A stretch of 64,000 bases of DNA from a virus. The first letter of the stretch is position 1; every line of letters begins with the position of its first letter. Below, piece after piece: positions 1 to 64,000 of the stretch. The notes under the pieces were generated by a model. It searched no databases and was not told the origin of the DNA. It saw only the letters and a list, made by a program, of their open reading frames with translations. The translations under genes were made by a program, and so were the position numbers. The stretch is taken from positions 14,983 through 78,982 of the IMG/VR virus record IMGVR_UViG_3300031788_000007; one strand, written 5' to 3'.

Positions 1-2
1 TG

Positions 3-1070
3 ATGAAACGAGTGCTGAACCCGAAGTGGATTGGGGAGATCAGTTACGACTTCGACGCTGGCCGGCCGAAGGTGATGGTCCGCGAAGTGGAGCCGACTGC
101 CGACTTGGAGTATCCAAAGCACCACAACCGCTTCAGTGTATGGAAGCGTGAGCGGCCAGGCGCGGTCTATGTCGTAGGGGTGGACGTGAGCCTTGGAAAC
201 GACGGCGGCGACTTCTCATCAGTCACGGTAATCGACATATCTCTAGACCTGCCGAAGGATGAAGTGGTGGCAGTGTGGCACGGCTATATTGATCCCGAGT
301 CGCTGGCTGATGTAACTCTAGCAATTTGCTGGATGTACAACGAGGCTCTGGCGGCCGTGGAAGTAAATTCGATGGGCATGGTGACGAACAACAAGTTGGT
401 CCGCCAGTACGAGTACGAGAACATCTATCGGTACAAGCACCTCGACAAACTGACTCATTGGATGACCGACATTATCGGCTTTTGGACGAATGACAAGACC
501 AAGCGGGCCTTGATGTCGAAGATGTCGAAGACGCTGATTGATGACTTGCTCAACATTCCAGACAAATTCACCGTCGACGAGTTTTATGATTTCACTGAAG
601 ATGGAGCCGAGGGAGACGGGGCTAGGGACGACCTTATGATGAGTCTTCACATCGCTCTTTACTGCGGCCACGAGGCTGAGTACCGCGAGATGCGGGAGGG
701 GACCAGCAAGCAGGAATCGACAAAGCAGCAGAATGAATTCAAAATCCTCGACCGATTCGGTACAATCATTCAGACGACGAACTCGCAGCATGAAGCGGAG
801 CGAGTGTCGAAGAAGAACATCGGAAGCAGTATCGTGAGGACGGCGGGGGCGACCGCTACAGTCAACCTGAAGGGATTGGGGGAAAGGAAAGTACCTAGCG
901 ATTTTCAGAATAGCGAGTACAGCCCTGTGTTTGACGGCAATGGGACGGCTTCGCGCATGTACGAGGACGGGATCGATCCGGAGCTGATAACTCCAGAGGC
1001 GATAGCCCAGTACGAGGCGGATCAGGCGGAACTGGACTCGGATGACGAGAATTCATGGCTTTATCAGTGA
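3..1070 (+). CDS. terL: Terminase large subunit, C-terminal RNase H-like nuclease domain plus ~130-aa extension (5' part probably lies before the window)
   Basis: Motifs YVVGVDVSLG, GDFSSVTV, AVEVNSMG, GFWT...KTK, RDDLMMS typical of TerL nuclease domains; lies upstream of portal. Confidence 0.9.
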   Translation: MKRVLNPKWIGEISYDFDAGRPKVMVREVEPTADLEYPKHHNRFSVWKRERPGAVYVVGVDVSLGNDGGDFSSVTVIDISLDLPKDEVVAVWHGYIDPESLADVTLAICWMYNEALAAVEVNSMGMVTNNKLVRQYEYENIYRYKHLDKLTHWMTDIIGFWTNDKTKRALMSKMSKTLIDDLLNIPDKFTVDEFYDFTEDGAEGDGARDDLMMSLHIALYCGHEAEYREMREGTSKQESTKQQNEFKILDRFGTIIQTTNSQHEAERVSKKNIGSSIVRTAGATATVNLKGLGERKVPSDFQNSEYSPVFDGNGTASRMYEDGIDPELITPEAIAQYEADQAELDSDDENSWLYQ

Positions 1071-1084
1071 AAAAGGAGGAAACA

Positions 1085-1291
1085 ATGGAAAATCAAATGA
1101 AGGTCTGTTTTATCACGCTGGATCAGTACAACAGGATTTGGGCGAAGTTACAGCCACAGGAGAGGTTCGTTGTGGAGATGCCAACACTGGGCCTGATGCA
1201 CAGAAAGGCAAACGCGCTTCTCATTGTCGGGAAGCAGGAAGATTTCATTGCAGACGTGAAGACGGTCATTCGACCAGATTGGTTGGCGTAA
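1085..1291 (+). CDS. Small hypothetical protein
   Basis: AAGGAGGA RBS at 1073-1080 before ATG 1085. Confidence 0.6.
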   Translation: MENQMKVCFITLDQYNRIWAKLQPQERFVVEMPTLGLMHRKANALLIVGKQEDFIADVKTVIRPDWLA

Positions 1292-1293
1292 AC

Positions 1294-1614
1294 ATGGACG
1301 TATCAAGAAGGAAGTTCTTCGGAGTAGGAGCAACAGTAATGGCGGCAGCAGCTATCCCGGCAGTAGCAGCCGAGAAGCCTGCGGACGAGGCCGTAGGGCC
1401 GATGATGTTTGAACATACCTGCGACAGAGGAGCATCGCGACTGACGCCTGAAGAGGTGACGGAGATTCAGAAGGAGGCTCCGTGGATGTATCGAGGCTGC
1501 GGAACACGCTTTCGGTGGTGGTTTGGAATGCCGGTGATCTGCCCGAACTGCGGCTGGCACTATGTGTTCACAATCGAAGATGTGAAGACCAACTTTTACA
1601 AGCGGGTTCAGTAG
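1294..1614 (+). CDS. Small Cys-containing (zinc-ribbon-like) protein with twin-arginine-like signal peptide
   Basis: MDVSRRKFFGVGATVMAAAAIPAVAA N-terminus; later Cys residues including CPNC. Confidence 0.65.
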   Translation: MDVSRRKFFGVGATVMAAAAIPAVAAEKPADEAVGPMMFEHTCDRGASRLTPEEVTEIQKEAPWMYRGCGTRFRWWFGMPVICPNCGWHYVFTIEDVKTNFYKRVQ

Positions 1615-1627
1615 TCCAAATTTTGGA
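1615..1627. repeat. Dispersed palindrome copy 1 (TCCAAATTTTGGA)
   Basis: Directly follows TAG of 1294..1614 and precedes the RBS of 1642. Confidence 0.97.
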
Positions 1628-1641
1628 GCCGAGGAGGGGTT

Positions 1642-1947
1642 ATGGAATGGGTGAAGCGTAGAGTATTCCAGTTTCAAAAAAAAGACCCGTGCCACACGGA
1701 GATTGAGCATGTATGTTTCTTCAGGCTCCGCAGCGACGGGACGATGTGGTATCAGGTGTCGCGGCTCTCAATGGCCGAAATGATTCATCGGCTTCCCGGC
1801 GGGTGGCTACATGATAAGTGGAAGCGGTTCTTGGCAGAGGAAACAAAAGTTCCGAAGGTAACAGTCGAAGAGTTCGATAGAGAGTTCGAGGCTTGCATGA
1901 ACCGTATGCGCGGCGTCGAGGTCGAGTTGATGTTCAAAAACACGTAG
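1642..1947 (+). CDS. Hypothetical protein bracketed by two palindrome copies
   Basis: GAGGAGG RBS; 101-aa ORF. Confidence 0.65.
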   Translation: MEWVKRRVFQFQKKDPCHTEIEHVCFFRLRSDGTMWYQVSRLSMAEMIHRLPGGWLHDKWKRFLAEETKVPKVTVEEFDREFEACMNRMRGVEVELMFKNT

Positions 1948-1960
1948 TCCAAATTTTGGA
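1948..1960. repeat. Dispersed palindrome copy 2 (TCCAAATTTTGGA)
   Basis: Directly follows TAG at 1945-1947. Confidence 0.97.
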
Positions 1961-1977
1961 GTAAGGGGAGGAGAAAG

Positions 1978-2607
1978 ATGCCAGCATTCAAGACGGAATT
2001 TAGCTGTCCGAAGTGCAAGCGTGAAACGGGGCAGTCGAACCAGATTTCAGCCGCCGAGGGAAGGTTGACGTGCCCGGCCAACTCGAATCATCGGTGGGAC
2101 GACACCGCGGCCTTCTACGCAGACGGGCCTCAAATGGAGTTCAAGGTAGGGCCGGCCAAGTTCCCACCTGTTGAGGGGCAGACGCCGATCACCCTGAAGA
2201 TACCCTTGCGGATCAAGACCGATCTATCCGCTCAGTGGGGGAGTGACGAGGCAGTTTCGGCCAGGGTAGCCGACATCCTTTTACAGATGGCCGAGGGCGA
2301 AGTGATGATCCTTGGGATGACAGACAAAGGGCGTCTGTTTGACCGCCTTGGACAGAAGTTCTCAAATTCCAGTGAACTTGTTGGCATAGTCTATGCGAAG
2401 ATGTGTGAAGTAGACGAAGCCAAGGGTGAGCGGGACGCAGCCGTAGAAGACCTAAAGGCTTACGAGTCGAGGTCGCCGGGGAGGGTTATCGTGGATTTGG
2501 GAGACCAGTTCGCAACCGCTCAGGCGAAGGCTAAGGATGCGGAGACCCCACTCAAGCTCTGGATCGAAGAGCGGACACGGATGGCACTTCAAGAGAACTG
2601 GTTTTGA
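1978..2607 (+). CDS. Zinc-ribbon protein with possible ribbon-helix-helix DNA-binding segments
   Basis: CPKC...CPANSNH; TPITLKIP and RVIVDLGD...PLKLWI resemble RHH strands and helices; strong RBS. Confidence 0.6.
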   Translation: MPAFKTEFSCPKCKRETGQSNQISAAEGRLTCPANSNHRWDDTAAFYADGPQMEFKVGPAKFPPVEGQTPITLKIPLRIKTDLSAQWGSDEAVSARVADILLQMAEGEVMILGMTDKGRLFDRLGQKFSNSSELVGIVYAKMCEVDEAKGERDAAVEDLKAYESRSPGRVIVDLGDQFATAQAKAKDAETPLKLWIEERTRMALQENWF

Positions 2608-2618
2608 TAGGAACTCCA

Positions 2619-4454
2619 ATGACGCTGGACGATTTTCCCGAGATAAGGCAGAAGCCGAGCGAGGAAGATAAGCGGACCTCCTCACGAGCCGAGTATTACA
2701 TCCAACTCAACAACTGGTGCGATTCGGTTGTAGAGGAGGGGATAGCACTCCAGCAGGACGTTCCTGAACTCAAGGACATCTCTAACGCCCTCGACTATCT
2801 GGTAGGGATGCAGTGGAAGGATGCAATGCCTTCCTACCGGGCGAAGCCGGTCTCGAACGAGTTCTTATCGATGTTCTGGGAGACGGTTGGGCTCATCACG
2901 GACATCCGGCCCACCTCGCACATCGTCGACATCTCCAACGACGGCAAGTATTCCGAGATTCAGAAAATCCTCAACAACTTGAATAAGGGCTGGGTATCGA
3001 CCTCCGGGTACGAGCGCCGGATGGCGTTCTGCATCATGTGGGCGATGTTCACTTCGGCGCCGGCCATGCTGTACTATAACCCGTTCGCCAGGGGAGACAG
3101 CGGCGATCCCGAAGACGGCGACTTGACCCTTGAGGCTCTGCCGCCAAGCTCGATTCTGCGGTTGGGGATGGGTGAAGACCTTCAGGAAGACGAGTGCGTA
3201 GTCTATCGCAAGATGCGGACGCTAGCGTGGATCAAGCGGGCCTACCCGACGATGGGCAAGTATGTTCAGGCCGAGGAGACCAAGAGCCGGTACACGGTCG
3301 ACGTACAGAGTCCGATGGGCGTATCGCCGCAGTTGTACCCACCGCTATCGCCGGGCATGAAGCGGCTTTTAGGGGCAGGTGACAAACAATCCTACGAGAG
3401 CAACTTCCCCCAGGCCGAAGTGCAGCAGTTTCACCGGAAAGACGACTCGATCAATGAGGGTCGAGACAAGATTTGGATGGGTCCAAAGGGCGCACCTTGG
3501 GGATACTGGGTCGAGCCGGGGAAGAAGTTGTACCCCAGAGGCCGCTTATTCATCCGGGCCAACCGGGTCACCCTGTACGACCAGCCAAACCCCTACTTCC
3601 ATCGGAAGAAGCCGTTCGCCTCTCTTGGGTTGTACGGAGTGCCGTGGCAGCAGTACGCGATGAGCGTAGTGAAGCCTTGGATGAGCCAGCAGGACATCTT
3701 GAATCAGATGATGGCTGGGATGCTCCAGACGGTAAAGAAGGCGATCAACCCTGCCTTGATGGCGGCCAAGTCAGCTATCAATCCAGCCGCGATGAAGGCG
3801 ATCGACAGTTCCAAGCCGGGGTTGAAGATCACCTACAGCCAGAACGCGCCACATCCCCCAACGTGGCAGACGCCTCCAGTTCTGCCAACCTACGTCCTGC
3901 AAATCTACACGCAGATTCTCCAATCGATGAAGCAGAGTTCTGGAGCCGCGGCAATCGGGGATGCGCTCGGGAAGAAGCAGGTTCCTTCAGGAGACTCTCT
4001 CGACAAGATTCAGATGGCGAAGAACACCCCGATCCGGGTCATGGGCCGCAGCGTGGAATGGTTTGCCGACGACATTGGTCAACAGTGGTGCGCTGACGCC
4101 TTGCAGTTCTACAGCGCCGAGCGCCGGATGGAGTTGCTGGGCATGGCCGGTCTCACGAAGGAAGACATGGACGACAGGCCAGGTTCGCTCATCCCTGATG
4201 GAATCCAGTCAGAGGCATTCGTAAGGCGCTACCACTATCGCACGGAGCGCGGAACCCTACTCCACGTCGAGCAGCAGGAGCGTGTTCCGATTGCGTTCGC
4301 TCTACGCAAGGGACGCGACCTATCTCGGAAGCAGGTATTCAAGATCCTCAAGTGGAATATCGACCAACAGGCCAACGATGAAGAGTTGAAGGCTGAGGCC
4401 GCGGCAATGGCTCAGGCCCAAGCCGGCGCACCACCGAAAGCGGGGCATAAGTGA
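2619..4454 (+). CDS. Portal protein (P22-like)
   Basis: ~611 aa between terL and scaffold/capsid; NPYFH..PF, SQQDILNQMM..MLQTVK, QSSG segments typical of podovirus portals. Confidence 0.85.
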   Translation: MTLDDFPEIRQKPSEEDKRTSSRAEYYIQLNNWCDSVVEEGIALQQDVPELKDISNALDYLVGMQWKDAMPSYRAKPVSNEFLSMFWETVGLITDIRPTSHIVDISNDGKYSEIQKILNNLNKGWVSTSGYERRMAFCIMWAMFTSAPAMLYYNPFARGDSGDPEDGDLTLEALPPSSILRLGMGEDLQEDECVVYRKMRTLAWIKRAYPTMGKYVQAEETKSRYTVDVQSPMGVSPQLYPPLSPGMKRLLGAGDKQSYESNFPQAEVQQFHRKDDSINEGRDKIWMGPKGAPWGYWVEPGKKLYPRGRLFIRANRVTLYDQPNPYFHRKKPFASLGLYGVPWQQYAMSVVKPWMSQQDILNQMMAGMLQTVKKAINPALMAAKSAINPAAMKAIDSSKPGLKITYSQNAPHPPTWQTPPVLPTYVLQIYTQILQSMKQSSGAAAIGDALGKKQVPSGDSLDKIQMAKNTPIRVMGRSVEWFADDIGQQWCADALQFYSAERRMELLGMAGLTKEDMDDRPGSLIPDGIQSEAFVRRYHYRTERGTLLHVEQQERVPIAFALRKGRDLSRKQVFKILKWNIDQQANDEELKAEAAAMAQAQAGAPPKAGHK

Positions 4455-4624
4455 TGGCCGATTCAGAAATGAGCAAAAAGATAGCCGAGCAGGACATCCC
4501 GAGAATCCTTGCCGCGATTAAGAATGGGGTTGATTCCAAACAGTATTGGACATTGACGATCAAAGGCACTGACAACGGCGGGATCATCGACATTCGGCTA
4601 GTGAAAGAGCAGAGCTTCAAGTAG
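4454..4624 (+). CDS. Small hypothetical protein (56 aa) coupled to the portal gene
   Basis: TGATG overlap; reads MADSEMSKKIAEQDIPRILAAIKNG...EQSFK*. Confidence 0.6.
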   Translation: MADSEMSKKIAEQDIPRILAAIKNGVDSKQYWTLTIKGTDNGGIIDIRLVKEQSFK

Positions 4625-4730
4625 TAATTTTGCAGGCGTGTTAAGAAATCGCTTGACGAAGCACGGACTGCGGATAATGATTCTCACAGGGCAAGAGTAG
4701 CGGTTACCGAGAAATCGGAGAGGCCGCAGC

Positions 4731-4770
4731 AGCCGCGCAAGGGAGAAATCCTGAGTGCGGCTTTTCTTTT
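4731..4770 (+). terminator. Intrinsic terminator-like hairpin
   Basis: AGCCGCGC...GTGCGGCT followed by TTTCTTTT. Confidence 0.6.
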
Positions 4771-4881
4771 GTCCGAGAGGCCCCAAATCTTTCCTGGGGG
4801 CAACCTCAGCGGTGGAGGCCGCCGGCCGAGCGATCGGTCGCAATAAAAAACCCAGGGGGCAACCCCGGAAAGGACTACACC

Positions 4882-4932
4882 ATGGCACGCAAAAAGGGCC
4901 GCAAGGGTGGACGGAAGCACGGCCGCAAGTAG
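4882..4932 (+). CDS. 16-aa protamine-like peptide MARKKGRKGGRKHGRK
   Basis: GAAAGGA RBS at 4868-4874, ATG 4882, TAG 4930-4932, GC hairpin downstream. Confidence 0.6.
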   Translation: MARKKGRKGGRKHGRK

Positions 4933-5002
4933 TTCGCGGCAGTCAGCAGTAAACGGGGGGCGTTAACAGCGCCCCTCCATCACACCTCAAGGGGAGCATC
5001 CA

Positions 5003-5197
5003 ATGAAGAAGTCAGGCATGGCCGAGAACATCGAGCAGGGCCACTACCTTGCTACCCCAAGCCCAAAATTGGGCAAGGGAACCTTCGATCAGGTGGGGAC
5101 TTTCATAGACGAAGGCGAAATGACAACCACCACGCCAAAGGGCACGAGCGTCAACGTGAAGACCGGCAAGCTCCAGAACAACGAGAACGGATTCTAG
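5003..5197 (+). CDS. Small virion-region hypothetical protein
   Basis: AAGGGGAG RBS; lies between portal and scaffold. Confidence 0.65.
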   Translation: MKKSGMAENIEQGHYLATPSPKLGKGTFDQVGTFIDEGEMTTTTPKGTSVNVKTGKLQNNENGF

Positions 5198-5200
5198 TCC

Positions 5201-5530
5201 ATGCCTCCAATGACACAGCCGCCGATGGCGCCGGATGTTCAAGCCCAGATGGGTGCTGGACCGCAGTTTGGGGCGGGCGTTGGTCAGGCGCAGCAGCAGA
5301 TGGGGAAGAATCCGATTGAGCTTGCCGTGGGCACCGTGGAGAAAATCCTCAACGGGATTCAGGATGAAGCGATGCGCCCCTTCATTCAGAAGGCACTCGC
5401 CACCCTCAAGGTAGGTTTGGCGCAAGCACAGCAAAAACAACCACAGTCGGCCGGTATGGGGGCACCGCCTCCAGGTGGAGGCCCACCTCAGATACCGACG
5501 CCACCGACTCCGGGGCAGATGCCGGGGTAG
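5201..5530 (+). CDS. Pro/Gln/Gly-rich virion-region protein
   Basis: 109-aa ORF in the head operon. Confidence 0.7.
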   Translation: MPPMTQPPMAPDVQAQMGAGPQFGAGVGQAQQQMGKNPIELAVGTVEKILNGIQDEAMRPFIQKALATLKVGLAQAQQKQPQSAGMGAPPPGGGPPQIPTPPTPGQMPG

Positions 5531-5615
5531 GCAACGATAACAGGTAAGCAGTCGGAAACGGCGATCTTATCCCGAGCTTCGCGGAACCCGAAAGGGAAGC
5601 GAGGAAGGAAGTTAG

Positions 5616-6557
5616 ATGGCAGTCCAAACGTGGGAAGAAATTGTATCGGCAGCGCAGCTTAGTGCTGATGAACGCAAGCTCCTTGACAACATCGTGCAGA
5701 AAGTCCCCGAGTTCAAAGATGGGCGGCTTCGGCAAGCGGACTACAGCCGGAAACTGACTGAGTTGCAGACGCAAGAGAAGGAATACACAGAAGCTCTTGC
5801 ATACAACCAGAAGATGAAGGTGTGGGCTGACGAAAAGGTTCCGATCTGGGAATCCCTTGTAGAGCAAGGGGTGATCGACGAGGAATCGAAACCGTTATGG
5901 CCTGAAGAGAAGGCCAGGCTTGCAGCAGAACTTGAAGCGGCTAAGAAGGCAGCAGTTGGAGGCGAGATGGACCCGGCAGAGTTGGACAAGCGAGTGAAGG
6001 AAATCGTGGTGGCATCGGGCTTGAGCCTGAACGCCGAGCAATATCGAAACCTCTACGCCAGCGAGGGAAAGAAGTTGGTGGAAGAGACGATCAACGCCAA
6101 GTACACGGAGTTCGAGAAGAACTTCAACGAAAAGACGATTCCATTCACGACCGGATTCGCAACGTCCATGGCGATCATGGCGAACAAGTTTGAGAAGGAA
6201 ACCGGGAAAGAGTTCACCGACGAAGATCAGAAGGCAGTATTCGATCTGATGTCGAAGGAGAAGGACTTCAATCCCAGGACCGCCGTGGAGAAGTACATGG
6301 AACCAACAGTCCGCGAGAAGAAGACGGCGGCCGACATTGAGCGGCTGGCTGAGGAGCGGGCGAACAAGATCATTGCCGAGCGCGGCGGTTTGCCGGGCGG
6401 CGGCAGCGAGGGTCACTTCCCAACAGGCGAAGCAAGGGGCAGTCTGCAAAAGATGTTGGAGCAAAGCGCCAAGGAGGGTGAGGGCGACGTTGAATCACTC
6501 ACCATGGCGGCGGCAAGAACAGCGGCGGCCGAACTTCGGAGTGTTGGCAAGTTTTAG
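5616..6557 (+). CDS. Capsid scaffolding protein
   Basis: LRQADYSRK motif, acidic coiled coil, directly upstream of the capsid gene. Confidence 0.8.
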   Translation: MAVQTWEEIVSAAQLSADERKLLDNIVQKVPEFKDGRLRQADYSRKLTELQTQEKEYTEALAYNQKMKVWADEKVPIWESLVEQGVIDEESKPLWPEEKARLAAELEAAKKAAVGGEMDPAELDKRVKEIVVASGLSLNAEQYRNLYASEGKKLVEETINAKYTEFEKNFNEKTIPFTTGFATSMAIMANKFEKETGKEFTDEDQKAVFDLMSKEKDFNPRTAVEKYMEPTVREKKTAADIERLAEERANKIIAERGGLPGGGSEGHFPTGEARGSLQKMLEQSAKEGEGDVESLTMAAARTAAAELRSVGKF

Positions 6558-6784
6558 GTGGTGAGGCAGGCGGGACGCCTTGAGTTCCCGCAACTGCAAT
6601 TCTCCAAGGAAGCATGGGTCCATGCGGAGCCTGAAGGGATAGCAGGGATGAGTTGAACGGGAAGCCGAGAGGCCGAGCCTGTGAGACTAGGGCGACAACG
6701 GCGAAGGCCGCGGTAATCAAACATCTCTGGCCCAATAGGGCGCTCGACAAGGGCTCAACCCGAGTCGAAGAAAGCAAAGGGCTT

Positions 6785-7753
6785 ATGCTTACGTGGAATG
6801 ATCTCACGGGCAAAACGAACGATCATATCGTTCCGATCATCACCGACAACGTGTTCAAGTCTTCGCCGGTATTCACCCGCCTCCGCAAAAAGCGGAGATT
6901 CGCATTTCCCGGCGGCTTGACCATTCGCCATAACATCATGTACGCGCCGCTGAAGGGCGGGTTCTTCCAGCGCGGCCAAGCCTTTGACACCTCGGCAGTG
7001 CAGACGGACACGGCTCTTCAGTTCAACCTGAAGTACGCCTATGTGAACGTCACGCTGTATGGTGTGGATCAGGTTCTCAACCGCGGCGCAGAAGCCGCGA
7101 TGAGTTACGTCTCCTCGAAGATGGTGAACGCTTCGGGCACGATGGCCCAGATCCTCGGCACCTCGGTCTTCGGTGACGGCCAGGGTACGCTGAACTCAAC
7201 TCTTGAGTTGGATGGTTTATCGGCGGCTGTTGACAACGGCGTGAACTACGCAACTTATGGTGGCATCACCCGGTCGGACATCTCCAGCACAGCGAACACT
7301 GGCATCAACTCTTACTATGCGGCGCCATCGGCCTTTAACCTTTCTCAAATCCAGACAGCCTTTGGTGCGAGTTGGTTTGGGCAGGAGAAGCCGGACATGC
7401 TGCCGACCACGCAGCCGGTGTGGGATGCGTTCTGGAACAAGCTCCAGCCGCAGCAACGGTTCAACGACGAGACCTCCGACGTTCACGTTGGCTTCAAGTC
7501 GTTCAACTGGAACGGTGCGCAGGTGGTGGTTGACCAGTACCTCTCGGTCCTGGGCGGAACCTACACGATGTTTGGTCTCAACACCAACTACATCTACCTG
7601 TACGTCTCCGATGTGCCGAAGTACCAGTTTGGATTTACGGGCTGGAAGGAAGCGCAGAACACCGACGATGTGGCCGGACAGTATATGTTCGGTGGCAACA
7701 TGGTTGTTGCCGCATCTCGCTTGATGTTCAGAGAGGCATTCACGGCCCTGTAA
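6785..7753 (+). CDS. Major capsid protein
   Basis: ~322 aa; ITDNVFKSSPVF, GDG..NSTLELDGL, YGGITRS, LQPQQRF..VGFKSFNWNGAQVVVDQY typical of this MCP family. Confidence 0.9.
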   Translation: MLTWNDLTGKTNDHIVPIITDNVFKSSPVFTRLRKKRRFAFPGGLTIRHNIMYAPLKGGFFQRGQAFDTSAVQTDTALQFNLKYAYVNVTLYGVDQVLNRGAEAAMSYVSSKMVNASGTMAQILGTSVFGDGQGTLNSTLELDGLSAAVDNGVNYATYGGITRSDISSTANTGINSYYAAPSAFNLSQIQTAFGASWFGQEKPDMLPTTQPVWDAFWNKLQPQQRFNDETSDVHVGFKSFNWNGAQVVVDQYLSVLGGTYTMFGLNTNYIYLYVSDVPKYQFGFTGWKEAQNTDDVAGQYMFGGNMVVAASRLMFREAFTAL

Positions 7754-7778
7754 TCGGCCTGATTGAGAGGACAAGACA

Positions 7779-8450
7779 ATGGCATTTTTGAATTCGTCGA
7801 ATCAACTTATCCAGATCGACACTGGGAACGCACTCACCTACTGCTACAACCCATCTTTGGGGCTCGGCGCGGTGGCTGCCTATTCGGGACTCGGGCAAAT
7901 CCAGGTTCTCGGCCAGAGGTACGTGGGGTATTCCGCGGCATACACTTCCACGAATCCCTACGGATACCCGTCAGCCTCCAACCCGGCTGGCTCTCCGGCG
8001 GTCTACGTACAGGCGAAGTATCTGGCGACTTCGGCACTCTCGCTGGCAAACTGGCAGGCGGCCAATGCTCCGGCGCCTGTGTACTGGACAGACAACACGT
8101 TTACCACGGTCACCGGCATCACCACCGAAGCCTTGGGGGGAACGACTCTCGGGTTGAACTTCCCGGCCGGCTTTATGATGGTCAACTATGCCTCGGCGCC
8201 GAAGTTGACGCTGGCGCAGTTGCTTGGCGGGTATGTGTTGGTGCAGGTGGCCGGTTACCTCAAGGGAGCCTACATTTCAGGCACATCAGCCCCCGGTATC
8301 GGATCTTCGATCATCCCGGTAGCTGGCACCCTGAGCGCGAACTCACTTGCGGCCGGCACGGCCCCAACCTACCGTCCATTCGGCCGGCAACTCACAGCGT
8401 TGGTCAGCACCAACTACTGCGATGTCATGGTCGAGTCCGACAACTTCTAA
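7779..8450 (+). CDS. Capsid decoration/cement-like protein
   Basis: Directly after MCP, A/G/T-rich, GYVLVQVAG motif. Confidence 0.65.
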   Translation: MAFLNSSNQLIQIDTGNALTYCYNPSLGLGAVAAYSGLGQIQVLGQRYVGYSAAYTSTNPYGYPSASNPAGSPAVYVQAKYLATSALSLANWQAANAPAPVYWTDNTFTTVTGITTEALGGTTLGLNFPAGFMMVNYASAPKLTLAQLLGGYVLVQVAGYLKGAYISGTSAPGIGSSIIPVAGTLSANSLAAGTAPTYRPFGRQLTALVSTNYCDVMVESDNF

Positions 8451-8462
8451 CCGGAGGGCAGC

Positions 8463-8816
8463 ATGGGTTACGTAATCACGAAACAGCCCGACGGCGATGT
8501 AAGCTGGGGGAACCTAAACGGCGAGTTAGTGTCGCTGTCGGATTCCGTCTCGGATTACGCCACCGGAGGGTACGCAATCATCAGCGGGGAGACGGCGAAT
8601 ACCAACAACACGCCGCAACTCATCAACTGCGACCTCTGGCGCATCCTTACCCTTATCCCGGTTGGTGGGCAAGGCGGATTCCAGCCTGTTTGGAATCCCA
8701 ACACGCAGAAGATGCAGGTGTACTGCAATGGATCACTAAACGGTCCAGACAACGAAGTAGCCAACGGTTATGACTTGTCGGGGTACGTGTTTCAGTTCTT
8801 CTTGTTCGGGTACTAA
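8463..8816 (+). CDS. Small virion structural protein
   Basis: SDYATGG, EVANGYDLS motifs seen in head-associated proteins; RBS GGAGG. Confidence 0.6.
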   Translation: MGYVITKQPDGDVSWGNLNGELVSLSDSVSDYATGGYAIISGETANTNNTPQLINCDLWRILTLIPVGGQGGFQPVWNPNTQKMQVYCNGSLNGPDNEVANGYDLSGYVFQFFLFGY

Positions 8817-8835
8817 GCCCTTCGGGGCAATTACC

Positions 8836-8869
8836 GGGGGGCCGCTCTTTACCGGGCGGCCTTTCGTTT
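8836..8869 (+). terminator. Intrinsic terminator after the capsid genes
   Basis: GGGGGGCCGCTC...GGGCGGCCTTTC followed by GTTT. Confidence 0.65.
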
Positions 8870-8882
8870 GTAGGAGGGTGTC

Positions 8883-9272
8883 ATGTACGGATACGCATAC
8901 GGGTTTCTTCCAATGCAGTTGCTTGACAGCTACGACGACGATGGCCCCTCTCTCGGAGAACACGTCTCAGAGACGAAGCGTGAAACAAAACAAGGCAAGA
9001 GCGACAGGGCGAAGAGTACCGCGGGCGCGATTGGAAGTTCCCTGAGTAGCATGGGAAAAGACGAATCCGACCGTGCATCGTCGATCTCGCAAAACATCCG
9101 TCCGGTCCAGTACCGCAAGGGTGGCAAGGTCCGCAAGACGGGCCGAGCCATCGTCCACAAGAATGAGCGTGTAATCCCTGCCAGCAAGCGCAAGAAGGCC
9201 GAGAAGGTCATGCGGAAGGCTGGGATGAGGCTCACGAATAAGAAGGGCCGGAAGTCTTCAGGGAGGTCGTAG
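8883..9272 (+). CDS. Basic virion-region protein
   Basis: YRKGGKVRKTGRAIVHKNERVIP motif; K/R-rich tail. Confidence 0.7.
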   Translation: MYGYAYGFLPMQLLDSYDDDGPSLGEHVSETKRETKQGKSDRAKSTAGAIGSSLSSMGKDESDRASSISQNIRPVQYRKGGKVRKTGRAIVHKNERVIPASKRKKAEKVMRKAGMRLTNKKGRKSSGRS

Positions 9273-9275
9273 CCT

Positions 9276-9482
9276 ATGCCGTGGGGCAGCAAGGACGCCA
9301 AGAGGCACACAAAGAAGGCGAAGTTGCCTAAACATAAGCGGCAGTGGGCTCATGTGGCCGACTCGGTTCTTGAGAGGACAGGGGATGAAGGTGCCGCAGT
9401 ACGGGCGGCAAATGGTGTCGTGAAGAAGTCTGGAAAGAAGCGAAAGTCAAAGCGGTCTAAGGGCCGCACGAAGGGAAGGTAG
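9276..9482 (+). CDS. Small basic protein (ChaB-like RQWAHVADS...AANG core)
   Basis: K/R-rich; motif recognised by eye. Confidence 0.65.
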   Translation: MPWGSKDAKRHTKKAKLPKHKRQWAHVADSVLERTGDEGAAVRAANGVVKKSGKKRKSKRSKGRTKGR

Positions 9483-9484
9483 TC

Positions 9485-9634
9485 ATGGCGAAGCGCGAGA
9501 AGGACGAGAAGCCCTCAGACGAAGCCAGGGAGCACAGCGTTGGTTTCTTGAAGAAGGCGGAGCGGTTGGCGGAGAAGAAGAGCAATCGCGGCAAAAAGCG
9601 CAGCAGTAAGGGTCGCGGAAAGGGGAGGTCGTAA
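9485..9634 (+). CDS. 49-aa basic protein MAKREKDEKPSDEAREHSVGFLKKAER...KGRS
   Basis: Read directly; fills the gap between adjacent genes. Confidence 0.6.
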   Translation: MAKREKDEKPSDEAREHSVGFLKKAERLAEKKSNRGKKRSSKGRGKGRS

Positions 9635-9801
9635 TGGCATCCAGAACCGTCAAGAAGGCGCTTCCCGATCGAGAGGAAGCAAGGACTTGGAAGGGCGGTA
9701 CGGTGAAGCGGGCTCTTCCTGAGCGCGAGACAGCGAAGCCGAAGAAGCAGCGTGGAAAGGTGAAGCGGGCCTTGCCGGTATCGAGAACACGTTCGCGGTA
9801 G
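9634..9801 (+). CDS. 55-aa basic protein with three VK(K/R)ALP repeats
   Basis: GGGGAGG RBS, TAATG overlap; MASRTVKKALP...TVKRALP...KVKRALP. Confidence 0.65.
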   Translation: MASRTVKKALPDREEARTWKGGTVKRALPERETAKPKKQRGKVKRALPVSRTRSR

Positions 9802-9814
9802 TCCAAAATTTGGA
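9802..9814. repeat. Dispersed palindrome copy 3 (TCCAAAATTTGGA)
   Basis: Directly follows TAG 9799-9801; its GGAG overlaps the RBS of 9822. Confidence 0.97.
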
Positions 9815-9821
9815 GTAAGAC

Positions 9822-10802
9822 ATGCCTGTTGTAATCACACAAAATCCGCAGTTCCCATATCAAGTCGGACCAAATGGGACGCAGGCATACGTCCAACAGC
9901 TCGGATTCAGACAAATGATAAATCAGGTCTGCGCTTGGAACCCAGACCTAGACCCGATGTGGGCCGGCCGTTTCATCAACGACGCCTACCGTGAGGTGAT
10001 TGACAGCTACCAATGGTATGCCCTCAAGGTGCGCGGGAACATCAATATCCCCAAGATCACCACGACTGGGACTTGCATCCTCACAACCGGGAGCAACATC
10101 GTTCAAGGCATCGGAACAGCTTGGACAAACTCTCTCATCGGCTTTCAGTTCCGTGGCGGCTTTCAGGGGCCGTGGCGAACAATCAACAATGTCAACGCCA
10201 TCACTCAGCAGTTGACGATCGACACGCCTTACGGTGGCGCCACTCGGACAGGGGGCTACCAATGTCAATGCGTGTACGCAATGCTCGGCGCCAACGTCAA
10301 ATATCTCCTTCACGCGAGGAACCAAAATCAAGGATGGCCGATCGAAGTCAACGGCAACCAGGAAACGATCGACGCCTGGGATGTGTGGAGAGTATCTCTC
10401 GGGTGGACAACGTACTTCGCAACGCTTCCACCGACTCCCGACGGACAATTTCAGATCGAGATGTGGCCGACGCCTTATCAGCCGCAGGTGTTTCCTTTTG
10501 AAGCATACATTCAGCCACCAGACATGATGCTGGACAACGACTCGCCGGTATCCTTCATCCGTGCAGATGTGCTCGTGCGGAGAGCCATTGCCGATGCCAA
10601 GCTCTTTGGCGGCCGGCAGAGCAAATACTACGATCCACTCGTGGCCGGGCAGAAGATGAAAGAGTTCTACTCTACCCTTGAGCAGATGCAGAACGCCTCA
10701 AACATGCTTGACCAACAAGATGTTACCTGGCGGTACGGGGCGGAAGAGGGCCGCGTTGGATTCGGACCCGGTTCAACTTGGGTTCAGTCGCACGACGCCT
10801 AG
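9822..10802 (+). CDS. Head-tail adaptor / tail tubular protein A-like with an inserted beta domain
   Basis: FINDAYREV...W, IEMWPTP motifs; TGSNIVQGIGTAWT insert. Confidence 0.65.
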   Translation: MPVVITQNPQFPYQVGPNGTQAYVQQLGFRQMINQVCAWNPDLDPMWAGRFINDAYREVIDSYQWYALKVRGNINIPKITTTGTCILTTGSNIVQGIGTAWTNSLIGFQFRGGFQGPWRTINNVNAITQQLTIDTPYGGATRTGGYQCQCVYAMLGANVKYLLHARNQNQGWPIEVNGNQETIDAWDVWRVSLGWTTYFATLPPTPDGQFQIEMWPTPYQPQVFPFEAYIQPPDMMLDNDSPVSFIRADVLVRRAIADAKLFGGRQSKYYDPLVAGQKMKEFYSTLEQMQNASNMLDQQDVTWRYGAEEGRVGFGPGSTWVQSHDA

Positions 10803-10859
10803 CAGAATCCAGTGGCACTCATAGCCTCGGGGACGCATAATCATTCTGAGGAGTACAAG

Positions 10860-11264
10860 ATGCCGTTTCAGAAGATGTATTGTGCGGACCCCGGATGCCG
10901 GTGGCACACAGAGAGCAAAGGTGGGGAGTTTGTGTTCTCGGCTGAGAGGGGAGGATTCTACTGCCCCGAGTGCTTTCGAGCCGGGCCTCCAGTAATGAAC
11001 TCAGCGAAGAATTTGTGGGACTTCACCACGACCCACTTCAACGGTGAGAAGATCCACGTTCGGGATGCGGCCCACTTGCAGCGGCTTGAGAAGCAGTTCG
11101 GAGTCTCGAATCAGGCTTTTCACAACGATCATGCACATTGGGATATTTCACCATCCTCGCGGCCGGAGCCGATGAATGCCGAGCTTGCAAGGTTCATAGG
11201 TAAGGCAAGCGAGATGGGGCGGATGGACAAAGGCTCTCGGGTATCAGGCGAGTGGCAGCGGTAG
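10860..11264 (+). CDS. Zinc-ribbon protein (FmdB-like, virion region)
   Basis: CADPGC...CPEC; GAGGAG RBS. Confidence 0.55.
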   Translation: MPFQKMYCADPGCRWHTESKGGEFVFSAERGGFYCPECFRAGPPVMNSAKNLWDFTTTHFNGEKIHVRDAAHLQRLEKQFGVSNQAFHNDHAHWDISPSSRPEPMNAELARFIGKASEMGRMDKGSRVSGEWQR

Positions 11265-11276
11265 GGAAGCGGCCTA

Positions 11277-11600
11277 TTGGCCGAAGGAGACGTAACCGTG
11301 AAACGAAAGACAAGCCAAAGCGCGATCGAAACGCACGATACATCGTCAAGGCAGTTCCCAATGCCGGGGACGGACCTGGGGACCACGAACGCCATACCGT
11401 TCAACGAGGCGTGTGACGTTGACTTTAGCGGCGGCCGGCAGAGCCGGTATTGTCTCGGGCACGGGGACGACAGCAGTAACGAGTCCGTGTTGGTCGAGGA
11501 CCGTAAAGGGATTCTCATTCCGGCGACGAATCCGACAAGGAGTAAGGCGCCGCGGCCGTCATGGGAAACGCCCATGTCTTTCAGTAAGGAGATCGAATAG
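11277..11600 (+). CDS. Hypothetical virion-region protein
   Basis: ORF in operon context. Confidence 0.55.
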   Translation: MAEGDVTVKRKTSQSAIETHDTSSRQFPMPGTDLGTTNAIPFNEACDVDFSGGRQSRYCLGHGDDSSNESVLVEDRKGILIPATNPTRSKAPRPSWETPMSFSKEIE

Positions 11601-11602
11601 CC

Positions 11603-12142
11603 ATGTTCAGAACCTTTGGACTTCAAGCATTGACGGGAGTTTCACAGCCGTTGTTTGGCGACAAGTTGACTGCGGCCATGCCAATCCCACAAGCGGGAGT
11701 GGATGCGATAGCGCAGGTAGCGAACACAGCCATCTACCAAGTTGGCGACAGGATCACTTTTGATCCCTATACGGCGAACCAAGACACGTTGATGGTGAGC
11801 AAGATCCTCACCTCCACGACCATGCAGGTCACATCTCAGGGAGGCGCTCCGCAACATGCTCATGCTTCCAGTGCAGTTATGTGTTTATCAATTTCCGTAG
11901 GGGAGTTGATTATCGAGCCCTTAGATGGAGGGCAAGGACAAGTCTACCTTGGTTCTGATAACACAGTGACGGCTGGCGGCGGCGGAAACACGTTCTATAA
12001 GCTCTTGAAGGTCGCCGCAGGAACGATGCCGAACATCTTCAGGGCAACGAACAGCATAGCCTTCAATCCGGTCAGGACTGATGACATATGGATTGCGGGC
12101 TCGGCGAGCGACTCGTACTACGCTGGGGCTGAGATCATTTAA
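11603..12142 (+). CDS. Virion structural protein
   Basis: AAGGAG RBS; beta-rich composition. Confidence 0.65.
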   Translation: MFRTFGLQALTGVSQPLFGDKLTAAMPIPQAGVDAIAQVANTAIYQVGDRITFDPYTANQDTLMVSKILTSTTMQVTSQGGAPQHAHASSAVMCLSISVGELIIEPLDGGQGQVYLGSDNTVTAGGGGNTFYKLLKVAAGTMPNIFRATNSIAFNPVRTDDIWIAGSASDSYYAGAEII

Positions 12143-12153
12143 GGTGGGTATGA

Positions 12154-12849
12154 ATGGCGACGACGCTGGCGACACTTCTTCCAGACGTACTCGGGAGGAT
12201 AGAAGAAGAAAATCCTCCCGTTTTCTGGAATGAGACTTACGAGGTTCTTCCGGCGCTCGTAGATGCAATGTTCGAGGCCGCGCTGATAACAGGGACCGTG
12301 CAGGCTATCAATGTGCCGGTCACCCTTCCGGCTAACACCACCTTCATCTCCCTCCAGAACAACACAGCCATCGGCATACCAGCGGGCGTGATTGCGGCCC
12401 TGCGGTTAAGGTTGCCGTGGCCGATCAGGAAGACGACACTGAAGGGGTTGAGTGACGTGATACCAGGGTGGGAGAACGAGGCACCGGCGTATCAGTTGAG
12501 GGCGTGGTTTCCTCTCGGGGTGTCCCAGTTTGGAATCTATCCGCAGTTGGCCTACTCACAGATTGCGGTGATGGACTTCATTGTGGCTCCAACCACCGCG
12601 GCCAGGCCGTACACGACGGCGATAGCAGTTCCTTTTCAGGAGGAGTTCTCGTCGGCCTTTCCTGAGTACGCGGCGGTGATGTTAAGGACGAAAGAACTCG
12701 GATTGGAAGCGGAAGCGGCCAGCACCGTCTTGAACGAGTATATGGAGCAGATGAAGGCTCTCTCGATCTTCCAAGGCCGAATCGACAGTTTGGTTATGAC
12801 GAACACTTACGGAGCCCGAGCAGCGGTCAATCGTAGAGAGGTAGTCTAA
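12154..12849 (+). CDS. Adaptor/neck-like protein
   Basis: VLGRIEE..PVFWN, FGIYPQ motifs of phage adaptor families. Confidence 0.6.
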   Translation: MATTLATLLPDVLGRIEEENPPVFWNETYEVLPALVDAMFEAALITGTVQAINVPVTLPANTTFISLQNNTAIGIPAGVIAALRLRLPWPIRKTTLKGLSDVIPGWENEAPAYQLRAWFPLGVSQFGIYPQLAYSQIAVMDFIVAPTTAARPYTTAIAVPFQEEFSSAFPEYAAVMLRTKELGLEAEAASTVLNEYMEQMKALSIFQGRIDSLVMTNTYGARAAVNRREVV

Positions 12850-13727
12850 TGCCCGTGCAAGGTGTTGGCGCCCTCATCGCCAATGACATTTTGACCGATG
12901 TGGCGTTCTGGCTGATCGAGCCGTGCGTAAATACCATCATCCCGGCAGGTGGCATAGGCGCAGGCTCACAGACGGTCAACGTATGGGATGCAAGCCTCTA
13001 CGTAGGCGCCCAAGTGCTTGTAGGGGTGCTTGGAGGCAATTTAGAGGTAGTCACGTTAACAGCCACGGTGCCTGGCGTCTCTTTCACGGCTACCTTCACT
13101 GTTCCGCACATTGCAGGGGAAGCGATCATAGGAGCTACCTTCCCGGTTCAAAACACGGCCGGCGATCCATTCTTTACCCAGGCCGAGATGCTTCAGTACC
13201 TCTCCAACGCCGTCAACGAGTTCCTACTTGCCGTACCGTTGGTTTACAACGTCACCGATGCCATCTCCATGCCGCCAACGCAGCAGTTCACGGCTCTACC
13301 TTCGGACTGTATGCTCCCGGTGCGTATAAGCGCCTTTGGCATCGGTTTGAGGGAGACCTCACAGAGCAATCTCGACGGAGTGGACTACAGGTGGATGATG
13401 GAGACCGGGAATCCTCCCATGGTTTACTACCGGGACAAGATTGGAGTGCAGAACTTCGGGATCTGGCCCGTGCAGGCAAACACTACTCCAGTGGAGATCG
13501 TGTACCAGCAGCGCGGCCAGGAGACGATGGGGCTGGGTGATGGGTTCTTAGTGTCTGATCCGTTCCTTGTCTACGTCAAAGCCCGTGTGCTTGAGTTCGC
13601 TTATTCCAAAGATGGGGAGCAGTCCTCTCCGGCTCTGGCGAGGTTCTGGAACGGCCGCTACGAAGTGGGCTGCAAAATCTCGAAGATATTCCTCGAAGCG
13701 GTTATCGAAGATCCCAATATGCAGTGA
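12849..13727 (+). CDS. Adaptor/neck-like protein with inserted domain
   Basis: FFTQAEMLQYLSNAVNE, GIWPV, AYSKDGE motifs. Confidence 0.6.
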   Translation: MPVQGVGALIANDILTDVAFWLIEPCVNTIIPAGGIGAGSQTVNVWDASLYVGAQVLVGVLGGNLEVVTLTATVPGVSFTATFTVPHIAGEAIIGATFPVQNTAGDPFFTQAEMLQYLSNAVNEFLLAVPLVYNVTDAISMPPTQQFTALPSDCMLPVRISAFGIGLRETSQSNLDGVDYRWMMETGNPPMVYYRDKIGVQNFGIWPVQANTTPVEIVYQQRGQETMGLGDGFLVSDPFLVYVKARVLEFAYSKDGEQSSPALARFWNGRYEVGCKISKIFLEAVIEDPNMQ

Positions 13728-13784
13728 GCAATCTGGAACATCCTTCAGTTTCCTAAAGGGCATCTACTCAACCCGAGGTGCCTT

Positions 13785-13991
13785 ATGCTTTCGCTGCTTA
13801 TAACTATTCTCGTGGTCTGCATCATCTTCGCGTTGATCTGGTGGATTCTCACACAGATTCCCCTGCCACCACCCTTCGCACAGATCGTGCGCGTTGTCGT
13901 GGTCGTGATTTTTTGTATTTGGTTGATCTACATGCTGTTGCCGCTTGCTGGCGGCCTTGGCGGTGGATTGGGGCGTCCGTTGGGGAGATAG
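13785..13991 (+). CDS. Small two-TM membrane protein (holin-like)
   Basis: Two long hydrophobic segments separated by IPLPPPF; GAGG RBS. Confidence 0.7.
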   Translation: MLSLLITILVVCIIFALIWWILTQIPLPPPFAQIVRVVVVVIFCIWLIYMLLPLAGGLGGGLGRPLGR

Positions 13992-13994
13992 GAC

Positions 13995-14007
13995 TCCAAA
14001 ATTTGGA
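13995..14007. repeat. Dispersed palindrome copy 4
   Basis: Between convergent stops; on the - strand it reads TAG-TCCAAATTTTGGA-G directly after the stop of 14008..14223. Confidence 0.97.
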
Positions 14008-14223
14008 CTATTCTCGGAACGGATCAATCCCCCGCTCTCGCAGGAACACCAGATCCTTCTGAGTGAACTCCAGCAGCGGCGACTCGACAATCACAAACAC
14101 ATCTTCGCAGCGAGGGGCTTCAAATATCCTCAAGCCCTCCTGTGGCCGGTGATCCGAGTTGGGGATGGGTCTAAGGTAGTGGCGTATGCTCATGCGCTTG
14201 CTCCAAGGGAAGAGTCTTCTCAT
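14008..14223 (-). CDS. Small hypothetical protein coupled to def
   Basis: TAATG overlap with the def stop. Confidence 0.55.
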   Translation of the reverse strand: MRRLFPWSKRMSIRHYLRPIPNSDHRPQEGLRIFEAPRCEDVFVIVESPLLEFTQKDLVFLRERGIDPFRE

Positions 14224-14705
14224 TACTGCTTTCCTGCGGCTGTGGCGAACTCTTCCAAGCCCGCTCGTACCGAGAACAGAACCCCGTCCAGATGATCGAG
14301 TTCATGCTGAAACACCCTAGCCTCCAAGTTACGGAGGGAGCCCCAGTGTACGTCTCCAGAGAGCGTCTGTGAGACGAAGTGCAGGTAGGTTGCCCTGCGG
14401 ACGTTCAGGAAGAGCCCAGGCATCGAGAGACAGCCCTCCTCATCGACGGCGCTACCCGTTGCGGCCTCAAGTTGCGGGTTGATGAACGCGAGTGGGTTGT
14501 GGGGCTTCTTGCTGTTGCGAACGTCCATGACGAAGATACGCTTCAATTCCCCGATCTGTGGCGCGGCCAGGCCCACGCCGTCGCTGGAATACATTGTCTG
14601 GAAGAGGTCTTCCACCAGGTCGTTGAGTTGTTTATCGAAAGACTTCACAGGCTCGCAGACGGTGGTCAAGCGGTCGTCTGGAAAAATGATTATTGGTCGT
14701 TTCAT
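14223..14705 (-). CDS. def: Peptide deformylase
   Basis: All three motifs: GVGLAAPQIG, EGCLS, QHELDHLDG. Confidence 0.95.
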   Translation of the reverse strand: MKRPIIIFPDDRLTTVCEPVKSFDKQLNDLVEDLFQTMYSSDGVGLAAPQIGELKRIFVMDVRNSKKPHNPLAFINPQLEAATGSAVDEEGCLSMPGLFLNVRRATYLHFVSQTLSGDVHWGSLRNLEARVFQHELDHLDGVLFSVRAGLEEFATAAGKQ

Positions 14706-15199
14706 CCCCATTCCCCCATGCCGAAGAATATAGCACAGCCGGCATTCCTGCCGGATGAGTGCCAGCAAGAGAGGATGATTTGGTTTGCAAGAATGAGACT
14801 TCGAGGCGGGACTGTGCTGCGCGGAATTTCAAGTGGAGCTGGCTGTTGAAGGAATTGTACACCAAACACACCACGGTCCCCGGAGGCAAGCCGGAGGCCG
14901 TGGTGCAGAAGGAGGGAGAATGAACAACCAGCGGAGTATGCGACCCGAACTCCAGTCGCCGTAGATTGAAGAGTACACCGGGTCAAATAAAAATGCAAAC
15001 ACCAAACCCCTCTTTCGAGGGGCTGGGTGCGCTCTTAGCGAAACTGTCGAGGGATCGGAAAAGAGACGGCGGCCGTGGCGACCACACTCATAAGATACAT
15101 GATTTTAGAAAGTAGTTGCAAATTAAATCGCGTTGAATTACTGTGAATTCGTCGAGGTTGATGCGGAAAATTGAGATGCAGGAAAGTGCCTCTCATTCC

Positions 15200-15530
15200 C
15201 CCATTCATTTGTACCCGGCAAGCTGATACGTGGCAGCCAGCTTTATGCTGGCCGGTGGGTTCGCGGCACTCCTTACTCCGAAGAAGCAACGGGCCGCTTT
15301 TGCAGTGAAAGCGTACAGACATAGGCACTGATGACGACACGGGAATGGCGAAACCCAGGCAACGGGCAGGTGGTTGACTCCTGCATACGCGGCTACGCCC
15401 TGGTCCTACGGGATTGGGCGTGAGCCCTTTCGCATACTAAGCCTTCACCCGGTCGTCAAGACGCTTCAGCCACGTAGAGAATAGCGGCCACTTAGGAGCT
15501 TATCCCTAGGGAAGCCGCGCTCTGTCTAAG
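15200..15530 (+). ncRNA. Candidate structured RNA / long leader upstream of the HNH gene
   Basis: No convincing ORF; hairpins GCCAGC/GCTGGC, GCAGG/CCTGC, ACGCCC..cTACGg..GGGCGT, GCGGC/GCCGC. Confidence 0.4.
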
Positions 15531-15547
15531 AGGGAAAGAGAGGGAAG

Positions 15548-16150
15548 ATGGGATTGTCGAAGTCGGTTCGGTTTGAGGTCTTCGCAAGAGATGGGTTCAC
15601 CTGCCAGTATTGCGGCCGGCGGCCTCCAGATGTGGTTTTGGAATGTGACCATATCCACCCTCAGTCGAAGGGCGGCAAGAATGATCTGACGAACCTTATC
15701 ACATCTTGCTTTGACTGCAACCGCGGGAAGTCAGCTAAGGTAATCTCGGAGGTGGCGCCCAGGCCCGACGCTGATCTTGCATTTTTGAAGACACAGCAGG
15801 AGATTGCGGAGGTTCAGAGATTCCTTGAGGCGAAGAAAAGACAGGACGAGTTGAACGATCAACTCTGCGATGCGTTGCGGGACTTGTGGTGCCAATCTCT
15901 CACTCCAAAGAACGAGCCGAGCAACTTTTTACTCCTTCCCTGGATTGCGCAATACGGAGCAGAAGAGATAGCGGAAGCAATCAAAATTGCGACTCTTCCA
16001 TATCTTCGTGGTCAGTTCTACGGATGTGATGAGTTTAGAAAATTGGTGAAGTATATTGGTGCCGTGATGCGCAACCGAAAGAAAGAACCGGAAAAGTGGG
16101 GGGTTGACGTAAGCAAAGACAAGGAACAATCTGAAGTAGGGACCATGTGA
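15548..16150 (+). CDS. HNH endonuclease with helical C-terminal domain
   Basis: RDGFTCQYCG...CDHIHP..KGG...NL...CFDCN. Confidence 0.9.
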   Translation: MGLSKSVRFEVFARDGFTCQYCGRRPPDVVLECDHIHPQSKGGKNDLTNLITSCFDCNRGKSAKVISEVAPRPDADLAFLKTQQEIAEVQRFLEAKKRQDELNDQLCDALRDLWCQSLTPKNEPSNFLLLPWIAQYGAEEIAEAIKIATLPYLRGQFYGCDEFRKLVKYIGAVMRNRKKEPEKWGVDVSKDKEQSEVGTM

Positions 16151-16224
16151 AGCCTAGCGCAGCGGAGAAAAAGCATGGCGTGTTGAATACGCGCAACCAT
16201 AGAGGAAAAGAGGAGGATTGTTCA

Positions 16225-16470
16225 ATGGTGGGAAAAGAGAAAAGATTACCGGAGCATCCAAGAGCAAAGTGCATCCATCACGGCGAGATATTCATAGTCG
16301 TCGCGTGGGATGCTTTCTTTGCGGTCGGGCCGTTGCTTGGGCAGGGGAGCACGGCAGATGAAGCCTGGGAGAGCGCAGGGCGGCCTACGATGGCATCGGT
16401 GATGCCTACTGTTAACGCAGCGGTTCTCAGCGGAGAGCGGTATTTCAGGAAGCATCGGGGAAAGAGGTAG
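16225..16470 (+). CDS. Hypothetical protein
   Basis: GAGGAGG RBS. Confidence 0.5.
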   Translation: MVGKEKRLPEHPRAKCIHHGEIFIVVAWDAFFAVGPLLGQGSTADEAWESAGRPTMASVMPTVNAAVLSGERYFRKHRGKR

Positions 16471-16472
16471 TT

Positions 16473-16904
16473 ATGGCAATCACACTAAACTTCGCCTGCA
16501 ACGATCCCGACAACGGGAACTTTGTAGGCCGCTTCGACCGGATGGACTTAGACGCCGGGGATCTTCACATGGAGTTCGAGGGAAGTGAGACTTCAGTTGA
16601 GTTCGACTTCCCTACTCGTGGCGGCTATGGGAACGTCACGGTCGGAGAGAAGCAGACGACCTCGCTGGCATACAAAGAGTGGTATGGGAATTGGTGCTGG
16701 AATGCGGCGTCTTTTACCTGGGCGGAAGCGTTGGAGATCATCAACTATCTTGGCGCTACAGGTGAGTGGAGCATGACCGAGGGGCCTTGCTCTCTGTTTG
16801 ATGCGTTCAACAAGCGTCACAGGATTACACAGACGGAGTGGAAGACTGAGAACGAAGCGGGGAGGGTAGGCTGTGAAAGTTTGGATACTAGAACGCGACC
16901 ATGA
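16473..16904 (+). CDS. Hypothetical protein
   Basis: 143-aa ORF with GAGG RBS; WYGNWCWN motif. Confidence 0.6.
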   Translation: MAITLNFACNDPDNGNFVGRFDRMDLDAGDLHMEFEGSETSVEFDFPTRGGYGNVTVGEKQTTSLAYKEWYGNWCWNAASFTWAEALEIINYLGATGEWSMTEGPCSLFDAFNKRHRITQTEWKTENEAGRVGCESLDTRTRP

Positions 16905-17058
16905 GCCGATCACGACGCTCCGCGATACCCCTGAAGGCACGGCTGCTGCTAGAAGTATCCTCAACAGCCTTCCAACGGGAGAGGATCACTACTACGACGC
17001 AGTTCTTTACGAGCGCATTGAGCCGGGGCCGCGAGTCCAAAATTTGGAGTCACGATGA
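16873..17058 (+). CDS. Small hypothetical protein
   Basis: GGGAGG RBS, GTG start. Confidence 0.5.
   Translation: MKVWILERDHEPITTLRDTPEGTAAARSILNSLPTGEDHYYDAVLYERIEPGPRVQNLESR
17036..17048. repeat. Dispersed palindrome copy 5
   Basis: Inside the 3' end of 16873..17058 (VQNLES); overlaps the RBS of 17055. Confidence 0.97.
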
Positions 17059-17300
17059 TTACCTGCCGATACTGCGGAGAGAAGATTGTGCCGGATACCC
17101 GCGAGGGTTGGCTGCTCGACATTCACCAGCCGGCGGGGGTGTTTAAGAGGGTCTGGGGCCGCACAGGAGGAATCTTCGGCTGGATGCACGCTCCGAAGAC
17201 CGCGAAGGCCCGCCATTGCGATTACTGGGCCGAGGCTAGACCGAACTGGCGCCGGGCGCTCAGGGGCCGCAGGGAGAGGATAGGGAGGGTTTCAGCATGA
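17055..17300 (+). CDS. Small Cys/His protein
   Basis: CRYCG; ATGA overlaps on both sides. Confidence 0.5.
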   Translation: MITCRYCGEKIVPDTREGWLLDIHQPAGVFKRVWGRTGGIFGWMHAPKTAKARHCDYWAEARPNWRRALRGRRERIGRVSA

Positions 17301-17569
17301 AGATCAAACTAGAACTCGAAGACTTCCGTTTCGCCACGACAAGGGGAGCGACTTTCGGCGATGTCCGCTGGCTACTTGTGGATGTAGGAGGTAAGCCTTT
17401 TTCGGTGTACACCACGATGAGCCCACAGCCATTTCAGTCGCCAGAGAAGAGCGAATACTACGACCGCCTGTTGATCGAGAAGATGGAGTTAATGCTTCGG
17501 ATGGTGTTCGTGGATGCTTGTGCAGCGATACCGCCGGGGACGGCGATACTTGACGAGGAAGTGCGATGA
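17297..17569 (+). CDS. Hypothetical protein
   Basis: ATGA overlap chain. Confidence 0.55.
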   Translation: MKIKLELEDFRFATTRGATFGDVRWLLVDVGGKPFSVYTTMSPQPFQSPEKSEYYDRLLIEKMELMLRMVFVDACAAIPPGTAILDEEVR

Positions 17570-17766
17570 GCGACGAGAGCATCCTTGGACTTCTCCTTCG
17601 GGCGCACAAAGATTGCTGTGCTCAGGCTTATGGGGAAGAGTTTATCCACAAAAACGTCAGCGCTATGTGCTGTTACCAACAGGCGGCACAGAGCATCGAG
17701 TCTGCAATCAAGTCGGTATTCATGGCTCAAGCTCACGTGATTGCCGACAAGAAGCCGAGGGGGTGA
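17566..17766 (+). CDS. Hypothetical protein
   Basis: ATGA overlap, GAGG RBS. Confidence 0.55.
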   Translation: MSDESILGLLLRAHKDCCAQAYGEEFIHKNVSAMCCYQQAAQSIESAIKSVFMAQAHVIADKKPRG

Positions 17767-17768
17767 CA

Positions 17769-18050
17769 ATGAGCAACTGGGTCTATGACAAGTGGATGGA
17801 GCCGAAGGTGGTCAAGACGGAGATACTGCCTCCCGAGACTGCGCAAGAGCGGGCGTACCGCGATCCCATGTACTTCGCAAAGCACTATCTGCTTGGCGAG
17901 TGGCCGGTCAACGATGCCGTCTACAGCCGCGAGGAAGTGGAGAAAATGGTGAATCGGGGAGAGATTTTCCCAGCGCGGGCGGATGAGTTGCTGCGGCTTC
18001 GCTACGAGGTTAAGCGCAAGGGAGAGAAGGTGCAGGTATGCGAAAAGTAA
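17769..18050 (+). CDS. 93-aa protein with terminase-N-terminus-like motif
   Basis: GAGGGG RBS; RAYRDPMYFAKHYLLGEW. Confidence 0.55.
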   Translation: MSNWVYDKWMEPKVVKTEILPPETAQERAYRDPMYFAKHYLLGEWPVNDAVYSREEVEKMVNRGEIFPARADELLRLRYEVKRKGEKVQVCEK

Positions 18051-18295
18051 GGATCACAGCAATGGGGCCTTTGGGTTGGAAGGACACAGAGGACATCTTC
18101 GAGGAGGACGATTTGGTTCTTATCTCGAACGGTCGAGTGAAGCCGGTTCGTCAGTTGCGGGAGGGGGAAGTTCTGGTACGGTTCAACGGCCAGCCGGGGA
18201 CTCCGCAGTGGTGGACGGTGATGAAGATGGAGTGGTTGAGGAGGGATCATCATAGAAGTCATCTTGACAAACCATCTTTGGGGACGGACACTTAA
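18038..18295 (+). CDS. Hypothetical protein
   Basis: Overlapping ORF chain. Confidence 0.5.
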   Translation: MRKVRITAMGPLGWKDTEDIFEEDDLVLISNGRVKPVRQLREGEVLVRFNGQPGTPQWWTVMKMEWLRRDHHRSHLDKPSLGTDT

Positions 18296-18320
18296 ACCAC
18301 GAAACGCGAAGCGCGACCTT

Positions 18321-18346
18321 GGGGGTCTTGATAGACCCCCGATTTT
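18321..18346 (+). terminator. Terminator-like hairpin before the RNA ligase
   Basis: GGGGGTCT-TGAT-AGACCCCC then GATTTTT. Confidence 0.5.
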
Positions 18347-18355
18347 TGGGGGAAG

Positions 18356-19342
18356 ATGGGGAGGAAGTACATGGGGACACAGACACACAAAGTAGAAGTC
18401 GTGCGTATTCAGATCGAAGCGCATCCCAATGCAGATCGCCTCGATGTTGCCCGAATCTTTGGGTTTACCTGTTGTGTAGCCAGAGGCCAATTCCAAGACG
18501 GACAACTTGCCGCCTACGTCCAACCGGACTCGGTTGTAGACTCGGCGCGGCCGGAATTTGAGTTTCTAGTGGGGCATGAGCGCATCCGCGTGAAGAAGTT
18601 GCGCGGGGTGGTTTCGATGGGACTCTTGCTTCCCGCTCCCGATGGAGCGCAAGAAGGCGACGATTTGGCAGAGCATTTCGGCGTTACCCACTATGAGCCT
18701 CCGATCCCTGGAGAACGCTGTGGCGAGGTCGAGGGCGGTCCTGTCGGCATCTGGGCTCCAAAGTATGATGTGGAGTCAATGTACCGCTATAAGCGCCTAT
18801 TTGAGCCAAGAGAGCTTGTTGTAGCAACCGAGAAGATTCACGGAGCCAACAGTCGTTTCGTGTTCGCACAAGCCGAGGATCGGATGTATTGCGGAAGCCG
18901 CGGTGAGTGGAAAGCTCCGAACCCTGCTGACATTTGGTGGAAGGCACTTAAAACGAATCCTTGGATTGAGGAGTTCTGCCGCCAATTTCCAGGTGACGTG
19001 CTTTACGGAGAAGTGTTTGGAAATGTCCAGAGTCTCAAGTACGGAGCCGGGCCGGGAGAGGTGTTCTTCCGAGCTTTTGACGTGCTGAGAGGCAGCGCAT
19101 GGAGAGAGTACAACGACTGGACTCAATACATCTCGGCAGATCATCGCGTCCCGGTGGTCTATGGTGGAGCGTTTGATTTCGACATGCTCGTTAAGTTATC
19201 AGACGGACCAAGTTTGATACCGGGAGCGAACCACTGCCGAGAGGGGATTGTAGTGCGACCTATCCCCGAGCGCATCCATGAACACCTTGGCCGCATCCAT
19301 CTCAAGTTGGTTAGCAACACTTATCTGGAAAAGGAGAAGTGA
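18356..19342 (+). CDS. RNA ligase, DRB0094/Rnl5-like (N-terminal OB plus nucleotidyltransferase)
   Basis: IEAHPNADRL, KLRGVVSMGL, motif I EKIHGAN, YGEVFG, FDV, REGIVV, LKLVS. Confidence 0.9.
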   Translation: MGRKYMGTQTHKVEVVRIQIEAHPNADRLDVARIFGFTCCVARGQFQDGQLAAYVQPDSVVDSARPEFEFLVGHERIRVKKLRGVVSMGLLLPAPDGAQEGDDLAEHFGVTHYEPPIPGERCGEVEGGPVGIWAPKYDVESMYRYKRLFEPRELVVATEKIHGANSRFVFAQAEDRMYCGSRGEWKAPNPADIWWKALKTNPWIEEFCRQFPGDVLYGEVFGNVQSLKYGAGPGEVFFRAFDVLRGSAWREYNDWTQYISADHRVPVVYGGAFDFDMLVKLSDGPSLIPGANHCREGIVVRPIPERIHEHLGRIHLKLVSNTYLEKEK

Positions 19343-20538
19343 TGGCACCTATTCCCCTCCTTCTTGTTAGCGACTCCCCTGCGGCCCCAACAGGGCTTGG
19401 CAGGATCACGCGAGAGCTTGCAGTCCGCATCCACGAGAACCTGGGGGACACCTTCCGGCTGGCAACACTGGGCTACGGGGGGAACTATTCCAGCCGCTTC
19501 AAGTGGCCGCAGTATCAGATTTCCAGACTTGAAGCGTGGAGTGTTCCTGATCTTCCGAGGGTTTGGAAGGACTTCGCTGGCGACGAGAAGGGAATAATTC
19601 TGACCATCTGGAATCCTTCATGGTTGCCCTGGTTGGCCGATCCCGAGAAGTTGGCGCCGGGGACTTTGAAAGACTTCCTGAAAACGAAGCCGTTCGAGCG
19701 GTGGGGATACTTCCCCGTGGATGCGGAAGGCCCGAACGGGAAGCTGCCGGCGGAAGTGGAGATGGTAATTAAGGGGTTCGACAGGCCATTGATGTATACC
19801 CAGTGGGCCTCAGACCTTGTTGAGAATACGTGCGGCTTGAAGGTGCCTCACCTTCCTCACGGGACCGACACGAACATCTTCTATCCCCGCGACAAGAGGG
19901 AGATGCGGAAGACGTTCCTGCGGACGGTGAACGGCTTGGGAGAGCCGAAGGAAGGCGAGAACCCGATGCTGATGGCCGACAGCGTGTTCTTGGTCGGAGC
20001 GATTGCCACCAACAGCGCCCGCAAGGATTGGAACCTCTGCTTCGAGGTGTGCCAGGAGTTGCTTCGCCGCGGAGTCAACGTAGGTCTGTGGGCTCACACA
20101 AACGCTCTCAGCAAGCACTGGAACATCATGGGGCTGGCGAAGGCTTACGGGATGGAGGGAAGGATCGTTCCAACGGTCACGGAGCTTACAGACGAACAGA
20201 TGGCCGAGGCGCAGTGCGCTTGCGATGTGACGATAATGCCGAGTCTGGGAGAAGGTTTTGGACTGCCGATTTTTGAGTCCCTCGCGTGTGGTGTTCCATG
20301 TATCCATATCGACTACGCAGGAGCGGCTGAGTTTCTTCCAGACGAGTACAAAGTGAAGCCGGTTGCTTTTTATGGAGAGGGGTTTTACGCTAACCGGCGC
20401 CCTGTCTCTACCCCGTCAGATTGGGCAGACAAGATTCAAGCGGCATACGGAACTAAGGCGGAACTGCCGAGCAAGTTGACTTGGGAAAATCTGTGGCCGA
20501 GGTGGAAGGCGTGGCTTGAGGATGGGGTAAATGGGTAA
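19339..20538 (+). CDS. GT-B (GT4-like) glycosyltransferase
   Basis: SDSP..PTGLGR, PHGTD...F.P, RKD, GEGFGLPIFESLACGVP. Confidence 0.9.
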   Translation: MMAPIPLLLVSDSPAAPTGLGRITRELAVRIHENLGDTFRLATLGYGGNYSSRFKWPQYQISRLEAWSVPDLPRVWKDFAGDEKGIILTIWNPSWLPWLADPEKLAPGTLKDFLKTKPFERWGYFPVDAEGPNGKLPAEVEMVIKGFDRPLMYTQWASDLVENTCGLKVPHLPHGTDTNIFYPRDKREMRKTFLRTVNGLGEPKEGENPMLMADSVFLVGAIATNSARKDWNLCFEVCQELLRRGVNVGLWAHTNALSKHWNIMGLAKAYGMEGRIVPTVTELTDEQMAEAQCACDVTIMPSLGEGFGLPIFESLACGVPCIHIDYAGAAEFLPDEYKVKPVAFYGEGFYANRRPVSTPSDWADKIQAAYGTKAELPSKLTWENLWPRWKAWLEDGVNG

Positions 20539-21346
20539 GATTATCGATCTTGAGGGTCAGAGGTTTGGACTACTTGTTGCTCGTAATCGAGCGGGTGTCA
20601 ATAGGCATGGACAGTCTCGATGGCTATGCCTGTGCGACTGCGGGGAAGAGACAATTGTGGTTATTGGTAATTTACGCAATGGCATCACGAGGAGTTGCGG
20701 ATGCTTGAAACACTACGTATGCCAAACAAAGTTTAGGACGCACGGAAATTCAAGCGGTGGAGTAAAAACACGAGAATATACAACATGGAGAAACATGCGA
20801 TCTCGCTGTGGAAATCAAAATAACACCGAGTGGAAAAACTACGGAGGTCGCGGAATATCTGTTTGCGAGCGTTGGGAATCGTTTGAGAATTTTCTTTTCG
20901 ATATGGGGAAAAAACCGGATGGGTTAAGCCTTGAAAGAGAGGACGTAAACGGAAACTATACCCCGGAAAACTGTCGATGGGCAACACCAAAAGAACAAGT
21001 AAAGAACAGGAGAGGAAGGACTAAATGTAAGCGAGGGCACGAACTAGTGAAGGGTAATGTCTATATCTCCGGTGGGACTCGACACTGCCGAAAGTGTGTT
21101 TTGGCGAGAACCTCCAAATCCAAGAAACCAACAAATCAGGTTAAGGCTAGAGAATCGTTGGCTTGGGCTGTCAGGTCAGGAAAGATGAAACGACAACCAT
21201 GTGAAGTCTGCGGAGATCCTCAATCACATGGGCATCACGAAGATTACAACCACCCATTGTTGGTATCGTGGTTGTGCCCAAAACATCACCTCGACAGACA
21301 TCATCAACTGCGTCTCCTTAAGGGAGTGAATGGGGAGACACTGTAG
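20531..21346 (+). CDS. Free-standing HNH homing endonuclease with several Zn-finger modules
   Basis: DLEGQRFGLL, CLCDCG, SCGC, YGGRGISVC, LEREDVNGNYTPENCRW, CKRGH, CEVCG..HHEDY..WLC; lower GC than flanks. Confidence 0.88.
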   Translation: MGKIIDLEGQRFGLLVARNRAGVNRHGQSRWLCLCDCGEETIVVIGNLRNGITRSCGCLKHYVCQTKFRTHGNSSGGVKTREYTTWRNMRSRCGNQNNTEWKNYGGRGISVCERWESFENFLFDMGKKPDGLSLEREDVNGNYTPENCRWATPKEQVKNRRGRTKCKRGHELVKGNVYISGGTRHCRKCVLARTSKSKKPTNQVKARESLAWAVRSGKMKRQPCEVCGDPQSHGHHEDYNHPLLVSWLCPKHHLDRHHQLRLLKGVNGETL

Positions 21347-21349
21347 AGA

Positions 21350-22774
21350 ATGAAGATTTGCCTCATCACGCCGCCGTCTCCCTTCTTGCTAGATCAGCGA
21401 GTATTCCCCTCACTCGGAATCTTGAAGGTCGCGGCGGTTCTGGAGCAAGCCGGTGTACAGGTGGACCATCTCGATCTAACCGGAGTGTCGAACTATGAAG
21501 AAGCTGCTAGGGAATATCAAGGAAATGCTGACGTTTATGCTTTTACCTCCACAACCCCGCAACTGCCAGCAGCTATTAGAATCCGCAGAGCAATTGGTGG
21601 ACGAAGCGTGCTCGGCGGTCCTCATGCAACACTCGTACACGCCGCAGCAAAACGTGGAAATTCAAGAGCTAAATCGGCACTGGAAGGCTTGCTTGCGGAG
21701 TTTGGAACCGTCGTTGCTGGAGATGGAGAGAAGGCTATCTTTACGGCGCTTCACTCGCGGGGACTGGTAGACGCCGACGATCCGAAGGGCATCCTTTGGC
21801 AGTCGTCTAAAGACTTCAGCGAGTCACCCTGGCCGGCGCGTCACCTGCTCGACATGGAGAGCTACCACTACAGCATCGACGGCGCCAAGGCGGGGCATTG
21901 CATCGGGCAACTTGGATGCCCCTACCACTGCACGTTCTGCTCCGGCCGTAATTCTCCCATGTTGCGCCAGATCCGGCTAAGGACGCCTGACAGCGTTCTC
22001 GCCGAGGTTCGCCACCTGTATCAAACCTACGGCTTCACCGGAATCAACTTCTTCGACGACGAGTTGAACGTGAACCGGGAGATGATCCCACTGATGCGCG
22101 GCATGGCTTCTCTGGCAAAAGAATTGGGTATCGAGTGGAAGTTGCGCGGATTCATCAAATCAGAACTGTTCAACGAGGAGCAAGCGGAGGTCATGTACGA
22201 GGCCGGGTTCCGCTGGATTCTGACCGGCTTTGAGAGTGGGTCTGACCGCATCTTGAAGAACATTCAGAAGATGGCCACCCGCGACCAAAACACCCGCTGT
22301 ATGGAGATTGCCCATACTCACGGATTGAAAGTGAAGGCGCTGATGAGCTTGGGCCATGCCGGAGAGTCTCTTGAGACGGTGATGGACACCTGTAGTTGGC
22401 TATTGGAGACGAAGCCGGACGACCTCGACGTTACGGTGATTACCCCGTATCCGGGTTCTCCGTATTGGGATGATGCAGTTCACCTCCGCGACAACGTGTG
22501 GCGATACACAGCCACCAAGACAGGCGACTTTCTCTACATGGAGGAGGTGGACTTCACACAGACAGCCGACTACTACAAAGGCGTTGCCGGGGAGTACGTG
22601 AGTCACGTCTGGACAGATGAGTTGTCGCAGAAGGATTTAGTCGACTCTCGTGACTGGCTGGAGTGTGTCACAAAGGCAGAGTTAGGGATTGCCATGCCTA
22701 CTAGCCAGCCAGCAATCGCTTATGAATCGTCGATGGGTATGACCTCAAAAATCCTTCGGAGTAGTGTAAAATGA
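21350..22774 (+). CDS. Cobalamin-binding radical SAM enzyme (class B methylase-like)
   Basis: PSLGILKVAA, LGGPHAT, GDGE, GCPYHCTFC (CxxxCxxC), FFDD, GFESGS, TPYPGSP. Confidence 0.92.
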   Translation: MKICLITPPSPFLLDQRVFPSLGILKVAAVLEQAGVQVDHLDLTGVSNYEEAAREYQGNADVYAFTSTTPQLPAAIRIRRAIGGRSVLGGPHATLVHAAAKRGNSRAKSALEGLLAEFGTVVAGDGEKAIFTALHSRGLVDADDPKGILWQSSKDFSESPWPARHLLDMESYHYSIDGAKAGHCIGQLGCPYHCTFCSGRNSPMLRQIRLRTPDSVLAEVRHLYQTYGFTGINFFDDELNVNREMIPLMRGMASLAKELGIEWKLRGFIKSELFNEEQAEVMYEAGFRWILTGFESGSDRILKNIQKMATRDQNTRCMEIAHTHGLKVKALMSLGHAGESLETVMDTCSWLLETKPDDLDVTVITPYPGSPYWDDAVHLRDNVWRYTATKTGDFLYMEEVDFTQTADYYKGVAGEYVSHVWTDELSQKDLVDSRDWLECVTKAELGIAMPTSQPAIAYESSMGMTSKILRSSVK

Positions 22775-23385
22775 GGGCATCAGGCGTTGTAGCGCCCGAC
22801 AAAAGTCACCGAGATAGGAGTCTCAGGATGCCCCATGACCAGTTTATCTTAGATCGTCACGAAGTATTCATGGAGAGGTTCTTGGCCAAAATTGAGGTCG
22901 TTGGTGAGTGTTGGCTATGGATTGGAGCCAAACAGAATCCACGAAGAAGCCAGCCTGTCGGTTACGGAGTCATGGTTGTTTGTCCCCGTCCGAGATATGC
23001 AATGTTAGCTCATCGTTTGAGTTGGGTGTTGCATCATGGGCTAATTCCAGAAGGTTTGGGAGTCCTGCATAAATGCGATAATCCTCCGTGTGTAAATCCA
23101 GATCATCACTTTCTTGGAGATCAGAAGGATAACATGGAGGATTGCGTAACCAAGGGTAGGAAGGAATATGGAGAAAATCACTCTCGGGCTACGCTTACCG
23201 AGTCTAAGGTTTTGGAAATCAGGAGACTCGCCGATTCTGGGGTAGGACTACCCGAGATTGCATCTCGGTTTAACTCTCCTCACCCCACGATTTGGGCCGT
23301 AGCTAAAAGAAAGTCTTGGAGGTATCTCCCAGAAGAATATTCGATGGGGATGGGATTACCACCGTCGATTCTAAGGACAACATGA
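22771..23385 (+). CDS. HNH homing endonuclease (HNH_3-like plus C-terminal HTH)
   Basis: CWLWIG, AHRLSW, LHKCDNPPCVNPDH..GDQKDN, GENH..LTE. Confidence 0.9.
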   Translation: MRASGVVAPDKSHRDRSLRMPHDQFILDRHEVFMERFLAKIEVVGECWLWIGAKQNPRRSQPVGYGVMVVCPRPRYAMLAHRLSWVLHHGLIPEGLGVLHKCDNPPCVNPDHHFLGDQKDNMEDCVTKGRKEYGENHSRATLTESKVLEIRRLADSGVGLPEIASRFNSPHPTIWAVAKRKSWRYLPEEYSMGMGLPPSILRTT

Positions 23386-23921
23386 ACATTGAACGAGCAC
23401 TAGCAACGGAAGGATTCATGGCTGAAAGCGAGTTGACCTATCTGGCCGAGCTTGCCACAAAGTCAAAGGCCATCGCTGAGGTTGGAACGTGGCAGGGAAG
23501 AAGCGCGATAGCTTTTGCGGAGAATACTCGGGGGAGTGTTCTTTGCGTCGACACATGGGCTGACAACGCCTACGGTAGCGCCTCCGCTGAGATGACGTGC
23601 CATCCAAACTGGCTGTGGGATGCGTTCATGCGGAACACGATTGATCTGGGAAACATCCACGCATGGCGCATGAACTCGGTCGAGGGAGCGAGTAAGGCGA
23701 AATCGTTGGGGATGACTTTTGATCTTGTCTTCATCGACGCCGGTCACAACTACGAGGATGTTGTTTCTGACATCAAAGCGTGGAGTTCAATGCTGGCTCC
23801 CGATGGAGTCTTGTGCGGCCACGACTATGCCGAATATCACCCCGGAGTGATGAAGGCTGTCGATGAACTCGTTTTGAAGTTCAGAGTAGTGGGGACGATC
23901 TGGACCACGGAGGGTGCATGA
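23382..23921 (+). CDS. Class I SAM methyltransferase (Methyltransf_24-like)
   Basis: EVGTWQGRS, FDLVFIDAGHNYE, GVLCGHDY. Confidence 0.9.
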   Translation: MNIERALATEGFMAESELTYLAELATKSKAIAEVGTWQGRSAIAFAENTRGSVLCVDTWADNAYGSASAEMTCHPNWLWDAFMRNTIDLGNIHAWRMNSVEGASKAKSLGMTFDLVFIDAGHNYEDVVSDIKAWSSMLAPDGVLCGHDYAEYHPGVMKAVDELVLKFRVVGTIWTTEGA

Positions 23922-24508
23922 GGTTTACGATCATCACCCCAACCGTTCAGCGCCAGAGTCTCCTGAAGGCTTGTGCGTCTGTGGATTCTCAGGTGGGAGT
24001 TGAGTGGGAACACGTCGTCATGGTGGACTCCGCAGAGTTTAATGCCGACATGATGCTCTCTCTCGCTCATCCCCGGAGGACGATTCTCCATTGCGACCGG
24101 CCGCATCGGAACGGAGGGAACACTTGCCGGCACAATGCCTGGGCTCTGGCGACCGGGGACTATTTCTTTTACCTCGACGACGACAACTACTTGGCCGACG
24201 AGAAGATTCTCGAAGACCTGTCGATTGCTTTGGAGCAGGCAGGAAACCCTCAGTGGGGAATCTTCCCGATCCTTCGTCACGGTCAGAGGTTCTATTTCAA
24301 TCCCCCGCAGCCCTGCTACGTTGACACAGGGAACGTCGTAGTGAGGCGGGAGGTAGGTAGGTGGCCCGACATCCCCGATTACTGCTCAGACGCGGTTTGG
24401 GTGGAGGGGTTGAAGCAGTATCCATTCGCGGCATTTCCCGATTCCAGGCCGATCATGGTGATGCCGGATTCTAGTTTTGGAGCAGGAGGAGGAATCAATG
24501 GGCAGTAA
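23918..24508 (+). CDS. GT-A (GT2-like) glycosyltransferase
   Basis: FTIITPT, ATGDYFFYLDDD. Confidence 0.85.
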   Translation: MRFTIITPTVQRQSLLKACASVDSQVGVEWEHVVMVDSAEFNADMMLSLAHPRRTILHCDRPHRNGGNTCRHNAWALATGDYFFYLDDDNYLADEKILEDLSIALEQAGNPQWGIFPILRHGQRFYFNPPQPCYVDTGNVVVRREVGRWPDIPDYCSDAVWVEGLKQYPFAAFPDSRPIMVMPDSSFGAGGGINGQ

Positions 24509-25199
24509 TCCAGTTTTGATCTTGACCCACAACTGCCTTGAGTTGACGAAGAAGTGCGTGGAGTCGGTGAGGAAGCAGGACGTTCCAACGTATCTCTGCG
24601 TTATTGACAACGGTTCTACGGATGGAACGGTTGAGTGGTTTCTTTCACAAGGAGTTGATGGAGGTTTGTGCAAAAGTTTTGTGAGCAACGAGGGGGTATC
24701 GGCGGGGTGGAATGTCGGACTCGAAATTTGTTTCAATGTGGATAAGGCGGATCATGTGCTTGTGGTCAACAATGACACGATCCTTCCACCATGGCTCTAT
24801 CGCTCTCTGTTGGCCTACGACGTGCCGTTTGTGACCGGGGTAAGTGTTGGGGAGATGGAGGCCATTGCAGCGCCACAGCCGCCCAAGGAACTCGCTCCGT
24901 GCCCTGATTTTTCGGCATGGCTGATGCGCCGGGACTGTTGGGATAAGGTGGGAAGGTTTGACGAGCGCATGAAGCACTACGCCTCTGATAACGATTATCA
25001 CGTCCGAGCGCACCGGGCGGGTGTTCCTTTGATGAACGCGGGAGTACACTTCTATCACGAGCGGTCTTCGACTCTGAAGCTGGCTCCTCCTGAAGAGCAT
25101 CTGGAGATTTGCCGACAGGCAGACGCTGACCGGGAAGTTTTCAAGAGCATCTACGGATGTATGCCGTGGGAGCCGGGATACGCAGAGTTGTTCAAGTGA
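24498..25199 (+). CDS. GT-A (GT2-like) glycosyltransferase
   Basis: VIDNGSTDGT, VNNDT, GRFDE..YASDND. Confidence 0.9.
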   Translation: MGSNPVLILTHNCLELTKKCVESVRKQDVPTYLCVIDNGSTDGTVEWFLSQGVDGGLCKSFVSNEGVSAGWNVGLEICFNVDKADHVLVVNNDTILPPWLYRSLLAYDVPFVTGVSVGEMEAIAAPQPPKELAPCPDFSAWLMRRDCWDKVGRFDERMKHYASDNDYHVRAHRAGVPLMNAGVHFYHERSSTLKLAPPEEHLEICRQADADREVFKSIYGCMPWEPGYAELFK

Positions 25200-25305
25200 A
25201 GAAGTTGAGACCGGGCATCCTCCGTTGGTTGAAGTATCAGCAGGAGGGCAGGAAGATTTTCAGGGTGACGGAGGCGTACCGTAGGTTTATCGCCAGGGAG
25301 GGGAA

Positions 25306-25488
25306 ATGAATCATCCGATAACGTGGGGAGAAGTGGTAACGGTCATCATTTGCATCTGGTTGGGGTTGCTTGTGCTTAGATTAGTCTTCGGAGTGATAGG
25401 AGCCTTGTTTATCCACCGGAAAGACATGAAGACCGACGAGGAAGTGGAAACGCATGAGCCATACGCAGGCAAGACTTTGGGCCTGTAG
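25306..25488 (+). CDS. Small single-TM membrane protein
   Basis: Hydrophobic stretch VVTVIICIWLGLLVLRLVFGVIGALFI. Confidence 0.6.
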   Translation: MNHPITWGEVVTVIICIWLGLLVLRLVFGVIGALFIHRKDMKTDEEVETHEPYAGKTLGL

Positions 25489-25501
25489 TCCAAAATTTGG
25501 A
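25489..25501. repeat. Dispersed palindrome copy 6
   Basis: Directly follows TAG 25486-25488. Confidence 0.97.
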
Positions 25502-25518
25502 GTGACAAGGAGAGTGAT

Positions 25519-25935
25519 ATGGGAGATATGCGATGGTTGAGAATGGAGTGGGTGAAGCCGTTTCCGATAGAACGCGACGACGGATACGGGGGAAAGATCA
25601 AAGTGGGCGTCCAGATGTTGCGGGCGCTGAGAAGCGATGGGCAACTATTCGAGGTCCACGTTGAAGTTAATGAGGTTCCGTTCGATCTTACCGTGAAGCA
25701 GTTGAGGTTGACCCTAGACGCCATGCTCGACAATCCAGCATTGCCGCCTTCGTTAGACGAAGAGAGCGGCTTGCCGATGACACGGAAGGTTCACTCAGAA
25801 ACCTTCAAAGGGCAAGGGAATTGGTTCGAGGCGGCAGATTGGGATAAGTGGGTCGAGTGGATGAATACTTATACCCCAACCCCTGACAACTGGTGGCTAT
25901 TCTCGTCATTTAAAGACAAGTTACGGGAGGCGTGA
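25519..25935 (+). CDS. Hypothetical protein
   Basis: AAGGAG RBS. Confidence 0.6.
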   Translation: MGDMRWLRMEWVKPFPIERDDGYGGKIKVGVQMLRALRSDGQLFEVHVEVNEVPFDLTVKQLRLTLDAMLDNPALPPSLDEESGLPMTRKVHSETFKGQGNWFEAADWDKWVEWMNTYTPTPDNWWLFSSFKDKLREA

Positions 25936-25936
25936 C

Positions 25937-26515
25937 ATGGGCAGACGCAAGGGATTTGGCAAGACCAAAGCGAAGAAGCTGCCTCCGTTCGAGTTGATCG
26001 ACCACGAGGCAAAGCCGCAACTGGAACCCTACAAACTGTTGGCCGAGATCAGGAAGGCCCACCACCCGGACATCAAAGAGGCGAAGATTGTTCTCGCCTG
26101 GCAGAAGGGCATCAAGGCCGACAAAGACGGTCACGTAATGCTCGGGAAGTGCATCAAGATCGGCGACCTCCAGAAAGAGCTTGCCGACTGGGATTTTGTG
26201 ATTACCCTCAACTTCGAGGTGTGGCAGTCGAGCGAGTGGACCCGCGAGAAGAAGCTGGCCCTACTCGACCACGAGTTGATGCACGCTGATGAGTCGCTCG
26301 ACAAAGACGGTGAGCCCAAGGTAGACGCCAAAGGCCGGCGGCAGTGGCGGATTCGGAAGCATGACGTTGAGGAGTTTTCGGCCATCATCGAGCGCCACGG
26401 AATCTGGAAGCGCGACCTTCAGCGGTTCGCAGAAGCCATTATGAAGACGACACAGAAGACGCTGGAGTTCCCTCCCGTGGCGGCCGACGCCAGCGAGCAA
26501 GTGGTGGTGCAGTAG
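25937..26515 (+). CDS. Putative phage metallopeptidase
   Basis: ALLDHELMH and KHDVEEF..II.RHG. Confidence 0.85.
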   Translation: MGRRKGFGKTKAKKLPPFELIDHEAKPQLEPYKLLAEIRKAHHPDIKEAKIVLAWQKGIKADKDGHVMLGKCIKIGDLQKELADWDFVITLNFEVWQSSEWTREKKLALLDHELMHADESLDKDGEPKVDAKGRRQWRIRKHDVEEFSAIIERHGIWKRDLQRFAEAIMKTTQKTLEFPPVAADASEQVVVQ

Positions 26516-26558
26516 GAATTCAGATGAAAGTCTACCGGCACAGCGGTAGACTCTTCTC

Positions 26559-29500
26559 ATGGCAGACGCTCCGTACCAGACGCAAAACTTTTTGCTCAAG
26601 AGCCTTGGGGTAGTCGCCCGTCCGGCAGACGACGCGGTTGATCCTGGGCATTATTTGCAACTCGACAGCCTCGAAGAGATAGAAGAAAACTCTCTTGCAA
26701 GTCGCCTTGGAACCACGATCTTAAACAAGGTCGGCACAGCCGCTATGCCTATAGCGGGGTCTTTTCTTATAGGAAATCCGAACGTCCATAGCCTCCAGAA
26801 ACTCAGTTCTATTCCAGCGCAAGGCAACGTTTCTGGAGCGTGGCGGTATGCTTCCAGAGGTGCAAGGCTCTACCGTATAGCAGGATTGAATCCAGGCGCA
26901 TATACGCTCCTCTCCGCTTCTCTTAACGGCCAGCCGTGGGGAAGCGCGGTCTATTCTCCGTCTGTGACCGGCTACCCTTACCTTTACATTGCCGACTTGA
27001 ACGGAATGTTGAAGGATAACGGTTCTTTGGCTGCTCCACAGAAAGCGGGGATATTCCAGCCGCAGTATCCCGTACAGGCGCAAGCGCAGCCGTTATCGGA
27101 GATTGTTCTTGACTCCTTTGTGGGTTCCACTTATGCGACTTCCGGAGTGGGGGCATTTACAGCAAACACCACAGTCAACACTTCGACAAGTGGTTCTGCG
27201 ATCGCCGTGACCGGCTTGCAGGAAGTTGTGTTTGCAGCATCGTGGAGGGATTTGTTTCAATCTCTAATCTTCGATGTTGGAGGGGCAAATCAAGAAACAG
27301 TTCTAGTTTTGCAGGTTACAGATACGGGATTTGTCGCCAACTTCACCAAGACTCACCTTACCGGGGTGACCGTCAATGAAGCGGGTTGGACGGGAACGGT
27401 TGCAACCTCGACCACGGCGACGGTGAGCAAGACGTTTGTGGGAACGCCGATTGCGGCGTGGCCGACGACACTGGACCCAGCAGACTACATCGGGCTTTCA
27501 CTGTACGTTGGAGATCCGAACGCGATTCAGTCGATCACCCTTCAATTCAATACGGCGAACGGGGCCTACTTTTACAGGACAATCGGCCAGGGGCCGCTCC
27601 AGCAGGCATTGAACGCCCAGACCGACAGTTCTACGGCCGCCGAGACTGCGGTGTTGACCGACACTCTCGGGGTGTACACGCCGGCCTCGGGAGGAGTGAC
27701 TTCACTTAACACGGTCCCAGGTTGGACCCCATTTCTGGTGCAGTTGGAAAGTTTTTCGGGAGCAGGAGGAGCGGACTTCAATGATCCTGTGACGAACTGG
27801 CAGAACGTCACGGGCTACCAGATAACGATTGTGACTGGGGCCGGGATAGCGACCACCTCATTTCCCATCACGATCAAAGCGGGGTCTTTGCTGCTTCTTG
27901 GCGGGGCCGGTCCAGACACCTTTGCCGGAGTGGCCTACGATTATCTCGTCACCTACTTCAACATCAACGACTACACGGAATCCAACCCGTCGATGTCGAT
28001 GACGAATGTAAATCCTCCATCGAACACGAACTGGGTCTACCCGCGGCGCCAGCCTGTGCTGTTGACGATCACGAATGGAAGTTCCGACACTCAGATCACT
28101 CACCTTCGGATTTACCGCAGAGGAGGGACACTCGGAGACAACTACCGCAGGATCGACCAAGTGCCGTTGACGGCCGGCACAGGAGGGACTCAGACCTACC
28201 TCGACATCTGGAGTGACGCGGACATCCAGCAGGCGGATGTAGTCAGTTTCACCAATGATGTTCCAGTCACATCTCCGCTTCCCGTTCCGATGAATAACAC
28301 TCTCGGATCGGCTATCGTCACCACGAATGGGGTTGTGACGGTAGTCTTGACGAATCAATACGACACATTGACGGGTGGTTTCACTGTTCCCTTATGGGTC
28401 GGACAACAGGTGAATATCGGAAATGTGGTGGCCGCGAATTTCGAGACGGTGATCGTTCTGACTGTTACCCGTGTAGGAATTTTAGGGAGGTTCATTACAG
28501 GGTTCACAGCATTTGTGCAGAACACTCACGCATTGAATGAACCTCTTTCCGCTACAGCGAAGTATGGACAGCCGTTCAACATCATGGCCGTGGCGTTCGA
28601 TCAGGGGTGGTATGCAGGCGACTATCAGAATCCCTCATATCTGTACTGGACCCCCAAGGGGAATTTACAGGCGGTAAGCAGCGCATCCTACGAGCCGGTG
28701 AGCAGCCCAGGCGATGGCATTACAGCGATCGTGGGGACGGCGGCCAATCTATTTGTGAGCACATTGCAGAGATGGTGGTCGGTGGCGCCAGGCAGCAACG
28801 TCAACTCTAGCCCGACAATCTATCCGACCAATGTAGATCACGGTTGCGTAGGGCCGAGAGCGTGGACGCTGAAAGATGGAACGGTATTCTATCTTGGGTT
28901 AGATGGACTCCGCACGATGCGTGGAGGTGGAGGGGAGTACATCTCTGAAATCATCGAGTTCGTATGGCAGAACACAGGGCCGACGCCTATTCCGATTGCA
29001 GACCCAACGCAGTTTGCGACCGTGCAGGCGAGTTGGTGGAATCGGTGGGTGTTCTTCAGCTACATCGCCCTCGACGGGAACCGGCACAGAATCATTCTTG
29101 ATGTGGACAACAAGCGGTATCGCTGTGATGACCTCGATGCCCATAGCATGTTCTTAGAGGAGGATACCGGGACTCTGGTTTGGGGAGACTCTCAAGGGCT
29201 TATCCACCTCGACCGGCAGCTTGTCCAGTACGACGAAACGAACGTGGCCGGAACGGTGACGCAGAGCCCAATAGCGTTCACACTGCAAACACCATACGGG
29301 AACCAGGGGATGCCGGAGGTCCAGAAGCAGTACCAGGAGTTCACGCTGGACTGCAACACAAACGGAAATCCAGTTGGAGTGACTCTTTCGTTTGACGATG
29401 GAGAAACGACGGAATTCATTGGGACTGTGACGACGACCGTGAGGGAGAGAATCAATCTCAACATCAACAACGGGGAAGGTTTTCAAGCGTACAAGGCGTC

Positions 29501-29906
29501 CTTGCTGTTGACGGGATCGGGAATAACTCGCATCTACCTATTCCAAGCGAAGTTGAAGTACCTGCCGCTGGCGATGACGCGGCAGAGCCTTGACACGTAT
29601 TGGCTTCGGTTTGGAACCGACGAGAGCAAGATCTGCAAGCAGGCTTACTTCGAGTACAACGCGGGAGCGGTCATCAGCGGAGCGGTCTACTACGATGACA
29701 GCCCTACGGTCGGATTTCCGTTTACATTGCCACAGTATTCTGGAATCAGAAACCCGCTTCGGGTTCGGTTTCCTGCCGTAAAATTCAGGATGATGCGCTG
29801 TATTCTCACGAGCGCGGCAGACTTCCAAGTGTGGAATGAGAGTAACTTTGAAGTAAAGCCGCTGTGCCAGGGGAAGGGATACGCTAAGTTCCCGATGATG
29901 CCGTAA
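26559..29906 (+). CDS. Tail tubular protein B / DNA stabilisation protein (gp10-like) with large inserts
   Basis: 1115 aa, T/G/V-rich; HGCVGP..GTVFYLGLDG beta-propeller motif; position before ejection genes. Confidence 0.7.
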   Translation: MADAPYQTQNFLLKSLGVVARPADDAVDPGHYLQLDSLEEIEENSLASRLGTTILNKVGTAAMPIAGSFLIGNPNVHSLQKLSSIPAQGNVSGAWRYASRGARLYRIAGLNPGAYTLLSASLNGQPWGSAVYSPSVTGYPYLYIADLNGMLKDNGSLAAPQKAGIFQPQYPVQAQAQPLSEIVLDSFVGSTYATSGVGAFTANTTVNTSTSGSAIAVTGLQEVVFAASWRDLFQSLIFDVGGANQETVLVLQVTDTGFVANFTKTHLTGVTVNEAGWTGTVATSTTATVSKTFVGTPIAAWPTTLDPADYIGLSLYVGDPNAIQSITLQFNTANGAYFYRTIGQGPLQQALNAQTDSSTAAETAVLTDTLGVYTPASGGVTSLNTVPGWTPFLVQLESFSGAGGADFNDPVTNWQNVTGYQITIVTGAGIATTSFPITIKAGSLLLLGGAGPDTFAGVAYDYLVTYFNINDYTESNPSMSMTNVNPPSNTNWVYPRRQPVLLTITNGSSDTQITHLRIYRRGGTLGDNYRRIDQVPLTAGTGGTQTYLDIWSDADIQQADVVSFTNDVPVTSPLPVPMNNTLGSAIVTTNGVVTVVLTNQYDTLTGGFTVPLWVGQQVNIGNVVAANFETVIVLTVTRVGILGRFITGFTAFVQNTHALNEPLSATAKYGQPFNIMAVAFDQGWYAGDYQNPSYLYWTPKGNLQAVSSASYEPVSSPGDGITAIVGTAANLFVSTLQRWWSVAPGSNVNSSPTIYPTNVDHGCVGPRAWTLKDGTVFYLGLDGLRTMRGGGGEYISEIIEFVWQNTGPTPIPIADPTQFATVQASWWNRWVFFSYIALDGNRHRIILDVDNKRYRCDDLDAHSMFLEEDTGTLVWGDSQGLIHLDRQLVQYDETNVAGTVTQSPIAFTLQTPYGNQGMPEVQKQYQEFTLDCNTNGNPVGVTLSFDDGETTEFIGTVTTTVRERINLNINNGEGFQAYKASLLLTGSGITRIYLFQAKLKYLPLAMTRQSLDTYWLRFGTDESKICKQAYFEYNAGAVISGAVYYDDSPTVGFPFTLPQYSGIRNPLRVRFPAVKFRMMRCILTSAADFQVWNESNFEVKPLCQGKGYAKFPMMP

Positions 29907-29913
29907 ATGATTG

Positions 29914-29942
29914 TTGTGGATAGGGAGGTTCGGAGGTATACT
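29914..29942 (+). promoter_or_regulatory. Sigma70-like promoter for the endonuclease gene
   Basis: TTGTGG-17-TATACT; downstream hairpin GCTAC-TGGAG-GTAGC encloses the RBS. Confidence 0.55.
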
Positions 29943-29999
29943 GAGGGTGTCGGGAGTGCGAATCCCGGCCAAGCCTAATCGCTACTGGAGGTAGCAACC

Positions 30000-31142
30000 A
30001 TGACACCCTCAAACATCAATTTAACACCTTTCACAAAACTGTGCCGCAAGGGTCTTCACGAGTACGACGCAACCAAGAAGCTCTGTCCTGAATGTTCCCG
30101 AGCCACAAAAGCATCTTGTCAATTGAGGAACAGAGAAAGATATGTAAAAGCCAACAGCGATAGATACTATTCAAACTATGAACGAAGCAAGGCAGAACAT
30201 GCGGAATATAGGAAGAAGAATAGAGAGAAAATCAACGCAAGGCAACTAAAATCTTATCATGAGAACTTAGAGCTAAGGAGAAAACAATCAGCTAAGTATT
30301 GCCAGAAAAACAGGGAACTGGCGGTGTGGAGAGCGATGGTTCTGCGCTGCACGGATACTAAAAATAAACAATATGAGGATTACGGAGCCAGGGGAATCAA
30401 TGTTCACAGCGAATGGCTTGGAGAGAATGGGTATAAGGTTTTTCTCCGAGATATGGGGAAGAGACCAAGCGACAAACATACTCTCGACCGGAAGAATAAC
30501 GATTTAGGGTACACCCCAGACAACTGCCGGTGGGTTTTGCCTATAGTCCAAGGAAGGAACAAAAGAAACAATCACCTTATCGAGTACAACGGAAAAACTC
30601 AATGCTTGTCTGCGTGGGCAGGGGAAGTCGGTGTGGGTTCTTCTACTCTGGCAAGGAGAATAACCTTCTGGGGTATAGATAGAGCCATGACCCAGAAACC
30701 GCGAATTGTGAACCAAGGGTTTCACCGTCAACTATGCGACCGAGGCGCAGCATGGTTACGCGACGAGAAATCGTGCCATACAGTCTTTACCGAGTGCGCC
30801 CGTAACGTGGACGAAAAACCCGACGCAATTGGATGGAGTGGTGAATCTACGTACCTCGTTGAATGTAAGACAACGCGTACCAACTTCTTCGACGATGCCA
30901 AGAAAAAGATGAGGTTACACCCAGATAGAGGTGTCGGTTTATTCAGGTACTATCTAGTCCCAAAAGGCATGGTTCTACCAAAAGACGTTCCTGAAAAATG
31001 GGGACTCCTGTACGATGGAGATGTAGTGCAAATAGTCAAAGAGGCTGTTCGGTTCGATGTGAGAAATATCGAAGCAGAGACGCACATTCTTTCTCCGCGG
31101 CCTGGAAGGTGGAAAAATGGGGCAAACAAATCAACTCCCTAA
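30000..31142 (+). CDS. HNH homing endonuclease fused to a PD-(D/E)XK (MmcB-like) nuclease domain
   Basis: YGARGINV, TLDRKNNDLGYTPDNCRW; EKPDAIGW...LVECKTTR...WGLL; AT-rich. Confidence 0.8.
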   Translation: MTPSNINLTPFTKLCRKGLHEYDATKKLCPECSRATKASCQLRNRERYVKANSDRYYSNYERSKAEHAEYRKKNREKINARQLKSYHENLELRRKQSAKYCQKNRELAVWRAMVLRCTDTKNKQYEDYGARGINVHSEWLGENGYKVFLRDMGKRPSDKHTLDRKNNDLGYTPDNCRWVLPIVQGRNKRNNHLIEYNGKTQCLSAWAGEVGVGSSTLARRITFWGIDRAMTQKPRIVNQGFHRQLCDRGAAWLRDEKSCHTVFTECARNVDEKPDAIGWSGESTYLVECKTTRTNFFDDAKKKMRLHPDRGVGLFRYYLVPKGMVLPKDVPEKWGLLYDGDVVQIVKEAVRFDVRNIEAETHILSPRPGRWKNGANKSTP

Positions 31143-31533
31143 ACCGACATTCATTGGAATTACGCAGGATCATCAACGATTTCTTAGCCAACTGACCGAC
31201 GCGACGAACACCTTGCTTGGGTACAACGGCACGATCCCGATGGTCAACACGCTCGATCTCAACAACAACCCCATTCAAAACGTAGCCGCTCCGGTAGCGC
31301 CCACAGATGCCTTGAACCTCGGGACGGCGGAAGCTAAATACGCTCCATCAGTGACCGGCCCTCAGTTGGATGTGGGAGGGTCGAACTCGTTGAAGGGGGT
31401 GACGTACCTCTACACTTGGAAGAACAAGGGTTTGAGCGTAACGATCACGACGGCGAAGCTGACGGGCGGGGGGACGAACGGGAGTATGACCTTCACTGCG
31501 GGCCTCTTGACCGCGCAGGTCCAAGCCACTTAG
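31117..31533 (+). CDS. Small tail-associated protein
   Basis: LDLNNNPIQNVAAPVAPTDA, TAKLT..GTNGSMTF motifs. Confidence 0.65.
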   Translation: MGQTNQLPKPTFIGITQDHQRFLSQLTDATNTLLGYNGTIPMVNTLDLNNNPIQNVAAPVAPTDALNLGTAEAKYAPSVTGPQLDVGGSNSLKGVTYLYTWKNKGLSVTITTAKLTGGGTNGSMTFTAGLLTAQVQAT

Positions 31534-31553
31534 GAGTATGCTGTTGTGGGGAG

Positions 31554-31566
31554 TCCAAAATTTGGA
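31554..31566. repeat. Dispersed palindrome copy 7 (extends to AGTCCAAAATTTGGACT)
   Basis: Intergenic, directly before the GAGGAGG RBS of 31580. Confidence 0.97.
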
Positions 31567-31579
31567 CTGAGGAGGGGAT

Positions 31580-32383
31580 ATGGGGACAGCAACATCATTG
31601 ACTCTGGATATGCTCAAGGTGATGACGCCAGATAAAGGTCTGGTGTCGGTCGGCGAGGGGCCTTGGGGAGAGATTTACGCCGATTACCTGAAGAACGCCG
31701 GAAACAGGAACATTGTTTGGAAGCGTCGGCAATTGGGTATGACGACGTTCTCTCTGGCGCGAGGGTTCTTGAAGGCCGCCGAAGGGAAGACCTGCATCAT
31801 CGTTGCCCATCAGTTTGCTGGAGCGGATTACCTTTGGGATATGGTGGAGACATTCATCGCTAACCTTCCTGCTCCACTGCCGATCAAGTGGAAGAATAGT
31901 CAGAAGCGCTATTTTGGATTGGATGGGCGCTTCCCAGCGCAATTCCAAATTGGTCACTTGATGATGGCTGGATTTGGATTAGGAATGAATGTAGACTTTG
32001 TTCACTTGCAAGAGTTTGCATGGTGGCCGAGGCGCGATCAGGAGAGGGTGTGGCAGGCTTTGGCTCCATGTCTAAAACCAGACGCCGAGGTAATCATTGA
32101 ATCCGCTCCAAAAGAAGAAGATAACGGACTGTTTGACGAAATATGGAAAGGAGCACCCGCATACGGATTCACCCGTCACTTCTTCCCGTGGTGGAGGGAT
32201 TCTCGTTACGTTGCCGAGCCCGTCGATCCTAAGAGTCTGAAGAAGGCCGAGAAGGAATTGATTGACGATCATGGATTGACGCTGGAGCAAATCGGCTGGA
32301 GGCGCAAGCAGTGTGACAGATTCATGGAACTCTACGGAAGTGAGAAGATGTTCAAGATGGAGTACAGTGAATCGGTCCAGTAA
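31580..32383 (+). CDS. Stand-alone terminase ATPase-domain homolog
   Basis: RNIVWKRRQLGMTT (Walker A region), IIVAH, VHLQEFAWW (Walker B), VIIESAP, FFPWW, LTLEQIGWRR, FKMEY. Confidence 0.85.
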   Translation: MGTATSLTLDMLKVMTPDKGLVSVGEGPWGEIYADYLKNAGNRNIVWKRRQLGMTTFSLARGFLKAAEGKTCIIVAHQFAGADYLWDMVETFIANLPAPLPIKWKNSQKRYFGLDGRFPAQFQIGHLMMAGFGLGMNVDFVHLQEFAWWPRRDQERVWQALAPCLKPDAEVIIESAPKEEDNGLFDEIWKGAPAYGFTRHFFPWWRDSRYVAEPVDPKSLKKAEKELIDDHGLTLEQIGWRRKQCDRFMELYGSEKMFKMEYSESVQ

Positions 32384-32399
32384 GAAGAGGGGGTAAGGG

Positions 32400-33002
32400 A
32401 TGTACGGATGGGGATGGTACGGAACGAAAAGTCTTCAAGTGGTTCCTGTAATGAAGGGGACGCCATGCTTTCTCGACGGCATGATGAGCCACTTGTATTA
32501 CGAGACGAAGCGGCTTGGTAAAATCCGGCAAACATTCTGTGGAGACGAGTTCTCGCATGACCACTTCATAGCCTACTTCGAGGCTCTGAAAACCGCTCAA
32601 GTTCTCTGCCGGGTGACCGATGAGGGGAAGTTGATTCCGGTCGGATACAGTTGGGTGAGCAATCCGCGAGGGGTAGACGGAGGCCGGGCCGCGCAGTGCG
32701 GGTTCTGCTTCTTGGAGGACGGCAGTTCGGGGAAGTCGAGCGCAAGGGACTTGGCGAGATTGGCTGTAGCGTATGCTTTCGAGGATTTGCGGATTGACAC
32801 AATCCACGGCGTCCAGGTCATCGACAACATCGCGGCCAGAAACTTCTCCATGCGGCTCGGCTTCAAGCCGGTAGCGGTGGTCCCTGATTACCATGCCATC
32901 GACGGCAAGTTGGTAGCGGCTCAGGTGATGATGCTCAGGAAAGCCGATTTTTGGCCTGGGTTTGTGGCGTGGAAAGAAAAGCAGCCGAAGGTGGGCGAGT
33001 GA
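32400..33002 (+). CDS. GNAT acetyltransferase-like protein (podovirus virion region)
   Basis: AYAFEDL.I.TIHG...DNIAARNFSMRLGF. Confidence 0.75.
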   Translation: MYGWGWYGTKSLQVVPVMKGTPCFLDGMMSHLYYETKRLGKIRQTFCGDEFSHDHFIAYFEALKTAQVLCRVTDEGKLIPVGYSWVSNPRGVDGGRAAQCGFCFLEDGSSGKSSARDLARLAVAYAFEDLRIDTIHGVQVIDNIAARNFSMRLGFKPVAVVPDYHAIDGKLVAAQVMMLRKADFWPGFVAWKEKQPKVGE

Positions 33003-33187
33003 ACACGATCGAAGAGAATCTTGACGAGAAGACGAAGGCCGCCTTGAAGGCGTTTCGAGAAAGTCTTTGCGCAGCGGCGAAGAAGGCGTATTCTGATTCC
33101 AGCATCGGAGCGAAGGGCGACTTCTCACCTACTCGGATTGAACATCCAAACGGAGCCAGCCCTTCCGATGTTTCTGACAATCATTAA
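32999..33187 (+). CDS. Small hypothetical protein
   Basis: GTGA overlap with the GNAT stop. Confidence 0.45.
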   Translation: MNTIEENLDEKTKAALKAFRESLCAAAKKAYSDSSIGAKGDFSPTRIEHPNGASPSDVSDNH

Positions 33188-33240
33188 AATCCAGTAGAAA
33201 ACTTCGCACAGGTGTCGTACCCTCCCTGTAGGAGTGCCGC

Positions 33241-34017
33241 GTGTCGAAACCTGTAAGTAGTGCCGGTGCAGAAGTGGCGCAGGACAACCTCGCTAATCAA
33301 ATGGCCGCTACGGGGGCCTCAATGACGGCGGAGAACCAGCAACTCTTTGGAATGGCTCTCCCCGGCCTCCAGCAAGCGGAGACGTACTACGGGACGCTGG
33401 CCTCTGGCGATCCGAACGCTTTAGCAAGGGCGAACGCTCCAGCGATTCAGGCGCTCACGAAGTCTACAGACTCAGCCAAGAAAAACATTATGCAAGACAA
33501 TCCGAGAGGAGGGGAACGGAACCTCGCCCTTGAGGAAGCGGATTTGTCGAAGGGCGCCCAGATCGGGCAACTGGAGACGGGATCGTATCTTTCATCCTTC
33601 GGTTCACTGGCGAGTCTGGGTGGTCAGAACGTCGGGCAGGGGACATCGGCAGCTTCGAGCGGGTTGCAGGGAATGAACGCGGCGGCGAACCAGTACGGAA
33701 ACATTCAGCAGATCAATGCAGCGAACAAGGCGCAGACGATGGGCACGGTTTCTGATTTTGCCGGGATGGCGATGGAAGGTGCGGCGATGTGCTGGGTGGC
33801 GGCTGAGTTGTTCGGTGGCTGGACTGACCGTAGGACGCACATGGTCCGGTACTGGCTCAAGAACGTGTACTCGAAGACTCTCATCGGGTCGATATTCTGC
33901 CGGCTGTATCGGCGGTACGGGGAGTGGACTGCCAAGCAGGTACGGACTTACAGGCCGGTTCGGTTCGCGGTCAAGCCGATCTTTGACCACTTTTTGATGG
34001 AATCTCAAACAATATGA
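33241..34017 (+). CDS. Ejection/pilot protein with C-terminal CFI-box-CTERM-like domain
   Basis: A/G/Q/N-rich N-terminus; CWVAAELFG...GSIFCRLYRRYGEWTA. Confidence 0.7.
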   Translation: MSKPVSSAGAEVAQDNLANQMAATGASMTAENQQLFGMALPGLQQAETYYGTLASGDPNALARANAPAIQALTKSTDSAKKNIMQDNPRGGERNLALEEADLSKGAQIGQLETGSYLSSFGSLASLGGQNVGQGTSAASSGLQGMNAAANQYGNIQQINAANKAQTMGTVSDFAGMAMEGAAMCWVAAELFGGWTDRRTHMVRYWLKNVYSKTLIGSIFCRLYRRYGEWTAKQVRTYRPVRFAVKPIFDHFLMESQTI

Positions 34018-34024
34018 GGAGGAA

Positions 34025-34783
34025 GTGATGGGTAAAGAGAAATACGAACCGATCAACACCGCAAGAGAAGATCAAAAGACTATCACCTTTGTGTGCTCTT
34101 GCTGCGGTTCCCTCGTCAGGTCGGACTACACAGACGCACACGACAGGAAATGCGGGACGCCTGCGGAAAAGGGGATGGATGTGGTGTCAAATATGACTAC
34201 CAAAGTTCTCGAATTAGTTGATGAGAGGAGAAAATCGGCTCCATCTCCGATACAAATATGGAGATTCCCTGAACCTGGGAAGTCCTATATTTTAGCGGCT
34301 GATCCCTGTACGGGGAGCGAGGGAGGAGACAATGCGGCGATTGAAGTGATCGACGCAGAGACGGGGGAGCAATGCGCCGAGTTTGCCGCAGTGGTTTCCC
34401 CGGAAGACTTAGCTCCCATAATCCTTGATTTGGCGCAAAGGTACAACAGTGCGGAAGTGGCAGTCGAGGTGAACAGCGTCGGGCTGATTACAAACAACAT
34501 CCTGATACGCCAATACGAGAACGTCTATCGCTATAAGCGCCTAGATAGGGTCAACCATACCGTGACCGATCTTATCGGTTGGTGGACGGACGTAAAAAAA
34601 ACGAAGGCACTGATGGAATCAGCATTCCGCGTAAGCGTTGAGAGGAATCCAAAACTGCTTAACAGCGCGGGCCTGATTGCCGAAATCCTTGCCTATGACG
34701 AGAATGGGTATGAGAAGAATGATCGGTTCTCGGCGATGATGATTGCTCAAGCGGTTCGTGCCGAAAGAATGGTTACAGTCTAG
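34025..34783 (+). CDS. Stand-alone terminase nuclease-domain paralog with N-terminal Zn finger
   Basis: YILAADPCTG, GDNAAIEVID, AVEVNSVGLITNN..IRQYENVYRYKRLD..TDLIGWWTD closely match 3..1070; CSCC...H..C N-terminus. Confidence 0.9.
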   Translation: MMGKEKYEPINTAREDQKTITFVCSCCGSLVRSDYTDAHDRKCGTPAEKGMDVVSNMTTKVLELVDERRKSAPSPIQIWRFPEPGKSYILAADPCTGSEGGDNAAIEVIDAETGEQCAEFAAVVSPEDLAPIILDLAQRYNSAEVAVEVNSVGLITNNILIRQYENVYRYKRLDRVNHTVTDLIGWWTDVKKTKALMESAFRVSVERNPKLLNSAGLIAEILAYDENGYEKNDRFSAMMIAQAVRAERMVTV

Positions 34784-34796
34784 TCCAAATTTTGGA
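34784..34796. repeat. Dispersed palindrome copy 8
   Basis: Directly follows TAG 34781-34783. Confidence 0.97.
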
Positions 34797-34807
34797 CCGA
34801 GGGAATC

Positions 34808-36514
34808 ATGGCTGTTGACACACCTCAAATCTCGATAGACCCGTATCGCTCTCAGGTTCCCCTCGTCCAGATCCCTCAACAGGACTTGCAGGGACCGCCT
34901 CCGCAGGGAGCCATCTACAGCAAGACTGGCGGGATTGCGACCATTGCCGATGGAGCAATGAAGGGGCTGTTGAAGGGCCTCCAAATGAAGGAGGAGAAGA
35001 AATACAAGACGGCCGAGGCGGTGATGAACGCCCAGGACGCTGGAATCTCAGCAGCAAAGAAGAACTACGAAGACCTCTTGACGACCGAAGGGGCGTGGAC
35101 GGTCAGTAGTGATGGAGTGGCGAAGACGCCGAACTTGAAGACCCAGGCAGCTTATGCGGCCTGGCAGACGGCAGTGAACGCAGCCGCAGCGCAGCGGCAA
35201 GCATTCGCTGTTCCCGAGAAGACGGCGAAGCCGAAGAAGGGCGAGAAAAAAGACAAGACGGCAGCCGATGGAGCGCCGGCTGCGCCGGGGTTTGGCGGCG
35301 CCCTGAAGCAATTCTTCGAGAGGAACCCGCACGTCCTACCGGAACTGACAATCACAGCATGGAAGGCCGGTCAGAACACACCCTACGGGCAGATGTCGCC
35401 GGAAGCCTTACAGGCTCAGAGGCAGAACACCTCCGCTCAACGGCAGGATGCGACCGAGCAGATTCAACTTCAAGGAGCGCAGCGGACGGCGAACGCTCAG
35501 AAGGTCTACGACCAGTATTCAGGGTTGAGTGCCGAGGAGTTGGCGAAACTGCCGAGGGAGACGCAGCAAGCCTTCCAAGCAGCCAAGAACGTCCTTGTTC
35601 CAATTCCAAGGGCGTCGTCTACAGAGCGTGAATACACATCTCCAGACGGAAAGCAGAGGGAGTGGTATATCCCAGGCACAGAACCGCAGGGGTGGAACGC
35701 TACGGCCAATCCAAGTTCGGGGACATTGAAGGTTGGGACGGAGCCGGAATTCACTTCTCAGGCATTGAAGGGGTACGGCTACACCGCTGACACTGCACCG
35801 CCTGCTTTGTTGAAGTACCTGCATGACTCGTGGGCCTACAAAGCGGCGCAAACAACCTCTGGCACATCCGAGCACATGGAGACGGACCCGAAGACCGGGG
35901 AGTTGGTTGCGGTCAAGACGGGCAGTTCGACGACTCGCGGGGCAGCGGCGCCAAAGCCGCCGGCCGGATTCTCTCCTCTCGGAGAGAATGGGCTACCACA
36001 AGAATCAGCCGCAGCGAAGCCAGCGGGGGACACCGCCTCATCGGCGGCCACGCCGAAGACTGGGAAGATGAGCAAGCCTCCAGCCGCGCCGGGCGCAGGA
36101 AAAGGAACGATGACGGCCGCTCCACTGCCGCCGGGAGTGCGTGACACCGGAATCAAATCACTAGCCGGAGTGCAGTTCGACGTTCACTCTGAGGAGTCAA
36201 CGGCGAAGTCGTATGATACGGCGACCCAAGCGTACAACAATCAAATCAACAAGAATCGGTCAAAGGCCGCGGACGCGAAGAGCTTGGAGGCATTGAACGC
36301 TACAGCCCGAGAGGACTACGAGAAGGCGAAGGCGAGGATCATCATGTCTAGGGCTGCACACATCAAGACGACCGGCGGTGATCCGTGGAAGGTAGTGAAG
36401 CACGGCGGTAAGGATGTTCAATTTTCTCAAGGCCCAGATGGTGTTTACGGAACGATGGATGGAATAAATTGGGTGAACATCAATACGGGAATGCCGTATT
36501 CTGGACAGCAGTAA
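34808..36514 (+). CDS. Internal virion / DNA ejection protein
   Basis: 568 aa, A/P/T/Q-rich, directly before the giant gene. Confidence 0.65.
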   Translation: MAVDTPQISIDPYRSQVPLVQIPQQDLQGPPPQGAIYSKTGGIATIADGAMKGLLKGLQMKEEKKYKTAEAVMNAQDAGISAAKKNYEDLLTTEGAWTVSSDGVAKTPNLKTQAAYAAWQTAVNAAAAQRQAFAVPEKTAKPKKGEKKDKTAADGAPAAPGFGGALKQFFERNPHVLPELTITAWKAGQNTPYGQMSPEALQAQRQNTSAQRQDATEQIQLQGAQRTANAQKVYDQYSGLSAEELAKLPRETQQAFQAAKNVLVPIPRASSTEREYTSPDGKQREWYIPGTEPQGWNATANPSSGTLKVGTEPEFTSQALKGYGYTADTAPPALLKYLHDSWAYKAAQTTSGTSEHMETDPKTGELVAVKTGSSTTRGAAAPKPPAGFSPLGENGLPQESAAAKPAGDTASSAATPKTGKMSKPPAAPGAGKGTMTAAPLPPGVRDTGIKSLAGVQFDVHSEESTAKSYDTATQAYNNQINKNRSKAADAKSLEALNATAREDYEKAKARIIMSRAAHIKTTGGDPWKVVKHGGKDVQFSQGPDGVYGTMDGINWVNINTGMPYSGQQ

Positions 36515-36534
36515 GTTGATAGAGAGGGAGTCCA

Positions 36535-39500
36535 GTGGCAGTTCTCGACCAGACCGAGGCTCAAATTCCTGTCGGGTTGACCCCAATCCCACTCGGGCAA
36601 GCGCCATCTAGTGAGGCAAAAATCCCTGCCGGGCTTACTCCTATCCCACTCGGTAGTCAGCAATCGAGTCCAAATTTTGGAGTGAAGTCGCAGACTCAGG
36701 CGACTCACGCCGTTACCCCTCCAGTAGATGTAAAGAGTTCTATCCCTGCCGGATTGACGCCCATTCCTAAGGAAGATTCTCACGTTGACGCTTTCATGGC
36801 GGGAATCAGGAAGCCAGCGGCTCTCCGTCAGCAGGTCTACGACTACACAGTGGGGTCTGGTTATAACGCAGACCAAGGACGCCAGCGCCAGAATGAGTAC
36901 GACTACGCCATCAAGAACGGGATGAACCCACAGCGAGCGCAGGAGTTCGCCCTGGGGATGCAGTTCGAGGGCGGGACACCGAAGTACAATCTCACAGACC
37001 AAGAGAAGTCCGATCTCTACGGGAAGGCGAAACAGGCCGCAGAGGGATTTAAGAGCGGCCAGCAGAAAACGATTGAAAGTCATTTCCTTGGAGAATCATT
37101 ATTGCCGGGGGATGACGAAACATATCGTCAAAACATCGACCCCGACGAATACGCAAGAAACTATGTCAAGGGGTATACCTACGCTCGGTCTCAGGGATGG
37201 GATGAAGGGAAGGCGCAAGAGTACGCCACGTCTGATGCCGCATCGCAGTGGATGACTCGGGCTGGAGAGTGGATTGATCCGAAGTGGCACTCCGTCAAAA
37301 GCGCGATTCTCAACGTCATTCCCGGCATCTCGAAGCCGGAGGAGAGAGCGGAGAACCCGTTCTTTGCGACGAATCAGGGGTATCGAGAGAATCAGTTCCA
37401 CGTCTACCATGAGGCTGCTTGGCTGGATGAGCACGTAGGCAAGGTAGCTGGCAGCGTAGACGCTGGGCTCGGAAACGTGGTCAACGGCTTTTCTACTCCC
37501 GGCATGGCAGCATTGATGGTTGCCAGCGAAGGGCAGGGACTTCTTGCCCGTGGCGGTATAGGGGCGGCCGAAGAAGTCGAGACTGCGAATCTGGCTACAC
37601 GTGCACTTGGAAGGGTGGCGCGGGCCGGGGGAAGACAACTTGGCCGGTCGGCAGCGGCAAGCGAGGAGATTGATTCAGCGCAGGCTCTCAGGGCGGCAGA
37701 GAACGCAGAAAAGGCCATCCGAGCAATTCGTGACGCGAGACTTCCTGTGTCGGCACAGAAGGTGGCGAGAACGTTCAATAAACTCGTCACGGTAGGCTTT
37801 ACGGCTCAGATGGCGCAAGGTTCCGCTGAACAACTGGAGCAGGCCGCTAAAACCGCGTTCCCCGGAGAAGGGAAGGACGGCGACAGTGCGCTGGCTGTCG
37901 AGTATGCGGTTGAGGGTCTTGTCAGCGGGTTGATGGCCGTGCAGGGTGGAAACCATCTTCGGCATGAGCATCTTCTCACGTCCGATCTCAACTCAAAGAC
38001 CGCCGAGATGTACGGGCCGCAAAAGCTCTCGGATGTTGGCGGCTTACATGAGGGTCCGAGACAGAACGCCGCGACCAAATTTGGCGACCTCGACCCGTAT
38101 CGACAGGCCGCAGTCATTCAGCGGTTGATTGAAGATGATCCGAAGTATAAAGCCGCAGAGGATGCAAGCGAGAAGGAGCAAAAGCGGCTTGCGAAGAAGA
38201 TAGCCTACCGCTACAACACAGCATTGCAGCAGGCGTGGAATCCCAACGCGGTAGATCGCATGGTGCGGGTGATTGACAACCATCGCGCAGCGAACGAATG
38301 GTACGGCGCAAGACAGAAGGCGGAGGATGAGGCTCGGAAGCACTACCTCGACCAGATCACGAAGCTCATTGACCTCCACAAGCAAGACAAAGCCGACGAA
38401 GAGGAACTTGTTAAGGCTGAGGCAGAGCGCCGGGCCGCGGCAAGGGAAGGCCGTCCGGTACGGAAGACTGTAGACGCGCAGAAGAGGGAAGAGAGTCGCA
38501 AGGTAACTCTGACGAACGCGGCGCAGATTGCCGAGCATCGGCAGGGGGTAGTAGATGCCCGCGATGTAGCGGATAAGGAAACGGCCGAGCAGGAGAGATC
38601 GGAGGCTCAGGACTCCACCACGAACTCTCAAAAAGAATGGGACGATCGGTATGCTCGCGTCTACGGTATGCACGCCAGGAATAACCCTGATTGGTCTATG
38701 CCTCGTCTCCACGGTGAGACGCTAGATATTGTCGGAGAAAGGCCCAAGGAGGATAAACAGGGAGAGTTACGCCACCCGGACGAGGTGACCGACGACCAAG
38801 GGTATGTGTCGTACCGTAGTCAGGTGTTTGGAGGGGAAGAGCACCACTTCGGCGTAGCTCAGACTCCAGACGGGAAGTGGGGAGTCTATCGGAAGACGCC
38901 GGATGGGATTGAATACCTGGGAGCCGGGGGAATCTTTGACGGCCAGCCGCAAGAAAGCTACCTTGCGCCCAATGAAGAGACGGCCAAGGCTCTCGCTCAG
39001 ATCACTTCCCTTCGGGTCAATGCCGATTACGCTCTTGAGGAGCATGGAACCACGCCGGAGCGGGAAGCGGAACGGAAGCAACTCCGCGACTTAGAGCACA
39101 GTCTGGTAGATGGCACGATCACGGGAGAGCAAGCACGCAAAGCCGCCGGACTGCCGGAGGAAGCGCAAGAAGCGCAGGCCAAGGAAAAGGCTAATCACGA
39201 GATCGAAGCCGCCAGAGCAGGAGCATTGAACGGTCCCCTTCACGGCAGAACGAAAGCTCAATACGAAGACGAGTTCCTTGCTGGGCTGGAAGAGGCGGGA
39301 TGGGAGCCGGAGACGATCGAAGCGATGATCGACACCCTCCCTCTTCAACTTCGGATGGAGGCTGAGAACAATCTCCACTACGTCGGCCGTTCGGGAGACT
39401 GGATTGCCTCGAAGAAGGGTGTGACCTGGGTTCTCGACTCGAAGGGCATGTTGCAGCCGGACGATGGGATGAGTGCGCCGATCCCACTGATGAAGAATGG

Positions 39501-42500
39501 CCGCTACTCGACGCAGGCAATCGATCTGTCAATGTCGGGAAGGGTTGGATTCGGGCAGCGCAGTTGGGAAGACGCCAAAGTTGAAGAAGCGAAGGAGCGC
39601 GAAGCCAATCAGCAGTTGGAGAATCTTGTCGGAAACGTAGCCGATGAACTCCAGAGAGCCATTGAACTCTCGAAGCAGAACGCTGGCTTACAGATGGAAG
39701 CCGGGGAACTCCCTCTTGAGCGGCCGGCGCCGAAGCCGAGAAGCAGGTTCGCACCTCCAGTCGAAGGCCAAATGGCGGAATCTCCCGAGCGGGAGACTGA
39801 CCGGGCCGTACAGGAAGGTCACGAGGCCATCCAAGCCGAGCAGAGGGCATTCGATGAAGCGTGGATTACCTTCATGGCCGAGGATCTGGCTGCGAACCAT
39901 GAGACTCCGTGGCAGTTGATTGAGAGGGTAGCCAAGAACAGCGGCATGACCCCGCAGGAAGTCTTGGCTCTCCAACTTGAGCGGTTGGCTCCTACAGACA
40001 CCGTAGACGGCAGGATTCAACGGTTGAAGGCCGGGGACACCATCACCGACAAGATGGGCTTGCCGTGGGTGGTGAGGGCCGACAGGAACGGAACTCTGTA
40101 TCTCCGTAAGGGGCAGGGAGCCAGAATCCACGTCAACAAGTTCAAGCCGTCAGACGACGTGCGGAGGATTGTTGGAACGGGAGAAGTTCAGCCGGCGCCA
40201 GGGCCGCGGTGGACTCCCGAAGACGTGCGGAAGGCCGCTTATGAACCTGCCTACATATCCCGCCGCAATGAAGTCATTGAAGAGGTGAAGCAAAGAGAGA
40301 CGGGAGAGATTAAGGAGCATCCACCGGCCACGCCAGAGGTTGCGGAGCGGCAAGCGGTGGCGGCAGAAGACCGTGAAACTCAGGTGAACGATGCGGCAGT
40401 AGCGGCAACCGCTGCGGCTGTTGATCCTCCACCAAAGGCGACCGACAAAGAGATCGACGAAGCCATTTCTAAGGCCGAGGAATTGCGGAAGGTTACCGAG
40501 GCCGCAGCGAGACAGGCGGCAGCCGCCAGAGGGCGCACAGCCGGGCCGGGAGAGTACCCACAGAAGGCGCCCATCACATCGAAGAGGGTTCCAGGGAGAG
40601 CATGGGCCGTAGGGCATGACGGCTATATCCAGACGATCGCCAGCAAGATTCCCATGCACCGCGAACTCGTTAAATTGAATCAACTCACTCCATCCTTCAG
40701 ATGGAACGGAAATATGCTAGAGAGGGTTACTGAGTATCCAGAGCAGATGCAGGATGTCCCCCCCGACGAAGCGACACGTTCACAACTTCTAGCAGATGCC
40801 CAGCCGGTCAGGTATGACGTTGACCAATTTCTCGACCCAGGTTACGGCCCCGAGCGGGGACCGTCCATTGTGGACATTGGCGGCGATGTAGTTGGAGGGA
40901 ACCGCCGCTTGCTCAGGATGCTGAAGTACCTTGAGTTGATCCATGGAGACAAGGAAGCTCTTGCCGCGTTTCGAGCCAAGATGGCCGAATACGCCGGGAA
41001 GAACGGGATGGTGTACCCAGAGGGAGATGAAATCTACATCCCAGTTCGGATGCTTGACGAGCCGATAGGGACGATAGCCAAAGCGACTGAGTTAGGGCAC
41101 TTATTCAACAAGAAGGCATCTCATGGAATCGACGAAAACGCGAAGTCGATCACCTATGGACGGATGCTTTACGAAGCCCAGAGGACGGAAGAGGCACTAG
41201 GACGCAATGGAGTTCTGGACCGTATAGCCGATGAGTTCAATAGAGCCGAGACGCCGCGAGATGCAATGGCTAACAAACCTGGATTCTTCGCCAATATAGT
41301 GCGAAATGAACTCGGGATAGGCGGTGAAGATCAATCAGATTGGTTTAACAAAAACCCGAAGGGAGAATATGAGTTTCTGAGTACGAATGGTAAAGAGAAG
41401 CTAGAGAAAGCCCTGCTTGCCACCGTATTGAAGAATCCGTCTACGATCGACGCATTGGGAAGCTCGACGGCCTACGATTCGTTGCTGAAGTCGATTGGCC
41501 CTCTCACGCGCTTACGTGCCGTTCCAGACAAGGACATCATCAGTGTCATCGAAGAGGCAATTTCAGCCACGGCCACGACCGAGCGGAAAAGGGTTGATGG
41601 AGACTCCCCGAGGGTACGGTGGAATAAGACATTTGGAGAGCGAGAGTTTTTCTCGGACGAGAAGCCCCTCGATGAGCCGGGCCGGATGGTGGAAGCGATT
41701 TGGAGGGCATTGCATGACCGGAAGACCACACGGTTCAAGAACGCTCTCAATGATTATTTGGTAGGCGAGGGAACCCAGCGTGGATTCTTTGACCCGGCAG
41801 AGCATGGATTGAAGACTCCCGCCGACCTTTTCAATGCGGCCTTCGAGGATGAACTGAAGGACGTGCGCGACTCTCGTGGACTGCAATTGGATGAGGCGAA
41901 GAGCGGGAAGTTCAAGGGCGATAACGCAAGTGGGATGAGAACATTCCTCGACACGCTTTCTTGGGAACTTACTCAGGATCAATTCGACGCTGCTCTTGAA
42001 AACCGCGACAATTACGGTGACGAATCGGTTGAGGATGCGAAGCGGTCAGAGGAAGGGAAGCCGCCACAGGAAGCGCCGAAGCCTGAAGGCGTGTCGAAGA
42101 AAATGTTCATCACGAAACAAGATGAACGTGACCTGAAAGGACTCGGTTGGAAGCAAGAGCAGATCAATGCGATGAAGCCCGAAGAGGCGCAGGAGATTCT
42201 GTCTCTCGGGAAGCAAGCGCCGAAAGGGTTCAAGCCCCCAGAGCCCCCAGCGCCGAAGCCAGAAGCCGACCTCTCAGCGGCCAAAGCCGAGAAAGGCTAC
42301 GTCACCCCCGACGAACTGGAGAAGTTCATCTCTGACCATCCGGCCACCGCAGATCATGCTCCTGAGATCATGCGTACCGCAAGGATGATGGCAGAGTATG
42401 TCTTCGATTCAGACCCACCGGAGGGAGTGGAGAAGAAAGACGCTCTCGCCTGGGTGTTGGAGCAGCGCGTAGCAAAGTTGGCCTATGAGGAAAAGGGGAA

Positions 42501-45500
42501 GGGGAGAGGCTCCTACTCTGACCCCGAGATCGAGAAGGGCATTGGCACCCGCATTTTGAAGTTGACGAAGGCTTCAGATGAGACGACCTTCATCCATGAG
42601 TTCGCGCACGTCATCTTCCCGATGCTCTCTCAAGAGGACATGCGGGCCATCGACACGATCACCGGAGAGAAGGGTGAGCACTGGAAGCATGGCGACCCGC
42701 TCCGCGGCGAAGCCTACAAAACTGTCAGCGAGAAGTTTGCGCACGGGCTTGAGAAGTTCCTGCGGGACGAGAACCCGACCGGCTTTAGTGCTGAGGTGAA
42801 GAAGGTACTCGCCAAGGTCAAGGAGATGTTCCAAGCGGCCTATCTTCGGTTCCGTAGCGACCCGCTCTCGACGTTCAATCTGAGTGAGGACGCGAAGGAA
42901 GTCTTTGCGAATATGTTCCACATCGAAGACCTCGACCCCGCAGACGACTTCAGAAAGCAGCGAGAGGAAGCTCGCAAAGCAGACGCCAAGCAGAAGAAGG
43001 GCATGGTGAAGCCGGAAGCGGCTTTGCACCCAATTCAGCAGTTGGCGAAAGACCTGGGGCCGAAGCCAGTCCAAATTTTGGAGTCGATTGACGGATCGGT
43101 TGAGGATTCTTCAGGGGAGCGCGTGGACCCGTCGAAGCCGATGGCTGCATTCGTTTACGACGATGAAGAACATGCAGCGCAAGCCTATCTAAAAGCCGCA
43201 GAGGAAGGCTCTGGCGTGGCCGGCGTGGAGTTCGTGCAGACGAAGGACGGAAAGTACGCTGTCCGGTTCAACGTCAAGGCCAAGGTGCCAAAAGACATTC
43301 TCTATCAGGACGCGCAAGAGAAGCACCCCGGCCTGAGACTTGAGGACATGGAAGCGAAGTTGAAGACGACAACCTCGCCGATCCTGAAGAAGTTCCTTGA
43401 GACTCAGATTGGCAGGTTGAAAGCGGAGATCCGTAACGAGCCAAGGCCGCAGGTAGAACCCGGTTTGGCGAAGCAGGCAATCGCGGAGGTGAAACGTGGC
43501 ACAGAAGGGCGAAAGACAGACACGGGACGAGCGGGGGTATCCGACTTACGAGGAGTACCTGATGGAAATCCTGGGGATGCAAAGCAAGCAGGAGTTGGAC
43601 GACTTTCTCGGCCGCCCATCATGGGGATGCCTGGACATGCAAGTGCCGGAGGTGCCGCCGATCGAAATAGACCCGGAGGAGGAAGTTCTCAGCCAGTTAA
43701 CCTCGCAAACGTAACGCCGGTCAGACTCCAGCCGTTCGAGAGGGGGCGCGGAACACCAGTTGGCATCCTCGCCGGAGAGAAGTTTGACGAGAAGGTGTGG
43801 AGAGATGGCCTAAAGAGGGCTGGCCTTCCAGAGAACATGCCAGCGCCGACAGTGACGCTCTCCCCCGAGGTTGCTCGGACATTGAAGTATGCAGGACAGA
43901 AGCAGATCGTTCAGACCGTCCTATCAGCACTGGAGCAAGGAGACGGGGCTGTGATTGCATCTGTGGCGGGTTCCGGCAAGACATGGACGGAGATGGGTGT
44001 GGTTAAGGAAACGATCCTTCGGAACCCCGACGCCAAAGTTCTTGTCATCACCATGAATCGCGGATTGCTAGAAGAGGGCGACGATGCCGTTCGACAGGTA
44101 GCGAAGAACGGCTACGATTTGAAGGTTGAAACCGACATCCTCGACAAACCTCCCGAGCCGGGTGTTTACGGGGCAACCTACCAGCGGTTGCTCAATAACT
44201 CCATCTACGCTCAAACGCAGTGGGACTTGGTGATCGCCGACGAGTCAGGAGCAGCGCGTAACTGGTACAGAGATGAAAACCAGCAGGGCAAACTCCTGAA
44301 GGCTGTGATGGACAACGCCAAGAAGGGTGTGTACGTCTCGGCGACTCCGTTCCATTCGCCTAACGAATACGGCTACGCCGAAAAGTTGAACTTGTGGCCG
44401 AAGGGAGGATTTGAAGACTGGATCAAGAACAACTTTGCCCACGAGAAAATCGGCGACAAGGTGGTTGCGAAGCTCGACCCGGCAAAGCAGGCAAAACTAC
44501 GTGAGCAGATGGTTGAGCGTGGGCAGTTCATCTCGCAGCAAATCTCCTACGATGGATTCTCTGTCCACTTCGGAGTGGTCCCTGTAACCGACGTGGTGGA
44601 ACGGAAGCTAGACCGCATCCATCAAGGAATTGCAGTTATGAAGAGGGAGTTGCTGAAGCAGGGCAAGAAGGGACTCTCTGAGCGGGTATCTGCTTTTGAG
44701 GCGACGTACACGAAAGCCTATCTTGAGCGGTCGAGACTGCCAGAGGCCATCGAAGTCGCAAAGAAAGCAAGAGCGCAGGGATGGCAGGTAGCCATATTCT
44801 CAGAAACCACATCTGAAGACCTTTTCCGCCGGCCGGTTGGCCCGAAGGAGGAGCCGGGAACGTATCGTCTGTTAGACGAGGAAACCGGCGGCCAAATATC
44901 GCGCATCATGCCAGAGTTCCCGAACATTGCGGACGAACTCAAAGCCGAGTTTGGCGATGAGATGGGTGATTACAGCGGCGTTGGGAATACCGACGCGCAG
45001 CGCGAAGAGGCGAAGCAAGCCTTTTTGAAGGGGAAGAAGAAAGTTCTCTACACTTCATATGCCGCAGGAGGAATCGGCATCAACCTGCAAGACAAAGACG
45101 GAGATAAGCCAAGAATCTCCATCTTCCTTGGGCCGCCGTACTCTGGAATTCTACTCGAACAATCATTGGCGAGAACGTGGCGATTGGGAGTGAAGTCGAA
45201 CGCGAGGGCGGTGTTCCTTGCGACAGACTCAGAGCCGGACATTCGTTTGATGGCTACAAAGATTGGGCCTCGCATGAGGGCGTTGAGCGCGGCGGTTCTA
45301 GGCGACCGTGATTCTTTGGCTTCGGTGATGACGAACTACACCGACGAAGAGAAGATGCGTGAACATCAGGACATGATGGCGTTCGACCAGGGCAACGAAG
45401 TGAAGGTTGACGCTCAGGGCTTCCAAGTGCGGAGCAAGCGGAAGGTCAATTTCGACAACTGGAGTTCGATCACCTTCCCGAACGCTGAAGAAGCCAAGAA

Positions 45501-48021
45501 CAAAGGTATGCAGGTGGAGATGTCTGGAGGAGGCAAGGGGTCAGATTGGGCCACTCTCTATCAGGAGAAGCCGAGACGGTGGGAGCCACCTAACAGACCG
45601 TTGACCATCGAAGACCTCAAGATTCGCCGGGCGGTCAATGCGGCGGCCGACAAAGCAGCGGCGAACCCACAGATACCGCACGAAGAGGTCACCATGACGG
45701 CTGCGAGGGCCGAGGAGGTCGCCAAAGCCGCGCCAGAGGGAGTCGACAAAGAGGCGGCGGGTAGAGATGCCGTTGGCGGGCACCTGAAGGGCCTTGGCTA
45801 CGTCCAAGACCCTCTCACTGGCGAGTGGAAGACCCCAGAGAAGATTGAGCCGGCGCCGCCCAGCGGAGAGATCGAGGCTGCCAATCGCTCAGTCGCCAAC
45901 CGACTTGTCGGATTCACGTTAAGCCAAGAGCAGAACATCCTCTCAGAAACAAGGCGCATGGGAGTGCCAGAACTCGGGCGGCAAATTGTCGGTATGGGGC
46001 GCTCATACTCCGGGCTTGTAAAAAATCATCTAGCGGACCTGCGCAATTCCCTATCTACAATCATGCGAAACAATGGTCTGAACCCGCACAATGAGAAGGT
46101 GATGCGTGACATCTTCGACGTTGTGATGGGGAAGAGGGCCGTTGCCGATCCGCGAGTCAACAAGGGCGCAGAAGAAGTGCGTGTTTTGATGGGAGACATC
46201 CGCGAGAAGGGAGCCGCTGGCGGGTTGGCGGTGCGGACTCCAGATGGAAGAATAGTGCCGTGGGCGGATTTTCAGAACGATCCGAGCTACATGCCGCGGA
46301 TAGCGGACTGGAACGCGAAGTTCACGGACGCGGAAGGCAAGACGTACACCCTGAAGGAGATCATGGGCGGAACCTTCGGTGAGATCAGGGCGAAGGAGTT
46401 ACTGGCAAAGAAACTCAAAGAAGACGGCAATCCCATGTCTGCCGACAGAGCCTATCAACTCATCAAGCGTGAGCGGCTACAGGCACCCGTGCAGGGCAAT
46501 ATCCAGAGAACGAACGAGGTGAACTTCCCGTTTATCAGGAAGGACTATGGGGCGATCGACAACTACTTCAAGCAGTATTCACGGGCAATGGCGACCGAGA
46601 AAGTGTTTGGCTCGGACCTAAGAAAACTGCAAAAGGAGATTGGGAAGATCCCGAACAAGCAATTCAGGACAGATGTAGAGCAGATGTTCGGCTATATGTT
46701 CACGCCGCAAAACTGGGATTCGGACCTGGGGGCGGTCTACAACGTCCTGTCCGCAGCGGAGACGGCCACAAAGATGTTCCCGTTCTCTGTAACAAAGGTG
46801 TTGTTCCATGCTGGGAACGCGCCAATGATTATCGGCAAGACAGGCCACTACATGCCCGTCCTGAAGGCTGCATTCAAGGCGGCAACTGACCTCAAGGCCG
46901 TCAAAGAGAACGCCTATTTGGTTGGCACGATCGCGCATGGTGTCGATCCGGCAGTGATGTATATGCCGGATACGAAGACACAGCACGGCCTTTTCAAGTG
47001 GACTGGATTTGAGTACATCTACAACGTGGCGCGAGCCATTGGCGGAGAGTCTGCGCGGGTCTACCTCGACCAGTACGCCGCGAACGACCTGAAGAAAGGC
47101 GGCAATACTGAGGTGCGGGCGCGAAGACTTCTGAAGAACTCGCTGCTCATTGGAGATCACGCCATTGACGAGTTCTTGAGAACAGGTAAGTGGGACCGCG
47201 ATAGTTACAGGCTTGCTCAGGTTGCATTTGCCGACGAGTCACTATACTCGGAAAATCCAATGCAGATGCCGGAGTTTGCGCGTAGGAGAATCGCAGGAGA
47301 GGGATTAAGCTCCACGGACAAGTATCTGAATATGGGCCTCCGGGCGTCCTATTCTCTCCAGTCGTTCACCGCCAAGACCTACTCAATGCTGAAAGAGCAT
47401 CTCTACGATGAAGTGGTACTCCACCATAATCTTCGTCCGCTCGCTTACGCGATGGTTGTGTCGCCGGTTATCGGGCAAATGCTGCAAGGAGTATCCTCGG
47501 CCGCAAAGGGCGGGGTACACCGTTTGGCGCAGTACGGCTTAGATAGGCCGCATACCGAGGATGCCTGGGATAAGTGGCTTTCGCAATTCTCTGGGATGAA
47601 GGACCATCCCGCTGCAACCTTTCTGAAACTCTATGTCGACGGTCTTTGCGCACAGTGGGCTCTTGAGCGGACGAAGCGGCTGGCGGATGCGTTGTTTAAC
47701 CTGTCTATAGATGACAAGCCTAGCCTAAAATCTGCAAAAGATACCGGGATGTATTTGTTGAACGATGAGGTTGAGCAGGATATAGGCCCCATCTGGACAG
47801 ACACGGTAATGCGACCTTTTATTGACTTCCCAGCGGCCGAGATACAATCGGAAGCAGTAAGCGAGTCGCAGGAGCATCACGGCAAGCCAAGCAGTTTTTG
47901 GGATCGAACGGGGAAAAACGTTGTGCGGGAATTGAGGGATACTGTGCCTGTACTCAGACAAGAGCCGGATGTGGAAGAATATCTCGCGCCGAAAAAGAGT
48001 GGAAAGTGGCAGGTTCCTTAG
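36535..48021 (+). CDS. Giant polyvalent ejection protein: DdrB-like ParB domain, zincin HExxH, Strawberry-notch-like SF2 helicase, C-terminal helical region
   Basis: VVGGNRR (~40890), TFIHEFAH (~42590), ASVAGSGKT (~43970), DLVIADES (~44230), YVSATP, AAGGIGINLQD (~45060), QSLARTWR. Confidence 0.85.
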   Translation: MAVLDQTEAQIPVGLTPIPLGQAPSSEAKIPAGLTPIPLGSQQSSPNFGVKSQTQATHAVTPPVDVKSSIPAGLTPIPKEDSHVDAFMAGIRKPAALRQQVYDYTVGSGYNADQGRQRQNEYDYAIKNGMNPQRAQEFALGMQFEGGTPKYNLTDQEKSDLYGKAKQAAEGFKSGQQKTIESHFLGESLLPGDDETYRQNIDPDEYARNYVKGYTYARSQGWDEGKAQEYATSDAASQWMTRAGEWIDPKWHSVKSAILNVIPGISKPEERAENPFFATNQGYRENQFHVYHEAAWLDEHVGKVAGSVDAGLGNVVNGFSTPGMAALMVASEGQGLLARGGIGAAEEVETANLATRALGRVARAGGRQLGRSAAASEEIDSAQALRAAENAEKAIRAIRDARLPVSAQKVARTFNKLVTVGFTAQMAQGSAEQLEQAAKTAFPGEGKDGDSALAVEYAVEGLVSGLMAVQGGNHLRHEHLLTSDLNSKTAEMYGPQKLSDVGGLHEGPRQNAATKFGDLDPYRQAAVIQRLIEDDPKYKAAEDASEKEQKRLAKKIAYRYNTALQQAWNPNAVDRMVRVIDNHRAANEWYGARQKAEDEARKHYLDQITKLIDLHKQDKADEEELVKAEAERRAAAREGRPVRKTVDAQKREESRKVTLTNAAQIAEHRQGVVDARDVADKETAEQERSEAQDSTTNSQKEWDDRYARVYGMHARNNPDWSMPRLHGETLDIVGERPKEDKQGELRHPDEVTDDQGYVSYRSQVFGGEEHHFGVAQTPDGKWGVYRKTPDGIEYLGAGGIFDGQPQESYLAPNEETAKALAQITSLRVNADYALEEHGTTPEREAERKQLRDLEHSLVDGTITGEQARKAAGLPEEAQEAQAKEKANHEIEAARAGALNGPLHGRTKAQYEDEFLAGLEEAGWEPETIEAMIDTLPLQLRMEAENNLHYVGRSGDWIASKKGVTWVLDSKGMLQPDDGMSAPIPLMKNGRYSTQAIDLSMSGRVGFGQRSWEDAKVEEAKEREANQQLENLVGNVADELQRAIELSKQNAGLQMEAGELPLERPAPKPRSRFAPPVEGQMAESPERETDRAVQEGHEAIQAEQRAFDEAWITFMAEDLAANHETPWQLIERVAKNSGMTPQEVLALQLERLAPTDTVDGRIQRLKAGDTITDKMGLPWVVRADRNGTLYLRKGQGARIHVNKFKPSDDVRRIVGTGEVQPAPGPRWTPEDVRKAAYEPAYISRRNEVIEEVKQRETGEIKEHPPATPEVAERQAVAAEDRETQVNDAAVAATAAAVDPPPKATDKEIDEAISKAEELRKVTEAAARQAAAARGRTAGPGEYPQKAPITSKRVPGRAWAVGHDGYIQTIASKIPMHRELVKLNQLTPSFRWNGNMLERVTEYPEQMQDVPPDEATRSQLLADAQPVRYDVDQFLDPGYGPERGPSIVDIGGDVVGGNRRLLRMLKYLELIHGDKEALAAFRAKMAEYAGKNGMVYPEGDEIYIPVRMLDEPIGTIAKATELGHLFNKKASHGIDENAKSITYGRMLYEAQRTEEALGRNGVLDRIADEFNRAETPRDAMANKPGFFANIVRNELGIGGEDQSDWFNKNPKGEYEFLSTNGKEKLEKALLATVLKNPSTIDALGSSTAYDSLLKSIGPLTRLRAVPDKDIISVIEEAISATATTERKRVDGDSPRVRWNKTFGEREFFSDEKPLDEPGRMVEAIWRALHDRKTTRFKNALNDYLVGEGTQRGFFDPAEHGLKTPADLFNAAFEDELKDVRDSRGLQLDEAKSGKFKGDNASGMRTFLDTLSWELTQDQFDAALENRDNYGDESVEDAKRSEEGKPPQEAPKPEGVSKKMFITKQDERDLKGLGWKQEQINAMKPEEAQEILSLGKQAPKGFKPPEPPAPKPEADLSAAKAEKGYVTPDELEKFISDHPATADHAPEIMRTARMMAEYVFDSDPPEGVEKKDALAWVLEQRVAKLAYEEKGKGRGSYSDPEIEKGIGTRILKLTKASDETTFIHEFAHVIFPMLSQEDMRAIDTITGEKGEHWKHGDPLRGEAYKTVSEKFAHGLEKFLRDENPTGFSAEVKKVLAKVKEMFQAAYLRFRSDPLSTFNLSEDAKEVFANMFHIEDLDPADDFRKQREEARKADAKQKKGMVKPEAALHPIQQLAKDLGPKPVQILESIDGSVEDSSGERVDPSKPMAAFVYDDEEHAAQAYLKAAEEGSGVAGVEFVQTKDGKYAVRFNVKAKVPKDILYQDAQEKHPGLRLEDMEAKLKTTTSPILKKFLETQIGRLKAEIRNEPRPQVEPGLAKQAIAEVKRGTEGRKTDTGRAGVSDLRGVPDGNPGDAKQAGVGRLSRPPIMGMPGHASAGGAADRNRPGGGSSQPVNLANVTPVRLQPFERGRGTPVGILAGEKFDEKVWRDGLKRAGLPENMPAPTVTLSPEVARTLKYAGQKQIVQTVLSALEQGDGAVIASVAGSGKTWTEMGVVKETILRNPDAKVLVITMNRGLLEEGDDAVRQVAKNGYDLKVETDILDKPPEPGVYGATYQRLLNNSIYAQTQWDLVIADESGAARNWYRDENQQGKLLKAVMDNAKKGVYVSATPFHSPNEYGYAEKLNLWPKGGFEDWIKNNFAHEKIGDKVVAKLDPAKQAKLREQMVERGQFISQQISYDGFSVHFGVVPVTDVVERKLDRIHQGIAVMKRELLKQGKKGLSERVSAFEATYTKAYLERSRLPEAIEVAKKARAQGWQVAIFSETTSEDLFRRPVGPKEEPGTYRLLDEETGGQISRIMPEFPNIADELKAEFGDEMGDYSGVGNTDAQREEAKQAFLKGKKKVLYTSYAAGGIGINLQDKDGDKPRISIFLGPPYSGILLEQSLARTWRLGVKSNARAVFLATDSEPDIRLMATKIGPRMRALSAAVLGDRDSLASVMTNYTDEEKMREHQDMMAFDQGNEVKVDAQGFQVRSKRKVNFDNWSSITFPNAEEAKNKGMQVEMSGGGKGSDWATLYQEKPRRWEPPNRPLTIEDLKIRRAVNAAADKAAANPQIPHEEVTMTAARAEEVAKAAPEGVDKEAAGRDAVGGHLKGLGYVQDPLTGEWKTPEKIEPAPPSGEIEAANRSVANRLVGFTLSQEQNILSETRRMGVPELGRQIVGMGRSYSGLVKNHLADLRNSLSTIMRNNGLNPHNEKVMRDIFDVVMGKRAVADPRVNKGAEEVRVLMGDIREKGAAGGLAVRTPDGRIVPWADFQNDPSYMPRIADWNAKFTDAEGKTYTLKEIMGGTFGEIRAKELLAKKLKEDGNPMSADRAYQLIKRERLQAPVQGNIQRTNEVNFPFIRKDYGAIDNYFKQYSRAMATEKVFGSDLRKLQKEIGKIPNKQFRTDVEQMFGYMFTPQNWDSDLGAVYNVLSAAETATKMFPFSVTKVLFHAGNAPMIIGKTGHYMPVLKAAFKAATDLKAVKENAYLVGTIAHGVDPAVMYMPDTKTQHGLFKWTGFEYIYNVARAIGGESARVYLDQYAANDLKKGGNTEVRARRLLKNSLLIGDHAIDEFLRTGKWDRDSYRLAQVAFADESLYSENPMQMPEFARRRIAGEGLSSTDKYLNMGLRASYSLQSFTAKTYSMLKEHLYDEVVLHHNLRPLAYAMVVSPVIGQMLQGVSSAAKGGVHRLAQYGLDRPHTEDAWDKWLSQFSGMKDHPAATFLKLYVDGLCAQWALERTKRLADALFNLSIDDKPSLKSAKDTGMYLLNDEVEQDIGPIWTDTVMRPFIDFPAAEIQSEAVSESQEHHGKPSSFWDRTGKNVVRELRDTVPVLRQEPDVEEYLAPKKSGKWQVP
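36669..36681. repeat. Dispersed palindrome copy 9 (in CDS, SPNFGV)
   Basis: GAG-TCCAAATTTTGGA-GT. Confidence 0.97.
43070..43082. repeat. Dispersed palindrome copy 10 (in CDS, VQILES)
   Basis: CAG-TCCAAATTTTGGA-GT. Confidence 0.97.
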
Positions 48022-48068
48022 TAGGAGTATGATTTTAATGTCTTCAGATTTGAAGACGAGGAGGACGT

Positions 48069-48242
48069 ATGGAGAAAGCGATAACTTTTGTGGAAGGAAC
48101 GCAAACATGGATTGGCAACCTTACAGAGAAGCGCGACAGGCTTCTTCGGGACGCCGAGCGTGTCAGCAAAGCAATCGCCTTTCTAGAGGCGCACCCGGAA
48201 TTGGTAGAACTGTATACGGAGTATGTGGAAATAATGCCCTAA
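48069..48242 (+). CDS. 57-aa hypothetical protein MEKAITFVEG...
   Basis: GAGGAGG RBS preceded by hairpin GTCTTCA-GATT-TGAAGAC. Confidence 0.55.
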   Translation: MEKAITFVEGTQTWIGNLTEKRDRLLRDAERVSKAIAFLEAHPELVELYTEYVEIMP

Positions 48243-48892
48243 GTAGAAGACTGGGAAGTGGGCCGTTCCTTAACCGACTCCAAAATTTGGAGTACCTGTT
48301 GCGCCAACTTGACCTTTTGAGCGAAGTCGGCTTTCTGTGATTCAGTGACGATCATTGAAAGCCGCTGCTGGAGGGCTTCATCGGCGCGGAACTCTTTATC
48401 GGTAGGGATGAGTGAGACTTCAGCCGACAGGCGGGAGCGGAAGAGTTCAATCATCTCGGAGAGCAAGAATGGCGCGAGTTGTTTATGGAGAGTCTTTTTA
48501 GACCTTTTGAGCATCGTTTCTCGCACAAACAACGGAGAGTAGAGAAAGTGTTTTTTATCAACCCGCACAGAAGGAATAGCGTGTCTCAGTACGTATCGTC
48601 CCATCATTATCTGGCTCATGCCGAGGAGTTCGGCACACTCGCCCTGAGTGAGTAATGCTTTTTCAGTGAGGCCGGCGGGAACGGGGAAGTGGCGCCTGTG
48701 GATGATGGCGCCCAGGCGAAGCTGCTCTGCGTACTCGGGGGTGGGGTCGAGGTAACGCTTATCGGGGTTCTTCCCAATGACAGCCAAGCAGCCCTTCCGT
48801 TCGAGGGTACGGACCTGTCTAGGGGACAGCCGTAGGCGGTCACAGATGCCGGAGAGGGAGAGCCATGTCTGTTCAGAGGATGGGTTGTGCAT
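48239..48892 (-). CDS. Tandem MerR/excisionase-like HTH protein
   Basis: LSLSGICDRLRLSPRQVRTLERKG and LTQGECAELLGMSQIMMGRYV. Confidence 0.7.
   Translation of the reverse strand: MHNPSSEQTWLSLSGICDRLRLSPRQVRTLERKGCLAVIGKNPDKRYLDPTPEYAEQLRLGAIIHRRHFPVPAGLTEKALLTQGECAELLGMSQIMMGRYVLRHAIPSVRVDKKHFLYSPLFVRETMLKRSKKTLHKQLAPFLLSEMIELFRSRLSAEVSLIPTDKEFRADEALQQRLSMIVTESQKADFAQKVKLAQQVLQILESVKERPTSQSST
48279..48291. repeat. Dispersed palindrome copy 11 (ACTCCAAAATTTGGAGT, in CDS LQILES)
   Basis: Read directly. Confidence 0.97.
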
Positions 48893-49082
48893 TCTTGCGC
48901 CTCCGGGGATGGGATGCCGCGGCCATTGCGGAGAACGTATCCGAAGGCAGGTTGCGCTTCTCTGCGCTGACGGAGCCGAGCTTGCGGAAGAAGTCAGGAT
49001 CGGCTTTCGATAGCTTGACCTTCGGCTTGGAGGGCTTTTCCTTGACGAGCGGTTTGATGGTTAAAGTACGGATATGCTTCAT
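48873..49082 (-). CDS. Small basic protein
   Basis: GAGG RBS on the - strand; DPDFFRKLG. Confidence 0.55.
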   Translation of the reverse strand: MKHIRTLTIKPLVKEKPSKPKVKLSKADPDFFRKLGSVSAEKRNLPSDTFSAMAAASHPRRRKNAQPIL

Positions 49083-49105
49083 GAAAACATAATACCTCAA
49101 TATGC

Positions 49106-49135
49106 TTGACAGCGGAACCGCTGATAGGTTAACGT
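49106..49135 (+). promoter_or_regulatory. Rightward promoter with operator-like inverted repeat in the divergent switch region
   Basis: TTGACA-18-TAACGT with CAGCGG-AA-CCGCTG at 49110-49123. Confidence 0.6.
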
Positions 49136-49158
49136 CATTCAACAGTGGGGGAAATCGG

Positions 49159-49359
49159 ATGATTGGATACTACGACAAGGGCAATATTGCCGCGCAATTG
49201 CGAGAGAAGCTGGAGGGCCGTACCCAGGCCGACCTAGCGGCTGAGATGGAGATTACTCCTCAATATCTCAGCGATGTCTTGAGCGGCCGTCGTGACCCAG
49301 GTAAGGCAATTCTAAAGTACCTCGGGCTGAAGGTTGGGTACGTGCGGGACGAGAAGTAG
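49159..49359 (+). CDS. Cro/XRE-like HTH regulator
   Basis: TQADLAAEMEITPQYLSDVLSGRRDPG. Confidence 0.88.
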   Translation: MIGYYDKGNIAAQLREKLEGRTQADLAAEMEITPQYLSDVLSGRRDPGKAILKYLGLKVGYVRDEK

Positions 49360-49371
49360 GAGGGGTTGGGT

Positions 49372-49845
49372 ATGTGCATAACAATATCGAAGATTGAAGT
49401 GAACTTTGCGCGTCCTGTCGAGTTGAAGGATGGGGAGATGCAGCGTATCCACGAGATCGTGAACGATGCAGCCCGGCGCACAGAGACGCCTGAGTTTGTA
49501 CACTGGGCAGCGGGGACCGGCAGCAAGCCGAATTGGTCGAAGACAGACTGTAAGATATGGGGTTTTGAAGCAACGGCGGATTCACCTGAGAGCGGAGAGC
49601 CAATGTGGGACGACAGCGTGTTCTGCATCGAGACAGCCACACGGGAGAGGTACGAGTCGGAGTTGTTTAAGCCGTACTCGAAGCCAAAGACGAACGCGGA
49701 TCGATTCTGTGAACTGCTTGAGGCTATCGACAATCGCTGCATGGCGGCAGACGGGCCGGTGACGCCGACGTTGACTGAGGCTACACCTGACGAGTTGAGG
49801 AAGTTGTATCTATTCGCGGACAGGATCAGGAAAGAATCGAGGTAG
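49372..49845 (+). CDS. Hypothetical protein
   Basis: AGGAGG RBS. Confidence 0.6.
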   Translation: MCITISKIEVNFARPVELKDGEMQRIHEIVNDAARRTETPEFVHWAAGTGSKPNWSKTDCKIWGFEATADSPESGEPMWDDSVFCIETATRERYESELFKPYSKPKTNADRFCELLEAIDNRCMAADGPVTPTLTEATPDELRKLYLFADRIRKESR

Positions 49846-49882
49846 AACCGGCAGCGGAGGGGCTGCAAGAAAGCAGGGGGAG

Positions 49883-50152
49883 ATGGCAGAGGCGAAGGCG
49901 GCAGAGAGCGTAGGAGCGAAGGTGCCGAAGAAGCAGATCACGCGGAAGCGGGTAGGCTTCAAGCGGGTTGTGGTCGAGTTGACCGAGAATCATTACGATG
50001 CGCTGGCGAAGTTGGCGGTGGCCGACATCCGCCGGGGAGGGCCGACGGAGATGCTTTCTGTTCTGTGCCGGTTGAACCTGGACGCGCTCATCAAGAACCA
50101 TCGGCCGGCTCAGGCGCCGATTGTGTTTCAGGAAAAGCCGGTCGATAAGTAG
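49883..50152 (+). CDS. Possible ribbon-helix-helix protein
   Basis: KRVVVELTENHYDALAKLA. Confidence 0.55.
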   Translation: MAEAKAAESVGAKVPKKQITRKRVGFKRVVVELTENHYDALAKLAVADIRRGGPTEMLSVLCRLNLDALIKNHRPAQAPIVFQEKPVDK

Positions 50153-50301
50153 GCCGCGGGAGGTGAGGGATGGGAGAGTTTTATTGGAAGTGGAGAGCGT
50201 TCTGGTGGGGATTCTTCCATCCTTTTGCATCGGAGGATCAACACCTACGCCGGGCATGGTGGGCTGCTCAAGAAAGACTGCGGCGGACGGGGAGGTAGGG
50301 G

Positions 50302-50559
50302 ATGGCAGACGAAGACTATCTGAACGATCCCGATGAACCCGACGAGAGCGACGTATGCCCTCACGGGAAGGGATTTAGCGACTACTGCTATCTCTGTGAT
50401 GATGAAGAAGACTTCGATGAAGACGCCGAAGCTACCACCTGCCCTGAGTGCGGAAGTGACGACCTTGAGGTTATTGACGAAACCGAAGAAGGCGACAACG
50501 AGTACGTCTGCAATGATTGTGGGGAGCGGTTTGTAGACGGGGAGGAAGAAGATGCCTAG
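50302..50559 (+). CDS. Extremely acidic double zinc-finger protein
   Basis: 36/85 residues D/E; CPH..CYLC and CPEC..CNDC. Confidence 0.7.
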   Translation: MADEDYLNDPDEPDESDVCPHGKGFSDYCYLCDDEEDFDEDAEATTCPECGSDDLEVIDETEEGDNEYVCNDCGERFVDGEEEDA

Positions 50560-50836
50560 AGGGATGTCTAAAACTCAGTGGATGACTCACGAGGAGTTGG
50601 TGAAGGAGCATCTGAAGCTGCGGGGGGAGTACGAGCGGACGCGGGGGATCGTGGACATGCTGGTGGAGAAGTTCGAGGGGCATGTACATGAAGGCGGCTC
50701 GGGGATGCTCGGTGTGACTACCGGCCCTCCATTCAAGAAGAGGGTGTTGAAGGTCACTACGCCGTCTGTATGTGTTGACTGTGGGGAGACGGTGGAAGAA
50801 GGGGTGGTAATCTGCAAGGACTGCATACCGTTCTAG
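50552..50836 (+). CDS. Small zinc-ribbon protein
   Basis: CVDC...CKDC. Confidence 0.6.
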   Translation: MPRGMSKTQWMTHEELVKEHLKLRGEYERTRGIVDMLVEKFEGHVHEGGSGMLGVTTGPPFKKRVLKVTTPSVCVDCGETVEEGVVICKDCIPF

Positions 50837-50841
50837 GAAGG

Positions 50842-50854
50842 TCCAAAATTTGGA
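50842..50854. repeat. Dispersed palindrome copy 12
   Basis: 5 nt after TAG 50834-50836, before the RBS of 50865. Confidence 0.97.
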
Positions 50855-50864
50855 GTAGGGGAGG

Positions 50865-51584
50865 ATGGGGATGAGCTTAATCTGCGGGATTGATTTCGAG
50901 CCAACTGGCCTTTCGGCGGCAGACGATCGGATTACAGAAATCGGTGCCTGTCTTTATGATTGGCCTACATCGACGCCTTTGAAGTTGATGTCAACGTTGG
51001 TGAACCCAGGACGGCCGATACCGGAGGAGATACAGAAACTCACCGGAATCACAGATGAACTGGTTGACTTGTACGGGAAGTCGGAGAAGGTGGCCTTTGC
51101 GGAACTGCACGACCTGATGAGCTATGCGGACTATGCGGCTGCTTTTAACGGTTCCAGGTTCGACCAGCCTTTTTACCTTGCAGCTTGCAATCGTCTCGGA
51201 GTGGAGCCTTCAGGAATCTTCTGGCTTGATCTTTCGGCTGATGTGAAGTGGCCTTCGGAGATAACCACCCGCAACCTGCGGCATCTGGCGAGTGAGTTTG
51301 GTTTCTGCAATCCCTTCGCGCACAGAGCAATTTTTGACGTGTTGACGATGTTCAAGACGGCGCAGAACTTTAGCCTCGACGACATCATTGCTCGGGCGCA
51401 GGAGCCTACGGTTTATGTGCAGGCCGTGGTTGACTTCGCCAACAACCAAAAGGCAAAGGACTTTTCTTTCAGGTGGAACCCGGCGTCGAAGGCATGGTGG
51501 AAGGCGCTCAAGAGTTCTGATTTTGAGGCAGAGAAGAGCCTTTGGCAATTCACATCGCGGATGCTGTCCGGGCCGCTGGAGTAG
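50865..51584 (+). CDS. DEDDh 3'-5' exonuclease (DnaQ-like)
   Basis: GIDFEPTG, AFNGSRFD, AHRAIFDV. Confidence 0.9.
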   Translation: MGMSLICGIDFEPTGLSAADDRITEIGACLYDWPTSTPLKLMSTLVNPGRPIPEEIQKLTGITDELVDLYGKSEKVAFAELHDLMSYADYAAAFNGSRFDQPFYLAACNRLGVEPSGIFWLDLSADVKWPSEITTRNLRHLASEFGFCNPFAHRAIFDVLTMFKTAQNFSLDDIIARAQEPTVYVQAVVDFANNQKAKDFSFRWNPASKAWWKALKSSDFEAEKSLWQFTSRMLSGPLE

Positions 51585-51587
51585 GGT

Positions 51588-51899
51588 ATGAAGATGCTTG
51601 TTTGCGCAGCTAACGGCTATCAGCAAGAAGTTGAGGCCGGTGAAACTTTAGAGGCTGTAGAGAAGGCTTTTATGAAGCGACTTCCTAATTCCATCGGAGA
51701 AGTGATGTTGATTAGGGAGTGGAAGGGCGGAAAGAGAAAAAGACCGTGGGGTGGCGCTAGGTATTTTCTTTCTGAGTTGGTCCTTCAGAAAATTGGGGCT
51801 TCCGATCTGTACAACAAGCATAAGAGAGGCTTTGTATTGAACACAGAATCGCCGCACATCAAGTTGATTGAAGATGATGTGGCAAAGATATCGGAGTAG
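51588..51899 (+). CDS. Hypothetical protein
   Basis: ORF in operon. Confidence 0.5.
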   Translation: MKMLVCAANGYQQEVEAGETLEAVEKAFMKRLPNSIGEVMLIREWKGGKRKRPWGGARYFLSELVLQKIGASDLYNKHKRGFVLNTESPHIKLIEDDVAKISE

Positions 51900-51901
51900 T
51901 C

Positions 51902-52315
51902 ATGGCGATGTTCACAGTAGACGGCGCCAAACTGACGGCCGCTGGAGTAGAGATGGAACAAGAGTACGAGTTCCGAGTAATGCGCTGCGGAGTTCTCAAG
52001 CCAGAGGTGAGGATCACCGTCATGGCTGAGACTCTTCAGGAAGCGCAGGAGAAGGCAAAGGCGTATCTCCGCAGGAACGAGCACGTCGACAAGGGGGGCT
52101 GGAGGGCAGCAAGGCGGGCCTTCACTGTCGACGGGGCTAAATTGACGGCACTGCGCATTGAAGCGGGTTTGTCAATGGAGGAAGTAGCGGCGAATTTGGG
52201 GTGTAACAAGTCGAATCTGAGCCGTTGGGAGCGGGGGGTTGTGCAGCCGTCAGAAAGGGCTATTCTGGAACTGGTAGTCCTATTCAAGCAATGCGATTTT
52301 GTTAAGGAGAGGTGA
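51902..52315 (+). CDS. XRE HTH protein with duplicated N-terminal decapeptide
   Basis: LRIEAGLSMEEVAANLGCNKSNLSRWERG; FTVDGAKLTA occurs twice. Confidence 0.8.
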   Translation: MAMFTVDGAKLTAAGVEMEQEYEFRVMRCGVLKPEVRITVMAETLQEAQEKAKAYLRRNEHVDKGGWRAARRAFTVDGAKLTALRIEAGLSMEEVAANLGCNKSNLSRWERGVVQPSERAILELVVLFKQCDFVKER

Positions 52316-52329
52316 TGGAGGTGGAGAGT

Positions 52330-53790
52330 ATGTCGACGAATTTGGTAGCGGTACAGAGAGATACGCGGCTGGCAATTCCGGCGCCGGAGTTCTCAAACGA
52401 GCAGATCAAGCTCCTGGCTGAAACGGTTGCGAAAGGCTGCGACCAGAACGAACTTGCGTTTTTCTTGCAAGTGGCGAAGCTGAAGCGGCTGGACCCATTC
52501 AGTGGGCAGATCCACGTAGTTAAGCGGTGGGATAGTTCACTCGGCAAAGAGAAGATGACCGTGCAAACTGGAATCGACGGCTACAGAGCGATTGCGTCGA
52601 GGACCGATGACCTAGCCGGCATCGACGATGCAGAGTACGACACGGACGTTGAGGAGCATCCGAACTGGGCAAAGATTACCGTCTACCGCTACGGCCGCGG
52701 CGATGAGAAGGTTCCCTACAAGGCGACGGCTCGGTGGGGAGAGTACGTCCAGATGTACAAGGACAAACAGACCAGCGAGATGAAGCCGAACCCGATGTGG
52801 AAGCGGATGCCGTACCTGATGTTGGGAAAGGTAGCTGAGGCCCTGGCGCTCCGCAAGGCATTTCCAGACGAACTGAGCGGCATGTACACGAATGAGGAGA
52901 TGGGTCAGGCCGACAATGAGACTCCCGGCATAACTCCAGCCTCCGTAGCGAAGCCGCAGGTGGCGATGCCGAAGAGCACTGACGAGAAGAAGCCTCCAGT
53001 GCAGACGCAACAGCAAAGGAAGGCCGAGGCCAGCCGCGAGTCGAAGGAGGCGGACACGAAGACCGCAGCGACGACGACTGGTTCAACTCATGGTGGGAAC
53101 TCTGCCGCGACTAGCCAGCAGGAAGCTCCGTTGGAGAAGCTCTCTGGAGAGATTGCCACCGTGACCCCAGGCAAGAACGGAGTGGTAGTCCTTGCGGTAA
53201 ATGGAAACGCTGTAGTTATTCCTGCTCGGCTGGCGACCGACGATTTGGTTGTGGGCGCCAAGATTCTCTGCTCAGTTTTGAAGGTCACCATCAGAGGCAA
53301 CAAGTTGCTGGAGGCTCGGGAGATCGAGATTGTAGTTCCGCCCGTGCAGGAAGGTGAGATCATCGACGCGGAGTATACGGACGTGGACCCGCAGCAAGTA
53401 GGGAGCACGGAAGAAGCCAAGCCGAAGGGTCCAGATCCCGTTCTTGAGGAAGCGAGGGCGGCCGGGCTGGGTGGAATCTTCGACGATGCGCCGAAGCAGA
53501 CGAAAGCAGCGGAGAATCCAGGTACAGAGGCGCCGGCGGCAACCGAGGCGACGAAGCCGGGGACGGCTGGATTGAAGCGGGCTCAGAGGCTCCATACGCT
53601 CATTAGCCAGAATCACAAAAATACTCTCTTCACAGAGGAGCTTTTGAAGAAGTATCTCGCCACGCAGCGGATTGAGCACGCGAGAGACTTGGCTTGCCCA
53701 CCAAAGGGATCGGAAGCCTTCAACGCCTACGATTACGCTTGCTCTATGGCGGTTGGAGAGGTGGACTGGCACGAGATTTTGGAGGATTGA
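52330..53790 (+). CDS. bet: Bet/RecT-family single-strand annealing protein with long C-terminal extension
   Basis: ELAFFL..LDPF..QIH, TGIDGYRAIA, MWKRMP.LML.KVAEALALRKAFP..LSGMY..EEM. Confidence 0.92.
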   Translation: MSTNLVAVQRDTRLAIPAPEFSNEQIKLLAETVAKGCDQNELAFFLQVAKLKRLDPFSGQIHVVKRWDSSLGKEKMTVQTGIDGYRAIASRTDDLAGIDDAEYDTDVEEHPNWAKITVYRYGRGDEKVPYKATARWGEYVQMYKDKQTSEMKPNPMWKRMPYLMLGKVAEALALRKAFPDELSGMYTNEEMGQADNETPGITPASVAKPQVAMPKSTDEKKPPVQTQQQRKAEASRESKEADTKTAATTTGSTHGGNSAATSQQEAPLEKLSGEIATVTPGKNGVVVLAVNGNAVVIPARLATDDLVVGAKILCSVLKVTIRGNKLLEAREIEIVVPPVQEGEIIDAEYTDVDPQQVGSTEEAKPKGPDPVLEEARAAGLGGIFDDAPKQTKAAENPGTEAPAATEATKPGTAGLKRAQRLHTLISQNHKNTLFTEELLKKYLATQRIEHARDLACPPKGSEAFNAYDYACSMAVGEVDWHEILED

Positions 53791-53916
53791 GTTCGGCAGG
53801 AACGAAAAGGGAGAGAGTCCCGCTGCCGATAGGGTACTGGTTCAGTTCAGGCCGGGCATTCCGTGGGGCGCGTATCCGGTGAACCCAAGACGCGCAATTC
53901 AAGCGAGGAGGCAACT

Positions 53917-54156
53917 ATGCCAGTAGATGTAGAGGGTAAGGTAAAGAGGATCATCGCCGCGCAATTGCTGGTGGACGATGACGAAGTGACGCCGGGAGCG
54001 AACTTAAAGGACGACCTGGGCGCCGACTCACTTGATGTGATTGAGTTGGTTATGCAAGTCGAGGAAGAGTTCGACCTTGAGATTCCCGACGAAGACGCAG
54101 AAAACGTGCGAACAGTGAAGGACATCTTGGACTACGTTAATACCAGGGTGAAGTAA
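53917..54156 (+). CDS. acpP: Acyl carrier protein
   Basis: [31 protein letters not shown]. Confidence 0.95.
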
Positions 54157-54276
54157 GCGGGAGGGGTGTTCTCCCGCGGCCGCTTTAGGCTGGAAGAGGT
54201 CCACTCGGGGAAGGTGGTCCGTACCAGTACCGGGAGCGGCCTCGGGAGCACATTCAAACCAGAGGAGGAAACAAAC

Positions 54277-54510
54277 ATGGCAATGGAATGGACAGATGTA
54301 GAGAGTTCGCAGATCGTGCGGATTGGATATGATGCGGAGACGCTGAAGGCCCAGGTCGCGTTTAAGGACAAAAGATCTGGCGGCGTGCAATCAACTTACG
54401 AGTACGACCAAGTGGGCCAGGACGTGATCGACCGGATCATCAACTCAGACAGCGTGGGAAGAGCCTTCGCGGCTGAACTCAAGTATGGCTTTAATTATCG
54501 TCGGCTCTAG
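54277..54510 (+). CDS. KTSC-domain protein
   Basis: VESSQIVRIGYD...YEYDQV...SDSVGRAF. Confidence 0.85.
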   Translation: MAMEWTDVESSQIVRIGYDAETLKAQVAFKDKRSGGVQSTYEYDQVGQDVIDRIINSDSVGRAFAAELKYGFNYRRL

Positions 54511-54519
54511 ACGCGGGAG

Positions 54520-54726
54520 GTGGGGATGGCAGCAACCAAAAAAACGAAGGTGATTGCAAGCGGGGTATCGCCGAATCTACAAAAGGCGATCGACTCTGAG
54601 TGGACCGCAACGGAGCGGTCTGACGATGCGGAGGAGGCTCTTCTACGTGAGCTTCACTACCACATGCTGCGAGTGGCTGAACTGAAGAGGTTCCTCCATG
54701 GATGCGGCATGACCGGGGACGAGTAG
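54520..54726 (+). CDS. Hypothetical protein
   Basis: GGAGG RBS. Confidence 0.5.
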   Translation: MGMAATKKTKVIASGVSPNLQKAIDSEWTATERSDDAEEALLRELHYHMLRVAELKRFLHGCGMTGDE

Positions 54727-54728
54727 GG

Positions 54729-54741
54729 TCTAAATTTTGGA
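54729..54741. repeat. Dispersed palindrome copy 13, one mismatch (TCTAAATTTTGGA)
   Basis: 2 nt after TAG 54724-54726, before the RBS of 54756. Confidence 0.85.
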
Positions 54742-54755
54742 GTGGGGAGGTAGGC

Positions 54756-54962
54756 ATGGCAATCAACGTTTGCGAAGATCATGAAGACGCAATTTGTGTG
54801 TGGATCTACGGTAGAGAGTGTCCATTTTGCAATGTGGTTAAGCAGGTTGAATCCCTGAAAGAGAAACTGGAGGAGTCGCAGGATCAAACTGCAAATGCAG
54901 AGGATCGGCTGCGCGAGGTACAAGCAGAACTTACCGAAGCAAATGAGCGCATAGCAGAGTAA
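54756..54962 (+). CDS. Small Zn-finger/coiled-coil protein
   Basis: CEDH..CPFC then coiled coil. Confidence 0.6.
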   Translation: MAINVCEDHEDAICVWIYGRECPFCNVVKQVESLKEKLEESQDQTANAEDRLREVQAELTEANERIAE

Positions 54963-54975
54963 GTGAGGGGGTTCA

Positions 54976-55641
54976 ATGGGGAGCGAGTTATGGGGAGAGA
55001 AGATAGAGGGCGGCTGGTACGACGACTCCAGGCACATATACAGGGATGACGGTGGGGTAATCACTCCGTCGGTCACTGGCGTCTTCGATGCTCTCGGTTT
55101 GAGCGACTTCTCGATGATTGCTCCCGACGTTTTGGAGTGGAAGCGCGGCTTCGGTAGCGCGGTCCATAAGGGCGTCGAGTTACTCGCCTTCGGGAAACTG
55201 GACTGGGATAGTTGCCCAGACGAAATCATCCCGGCGATTGTCGGAGTTGAAAGCTGGCTGAAGGCAGTCCAATATCAGCCGATAGCCGCAGAGGAAAAGA
55301 AAATCATCACCCTCAATGGAATGAAGATAGGGGGGACTCTTGACCATCGCGGTTCACTGGTATACAAAGGGAAGCGTCGACCCTGCATCATTGATTTGAA
55401 GACTGGCAGCAAGGTCAGTGAGACGTGGACCTGGCAGGTGGGGGCATACTCAGGTGGGGCTCCGAAGTTAGATGGGGATGTCTACGTGGGCTGCGCTCTC
55501 CAGATCGGCAAGGACGGAGATGTGAACCCTACTTGGGTGGACACGTTAAAGGCAAAGCAGAACTTCATCATCCTGTTAGCGGCTGCGAACTTAGCCGTCA
55601 ACGCGAAACTGGCGAAATTCAAAAACATGGAAGAAGGGTAA
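54976..55641 (+). CDS. PD-(D/E)XK exonuclease (probable partner of Bet)
   Basis: PSVT, GSAVH, GGTLD, IIDLKTG, QVGAY. Confidence 0.88.
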   Translation: MGSELWGEKIEGGWYDDSRHIYRDDGGVITPSVTGVFDALGLSDFSMIAPDVLEWKRGFGSAVHKGVELLAFGKLDWDSCPDEIIPAIVGVESWLKAVQYQPIAAEEKKIITLNGMKIGGTLDHRGSLVYKGKRRPCIIDLKTGSKVSETWTWQVGAYSGGAPKLDGDVYVGCALQIGKDGDVNPTWVDTLKAKQNFIILLAAANLAVNAKLAKFKNMEEG

Positions 55642-55654
55642 CGAGGAGGAAATC

Positions 55655-56413
55655 ATGGGGACAACAGCATTGGCAACAGTAGGCACCACAGAGTTGATTT
55701 TGGGGCAGATGACGACCCTGCTCAAGCCTGAAGGGGATTACGAGAAGCGCAAAATCTCCCTTCACAACGAGTACGCGCCGATTGTGGTGAACGCTTCAAA
55801 GATCACGGCGATCACAACCGAGGAACAGGCTCAGGAGGCCGCGAACTTCGGCAGGTTGCTACAGGCCGGGGCGAAGGAACTTGAGACGTTCTTCAAGTCG
55901 ATCAAGGTCAAGTGCGATGCGATCAAGAATCCGATCCTTGCAGACGAGAAGGCGGAAAACAAGCCGCTGGACGACGAGAGGAAGCGCCTGGGGGTACTTC
56001 TGACGGCGTGGAACCAAGAGGTCCAACGGAAGGCTCAGGAAGCGCAACGGAAGGCCGAGGAAGAGGCGCGGAAGGTTGCCGAGGAGGAAGCTCTACAGCG
56101 TGCGATCGAACTTGCTGCGGCCGGCGAGGATGATGCGGCTGAGGCTGTTCTGGAAGAGCCTATCGTAGCGGCTCCAGTGGTCGTACAGGCGGCCTACGCG
56201 AAGCCGACAGGAAGTGTAGGCCGGAAGTACTACAAGTGCAAGGTGACGGACTTCAAGGCGCTTGTGGCGGCTGTGGCGGCGGGGACGGTTCCACTCATGG
56301 CCCTGGAAGCGAACACCGCCTTTTTGAACAATCAGGCAGACCAGTTCAAAGATGCGTTTGCGTTCCCTGGCTGCGCTCTGGACACGACTTCGAGTACGTC
56401 TTTCAGGGCTTAG
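55655..56413 (+). CDS. Coiled-coil recombination-region protein
   Basis: Long heptad-rich helix and FPG C-terminus, common next to phage exonucleases. Confidence 0.65.
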   Translation: MGTTALATVGTTELILGQMTTLLKPEGDYEKRKISLHNEYAPIVVNASKITAITTEEQAQEAANFGRLLQAGAKELETFFKSIKVKCDAIKNPILADEKAENKPLDDERKRLGVLLTAWNQEVQRKAQEAQRKAEEEARKVAEEEALQRAIELAAAGEDDAAEAVLEEPIVAAPVVVQAAYAKPTGSVGRKYYKCKVTDFKALVAAVAAGTVPLMALEANTAFLNNQADQFKDAFAFPGCALDTTSSTSFRA

Positions 56414-56414
56414 T

Positions 56415-56786
56415 ATGGCCGGCAAGAGCAACGTCCAAACCGCAATAGAGAGAGCAAGGGAGAAGTACGGGGAAGACCCTCCCTTGCTCCAGCGGGTATG
56501 TTTGGTTCACGGAATATCGGTGAGGGACTTCGCTGCGATCTTCAAAATATCGAAGACACATGCAGCCGAGATTATCGCTCACCGGAAGTTGCCCGACTTA
56601 GAGTTGGCGGTGAGGATCAGCCGTTACTGGGAAGTCGAGGTTGAGGAGTTGTTTGGATGGAGAATTGACGACGACGGCGCACGAAGACCTTTGTTGGTGA
56701 TTGATCCATCTACGGGGCAGGTACGGAAGTTGGTGGGGCAGAATCGGACTGGGGCGATTGATGTGGCGTTAGGGGGACGGCATTGA
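56415..56786 (+). CDS. XRE HTH protein
   Basis: SVRDFAAIFKISKT...PDLELAVRIS..VEELF. Confidence 0.75.
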   Translation: MAGKSNVQTAIERAREKYGEDPPLLQRVCLVHGISVRDFAAIFKISKTHAAEIIAHRKLPDLELAVRISRYWEVEVEELFGWRIDDDGARRPLLVIDPSTGQVRKLVGQNRTGAIDVALGGRH

Positions 56787-57037
56787 CGAGACGCAGTGGG
56801 TGGTTAGAGGCGCAGAAGAGGAAGGGGCGACCACCTGGGGCATACATACCCGAGGGGCCGACCGAGTGGGAGAAGTTCCTGAAGTCTATCAAGGTGACCG
56901 AAGGAAGGGCTGTTCAACTTGTTTCAGGGGAGTGCAGCCGGGCAGTTCTGATACGTTCATGGATTCGCAGTAACGCACGGAGCCGGTATTGTCCAGAGAA
57001 GGTGTTGGATAAGATGGGTTTCACGGTTGAGGTGTAA
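56783..57037 (+). CDS. Hypothetical protein
   Basis: Overlapping start. Confidence 0.5.
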   Translation: MTRRSGWLEAQKRKGRPPGAYIPEGPTEWEKFLKSIKVTEGRAVQLVSGECSRAVLIRSWIRSNARSRYCPEKVLDKMGFTVEV

Positions 57038-57043
57038 ATGCAG

Positions 57044-57072
57044 TTGCGGTGGTGGGGAGTAGTCCGTATACT
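57044..57072 (+). promoter_or_regulatory. Sigma70-like promoter
   Basis: TTGCGG-17-TATACT. Confidence 0.65.
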
Positions 57073-57180
57073 TCGGGTAGCCGGACCCCATCCGGTCAGC
57101 GGTCAGACCCCATCTGGCCGCGCCTCCTCGGCCGGGAGTTCGCAAGGATTCCCGGCCCCTCCAAACGAAGAGGTGATTGA

Positions 57181-57813
57181 ATGAAGATAATCATTGACAG
57201 TGAATTACTCGAAGGCTTGACGTACCGCGGCGTTCTCGCGCTTGTGGCGGTGACGGCGCTTGGGGACGGGCTCTGGACTACGGCGCAGTTGGCACAGGCG
57301 GTGTCCTGCAACTCATCGCTGATGCTTGAGGGGATGGGAGAGCTTCACACGGCGGCGCCGGGGCTGGTAGCGAAGCAGGTGAAGATGAAGTGGCCTGTGG
57401 GGACCGGAGTAGCAAACGAATTTCAACTCCAAATTTTGGACTCGGCCGCGAGCCGGAGGACGGACTTCCTCGACGACGTGAAGGCTATCTTTGAGTGGGG
57501 GAACAAGGGGTTACAGTTCACGATGAACGCGGCAGACGGCCTAGCCGTGCAGCGGTGGCTCAAGGAGCGCAAGGACTGGACTCGGGAGATGTGGAGGGTG
57601 GCTTTGCGGAATCGGTTCTTGAGTGAGGGGATCGTGAAGTCGCAGCCGATTCATCTGTGGCTTGGGCGGTTGGTGGAGTATCTGGAGGCACCGTTGGACA
57701 GGTTCGGGAAGTTGATGCCGAACGGGGTGGGAGGGAAGCATGGTGCGGCAATTGGAACAGAAAACAGCAATCGTCAGGCGCGAGAGATCGCAATTGCAGA
57801 ATTGTCCAACTGA
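57181..57813 (+). CDS. Putative replication initiator-like protein
   Basis: N-terminal wHTH-like segment; position upstream of loader-like gene and dnaB. Confidence 0.5.
   Translation: MKIIIDSELLEGLTYRGVLALVAVTALGDGLWTTAQLAQAVSCNSSLMLEGMGELHTAAPGLVAKQVKMKWPVGTGVANEFQLQILDSAASRRTDFLDDVKAIFEWGNKGLQFTMNAADGLAVQRWLKERKDWTREMWRVALRNRFLSEGIVKSQPIHLWLGRLVEYLEAPLDRFGKLMPNGVGGKHGAAIGTENSNRQAREIAIAELSN
57428..57440. repeat. Dispersed palindrome copy 14 (in CDS, LQILDS)
   Basis: AC-TCCAAATTTTGGA-CT. Confidence 0.97.
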
Positions 57814-58030
57814 AGCCGAAGAAAAAGCTTCGGTAATTACCTGCTACGTCCAGAAGTATGCTGCAATAGCGGGAAGGGCTGTCACCCCGGAGGTCTTCAA
57901 AATTTACGTCGAATCCTTGAGCCGGTACGAGATTCGGCGGCTAGAGAAGGGGTTGAAGTCTTATTTGGAACAGGGAACGAGGTTTCCCTGGCCGGGAGAT
58001 TTGGCGGATTATTGCGATGACGAGGTGTAG
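57740..58030 (+). CDS. Helicase-loader/inhibitor-like protein (FPxP motif); start uncertain
   Basis: YVESL...RFPWPGDL. Confidence 0.55.
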   Translation: MVRQLEQKTAIVRRERSQLQNCPTEAEEKASVITCYVQKYAAIAGRAVTPEVFKIYVESLSRYEIRRLEKGLKSYLEQGTRFPWPGDLADYCDDEV

Positions 58031-58110
58031 CGGGGTTCGAGGAGTGTCTGAGGACGGCGACAAGTTTTCCGTGGCCTGCCGAGATTCGGGATGCAAGCGA
58101 GTTGGGGTGA
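58030..58110 (+). pseudogene. Out-of-frame relic of an alternative 3' end of the preceding gene
   Basis: Reads AGFEECLRTATSFPWPAEIRDASELG*, aligning with GLKSYLEQGTRFPWPGDLADYCDDEV*. Confidence 0.7.
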
Positions 58111-58382
58111 GGAGGGGGATTTGATAACACCATCAGAGGCATATCCAGCATGGGAATTGGGAGCGGTGATAGTATTTGCCTGCTCCATCGCTCTTTCCCC
58201 GCTTATCTTCGGCGGCCGTCGTGAGGTTGAGTACGACTGTGATCTGTGTGGGCGTCATGTGAAGACAAAGGGATGGGAGTGCGGAAAAGCAGCAGCGGGT
58301 CATGTTTGCGGCGAGTGCTCGAAGCATGAAGATGCTCAACGGCGGCATTACGCGGCGATTGATCGGAGAAAGTGAGGAGGGG

Positions 58383-58685
58383 ATGATGGGGTACAAATTG
58401 GTGGTGGAGTGTGAGGTCTGCGGTAAGGAATTCAAAGTGAAGGCCCGTAAGAATCGGAGGGAGTACGGCTGGGGATCAGATCAAGACACCTACGTTTCGT
58501 GTTGCTTTAGTCTGATGACAGAAGAGCAGAGATTGAAAGTCGAAGGGAACCTGGACGATTCAGAACTCTACTTTGAAACCGTATGTGACCCATGCCGTAC
58601 AGTTATTCGGGACTCGGTGAAGGGCGCAATATCCAAACTGAGTGAAGGAGCATTAGCCCGACTGAGAAAGAGAGCGCGTAAGTAA
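58383..58685 (+). CDS. Zinc-finger protein
   Basis: CEVCG...VCDPC; GAGGAGG RBS. Confidence 0.6.
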   Translation: MMGYKLVVECEVCGKEFKVKARKNRREYGWGSDQDTYVSCCFSLMTEEQRLKVEGNLDDSELYFETVCDPCRTVIRDSVKGAISKLSEGALARLRKRARK

Positions 58686-60109
58686 TGGGGAAGCAAGTCA
58701 AACAACTGACAGCCGGTATCCCGCAGGACGTACAGGCAGAGATGGCCGTGCTTGGGACGTTATTGTTGGAGAACGATGTATTCTTCGACGCGATCGGAGA
58801 CCTGTCGACAGCGGACTTCAGCCTTGAATCTCACGGGCGAATCTTCGGCTGCATTGCGTCGATCATGGAAGGCATGGAAGAGGGGGTCAGTCACGCCGAC
58901 ATTGTGACGCTCCAGCACGTCCTTCGCAAACGCGGGGAACTTGGGGCCGTAGGAGGGTCAGCATACCTCGCAGGGTTGACCGAGAACCTTCCACGGCGGT
59001 TGAACATCGAGGAACACGTCAAGATCATTCGAGAGAAGGCGAAACTCCGGCTCTTGATGGAGGTGGGGAAGAATCTCTATCAGGCTGCCGAGGATCAGTT
59101 TGCGGATTCGAGTCGATTGATAGAGGGTGTACAGGAGCGGCTGATACGGGCCGTTGCCGATGAGAAGTCGGACGCGGTGATGGCCGCAGAGGTGGTAGGA
59201 ACCATCGAGGCTGGGATTCTGGCGAAGCGGAACCAGAACCTTGAGAAGACGGCACTGGACCTCACGTGGGGCATCGAGGCTCTGGACCAGAAGACCAAGG
59301 GCATCCACCCAGGAGGGCTGACGATCATAGCCGGCGACTCGGGAGGGTACAAAACCTCAATGATGATGCAGATTGCTTTGGCGAACGCGATGGAAGGAAC
59401 TCCGGTAGGGATATTCTCTCTTGAGATGACCAAGGAGAAGTTACTCGCCAGGCTCTACACGTTGCTGGCCGACACGCTGACCACGGACCACATGAGCGAC
59501 CCTCGTTTGATGAACATTCACACGCACGTTCCCGAGTTGAAGCGGATTTCGGAGATGATAGCCAAACTGCCGATAGTCGTTGACGACACATCGCCGTTGA
59601 CGATACAAAAACTTAGAGCCCGCGCCAAAATGATGAGGCGGAAGCACAAGGTCAGAATCATTGGAGTAGACTACCTTCAATTGCTGGAGTGTCCGGGGAA
59701 GATGGGGGCCGACGAAACAAGGGGAGTAGTATTTGGTCTACGGGATCTCGCCAAAGGAGAACCCGATTGTGCAGTCATAGCTCTCTCGCAGTTCTCGAAG
59801 GAGCAGGGGTTTGTCAAGAAGAGGCGCAGGACCAAGGGGGACTTATATGGGGGATCAGCCATTCATCATGCCGCGCAGAATATCGCCATCATCACCATCG
59901 AAGACTCAGAGAAACGTGCGCCTGAAGATGACCTCGACGTAGAAATCATGATCGACAAGGACCGGGAAGGTCCGCGAGGAAGAGTCACCTGTCAGATGGA
60001 CAGGAAGAAGTCGAAGTTCATTTCATCAACCCAGAAGGAGATTCCATATGTCGCCAGCAGTTCTACAAATGCCACAGCCTACAAAAACCGAGCAGCCGGA
60101 CCCGATTGA
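58685..60109 (+). CDS. dnaB: Replicative DnaB-like helicase
   Basis: AEMAVLG, VGGSAYL, AGDSGGYKT, FSLEM, DYLQL, ALSQ, K.REGP. Confidence 0.92.
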   Translation: MGKQVKQLTAGIPQDVQAEMAVLGTLLLENDVFFDAIGDLSTADFSLESHGRIFGCIASIMEGMEEGVSHADIVTLQHVLRKRGELGAVGGSAYLAGLTENLPRRLNIEEHVKIIREKAKLRLLMEVGKNLYQAAEDQFADSSRLIEGVQERLIRAVADEKSDAVMAAEVVGTIEAGILAKRNQNLEKTALDLTWGIEALDQKTKGIHPGGLTIIAGDSGGYKTSMMMQIALANAMEGTPVGIFSLEMTKEKLLARLYTLLADTLTTDHMSDPRLMNIHTHVPELKRISEMIAKLPIVVDDTSPLTIQKLRARAKMMRRKHKVRIIGVDYLQLLECPGKMGADETRGVVFGLRDLAKGEPDCAVIALSQFSKEQGFVKKRRRTKGDLYGGSAIHHAAQNIAIITIEDSEKRAPEDDLDVEIMIDKDREGPRGRVTCQMDRKKSKFISSTQKEIPYVASSSTNATAYKNRAAGPD

Positions 60110-60872
60110 ACGTGAGCGGGAAGAGCAAGAAATCAAGATGCGGAAGGATGAAGCAGCCTTTCACTACAAGCAGATCAAACAGGCATCTGTCTTGCAGTCA
60201 CGGAACAGCCTGAGAATCGGCTTTCACGCACTCGCCTTGAAGGAGAAGAACCTGTGGGGCATCTTGGGGTTCAGGGATGAATCGGAGGCGCGAGAAGCCG
60301 CTCAAGTAGGCGAGTCGACGTGGTTCTCTACGATACGGCTGGCTGAGTGTTTCAAGGGGGTTCCAGAGGAACTCTTCACGGCGATGCGGCTTACCAACGC
60401 CAAGGCTCTCTCCGACCTCCCAGATGTGAAGCGGCAGGACCGGGACTGGCTGAAGGCCGCGGCAGACGACTCGCTGAAGGAGTTCCAAGCGAAGGTCGAC
60501 CTGGAGATGAACGGGAAGACGAAGGACTCGGACTCGAAGGAAGTCATCAGGACGTTCAAAACCACAATGCCTGAGAGCCAGATGAAGTCAGTTGAGCGGG
60601 GCATCAAGGAGTACGCTGTCTCGGTTGGGATTGATCCCGCCAATACTGGGAAGGTTTTAGAGACGATGGTGGCCGAGCACACGGGCGGCGCCGGTCTTAT
60701 CGGGACAATCACCACGGCCGTCCAGAGGGTCAAGGCGGCAAAGGAAGTGATCCACTCAGGTCGAAGCCTTGAAGAAGTCGTCGAGCAGGTGGAGAAGATG
60801 CTGGACGAGGTGGTGATAGACTTCGCTGCGGCATTGGAACAGGCTTCACAGCGCCAGAGTGAAGCGGCGTGA
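60048..60872 (+). CDS. Hypothetical helical protein, possibly DNA-binding
   Basis: AAGGAG RBS; 274 aa. Confidence 0.65.
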   Translation: MSPAVLQMPQPTKTEQPDPIEREREEQEIKMRKDEAAFHYKQIKQASVLQSRNSLRIGFHALALKEKNLWGILGFRDESEAREAAQVGESTWFSTIRLAECFKGVPEELFTAMRLTNAKALSDLPDVKRQDRDWLKAAADDSLKEFQAKVDLEMNGKTKDSDSKEVIRTFKTTMPESQMKSVERGIKEYAVSVGIDPANTGKVLETMVAEHTGGAGLIGTITTAVQRVKAAKEVIHSGRSLEEVVEQVEKMLDEVVIDFAAALEQASQRQSEAA

Positions 60873-61062
60873 GGTGGGTGGCGGTATGGAGTTTAAAACG
60901 GGGCATCGTTGACCCGCCCGAACCTGTCGACAATGTGACGCAGAGAATTCTCTCAGCCGAATACTTCCGAGCGATGTTGGACAGAGACCCTCCCTTGACG
61001 ATGGAGCAGTGGTGGGCTGAAGAGGGACGGCGTGGCGGGTACGAGAAGAGGAGGAAGATGGC

Positions 61063-61338
61063 ATGACAGAAATGAGACAGTTCGTGCCAGCGAGCGGGAG
61101 ATTCATTGGGGAGCCACCGAATACCGACAAAGATTACGTCGCATGGTGTCCGAAGTGTAGGCGTCGGCTACCGGAAGGTAAATGCGAAGGCTACGGGTTA
61201 GCGGGTGGAGGCGGCTGTGGGCACTACATCTACTGCAACAATCCCAAGTGTGACTGGTTTTATAAGTGGCTCGATGCGGACGAGACTGGAGGGGAACATG
61301 GACTCAATAAGCCCGGTACTGACGGAAGCAGAGGTTGA
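61063..61338 (+). CDS. Zinc-finger protein
   Basis: CPKC, GYGLAGGG, CNNPKC. Confidence 0.65.
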   Translation: MTEMRQFVPASGRFIGEPPNTDKDYVAWCPKCRRRLPEGKCEGYGLAGGGGCGHYIYCNNPKCDWFYKWLDADETGGEHGLNKPGTDGSRG

Positions 61339-61567
61339 AGCGGAGCAGGTGGTAGCTCTCGGGCAGGGGCAATACTACCCGATCATCGTTGCGCGGATAA
61401 GGTTCGCAGACGGCAGCATCAGTTCGATAGTCCGCTTTCGATTTACAGACGCCGAACGCGCCTTGATCGCGCAGGGAGCGGATTTGATTCTCGGGCAACC
61501 GCATCATCGCTCCATGATGCCGATGTCTACGCAACTGGCGATGCCGGGGGAGTATCCAAAAGCATGA
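61298..61567 (+). CDS. Hypothetical protein
   Basis: GGAGGGG RBS. Confidence 0.6.
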   Translation: MDSISPVLTEAEVEAEQVVALGQGQYYPIIVARIRFADGSISSIVRFRFTDAERALIAQGADLILGQPHHRSMMPMSTQLAMPGEYPKA

Positions 61568-61959
61568 GTGACCCCGAGTATATGCACAACTTTCTTCACC
61601 CCCCGAAGAAGCCGCCGAAGCCGATGATGAAGGTCTTCCCCGACAGCCGTGAGATTCTCGACCTGAAGACAAAGGCCGGATCGGATGAATACCAGCGGCG
61701 GAAATTGAAAATGTGGGACCGGCAGGGAAAGAGATGCGCCCTGATGATTACCGACATCTGCAAACAGCGCCAGGGCCGCTGGCCGAAGACCGAGACTCAA
61801 TTTGACCACGAGCATGGCCGTGGCGCAGGGAAGCAGGACGACAGAATCGAAGTGTTGAGGGACGGCAAGATGGTCCCGCAGAACGCGGCAGTTTGCCCTT
61901 GGTGCAATTCCGCAAAAGGCAGTAGGAAGATGGCGTACAACTACTTTGAAGCGCCATGA
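61564..61959 (+). CDS. HNH-family nuclease
   Basis: RQGKRCA...FDHEH...N.AVCPWCNSAKG. Confidence 0.75.
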   Translation: MSDPEYMHNFLHPPKKPPKPMMKVFPDSREILDLKTKAGSDEYQRRKLKMWDRQGKRCALMITDICKQRQGRWPKTETQFDHEHGRGAGKQDDRIEVLRDGKMVPQNAAVCPWCNSAKGSRKMAYNYFEAP

Positions 61960-61969
61960 GGAGGGGAAT

Positions 61970-62518
61970 ATGGGGATGATTTTCATTGGGGTGGACCCAG
62001 GACTCGGAGGATGCCTCTGCGTACTCGATCCAGACAAAAACGAGGTGCAGTTCTTTGATGCGCCTGTCTTGGAGATGGTGGTCAACAAGAAGAACAAGGG
62101 CGTTCTCGACGCCTACCGGATGGTCCAGATACTCAAGGACGTGTCGGCTGGCCGGCAGGTGATGGTGAGTATCGAGAAGGTCCAAGCGATGCCGGGCGGG
62201 GGAGAGCGGACGATGGGCGCCACCTCGGCTTTCAACTTCGGCATGGGCTACGGGCTTTGGTTGGGGATACTGGCGGCGCTGGAGCTTCCGTACCAGACTG
62301 TCCATCCGGCCACATGGAAGGCGAGAATGATGTCGGGGTGCTCAAAGGAGAAAGACGCAAGCCGGGCCGTGGCAATGCAGCACTACCCGAGGGCGGCGAA
62401 GGAATTGGCGCGAAAGAAGGACGACGGCAGAGCCGATAGCGCCCTTATTGCCAGATGGGGTTGGCTGACCTACGGCGGCCAGCCGGCGGCCAAGCCGAAG
62501 GAAGGGTTGTTCGACTGA
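61970..62518 (+). CDS. RuvC-like Holliday junction resolvase
   Basis: IGVDPG, IEKV, SAFNFG, P.TWK, DGRADS. Confidence 0.88.
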   Translation: MGMIFIGVDPGLGGCLCVLDPDKNEVQFFDAPVLEMVVNKKNKGVLDAYRMVQILKDVSAGRQVMVSIEKVQAMPGGGERTMGATSAFNFGMGYGLWLGILAALELPYQTVHPATWKARMMSGCSKEKDASRAVAMQHYPRAAKELARKKDDGRADSALIARWGWLTYGGQPAAKPKEGLFD

Positions 62519-62580
62519 GGTTCACTATTGCTCATTCAATTGAATACGAGGCAGGTGTATAGTGTTTTTGGAGGCGAACC

Positions 62581-63129
62581 GTGGACTTAGACGAACTCAG
62601 CACAAGGGCGCTTTTGGTACGCATCCTACGCGAACTAGAAGAGAATGAGCGCCGGAGCGTAAAGATCGAGGATGAGCTGGCCTACGTCGCCCACACCGTT
62701 CGCAAAATCGAGCGCGAAGTGCGCCCAAAACCTCAACCCCTAACCGCCTCAGTGGCAAACATCTTCATAGGAGATATTCCAATGGCAGACAACGTTCTCG
62801 TTCTCAATGTCGGTCAGACCGCGATCGACACCCTCACTCCCCGCCTCGCCGATGGCATTACGCCTTCTGGCGGTGTAATCAGCAACGTCGTTGTGACGTT
62901 TAGCGACCCTTCGGCAACCGCCGCGGTTCAACCCGACAACACGATCCTGTTTACGGGCGTTGCGGCCTCAGTCGGCCCGATCAGCGGCTCGACAGCTCTC
63001 ACCATCACCGACACGGACGGAGTAACATCGACGTGGAATGTTCCTTTCACGGTCCAGGTGAACGCTCCAATTCCCCCGGCGCAGCTCACCCAGAGCGTGG
63101 CGAACGTGTTCTCGGTGCCAATCCCCTAG
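62581..63129 (+). CDS. Coiled-coil plus Ig-like protein
   Basis: N-terminal heptads, beta-rich C-terminus, LT(A/Q)SVAN(I/V)F repeated. Confidence 0.65.
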   Translation: MDLDELSTRALLVRILRELEENERRSVKIEDELAYVAHTVRKIEREVRPKPQPLTASVANIFIGDIPMADNVLVLNVGQTAIDTLTPRLADGITPSGGVISNVVVTFSDPSATAAVQPDNTILFTGVAASVGPISGSTALTITDTDGVTSTWNVPFTVQVNAPIPPAQLTQSVANVFSVPIP

Positions 63130-63145
63130 TTCCTCCCCGCACGAA

Positions 63146-63186
63146 GGAGCGGCTCCGGCTAACCAGTCGGGGCCGTTTTCCTTTTC
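63146..63186 (+). terminator. Intrinsic terminator
   Basis: GCGGCTCCGGCT-AACC-AGTCGGGGCCGT then TTTCCTTTT. Confidence 0.75.
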
Positions 63187-63188
63187 AC

Positions 63189-63201
63189 TCCAAAATTTGG
63201 A
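63189..63201. repeat. Dispersed palindrome copy 15
   Basis: AC-TCCAAAATTTGGA-CT directly after the terminator. Confidence 0.97.
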
Positions 63202-63254
63202 CTGGGCCGCAGAATCCGGTGGCAAGAAACCCGTCATCGCGTTACGCTTTACCC

Positions 63255-64000
63255 ATGTGGCGTTTAGCGAAGGCGTGTGCGGTAATGATTGTCGGAGCCT
63301 CTCTTCCCGTGGCGGCTCAGGTGGTACTCTCAGGGCAAGTCAACTATCAGGGGAACGCGGTCCCCTACGCCCCAATCCAAGTGTGCGCTGTGACCTCGAC
63401 TGGGACTCCCTGCGTTCCCGTCTCTAGCATTTTTTCCGACTACAATCTGAGCCACAGTGTCCCGAATCCGAACGCGGCCGATCAGTACGGGAATTTTACG
63501 TTCTACGCCGCGAACCTCCCATCGCCGTCGTTTTATGTGGTGCAGGTGACTCCGACGCCAGGGTTAACGTGGTCCTATGTAGAGAACGGCGGGGCATTTA
63601 ATACGGTTCTTCCGAACGGGACAACGGCAACAACTCAGCCGTGCGGAACGAATCTCACTTTCGTGGCGACCGGGCAGTACGTCGCCAACTGTGCGGCTAT
63701 AGGAGGGGTCACAATTTTCTCCGCTCCGACTGGAAACTGGCCTCCGTGGTTGGTTCCGACGGTCACAAATCCCACAACCACTCCTCAACTCACCTTAATA
63801 GCGGGAACAGTCCCTATCGGAAACGGCGGCACAGGTGCGACCACGGCCTATGGCGCGGCGACAAACCTCGGGGTTCCGCAGTGGTCTGTTGGAGTAGGAG
63901 CGCCCTCGGCGACGTGCTCGGCAATCGCAAACAACGGCACTTTCTATACGAGCAGCACATCGGAAATCTTCCAGTGTTCAAATGTGACAGGCACGTATCA
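63255..64000 (+). CDS. Fibre/spike-like protein with N-terminal signal peptide (runs off the window)
   Basis: MWRLAKACAVMIVGASLPVAA|Q..., NPNAADQYGNFTFYA (head-binding-like), VPIGNGGTGATTA fibre motif; no stop before 64000. Confidence 0.75.
   Translation, partial: MWRLAKACAVMIVGASLPVAAQVVLSGQVNYQGNAVPYAPIQVCAVTSTGTPCVPVSSIFSDYNLSHSVPNPNAADQYGNFTFYAANLPSPSFYVVQVTPTPGLTWSYVENGGAFNTVLPNGTTATTQPCGTNLTFVATGQYVANCAAIGGVTIFSAPTGNWPPWLVPTVTNPTTTPQLTLIAGTVPIGNGGTGATTAYGAATNLGVPQWSVGVGAPSATCSAIANNGTFYTSSTSEIFQCSNVTGTY

Follow-up and report, generated by a model that had tools for sequence, protein, structure and literature searches.

A dispersed palindrome in a clade of peat phages, with an orphan ParB/KorB-family protein as its candidate reader

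Why does a phage carry the same short palindrome every few kilobases, between its genes and inside them, and what reads it? The question is raised by a 64-kb window, bases 14983–78982 of a linear, 78,982-bp IMG/VR phage contig (G000) that is ~81% complete, in which TCCAAAWTTTGGA occurs in 14 exact copies and one copy with a single mismatch (54729, TCTAAA...). The source genome is that of a peat phage and measures roughly 100 kb. All 15 copy coordinates of the original prediction were correct, as was its range of gaps, 333–8453 bp. Dinucleotide-preserving shuffles of the window contained a mean of 0.07 copies and never more than one, the full 79-kb contig holds 17 exact copies, and a reversed, non-complemented control pattern was found 0 times in the whole contig. 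A literature search on the motif sequence returned nothing relevant, and none of 50,697 phage records was matched in a megablast with 10 kb of the contig.

Form and placement of the sites

In full, the site forms a dyad of 17 bp, A-B-TCCAAA-W-TTTGGA-V-T, whose outermost A (−8) and T (+8) are conserved in 34 of 38 half-sites. Both halves of the motif are conserved equally, position −7 showing just a mild G bias that is due to the TAG stops described below, and isolated half-sites are neither enriched nor depleted. Such a symmetric dyad of 17–19 bp fits the originally proposed reader, a dimeric DNA-binding protein. Among two-mismatch variants, 0/16 carry stem-compensating changes, and no T-run was found after the sites. 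Along G000 there is one site per ~4 kb, spaced more evenly than expected by chance (CV 0.48, p=0.0008); this evenness recurs in several genomes, its relative G007 among them (CV 0.57, p=0.002), while even spacing was not seen for the sites of G008.

Six copies directly follow a TAG stop, as had been noted. Five of them do so on the + strand: 1615–1627 (TAG of 1339–1614; 14 nt before the ATG at 1642), 1948–1960 (TAG of 1642–1947; 17 nt before the ATG at 1978, which opens the gene preceding the portal gene), 9802–9814 (7 nt before the ATG at 9822), 25489–25501 (17 nt before the ATG at 25519) and 34784–34796 (11 nt before the ATG at 34808). The first two flank a 101-aa gene absent from G004, and the copy at 9802, which is syntenic in G004, G007 and others, provides with its own GGAG the sole Shine-Dalgarno sequence. 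The sixth, 13995–14007, sits at a convergent junction and abuts the TAG of a − strand ORF (14008–14193), downstream of a − strand peptide deformylase gene. Further copies in spacers are 31554–31566 (20 nt past the stop of 31117–31533, 13 nt before the ATG at 31580), 50842–50854 (5 nt past a TAG stop, 10–16 nt before the start of an exonuclease gene, and syntenic in G004 and G002) and the one-mismatch copy 54729–54741 (2 nt past a TAG stop, 14 nt before the ATG at 54756); 63189–63201 is intergenic, 9 nt past a terminator-like hairpin (63146–63179). The five copies inside coding sequences encode the peptides originally given. Two lie in a giant gene (36669–36681, codon 45, SPNFGV frame; 43070–43082, codon 2179, VQILES frame), one in the C-terminal codons (LQILES; 48279–48291) of the − strand gene of a 217-aa protein that has two winged-helix domains (this copy is syntenic in G004, G002 and G005), one in gene 57181–57813 (LQILD; 57428–57440), and one within the final 7 codons (VQNLESR-stop; 17036–17048) of 16873–17058, where the motif's GGAG provides the ATG at 17055 with its Shine-Dalgarno sequence. 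Four of the five share a single frame, xTC CAA AWT TTG GAx, and the statement that they occupy different frames therefore had to be dropped.

Selection on the DNA across relatives

All 20 relatives that we defined through the capsid protein (60–95% identity) carry the motif, in 8–25 copies per genome, G006 having only 8–9; the expectation of conservation in related phages thus held in every relative examined. The sites are ~5-fold enriched in tiny intergenic spacers, and nearly half of 115 sites lie 6–19 nt upstream of a start codon, about a third being inside genes. They occur within transcription units, between genes, and some are found beside terminators or at convergent junctions. The flanks show how closely the genes are fitted to the sites: in G000, stops that abut a site are TAG in 9/9 cases, compared to 38% of all stops, and in another lineage TGA, or TAA plus 1 nt, supplies the A-T at −8/−7. 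Base −7 covaries with phage lineage.

The in-gene copy at 57428 has orthologues in G002, G005, G007 and G008, in which rare codons are retained while the flanks have diverged. CAA, 32% of Gln codons, is used in 5/5 of these genomes and TTG, ~25% of Leu codons, in 4/5; in G008, a synonymous substitution has eroded the orthologous site, and 34 nt away there is an exact one that is new. The idea that the constraint lies on the nucleic acid and not on the protein is therefore borne out, both by stop codons fitted to the flank and by synonymous positions kept across five diverged genomes. Fitted stops, frozen rare codons, a replaced decayed site and even spacing make this clade the sharpest evidence so far for strong DNA-level selection on such sites.

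Candidate readers and competing explanations

Which protein could exert this selection? The giant protein of the virion region (3,828 aa) had been credited with a ParB-like domain, but Pfam and a family-specific HMM detected none in it or elsewhere on the contig; it features a Sno/ResIII helicase domain only, in which its single DxDGD falls, and it has no sequence match to solved structures. Pfam also gave no matches for 10 proteins of the left 15 kb. The alternative suggestion of a reader encoded outside the window found a match: the complete relatives G006, G007 and G008 encode an orphan ParB/KorB-family protein in a segment that is missing from G000. The parB gene is absent from this 81%-complete contig and from the other incomplete contigs, and synteny suggests that the G000 phage encodes it as well. 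The family has 88 members, many with PF02195, and its proteins consist of an N-terminal domain with ParB fold, an HTH domain for DNA binding and helices at the C-terminus. Its profile matches solved ParB, Noc and Spo0J structures over the N-terminal domain and HTH (E=1e-6), and the AF2 model (pLDDT 85) matches ParB, Noc and KorB in Foldseek (E about 1e-7), with the top TM-score for the KorB-KorA-DNA complex 8QA9. In G007, G012 and G029, a motif copy precedes the parB start by 30–39 nt, and in G007, G012, G015 and G029 one follows its stop by 90–180 nt; no site adjoins parB in G006. In one lineage the gene is bracketed by two motif copies. A ParA partner was searched for by its deviant Walker A motif (KGGxGK[ST]), which is present in no frame of eight clade genomes, and no KorA-like or IncC partner was found. 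In place of the canonical GERR box the family has G-x-C-R, whose C and R do not vary, and in place of ENLQR it has x-N-x-x-L; this degeneracy makes CTP-dependent sliding doubtful.

Beyond the clade, we looked at four unrelated phages that have only this gene family in common, three sharing it closely and one having a different ParB_N protein. Each has a private, odd-spaced palindrome, including 6 copies of TGACAGSCTGTCA in G028, 13 copies of AATAATNATTATT in G026 and 2 tandem 8-1-8 copies in G027, whereas four ParB-less control contigs contain no such palindromes. Agrobacterium phage OLIVR4, with a 29% homologue, carries 10 TACAAATNATTTGTA sites within promoter spacers; no repeated palindrome was found in the cultured phages PCA1 and Kpn BU9 (27–30% homologues). 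The original check asked whether relatives each have their own palindrome covarying with one DNA-binding protein; ParB similarity, however, does not track the motif: the proteins are just 41–48% identical within the motif clade, with a variable recognition helix, and those of G006 and G028 are 59% identical yet paired with different palindromes. An attempt to read specificity from the recognition helix was given up, as no residue pattern separates the motif groups.

Taken together, the motif most probably serves a phage DNA-binding protein, which plausibly is KorB/ParB-like, as a place to bind or load. The specific reading that we prefer, with a probability of roughly 0.45, is that the 13-bp core forms the centre of a 17–19-bp dyad that a dimeric protein encoded by the phage would read as double-stranded DNA, the orphan ParB/KorB-family protein without a ParA partner being the first candidate, and that this serves to silence or organise the genome as KorB does through OB. 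By analogy to the 6-1-6 OB sites of plasmid RK2, roughly 20 sites per genome would serve the protein for loading. It would then remain at them or, provided that its nucleotide switch is functional, slide or spread across a few kb; from a site every 3–4 kb, it could cover and thereby silence or organise the whole genome. We propose that the sites lie mostly in minimal stop-to-RBS spacers because there are no other non-coding places, and in a long gene without a spacer the site would have to be accommodated among the codons, in whichever frame is best tolerated. Enticing, but tentative and in our eyes rather doubtful, is a broader version in which an orphan KorB-like ParB acts as a whole-genome switch of ~100-kb virulent phages, where ~20 even, private palindromes would zone, silence or position the chromosome; such a module would recur in unrelated phages and may explain the repeats of Cluster O discussed below.

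But could another regulator of the phage do the same? The sites might be operators of a different dimeric HTH protein that works as a roadblock or silencer of host RNA polymerase, stoperator-like though symmetric, an explanation that we regard as unlikely. XRE/Cro-type dimers typically recognise 14–18-bp dyads. Candidates in the window are an XRE-type HTH protein (51902–52315, +), a protein of 123 aa that contains a conserved HTH-like stretch (56415–56786, +) and the 217-aa protein (48239–48892, −), in which C-terminal helices follow two MerR/Xis-like winged-helix domains in tandem. The recognition helix NKSxxSRWE of the first and the ISKxHAE stretch of the second are kept in all lineages, matching the invariant core and exceeding the conservation of the ParB recognition helix. 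The XRE gene opens the rightward early operon in G005–G008, but a site in its control region, the divergent spacer, is present in G005 and missing in G006, G007 and G008. The 217-aa protein is conserved across the clade and resembles RacA, BldC and MerR-type domains, although its winged-helix matches in Foldseek were all weak and its second HTH is highly variable; a MerR-like repressor is used by the lytic phage D29 (PMC12266134). Placement inside transcription units, between genes, would suit a roadblock, which would be redundant where sites directly adjoin intrinsic terminators. The narrower idea of roadblocks at convergent junctions fits G000 and G005 and was rejected for failing in G006–G008. 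Moreover, operators of such a regulator would leave the private palindromes of unrelated parB-sharing phages unexplained. Improbable in our judgement is an element acting in RNA, a short hairpin 5′ of the RBS with a role in translational coupling, mRNA processing or stability. It draws on the near half of the 115 sites that precede a start codon by 6–19 nt, on the motif GGAG being the sole Shine-Dalgarno sequence at several copies, on a lineage B stem that can be extended to 8–9 bp, and on metatranscriptome contigs spanning copies 9802 and 13995, a weak hint of transcription. These Logan contigs have no readable starts, ends or strand, and the uncovered stretches (1615, 1948) are uninformative. 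Against a hairpin, compensatory variants are absent, 12 of 15 copies of the G000 lineage have a mismatch at ±7 while ±8 is conserved, and pairing on the mRNA strand survives in only 8 of 12 single-base variants, without significance. A hairpin does not require such sequence invariance either, and the third of the sites within genes, like those by terminators or at convergent junctions, speak against it. REP-like or terminator hairpins were discarded as well, there being neither compensatory change nor a T-run.

Quite improbable as the reader is a protein of the host that the phage exploits, for instance a global regulator or a nucleoid-associated protein. The core is invariant while the phages' own DNA-binding proteins are just 40–55% identical, which would suit a reader from the host, but the flanking bases covary with phage lineage, and in a scan of 185,579 species genomes the matches listed were scattered singletons, mostly from AT-rich taxa. 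Among the matches listed, none showed several copies in one stretch of a species genome, and one locus resembled a G006 gene; peptide deformylase look-alikes pointed to no useful host taxon. That the sites mainly serve DNA transactions, with gene cassettes shuffled at recombination hot-spots or virion DNA nicked or cleaved in a programmed way, we hold to be very improbable, although the phage has enzymes that could take part: RecT, an exonuclease, endonuclease VII and HNH proteins. Copies 1615 and 1948 bracket the 101-aa gene, extra genes of G000 relative to G004 and G002 lie directly behind a site, and homology blocks between G000 and G004 end at 5 of 10 sites, as opposed to 8 of 55 control junctions. 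Against this, block ends are not enriched in three lineage-B pairs (4/25 vs 17/113, 4/17 vs 12/67, 4/16 vs 13/69), and an invariant 13-mer naturally seeds alignments. Nicks on both strands of a palindrome would break the genome, and a stable cruciform needs longer arms than 6–9 bp. Indels between repeats were also observed by the authors of the Cluster O study (PMC4351075), which can be counted in favour of such transactions. Finally, it is extremely doubtful that the sites are promoters or recognition sites of an unrecognised phage RNA polymerase, for instance within the 3,828-aa virion protein, comparable to the hairpin promoters of phage N4. Copy number and spacing are similar to those of the 17 T7 promoters, the sites are often directly upstream of genes, and the content of the giant protein is largely unassigned. 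However, the helicase domain is all that it shows, the site is symmetric, and in 8 genomes no sigma factor was found and no match to a T7-like RNA polymerase (PF00940), the polymerase search having had no positive control. Where downstream genes take the GGAG of the motif as their Shine-Dalgarno sequence, transcripts must begin upstream of the motif, and the strongly transcribed capsid operon starts near 4709–4729 from a sigma-70-like promoter with no palindrome.

Recognition by the orphan ParB/KorB-fold protein, whose gene is flanked by sites, gives the phenomenon a concrete candidate reader. Should this link fail, the sites would be a clade-wide regulatory or organisational code and a marker for these peat phages.

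Comparison with known systems

Dispersed palindromes with a role in organising DNA instead of regulating promoters are familiar from Bacillus subtilis, where Noc and RacA read dozens of 14-bp sites, NBS and ram, respectively. Noc is an orphan ParB paralogue and RacA a MerR-like winged-helix protein with a coiled coil, and the structural matches of our ParB-like and 217-aa proteins provide a link to both. Unlike the sites described here, however, these systems are chromosomal and tied to cell division or sporulation, and no membrane-targeting or DivIVA-type partner is evident in the phages.

Among phages, the stoperators of mycobacteriophage L5 are 13-bp sites in about 24–30 copies, located in short intergenic spaces or stop/start overlaps. 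Their placement is discussed in PMC4351075. The originally drawn likeness extends to this position only: stoperators are asymmetric, oriented with transcription and bound by the monomeric immunity repressor (gp71) of a temperate phage, whereas our sites are symmetric, no tyrosine integrase was found in 8 genomes, two of them complete, and no immunity module was found.

Closer parallels exist in lytic actinophages, for which dispersed 17–18-bp dyad repeats were published in 2015 and 2020 (PMC4351075, PMC7302621). Calling the sites an undescribed system was therefore an overstatement; since 2015, dispersed perfect palindromes of lytic phages have been known but left unexplained. Cluster EG phages of Microbacterium, which are lytic and have no repressor or integrase, contain 8–10 copies of the 18-bp inverted repeat GATCAACCNNGGTTGATC at 14–22 bp upstream of starts, kept despite diverged surroundings (PMC7302621). 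The location in short intergenic spacers ahead of start codons is shared with our sites, but the EG repeat is confined to one genome arm, has an even-numbered spacer and was not reported inside genes. Cluster O mycobacteriophages (Corndog and relatives) carry at least 30 copies of the 17-bp dyad TGTTCGGNNNCCGAACA, spread throughout a roughly 70-kb genome, and encode a ParB-like protein but no integrase or parAB; no function was assigned to the repeat (PMC4351075). Invariant arms, an A/T-rich centre, restriction to a clade and placement in short spacers and coding regions are common to both, and neither group of phages is obviously temperate. In contrast, the Cluster O geometry is 7-3-7, compared to 6-1-6 or 8-1-8 here, the sequence differs, and the host phylum is presumably different; even spacing and flank-fitted stop codons have not been reported for Cluster O. 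The sites described here belong to this descriptive class, as 17–18-bp dyads with invariant arms, in many clade-specific copies in spacers and some coding regions; this is a resemblance in kind rather than homology.

The original comparison with KorB and its operator OB of the IncP-1 plasmid RK2 gains support from the ParB/KorB-fold protein of the relatives, which would provide the corresponding reader and, presumably, function. Both systems use a 13-bp 6-1-6 palindrome in at least about a dozen copies over a 60–100-kb replicon, near and far from promoters. KorB belongs to the ParB family and possesses an HTH in addition to its N-terminal nucleotide-switch fold, and the KorB-KorA-DNA complex is the best structural match of the relatives' protein. 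KorB acts across kb distances via sliding (PMC11790492). The differences are that we deal with a phage instead of a plasmid, that no ParA/IncC or KorA-like partner was found, that the GERR box is degenerate, that the gene is absent from this contig and its product here a candidate reader, and that the sites are mostly squeezed between stop codon and RBS with no visible promoter. If the ParB link is true, long-range silencing by a sliding clamp of the RK2 type extends to phages, and the puzzle of the Cluster O repeats becomes testable in a cultivable system with Corndog gp90.

The dispersed dyad and the phage that carries it

The contig is a linear IMG/VR record of 78,982 bp, estimated to be 81% complete, of which the window covers bases 14983-78982; its G+C content is 55%, and nearly all of its genes lie on the + strand. 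It belongs to a tailed phage with genes for a large terminase, a portal and a major capsid protein, besides an exonuclease, RecT, a DnaB helicase and several HTH proteins, and all DNA or RNA runs containing the sequence come from peat or permafrost metagenomes. A search of the window with TCCAAAWTTTGGA, allowing up to one mismatch, returned exactly the 15 places named in the original prediction, 14 of them exact and one (54729) with a single change, where 100 dinucleotide-preserving shuffles gave a mean of 0.07 and a maximum of 1. In the whole contig there are 17 exact copies and none of the reversed control pattern; counting two more one-mismatch copies, the total is 19. Among the one-mismatch copies, TCCAGAATTTGGA at genome 8433-8445, 6.5 kb ahead of the window, is found 3 nt past a stop codon with a strong terminator-like hairpin directly 3' of it, an arrangement that recurs in the clade relatives G005, G007 and G008.

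When both halves of all copies are aligned, A at -8 (T at +8) is found in 34 of 38 half-sites, A is never present at position +/-7 (T on the opposite side), and the centre is mostly W. Conservation thus continues past the 13-bp core, and the unit is a 17-bp dyad, A-B-TCCAAA-W-TTTGGA-V-T. Isolated half-sites are as frequent as a Markov model predicts, indicating that selection acts on the full dyad only. That the motif should be conserved in related phages was borne out: among relatives gathered by an IMG/VR pattern scan and a capsid-protein search (capsid identity 60-95%), it was present in 20 of 20 tested records and the control pattern in none. Two relatives are complete with terminal overlap, G006 (103.7 kb, 8-9 copies) and G007 (97.2 kb, 24-25 copies), and G008 is 91% complete (88.6 kb, 20-22 copies). 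The base at -7 follows phage lineage, being G or C at a capsid identity to this phage of at least 84% and T at 65-73%; in this second lineage the site is a 19-bp perfect palindrome, GAT-core-ATC.

A peptide deformylase gene (14223-14711, - strand; Pfam E=2e-43) sits within the otherwise + strand structural region and is kept in G004 and weakly in G006-G008. The replication/recombination region holds an acyl-carrier-protein-like gene (53917-54156; PP-binding E=5e-16) and a KTSC-domain gene (54277-54510). Genes 31580-32383, with homologues in G004 and G002, and 34025-34783 each have a motif copy before or after them (31554, 34784). A 69-aa basic protein (48873-49082, - strand) is kept clade-wide at 49-78% identity; its motif, DPxxYxKIGxxSAxKR...FSxMAxxSH, is presumably reminiscent of KGG-repeat general stress proteins. 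Between its gene and a Cro-like HTH_3 gene, whose true start is probably 49160, lies a 78-bp A/T-rich divergent control region (49083-49159) with TTGACA and a separate 6-2-6 palindrome, CAGCGGAACCGCTG, which looks like a classic switch operator and would be unrelated to the dispersed motif.

Placement, constraint and spacing of the sites

Of 115 sites across eight genomes, 55 precede a called start by at most 60 nt, mostly by 6-19 nt; another 21 are intergenic without being so placed, and the other 39 fall within genes. Since the genomes are 85-92% coding, this amounts to a roughly 5-fold enrichment in non-coding DNA. Some sites directly adjoin terminator-like hairpins, on either side, and the shared placement rule is any free non-coding spot, without a set position relative to promoters, starts or terminators. 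Site-bearing spacers have a median length of 30-50 nt, compared with 3-12 nt at other gene junctions, and exist essentially for the site and a ribosome-binding sequence. Even the stop codons are fitted to the site flank: in this genome all nine stops abutting a site are TAG, which supplies the A-G at -8/-7, versus 38% of stops overall, and in the other lineage such stops are TGA or TAA, then T.

The copy inside 57181-57813 is orthologous in five genomes, where the codons xTC CAA AxT TTG GAx are retained despite strongly diverged neighbours. CAA is used in five of five (32% of Gln codons generally) and TTG in four of five (about 25% of Leu codons), while the central codon varies between Ile, Asn and Ser. 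In G008 this site has decayed, TTG having changed synonymously to TTA, and 34 nt downstream there is a new exact copy. The original prediction had placed the in-gene copies of the window in different frames and seen in this a constraint on the DNA. Constraint on the nucleic acid stands, and the frames were stated inexactly: four of the five copies share one (Q-I/N-L-E/D), probably the most tolerable one.

Sites are spaced more evenly than under random placement, significantly so in this phage (gap CV 0.48, p = 0.0008), G007 (0.57, p = 0.002) and G004 (0.47, p = 0.03), related genomes for which the tests are non-independent. Values for G006 and G005 were 0.54 (p = 0.055) and 0.72 (p = 0.08); G008, with one 16.5-kb gap, gave 0.93, which is not significant. 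The contrast is stronger under a null drawn from gene starts. Long gaps are avoided, and the longest gap would fall in the 11.5-kb gene if that gene held no copies, which points to each site serving a few kb around itself.

The nature of the site and its candidate readers

We read the motif as a double-stranded DNA site for a dimeric protein, with a probability of about 0.75. A role in RNA draws on the motif's GGAG, which is the only Shine-Dalgarno sequence at several copies (9802, 17036 and relatives), so that those copies must be transcribed; metatranscriptome contigs spanning copies 9802 and 13995 give a weak hint that the motif is transcribed. Against an RNA stem, however, the roughly 550 kb of related genomes contain only 16 two-mismatch sites, and not one of these carries compensating stem changes. 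A promoter function is also unlikely for the palindrome: in three peat metatranscriptomes the RNA contigs start at 4709-4729, likely the start of the highly covered capsid operon, just past a sigma-70-like promoter (TTGACG-17-AATGAT, 4653-4681) and not at a palindrome. Adapter read-through marks a fragment end at 4709. Six-frame translations of this phage and G002-G008 (two of the genomes complete) gave no Pfam match to sigma-70 region 2 or, in a search run without a positive control, to a T7-type RNA polymerase; together with the capsid operon promoter, this suggests that host polymerase probably transcribes the phage. The same translations gave no Pfam match to a tyrosine integrase. Taken together, the RNA-level, promoter, recombination or nick, and host-factor readings seem rather unlikely.

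What, then, might bind the site? A sub-threshold ParB_N match in G006 led to a conserved 275-290-aa protein in G006, G007 and G008. Its family has 88 relatives in a large protein collection, many with PF02195 and some labelled Spo0J or ParB by JGI, on contigs of 88-103 kb. The family profile matches solved ParB, Noc and Spo0J chains (E=1e-6) over the N-terminal domain and HTH, and Foldseek with an AlphaFold model (pLDDT 85) retrieves ParB, Noc and KorB at E ~1e-7, the top TM-score being to the KorB-KorA-DNA complex of plasmid RK2 (8QA9; TM 0.62 by target). The canonical GERR and ENLQR boxes have become G-x-C-R and x-N-x-x-L, so a working CTP switch is not assured, and a ParA deviant Walker A motif was not found in any frame of the eight clade genomes (this phage, G002-G008).

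Besides the HTH/RHH proteins, the original prediction had considered a ParB-like domain of the 3,828-aa giant protein or a protein outside the window. The former was not supported: the family-specific HMM, run without filters, had no match on this contig, giant protein included. This protein, encoded in the virion-gene region (36535-48021), has a Sno/ResIII-type helicase (residues ~2447-2932) as its sole recognisable domain and no match in the PDB by sequence; its N-terminus carries IPAGLTPIP-like peptide repeats. The latter suggestion gained a candidate gene in relatives. In G006, G007 and G008, parB lies between the counterparts of the right and left ends of this contig, and judging from this gene order the stretch holding it would be the missing ~19% of the contig. 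In the second lineage (lineage B) the motif brackets the gene: it occurs 30-39 nt before the parB ATG in G007, G012 and G029 and 90-180 nt after its stop in G007, G012, G015 and G029; the G006 gene is without this flanking arrangement.

Three complete IMG/VR peat phages with a ParB homologue have almost nothing else in common with the clade and no copy of TCCAAANTTTGGA. Each has a private, odd-spaced palindrome: six dispersed copies of TGACAGSCTGTCA in G028 (54 kb; 0.12 expected), 13 dispersed copies of AATAATNATTATT in G026 (95.6 kb; 0.04 expected) and two tandem copies, at 70.55 kb, of the 17-bp 8-1-8 palindrome AGTCTCACGGTGAGACT in G027 (73 kb). G031, a contig whose ParB_N protein is a different one, holds four TGCTTANTAAGCA, and four ParB-less control contigs showed no over-represented dyad. 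Among cultured phages with 27-30% ParB homologues, Agrobacterium phage OLIVR4 (MT234341.1), in which gp32, annotated as hypothetical, is the distant ParB-like homologue, has ten TACAAATNATTTGTA at 26.4-40.9 kb in promoter spacers, between TTGAC (-35)-like and TAnnnT (-10)-like boxes, so that these promoters form an operator-containing set; no repeated palindrome was seen in Curvibacter phage PCA1 or Klebsiella phage Kpn BU9. The association of palindrome and ParB is thus suggestive, not clean. A real objection is that the ParBs of G006 and G028 are 59% identical, yet their palindromes differ, while identity within the motif clade reaches only 41-48%; nor did any pattern of recognition-helix residues separate the motif groups. 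Because KorB makes specific contacts outside its helix-turn-helix, this objection is not decisive either way.

Another HTH regulator of the phage seems an improbable reader. Candidates for it are an XRE-type HTH protein (51902-52315), whose recognition helix NKSxxSRWE is kept in all lineages, a 123-aa protein (56415-56786) with ISKxHAE retained, and a 217-aa protein (48239-48892, - strand) that combines two MerR/Xis-like winged helices in tandem with helices at the C terminus; the model of this last protein (pLDDT 74) is weakly like RacA, BldC, TraN and ScpB. That the ParB/KorB-like protein is the reader, and that the system works like KorB and its operator OB, is our tentative proposal, to which we give slightly less than even chances.

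Relation to known dispersed palindromes

KorB binds the 6-1-6 palindrome TTTAGCGGCTAAA and is a CTP-dependent clamp that slides up to 1.5 kb, silencing distant promoters (PMC11790492). Among phages, Cluster O mycobacteriophages have a 17-bp dyad repeat whose centre is A/T-rich, with more than 30 copies spread over intergenic as well as coding DNA; the study describing it inferred that a dimeric protein binds the repeat, considered an involvement in transcription initiation doubtful, and remarked on the ParB-like gp90 in genomes with no integrase and no parAB (PMC4351075). In Microbacterium Cluster EG phages an 18-bp inverted repeat is present in 8-10 copies, located 14-22 bp ahead of start codons (PMC7302621). 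The stoperators of phage L5 are placed as here, but are asymmetric and part of a temperate immunity system. The palindrome is therefore a fresh instance of an already described, unexplained kind (PMC4351075, PMC7302621), and not the undescribed cis-site system it was first taken for. What the present case adds is how strongly the sites are constrained at the DNA level, how evenly they are spaced and their repeated association with a KorB-like orphan ParB.

What the first reader, a model, noticed from the sequence alone, without database searches (positions are those of the whole stretch)
31580..34783. Second, split terminase: separate ATPase-only and nuclease-only genes among ejection-protein genes (candidate decoys for terminase-sensing immunity)
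Seen: 31580..32383 carries the TerL ATPase motifs (KRRQLGMTT, HLQEFAWW, IIESAP, FFPWW) and stops where the domain ends (FKMEY). Its motif III reads ESAP rather than the usual EST. 34025..34783 is a clear paralog of the nuclease domain at 3..1070 (AVEVNSVGLITNNILIRQYENVYRYKRLD vs AVEVNSMGMVTNNKLVRQYEYENIYRYKHLD), fused to a new Zn-finger N-terminus. Both are intact ORFs with their own RBS, about 30 kb from terL, separated by the GNAT and pilot genes. The block is bracketed by palindrome copies 7 and 8. Established: Avs1-3 STAND NTPases detect large terminase, and Avs3 contacts both ATPase and nuclease sites. Inference: isolated domains could titrate such sensors without triggering them, poison packaging of competing phages or satellites, or form a regulatory two-piece terminase.
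Basis: partly seen in the sequence, partly recalled or inferred. Interest (0 to 1): 0.88.

Follow-up and report, generated by a model that had tools for sequence, protein, structure and literature searches.

The report
Extra single-domain terminase genes in phage
Besides a normal full-length DNA-packaging enzyme (large terminase), this peat phage keeps two extra, separately conserved genes that each encode only one half of such an enzyme; they are real and under selection, but they are two independent accessory genes rather than one terminase broken in two, and their job is still unknown.

Summary
Window 31580-32383 encodes a 267-aa protein with the TerL ATPase fold. Window 34028-34783 encodes a 251-aa protein with the TerL nuclease fold behind a CxxC...HxxxC knuckle.

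Both genes are open, have strong ribosome-binding sites, keep their catalytic residues and show purifying selection.

The "split terminase" reading is not supported.
- The ATPase-only protein belongs to an old clade made only of stand-alone 258-291-aa ATPases. That clade sits next to small TerLs, not next to the resident TerL.
- The nuclease-only protein is a younger paralog of the resident-type TerL nuclease domain.
- A complete relative (G003) and a 91%-complete one (G002) carry the nuclease-only gene but no ATPase-only gene.
- Both genes sit at different positions in different relatives. Some peat contigs lack the nuclease gene at this site.

The decoy idea (Avs sensors) remains untested speculation.

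My best reading is two independently exapted late accessory genes. One is a free-standing RuvC/RNase H-type endonuclease. The other is an auxiliary P-loop ATPase. Function is inferred only. I found no description of such genes in the papers searched. Interest is moderate.

The parts
1..1070 (+). 3' part (last 355 codons) of the resident full-length terL; the 720-aa gene starts 1092 nt upstream of the window (G000 13890-16052)
   Evidence: single 720-aa open frame with Walker A KARQMGGST, HLDE, ISTP and the nuclease D-E-D
30000..31142 (+). HNH endonuclease gene (380 aa), an insertion relative to relative G005
   Evidence: PHROG HNH endonuclease E 2e-43; absent between the 1115-aa and fibre-like genes in L031
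31117..31533 (+). 138-aa gene sharing only its N-terminal ~94 aa with 310-338-aa fibre-like genes of relatives
31551..31573 (.). copy of the genome-wide palindrome (A/G)GTCCAAAWTTTGGA(C/G)T just upstream of the ATPase-only gene's ribosome-binding site
   Evidence: the motif is also present in relatives
31580..32383 (+). stand-alone TerL-type ATPase-domain gene (267 aa); K48, R50, Q51, G53, T55/T56, H142, E145 kept; Q144 in place of the Walker B Asp; S175-A176 in place of S-T
32400..33002 (+). GNAT acetyltransferase gene (200 aa), part of the conserved backbone
   Evidence: Pfam Acetyltransf_3 E 2e-7; orthologs in G003 and G005
33241..34017 (+). 258-aa gene of unknown function, part of the conserved backbone
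   Evidence: 59-79% identical orthologs in G003, G005 and L093; no family hit
34028..34783 (+). stand-alone TerL-type nuclease-domain gene (251 aa from ATG 34028; GTG 34025 is the alternative start); metal-binding D92, E147, D232 kept
34094..34156 (+). codons for the C23-x2-C26 ... H39-x3-C43 zinc-knuckle-like N-terminal extension, found only in the long-form orthologs (P0012, P0013, P0014)
   Evidence: modelled as three short strands plus a helix at pLDDT 59-79
34781..34803 (.). palindrome copy overlapping the stop codon of the nuclease-only gene; also the right edge of the 770-nt stretch that some peat contigs lack
34808..36514 (+). 568-aa Ala/Gln/Pro-rich backbone gene
   Evidence: orthologs in G003 and L093
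36535..48021 (+). 3828-aa giant protein with a Strawberry-notch-type SF2 helicase region (residues ~2447-2932), resembling virion-packaged polyvalent proteins
   Evidence: Pfam AAA_34 E 2e-8, ResIII, Helicase_C_4; the polyvalent-protein concept is from PMC5512222

Best explanation
The phage has a complete 720-aa TerL. In addition it carries two independently acquired and independently maintained single-domain derivatives of large terminases. Both are expressed from the late/structural gene region as separate proteins.

(a) Nuclease-only protein. It is a paralog of the resident-type TerL nuclease domain and arose before the sampled phages of this group (about 80-100 kb genomes) diverged. It keeps the RuvC/RNase H-type metal-binding triad. 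In this sublineage it has gained a small Cys2-His-Cys knuckle. I read it as a free-standing Mg2+-dependent DNA endonuclease acting in trans late in infection. Its most likely task is trimming or debranching the recombination-rich replication products (the phage has RecT plus exonucleases) so that they can be packaged.

(b) ATPase-only protein. It belongs to a much older clade of stand-alone TerL-type P-loop ATPases. It keeps the K-x-R-Q-x-G-x-T P-loop and the catalytic Glu. I read it as an optional auxiliary nucleotide-binding/DNA-binding ATPase. It is present only in some relatives and is therefore not an obligate partner of the nuclease.

Shown: homology, folds, catalytic residues, purifying selection, independent distribution, variable position.

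Inferred: enzymatic activity, late timing, and the DNA-maturation role.
For: Identity of the parts.

A complete resident TerL exists.

Selection:
- ATPase-only orthologs are 263-268 aa at 50-87% identity, with 72 invariant columns.
- Nuclease-only orthologs are 195-253 aa at 51-80% identity.
- dN/dS is 0.12-0.13 for the nuclease gene. For the ATPase gene dN is 0.35 with dS saturated. These values are comparable to portal, capsid and neighbouring genes.
- The nuclease-only gene is 62-65% identical between phages whose TerL is 48% and portal 52% identical.

Catalytic residues:
- D92/E147/D232 align with T4 gp17 D401/E458 and the third Asp, and are kept in nearly all family members.
- K48/R50/Q51/E145 are invariant across 35 sequences.

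Different origins:
- The ATPase-only family lies in a clade of 17 stand-alone proteins (SH-aLRT 98), next to small TerLs and far from the resident TerL.
- Its best full-length matches are small TerLs at E 1e-34, against E 5e-13 for the own TerL.
- The nuclease-only family is closest to 717-742-aa resident-type TerLs. It shares a ~10-residue insertion with them that small TerLs lack.

Independent distribution: G003 (complete, terminal repeats) and G002 (91% complete) have TerL plus nuclease-only but no ATPase-only, by single-sequence and profile searches.

Variable positions:
- The nuclease-only gene lies between TerL and portal in G002, before GNAT in G003, and after the 258-aa gene here and in L093.
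- The ATPase-only gene lies 6 kb further upstream in G004/G005.
- Peat contigs join 34009 to 34780, that is, they lack exactly the nuclease gene.

Recombination context: RecT-like annealing protein and exonucleases are present. No recognised junction resolvase was found among about 30 ORFs scanned.
Against: - No biochemical or expression data exist. The only RNA-library contigs cover the last 320 nt of the nuclease gene and part of the GNAT/258-aa region, and they may be DNA carry-over.
- AU tests do not formally reject a tree in which the ATPase-only clade and the resident TerLs are sisters (p 0.25 and 0.15). An ancient duplication of a resident-type TerL therefore cannot be excluded.
- The Walker B Asp is replaced (Q144). 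The C-motif Thr is Ala in this phage, so the ATPase may hydrolyse poorly.
- One close ortholog of the nuclease (P0013) has Tyr at the first catalytic Asp, which hints that catalysis may not be essential.
- The resident TerL keeps its own nuclease triad, so there is no obvious need for a second cutter.
- The debranching role is by analogy only (RuvC fold, T4 endonuclease VII logic).
- The record is 81% complete, so an ordinary resolvase may simply lie in the missing part.
Confidence: 0.5

Rival explanations
1. Counter-defence decoys. The isolated TerL domains bind TerL-sensing STAND (Avs1-3-type) receptors without allowing activation, or soak them up, and so protect the real terminase from detection.
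For: - Avs1-3 recognise the TerL fold by direct binding (PMC13581612). KpAvs2 is predicted to bind the TerL ATPase domain (PMC11564622).
- The PhiV-1 terminase chain of the Avs3 complex is among the top structural matches of the ATPase model (8dgc_E).
- The genes sit at variable positions like accessory or anti-defence genes.
- The same genome also carries a 99-aa ORF that copies 35 residues of the capsid protein N-arm behind a Tat-like signal. This phage therefore keeps fragments of several hallmark proteins.
- One ortholog lacks the first catalytic Asp.
Against: - There is no direct evidence of any kind. The host and its defence repertoire are unknown (peat metagenome).
- PADLOC models give no hit. 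No paper found describes a terminase-fragment decoy.
- A bare TerL domain could just as well trigger fold-sensing receptors.
- The ATPase-only clade is old and widespread, and only 25% identical to the resident TerL.
- Strict conservation of catalytic residues fits an enzyme at least as well.
Confidence: 0.12
2. A functional two-piece second terminase. In phages that have both genes, the ATPase-only and nuclease-only proteins associate non-covalently, perhaps through the zinc knuckle. The pair would then act as an alternative packaging/cutting enzyme, or would interfere with the packaging of competitors or satellites.
For: - Both genes lie in one palindrome-bracketed block here.
- The knuckle-bearing long form of the nuclease is found in the two genomes known or inferred to carry the ATPase-only gene. 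These are this record and, judged from equal contig lengths, the 92,377-bp contig holding P0006 and P0014.
- The short form is found in G002 and G003, which lack the ATPase gene.
- TerLs split into two CDS have been reported as oddities (PMC10773633).
Against: - The two genes have different phylogenetic affinities and ages.
- The nuclease gene is kept without the ATPase gene in a complete genome.
- Contigs of 94, 92, 85 and 99 kb carry ATPase-only genes, yet no nuclease-only cluster on record comes from contigs of those lengths. This is an indirect argument.
- The two genes are not adjacent in any genome seen.
Confidence: 0.13
3. Selfish mobile cassette. The nuclease-only gene is a free-standing, homing-endonuclease-like element derived from a TerL nuclease domain that spreads among related phages. 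The ATPase-only gene is an unrelated hitch-hiking 'moron'.
For: - The gene sits at three different insertion points in relatives.
- There is a precise presence/absence difference of 770 nt, ending at the palindrome.
- It is better conserved than TerL and portal between the same phages.
- The catalytic triad is kept, and a possible DNA-binding knuckle has been added.
- The genome tolerates several HNH insertions.
Against: - The gene is present in every sufficiently complete relative examined (G000, G002, G003), unlike typical sporadic homing genes.
- Its tree groups G002 with G003 apart from this phage, as the TerL tree does. That fits vertical descent.
- No target site is known. No precedent for a TerL-derived homing nuclease was found.
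Confidence: 0.12
4. Virion-packaged effectors. The two proteins are loaded into the head with the giant polyvalent-type protein, the GNAT and the metallopeptidase, and are injected to act on host or competitor DNA early in infection.
For: In this genome the genes lie within a module that has a PhageMetallopep protein, a GNAT and a 3828-aa protein with a Strawberry-notch helicase. These are domain types described for injected polyvalent proteins (PMC5512222).
Against: The context is not conserved. In G002 the nuclease gene lies between terL and the portal gene. No packaging signal and no proteomic data are available.
Confidence: 0.08
5. Decaying remnants of a duplicated or captured terminase gene, with no function.
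For: The Walker B Asp and the C-motif Thr are changed in the ATPase-only protein. Neither protein reaches a Pfam gathering score.
Against: - Open frames of constant length persist across 50-87% and 51-80% identical orthologs.
- dN/dS is far below 1.
- There are 72 and 48 invariant columns.
- Both genes have strong ribosome-binding sites.
- The Walker B change is shared with full-length small TerLs.
Confidence: 0.02

Closest known systems
Large terminase (TerL) of tailed phages, Terminase_6N/6C type (T4 gp17, Sf6 gp2, P74-26 and G20c TerL)
   Same: Each protein has the fold, motif order and catalytic residues of one TerL domain. The best structural matches are the T4 gp17 ATPase domain and the RB49/T4 gp17 nuclease domain.
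   Different: - They are two separate polypeptides encoded 1.6 kb apart, in addition to a complete TerL.
- The ATPase part lacks the Walker B Asp.
- The nuclease part carries an extra zinc-knuckle-like N-terminus.
- Neither reaches the Pfam threshold.
phi29-type packaging ATPase (gp16; Phi-28 gp11)
   Same: It is a packaging-type ASCE ATPase without a working nuclease domain. Phi-28 gp11 appears among the structural matches (E 4e-5).
   Different: In phi29-like phages it is the only packaging ATPase. Here a full TerL is present. The match is much weaker than to T4 gp17.
TerL annotated as two CDS (Parabacteroides phage phiPDS1)
   Same: The ATPase and nuclease domains lie in separate reading frames (PMC10773633).
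   Different: There the two CDS are adjacent, they are the only terminase, and the authors suspected a recoding or assembly issue. Here the genes are non-adjacent, of different ancestry, and additional to a full TerL.
RuvC / RNase H-fold junction resolvases
   Same: Same core fold and acidic metal-binding residues. RuvC chains appear as weaker structural matches (E 3e-3).
   Different: There is no sequence similarity to RuvC, and no evidence of dimerisation or junction specificity. The resolvase role is only an inference.
Free-standing homing endonuclease genes of phages
   Same: A small nuclease gene at variable intergenic positions, with a presence/absence difference at a precise site.
   Different: The nuclease fold is TerL/RNase H, not HNH, GIY-YIG or LAGLIDADG. 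The gene is present in all reasonably complete relatives examined.

Membership tests
TerL ATPase domain (Terminase_6N-type ASCE P-loop) | TerL ATPase fold, including the lid subdomain | tested here: met
   AlphaFold model pLDDT 90. Foldseek top hits are the T4 gp17 ATPase domain (E 5.5e-10, TMq 0.68), PhiV-1 TerL and P74-26 TerL ATPase.
TerL ATPase domain (Terminase_6N-type ASCE P-loop) | P-loop K-x-R-Q-x-G-x-(S/T), equivalent to T4 SRQLGKT | tested here: met
   KRRQLGMTT. K48, R50 and Q51 are invariant and G53/T56 nearly invariant in 35 sequences. They align to T4 R162/Q163/G165.
TerL ATPase domain (Terminase_6N-type ASCE P-loop) | Walker B Asp followed by the catalytic Glu (T4 D255-E256) | tested here: inconclusive
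   E145 is invariant. The Asp position is Q here and Q/H/N/G/S/A in relatives. It is also Ser in the sister full-length small TerLs, so its loss is not specific to the stand-alone form.
TerL ATPase domain (Terminase_6N-type ASCE P-loop) | C-motif (S/T)-T coupling motif (T4 TTT 285-287) | tested here: not met
   S175-A176 in this phage. Orthologs have S-T or S-S.
TerL ATPase domain (Terminase_6N-type ASCE P-loop) | Pfam or PHROG family score above threshold | tested here: not met
   No Pfam or PHROG hit for the 267-aa protein. Homology rests on BLAST/HMMER to TerLs.
Full-length large terminase | ATPase and nuclease domains in one polypeptide | tested here: not met
   The ATPase-only protein ends 5 residues after the FKMEY motif. 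The nuclease-only gene starts 1.6 kb downstream, after two unrelated genes. No fused close relative was found among 1.8 billion representatives.
TerL nuclease domain (Terminase_6C, RNase H/RuvC fold) | TerL nuclease fold | tested here: met
   Model pLDDT 86 (>90 over residues 80-245). Top hits are the RB49 and T4 gp17 nuclease domains (E 3e-10, TMt 0.73-0.77) and the G20c TerL nuclease.
TerL nuclease domain (Terminase_6C, RNase H/RuvC fold) | Three acidic metal-binding residues (T4 D401, E458, D542) | tested here: met
   D92, E147 and D232. E147 is invariant; D92 and D232 are kept in at least 90% of 36 sequences. Exceptions are P0013 (Tyr, Glu) and P0023 (Asn).
TerL nuclease domain (Terminase_6C, RNase H/RuvC fold) | Pfam gathering score | tested here: not met
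   Terminase_6C scores 19.3 bits against a cut-off of 22.6 (E 0.0012). PHROG terminase phrog_24361 gives E 2e-4.
Two-piece (split) terminase | The two parts share ancestry, co-occur and are needed together | tested here: not met
   Different tree positions. The nuclease gene occurs without the ATPase gene in G002 and G003. Positions differ among relatives.
Anti-defence decoy of TerL-sensing Avs receptors | Binds the sensor domain and blocks activation by TerL | not testable with these tools
   No host and no Avs partner are known. Literature leads only.
Free-standing homing endonuclease | Sporadic presence at intergenic sites among close relatives | tested here: inconclusive
   Position varies and one site shows presence/absence. 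But the gene is present somewhere in all three reasonably complete genomes.
Free-standing homing endonuclease | Site-specific cleavage of cassette-free alleles | not testable with these tools
   Needs biochemistry.

The most novel reading that the evidence does not exclude
The phage deploys free-standing fragments of its hallmark proteins as competitive ligands that blunt fold-sensing STAND/Avs-type immunity. The fragments are a TerL-type ATPase domain, a TerL-type nuclease domain and, elsewhere in the genome, a capsid N-arm copy. This would be a counter-defence principle not yet described.
Probability: 0.1. Interest if true: 0.9.

Novelty: new variant of a known kind. Interest (0 to 1): 0.55.

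Why it matters
Large terminase is treated as a single-copy, two-domain hallmark of tailed phages. It is used as a phylogenetic marker, and bacterial Avs receptors use it as an infection signal.

Here each TerL domain also exists as a conserved stand-alone accessory protein next to a complete TerL. The ATPase-only form is an old clade of at least eleven 50%-identity clusters. This has three consequences.

1. Annotation and marker-gene pipelines can mistake these proteins for fragments or for a second terminase.
2. The TerL domains have been exapted for other, unknown tasks.
3. If those tasks turn out to be DNA debranching, competitor interference or evasion of terminase-sensing immunity, these proteins offer compact, testable tools and a new angle on packaging and phage-host conflict.

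Tried and rejected
The 85-99-kb contigs that carry the closest ATPase-only orthologs (P0002, P0003, P0006, P0008/P0190) could not be fetched. Co-occurrence there rests only on matching contig lengths.
- Complex prediction of the ATPase-only protein with the nuclease-only protein gave 'no answer' (score 0.00). It counts neither for nor against binding.
- AU tests did not reject the ATPase-only clade being sister to the resident TerLs (p 0.25 and 0.15). The 'different origin' claim therefore rests on the ML topology, branch supports and pairwise scores.
- dS is saturated in most pairwise comparisons. dN/dS values are upper-bound-like estimates only.
- Strain-level variants in peat runs were too few for pN/pS.
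- RNA evidence: one metatranscriptome holds contigs over 32947-33411 and 34463-34885 only. There was no cover over the ATPase-only gene. This is no evidence of absence, and DNA carry-over cannot be excluded.
- I considered whether the nuclease-only protein replaces a dead nuclease in the resident TerL. I rejected this because resident-clade TerLs keep D, E and D.
- I considered whether GNAT plus the 258-aa gene had been inserted into a once-continuous second terL. I rejected this because GNAT-258aa-568aa is the conserved backbone in G003, G005 and L093, and the TerL-like genes are the variable insertions.
- The promoter scan found no sigma-70-like sites in 29500-37000, and terminator-like sites were at chance level.
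- PADLOC gave no hits.
- Literature searches for extra TerL paralogs or terminase decoys found nothing comparable.
- Frameshifted or split small TerLs in loci L050-L053 look like breaks inside the ATPase domain on short old contigs. I did not pursue them.

Full report
**Where the window lies**

The window is bases 14983-78982 of a 78,982-bp IMG/VR virus record that is estimated to be 81% complete. Near-identical DNA occurs in more than 20 peat and permafrost metagenome runs.

**The resident terminase**

The ORF at window 3..1070 is not a whole gene. In the full record a single 720-aa frame (G000 13890-16052) runs into the window.
- It has a complete ATPase domain: KARQMGGST, AHLDELPFW, ISTP, MFNQEY.
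- It has a nuclease domain with the three acidic residues.

It does not lack one, so that refutation condition is not met.

**The ATPase-only gene (31580-32383, 267 aa)**

- It has an ATG start 4 nt after GAGGAGG. A copy of the genome-wide palindrome lies just upstream.
- It aligns with the own TerL ATPase domain at 25% identity (E 5e-13). It aligns with annotated TerLs of cultured phages at 26-28%. It gets no Pfam or PHROG hit.
- The AlphaFold model (pLDDT 90.4) matches the T4 gp17 ATPase domain best (E 5.5e-10). The next matches are the PhiV-1 terminase of the Avs3 complex and the P74-26 TerL ATPase.
- A profile alignment to T4 gp17 maps R50/Q51/G53 onto R162/Q163/G165, Q144 onto the Walker B D255, E145 onto the catalytic E256, and S175-A176 onto the TTT C-motif.
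- K48, R50 and E145 are invariant in a 35-sequence alignment that includes full TerLs.
- The Walker B Asp position varies within the stand-alone family (Q, H, N, G, S, A). It is Ser in the sister full-length small TerLs. Its loss therefore predates the stand-alone state and does not by itself show inactivity.
- The Thr-to-Ala change in the C-motif is peculiar to this phage.

**The nuclease-only gene (34028-34783, 251 aa)**

- ATG 34028 sits 5 nt after GAGGAGG and is the likely start.
- The protein is 36% identical to the own TerL nuclease domain (E 6e-33). It scores just below threshold on Terminase_6C. It matches a PHROG terminase family.
- The model (pLDDT above 90 over the core) matches the RB49/T4 gp17 and G20c TerL nuclease domains best.
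- D92, E147 and D232 correspond to the T4 metal ligands and are kept in almost all relatives. The exceptions are P0013 (Tyr at the first Asp, Glu at the third) and P0023 (Asn at the third).
- The first ~50 residues carry C23-x2-C26...H39-x3-C43. This is conserved in the three long-form orthologs (P0012, P0013, P0014) and absent from the ~200-aa forms.

**Both genes are under selection**

- ATPase-only orthologs of 263-268 aa occur at 87, 75, 69, 56, 56 and 50% identity, on contigs of up to 94 kb.
- Nuclease-only orthologs of 195-253 aa occur at 51-80% identity.
- Codon comparisons give dN/dS of 0.12-0.13 for the nuclease gene. For the ATPase gene dN is 0.35 with dS saturated. These are in the range of portal, capsid and neighbouring genes.
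- Between this phage and G002 the nuclease-only protein is 65% identical, whereas TerL is 48% and portal 52%.

Neutral decay is therefore excluded.

**They are not two halves of one gene**

1. Affinity.
   - In a nuclease-domain tree the nuclease-only family (SH-aLRT 98) and the resident-clade TerLs (98) are nearest neighbours. Small TerLs lie further off.
   - The best longer database hits of the nuclease-only protein are 717-721-aa TerLs.
   - The family shares a ~10-residue insertion (RLDRLxxxxTD) with the resident-clade TerLs only.
   - The ATPase-only family instead groups with small 460-570-aa TerLs (SH-aLRT 91). Its pairwise scores there are E 1e-34, against E 5e-13 to the own TerL.
2. 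Age.
   - I scored the ATPase-only protein with HMMER against all 1.8 billion protein-cluster representatives. The four hits with E at or below 1e-30 are all 261-269 aa. No close fused form exists.
   - In a tree of representatives, 17 stand-alone proteins of 258-291 aa form one clade (SH-aLRT 98). These are this family plus ten further 50%-identity clusters. All end a few residues after the (F/Y)-x-E motif. Several well-supported branches separate the clade from the resident TerLs.
   - Caveat: AU tests do not reject sisterhood with the resident TerLs (p 0.25 and 0.15).
3. Distribution.
   - Profile searches find TerL plus nuclease-only, but no ATPase-only, in G003 (97 kb, terminal repeats, 100% complete) and G002 (91% complete).
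   - The fragment G005 has the ATPase-only gene.
4. Position.
   - The backbone fibre-like gene / GNAT / 258-aa / 568-705-aa / giant gene is conserved.
   - The nuclease-only gene lies between the terL neighbour and the portal gene in G002, before GNAT in G003, and after the 258-aa gene here and in L093.
   - The ATPase-only gene lies before the metallopeptidase and 1115-aa genes in G004/G005. Here it lies between the fibre-like gene and GNAT.
   - Peat contigs of relatives join 34009 directly to 34780. They lack exactly the nuclease gene, and the right edge of the gap is the palindrome.

**Context**

In this genome the genes sit in a late region with several notable neighbours:
- a PhageMetallopep protein (25937-26515);
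- a GNAT acetyltransferase;
- a 3828-aa protein with a Strawberry-notch-type helicase region. These domain types are typical of virion-delivered polyvalent proteins (PMC5512222);
- an HNH endonuclease gene (30000-31142), which is an insertion relative to G005.

The replication region encodes a RecT-like annealing protein, exonucleases and a DnaB-type helicase. No recognised junction resolvase was found among about 30 ORFs scanned.

**Interpretation**

The firm part is this: there are two independently exapted, independently distributed, selected single-domain TerL derivatives next to a complete TerL.

The mechanistic part is inference.
- The nuclease-only protein most likely acts as a free-standing RuvC/RNase H-type endonuclease in late DNA processing.
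- The ATPase-only protein most likely acts as an optional auxiliary P-loop protein.

The rivals cannot be excluded. They are an Avs decoy, a two-piece enzyme joined through the zinc knuckle, a selfish nuclease cassette, and injected effectors.
- For the decoy idea the only new circumstantial point is a third hallmark fragment in the same genome.
- For the two-piece idea the only point is that the knuckle form of the nuclease is seen in the two genomes that have, or are inferred to have, the ATPase-only gene.

**Novelty**

Searches of the paper library found no description of conserved extra ATPase-only or nuclease-only TerL paralogs, and none of terminase-fragment decoys. The nearest report is a phage whose only TerL is annotated as two adjacent CDS (PMC10773633). 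I rate the finding a new variant of a known kind. It is of moderate interest now and of high interest if the counter-defence reading proves true.

Noticed in passing
window 1612-63203 (e.g. 1945-1967, 9799-9821, 31551-31573, 34781-34803); also L025, L027, L030, L031, L093: The palindrome TCCAAAWTTTGGA occurs in at least 15 copies, mostly just upstream of ribosome-binding sites of + strand genes. The same 13-mer is present in related phages G002, G003, G004/G005 and L093. It is therefore a clade-wide regulatory or recombination motif. It also forms the right edge of the nuclease-gene indel.
   Followed up: partly
G000 9363-9662 (L099:9363-9662, upstream of the window): A 99-aa ORF with a twin-arginine-like signal (SRRGFLRGVGAAAVLVAAG) is followed by 35 residues that are 63% identical to residues 45-79 of the major capsid protein (BLASTP E 9e-15).
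   Followed up: partly
window 1042-1614: A 190-aa ORF overlaps the end of terL. It has another Tat-like signal (SRRKFFGVGATVMAAAAIPAVAA) and a C-terminal CxxC...CPNC motif. Function unknown.
   Followed up: no
window 36535-48021 and 25937-26515: A giant 3828-aa protein carries AAA_34/ResIII/Helicase_C_4 (Strawberry-notch-type helicase) at residues ~2447-2932. A separate PhageMetallopep protein is encoded nearby. Together with the GNAT they resemble a P1 Dar-like / polyvalent-protein injection module.
   Followed up: partly
window 30000-31142: A 380-aa HNH endonuclease with a second C-terminal domain (phrog_631) is inserted between the 1115-aa gene and the fibre-like gene. It is absent at that place in G005.
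   Followed up: partly
window 31117-31533: The fibre-like gene is only 138 aa here, against 310-338 aa in G003, G004/G005 and L094. Only the N-terminal ~94 residues are shared. This suggests a swapped or truncated distal part right next to the ATPase-only insertion.
   Followed up: no
window 34009-34780 (runs X7, X10): Contigs from peat and permafrost runs join the end of the 258-aa gene directly to the palindrome before the 568-aa gene. Related strains therefore lack the nuclease-only gene at this site.
   Followed up: partly
L093:819-1586 (protein P0013): The closest nuclease-only ortholog (79% identity) has Tyr instead of the first catalytic Asp and Glu instead of the third. This is either a catalytically dead variant or an assembly error.
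   Followed up: no
L050:183-1732, L052, L053: In small TerLs on short IMG/VR contigs of one metagenome, the ATPase and nuclease parts lie in different frames, with the break inside the ATPase domain. This is probably a frameshift or sequencing error.
   Followed up: no
window 52312-53790, 54976-56413, 58685-60109: The region encodes a RecT-like annealing protein fused to a long C-terminal extension (492 aa), two exonucleases and a DnaB-type helicase. This points to recombination-dependent replication.
   Followed up: no
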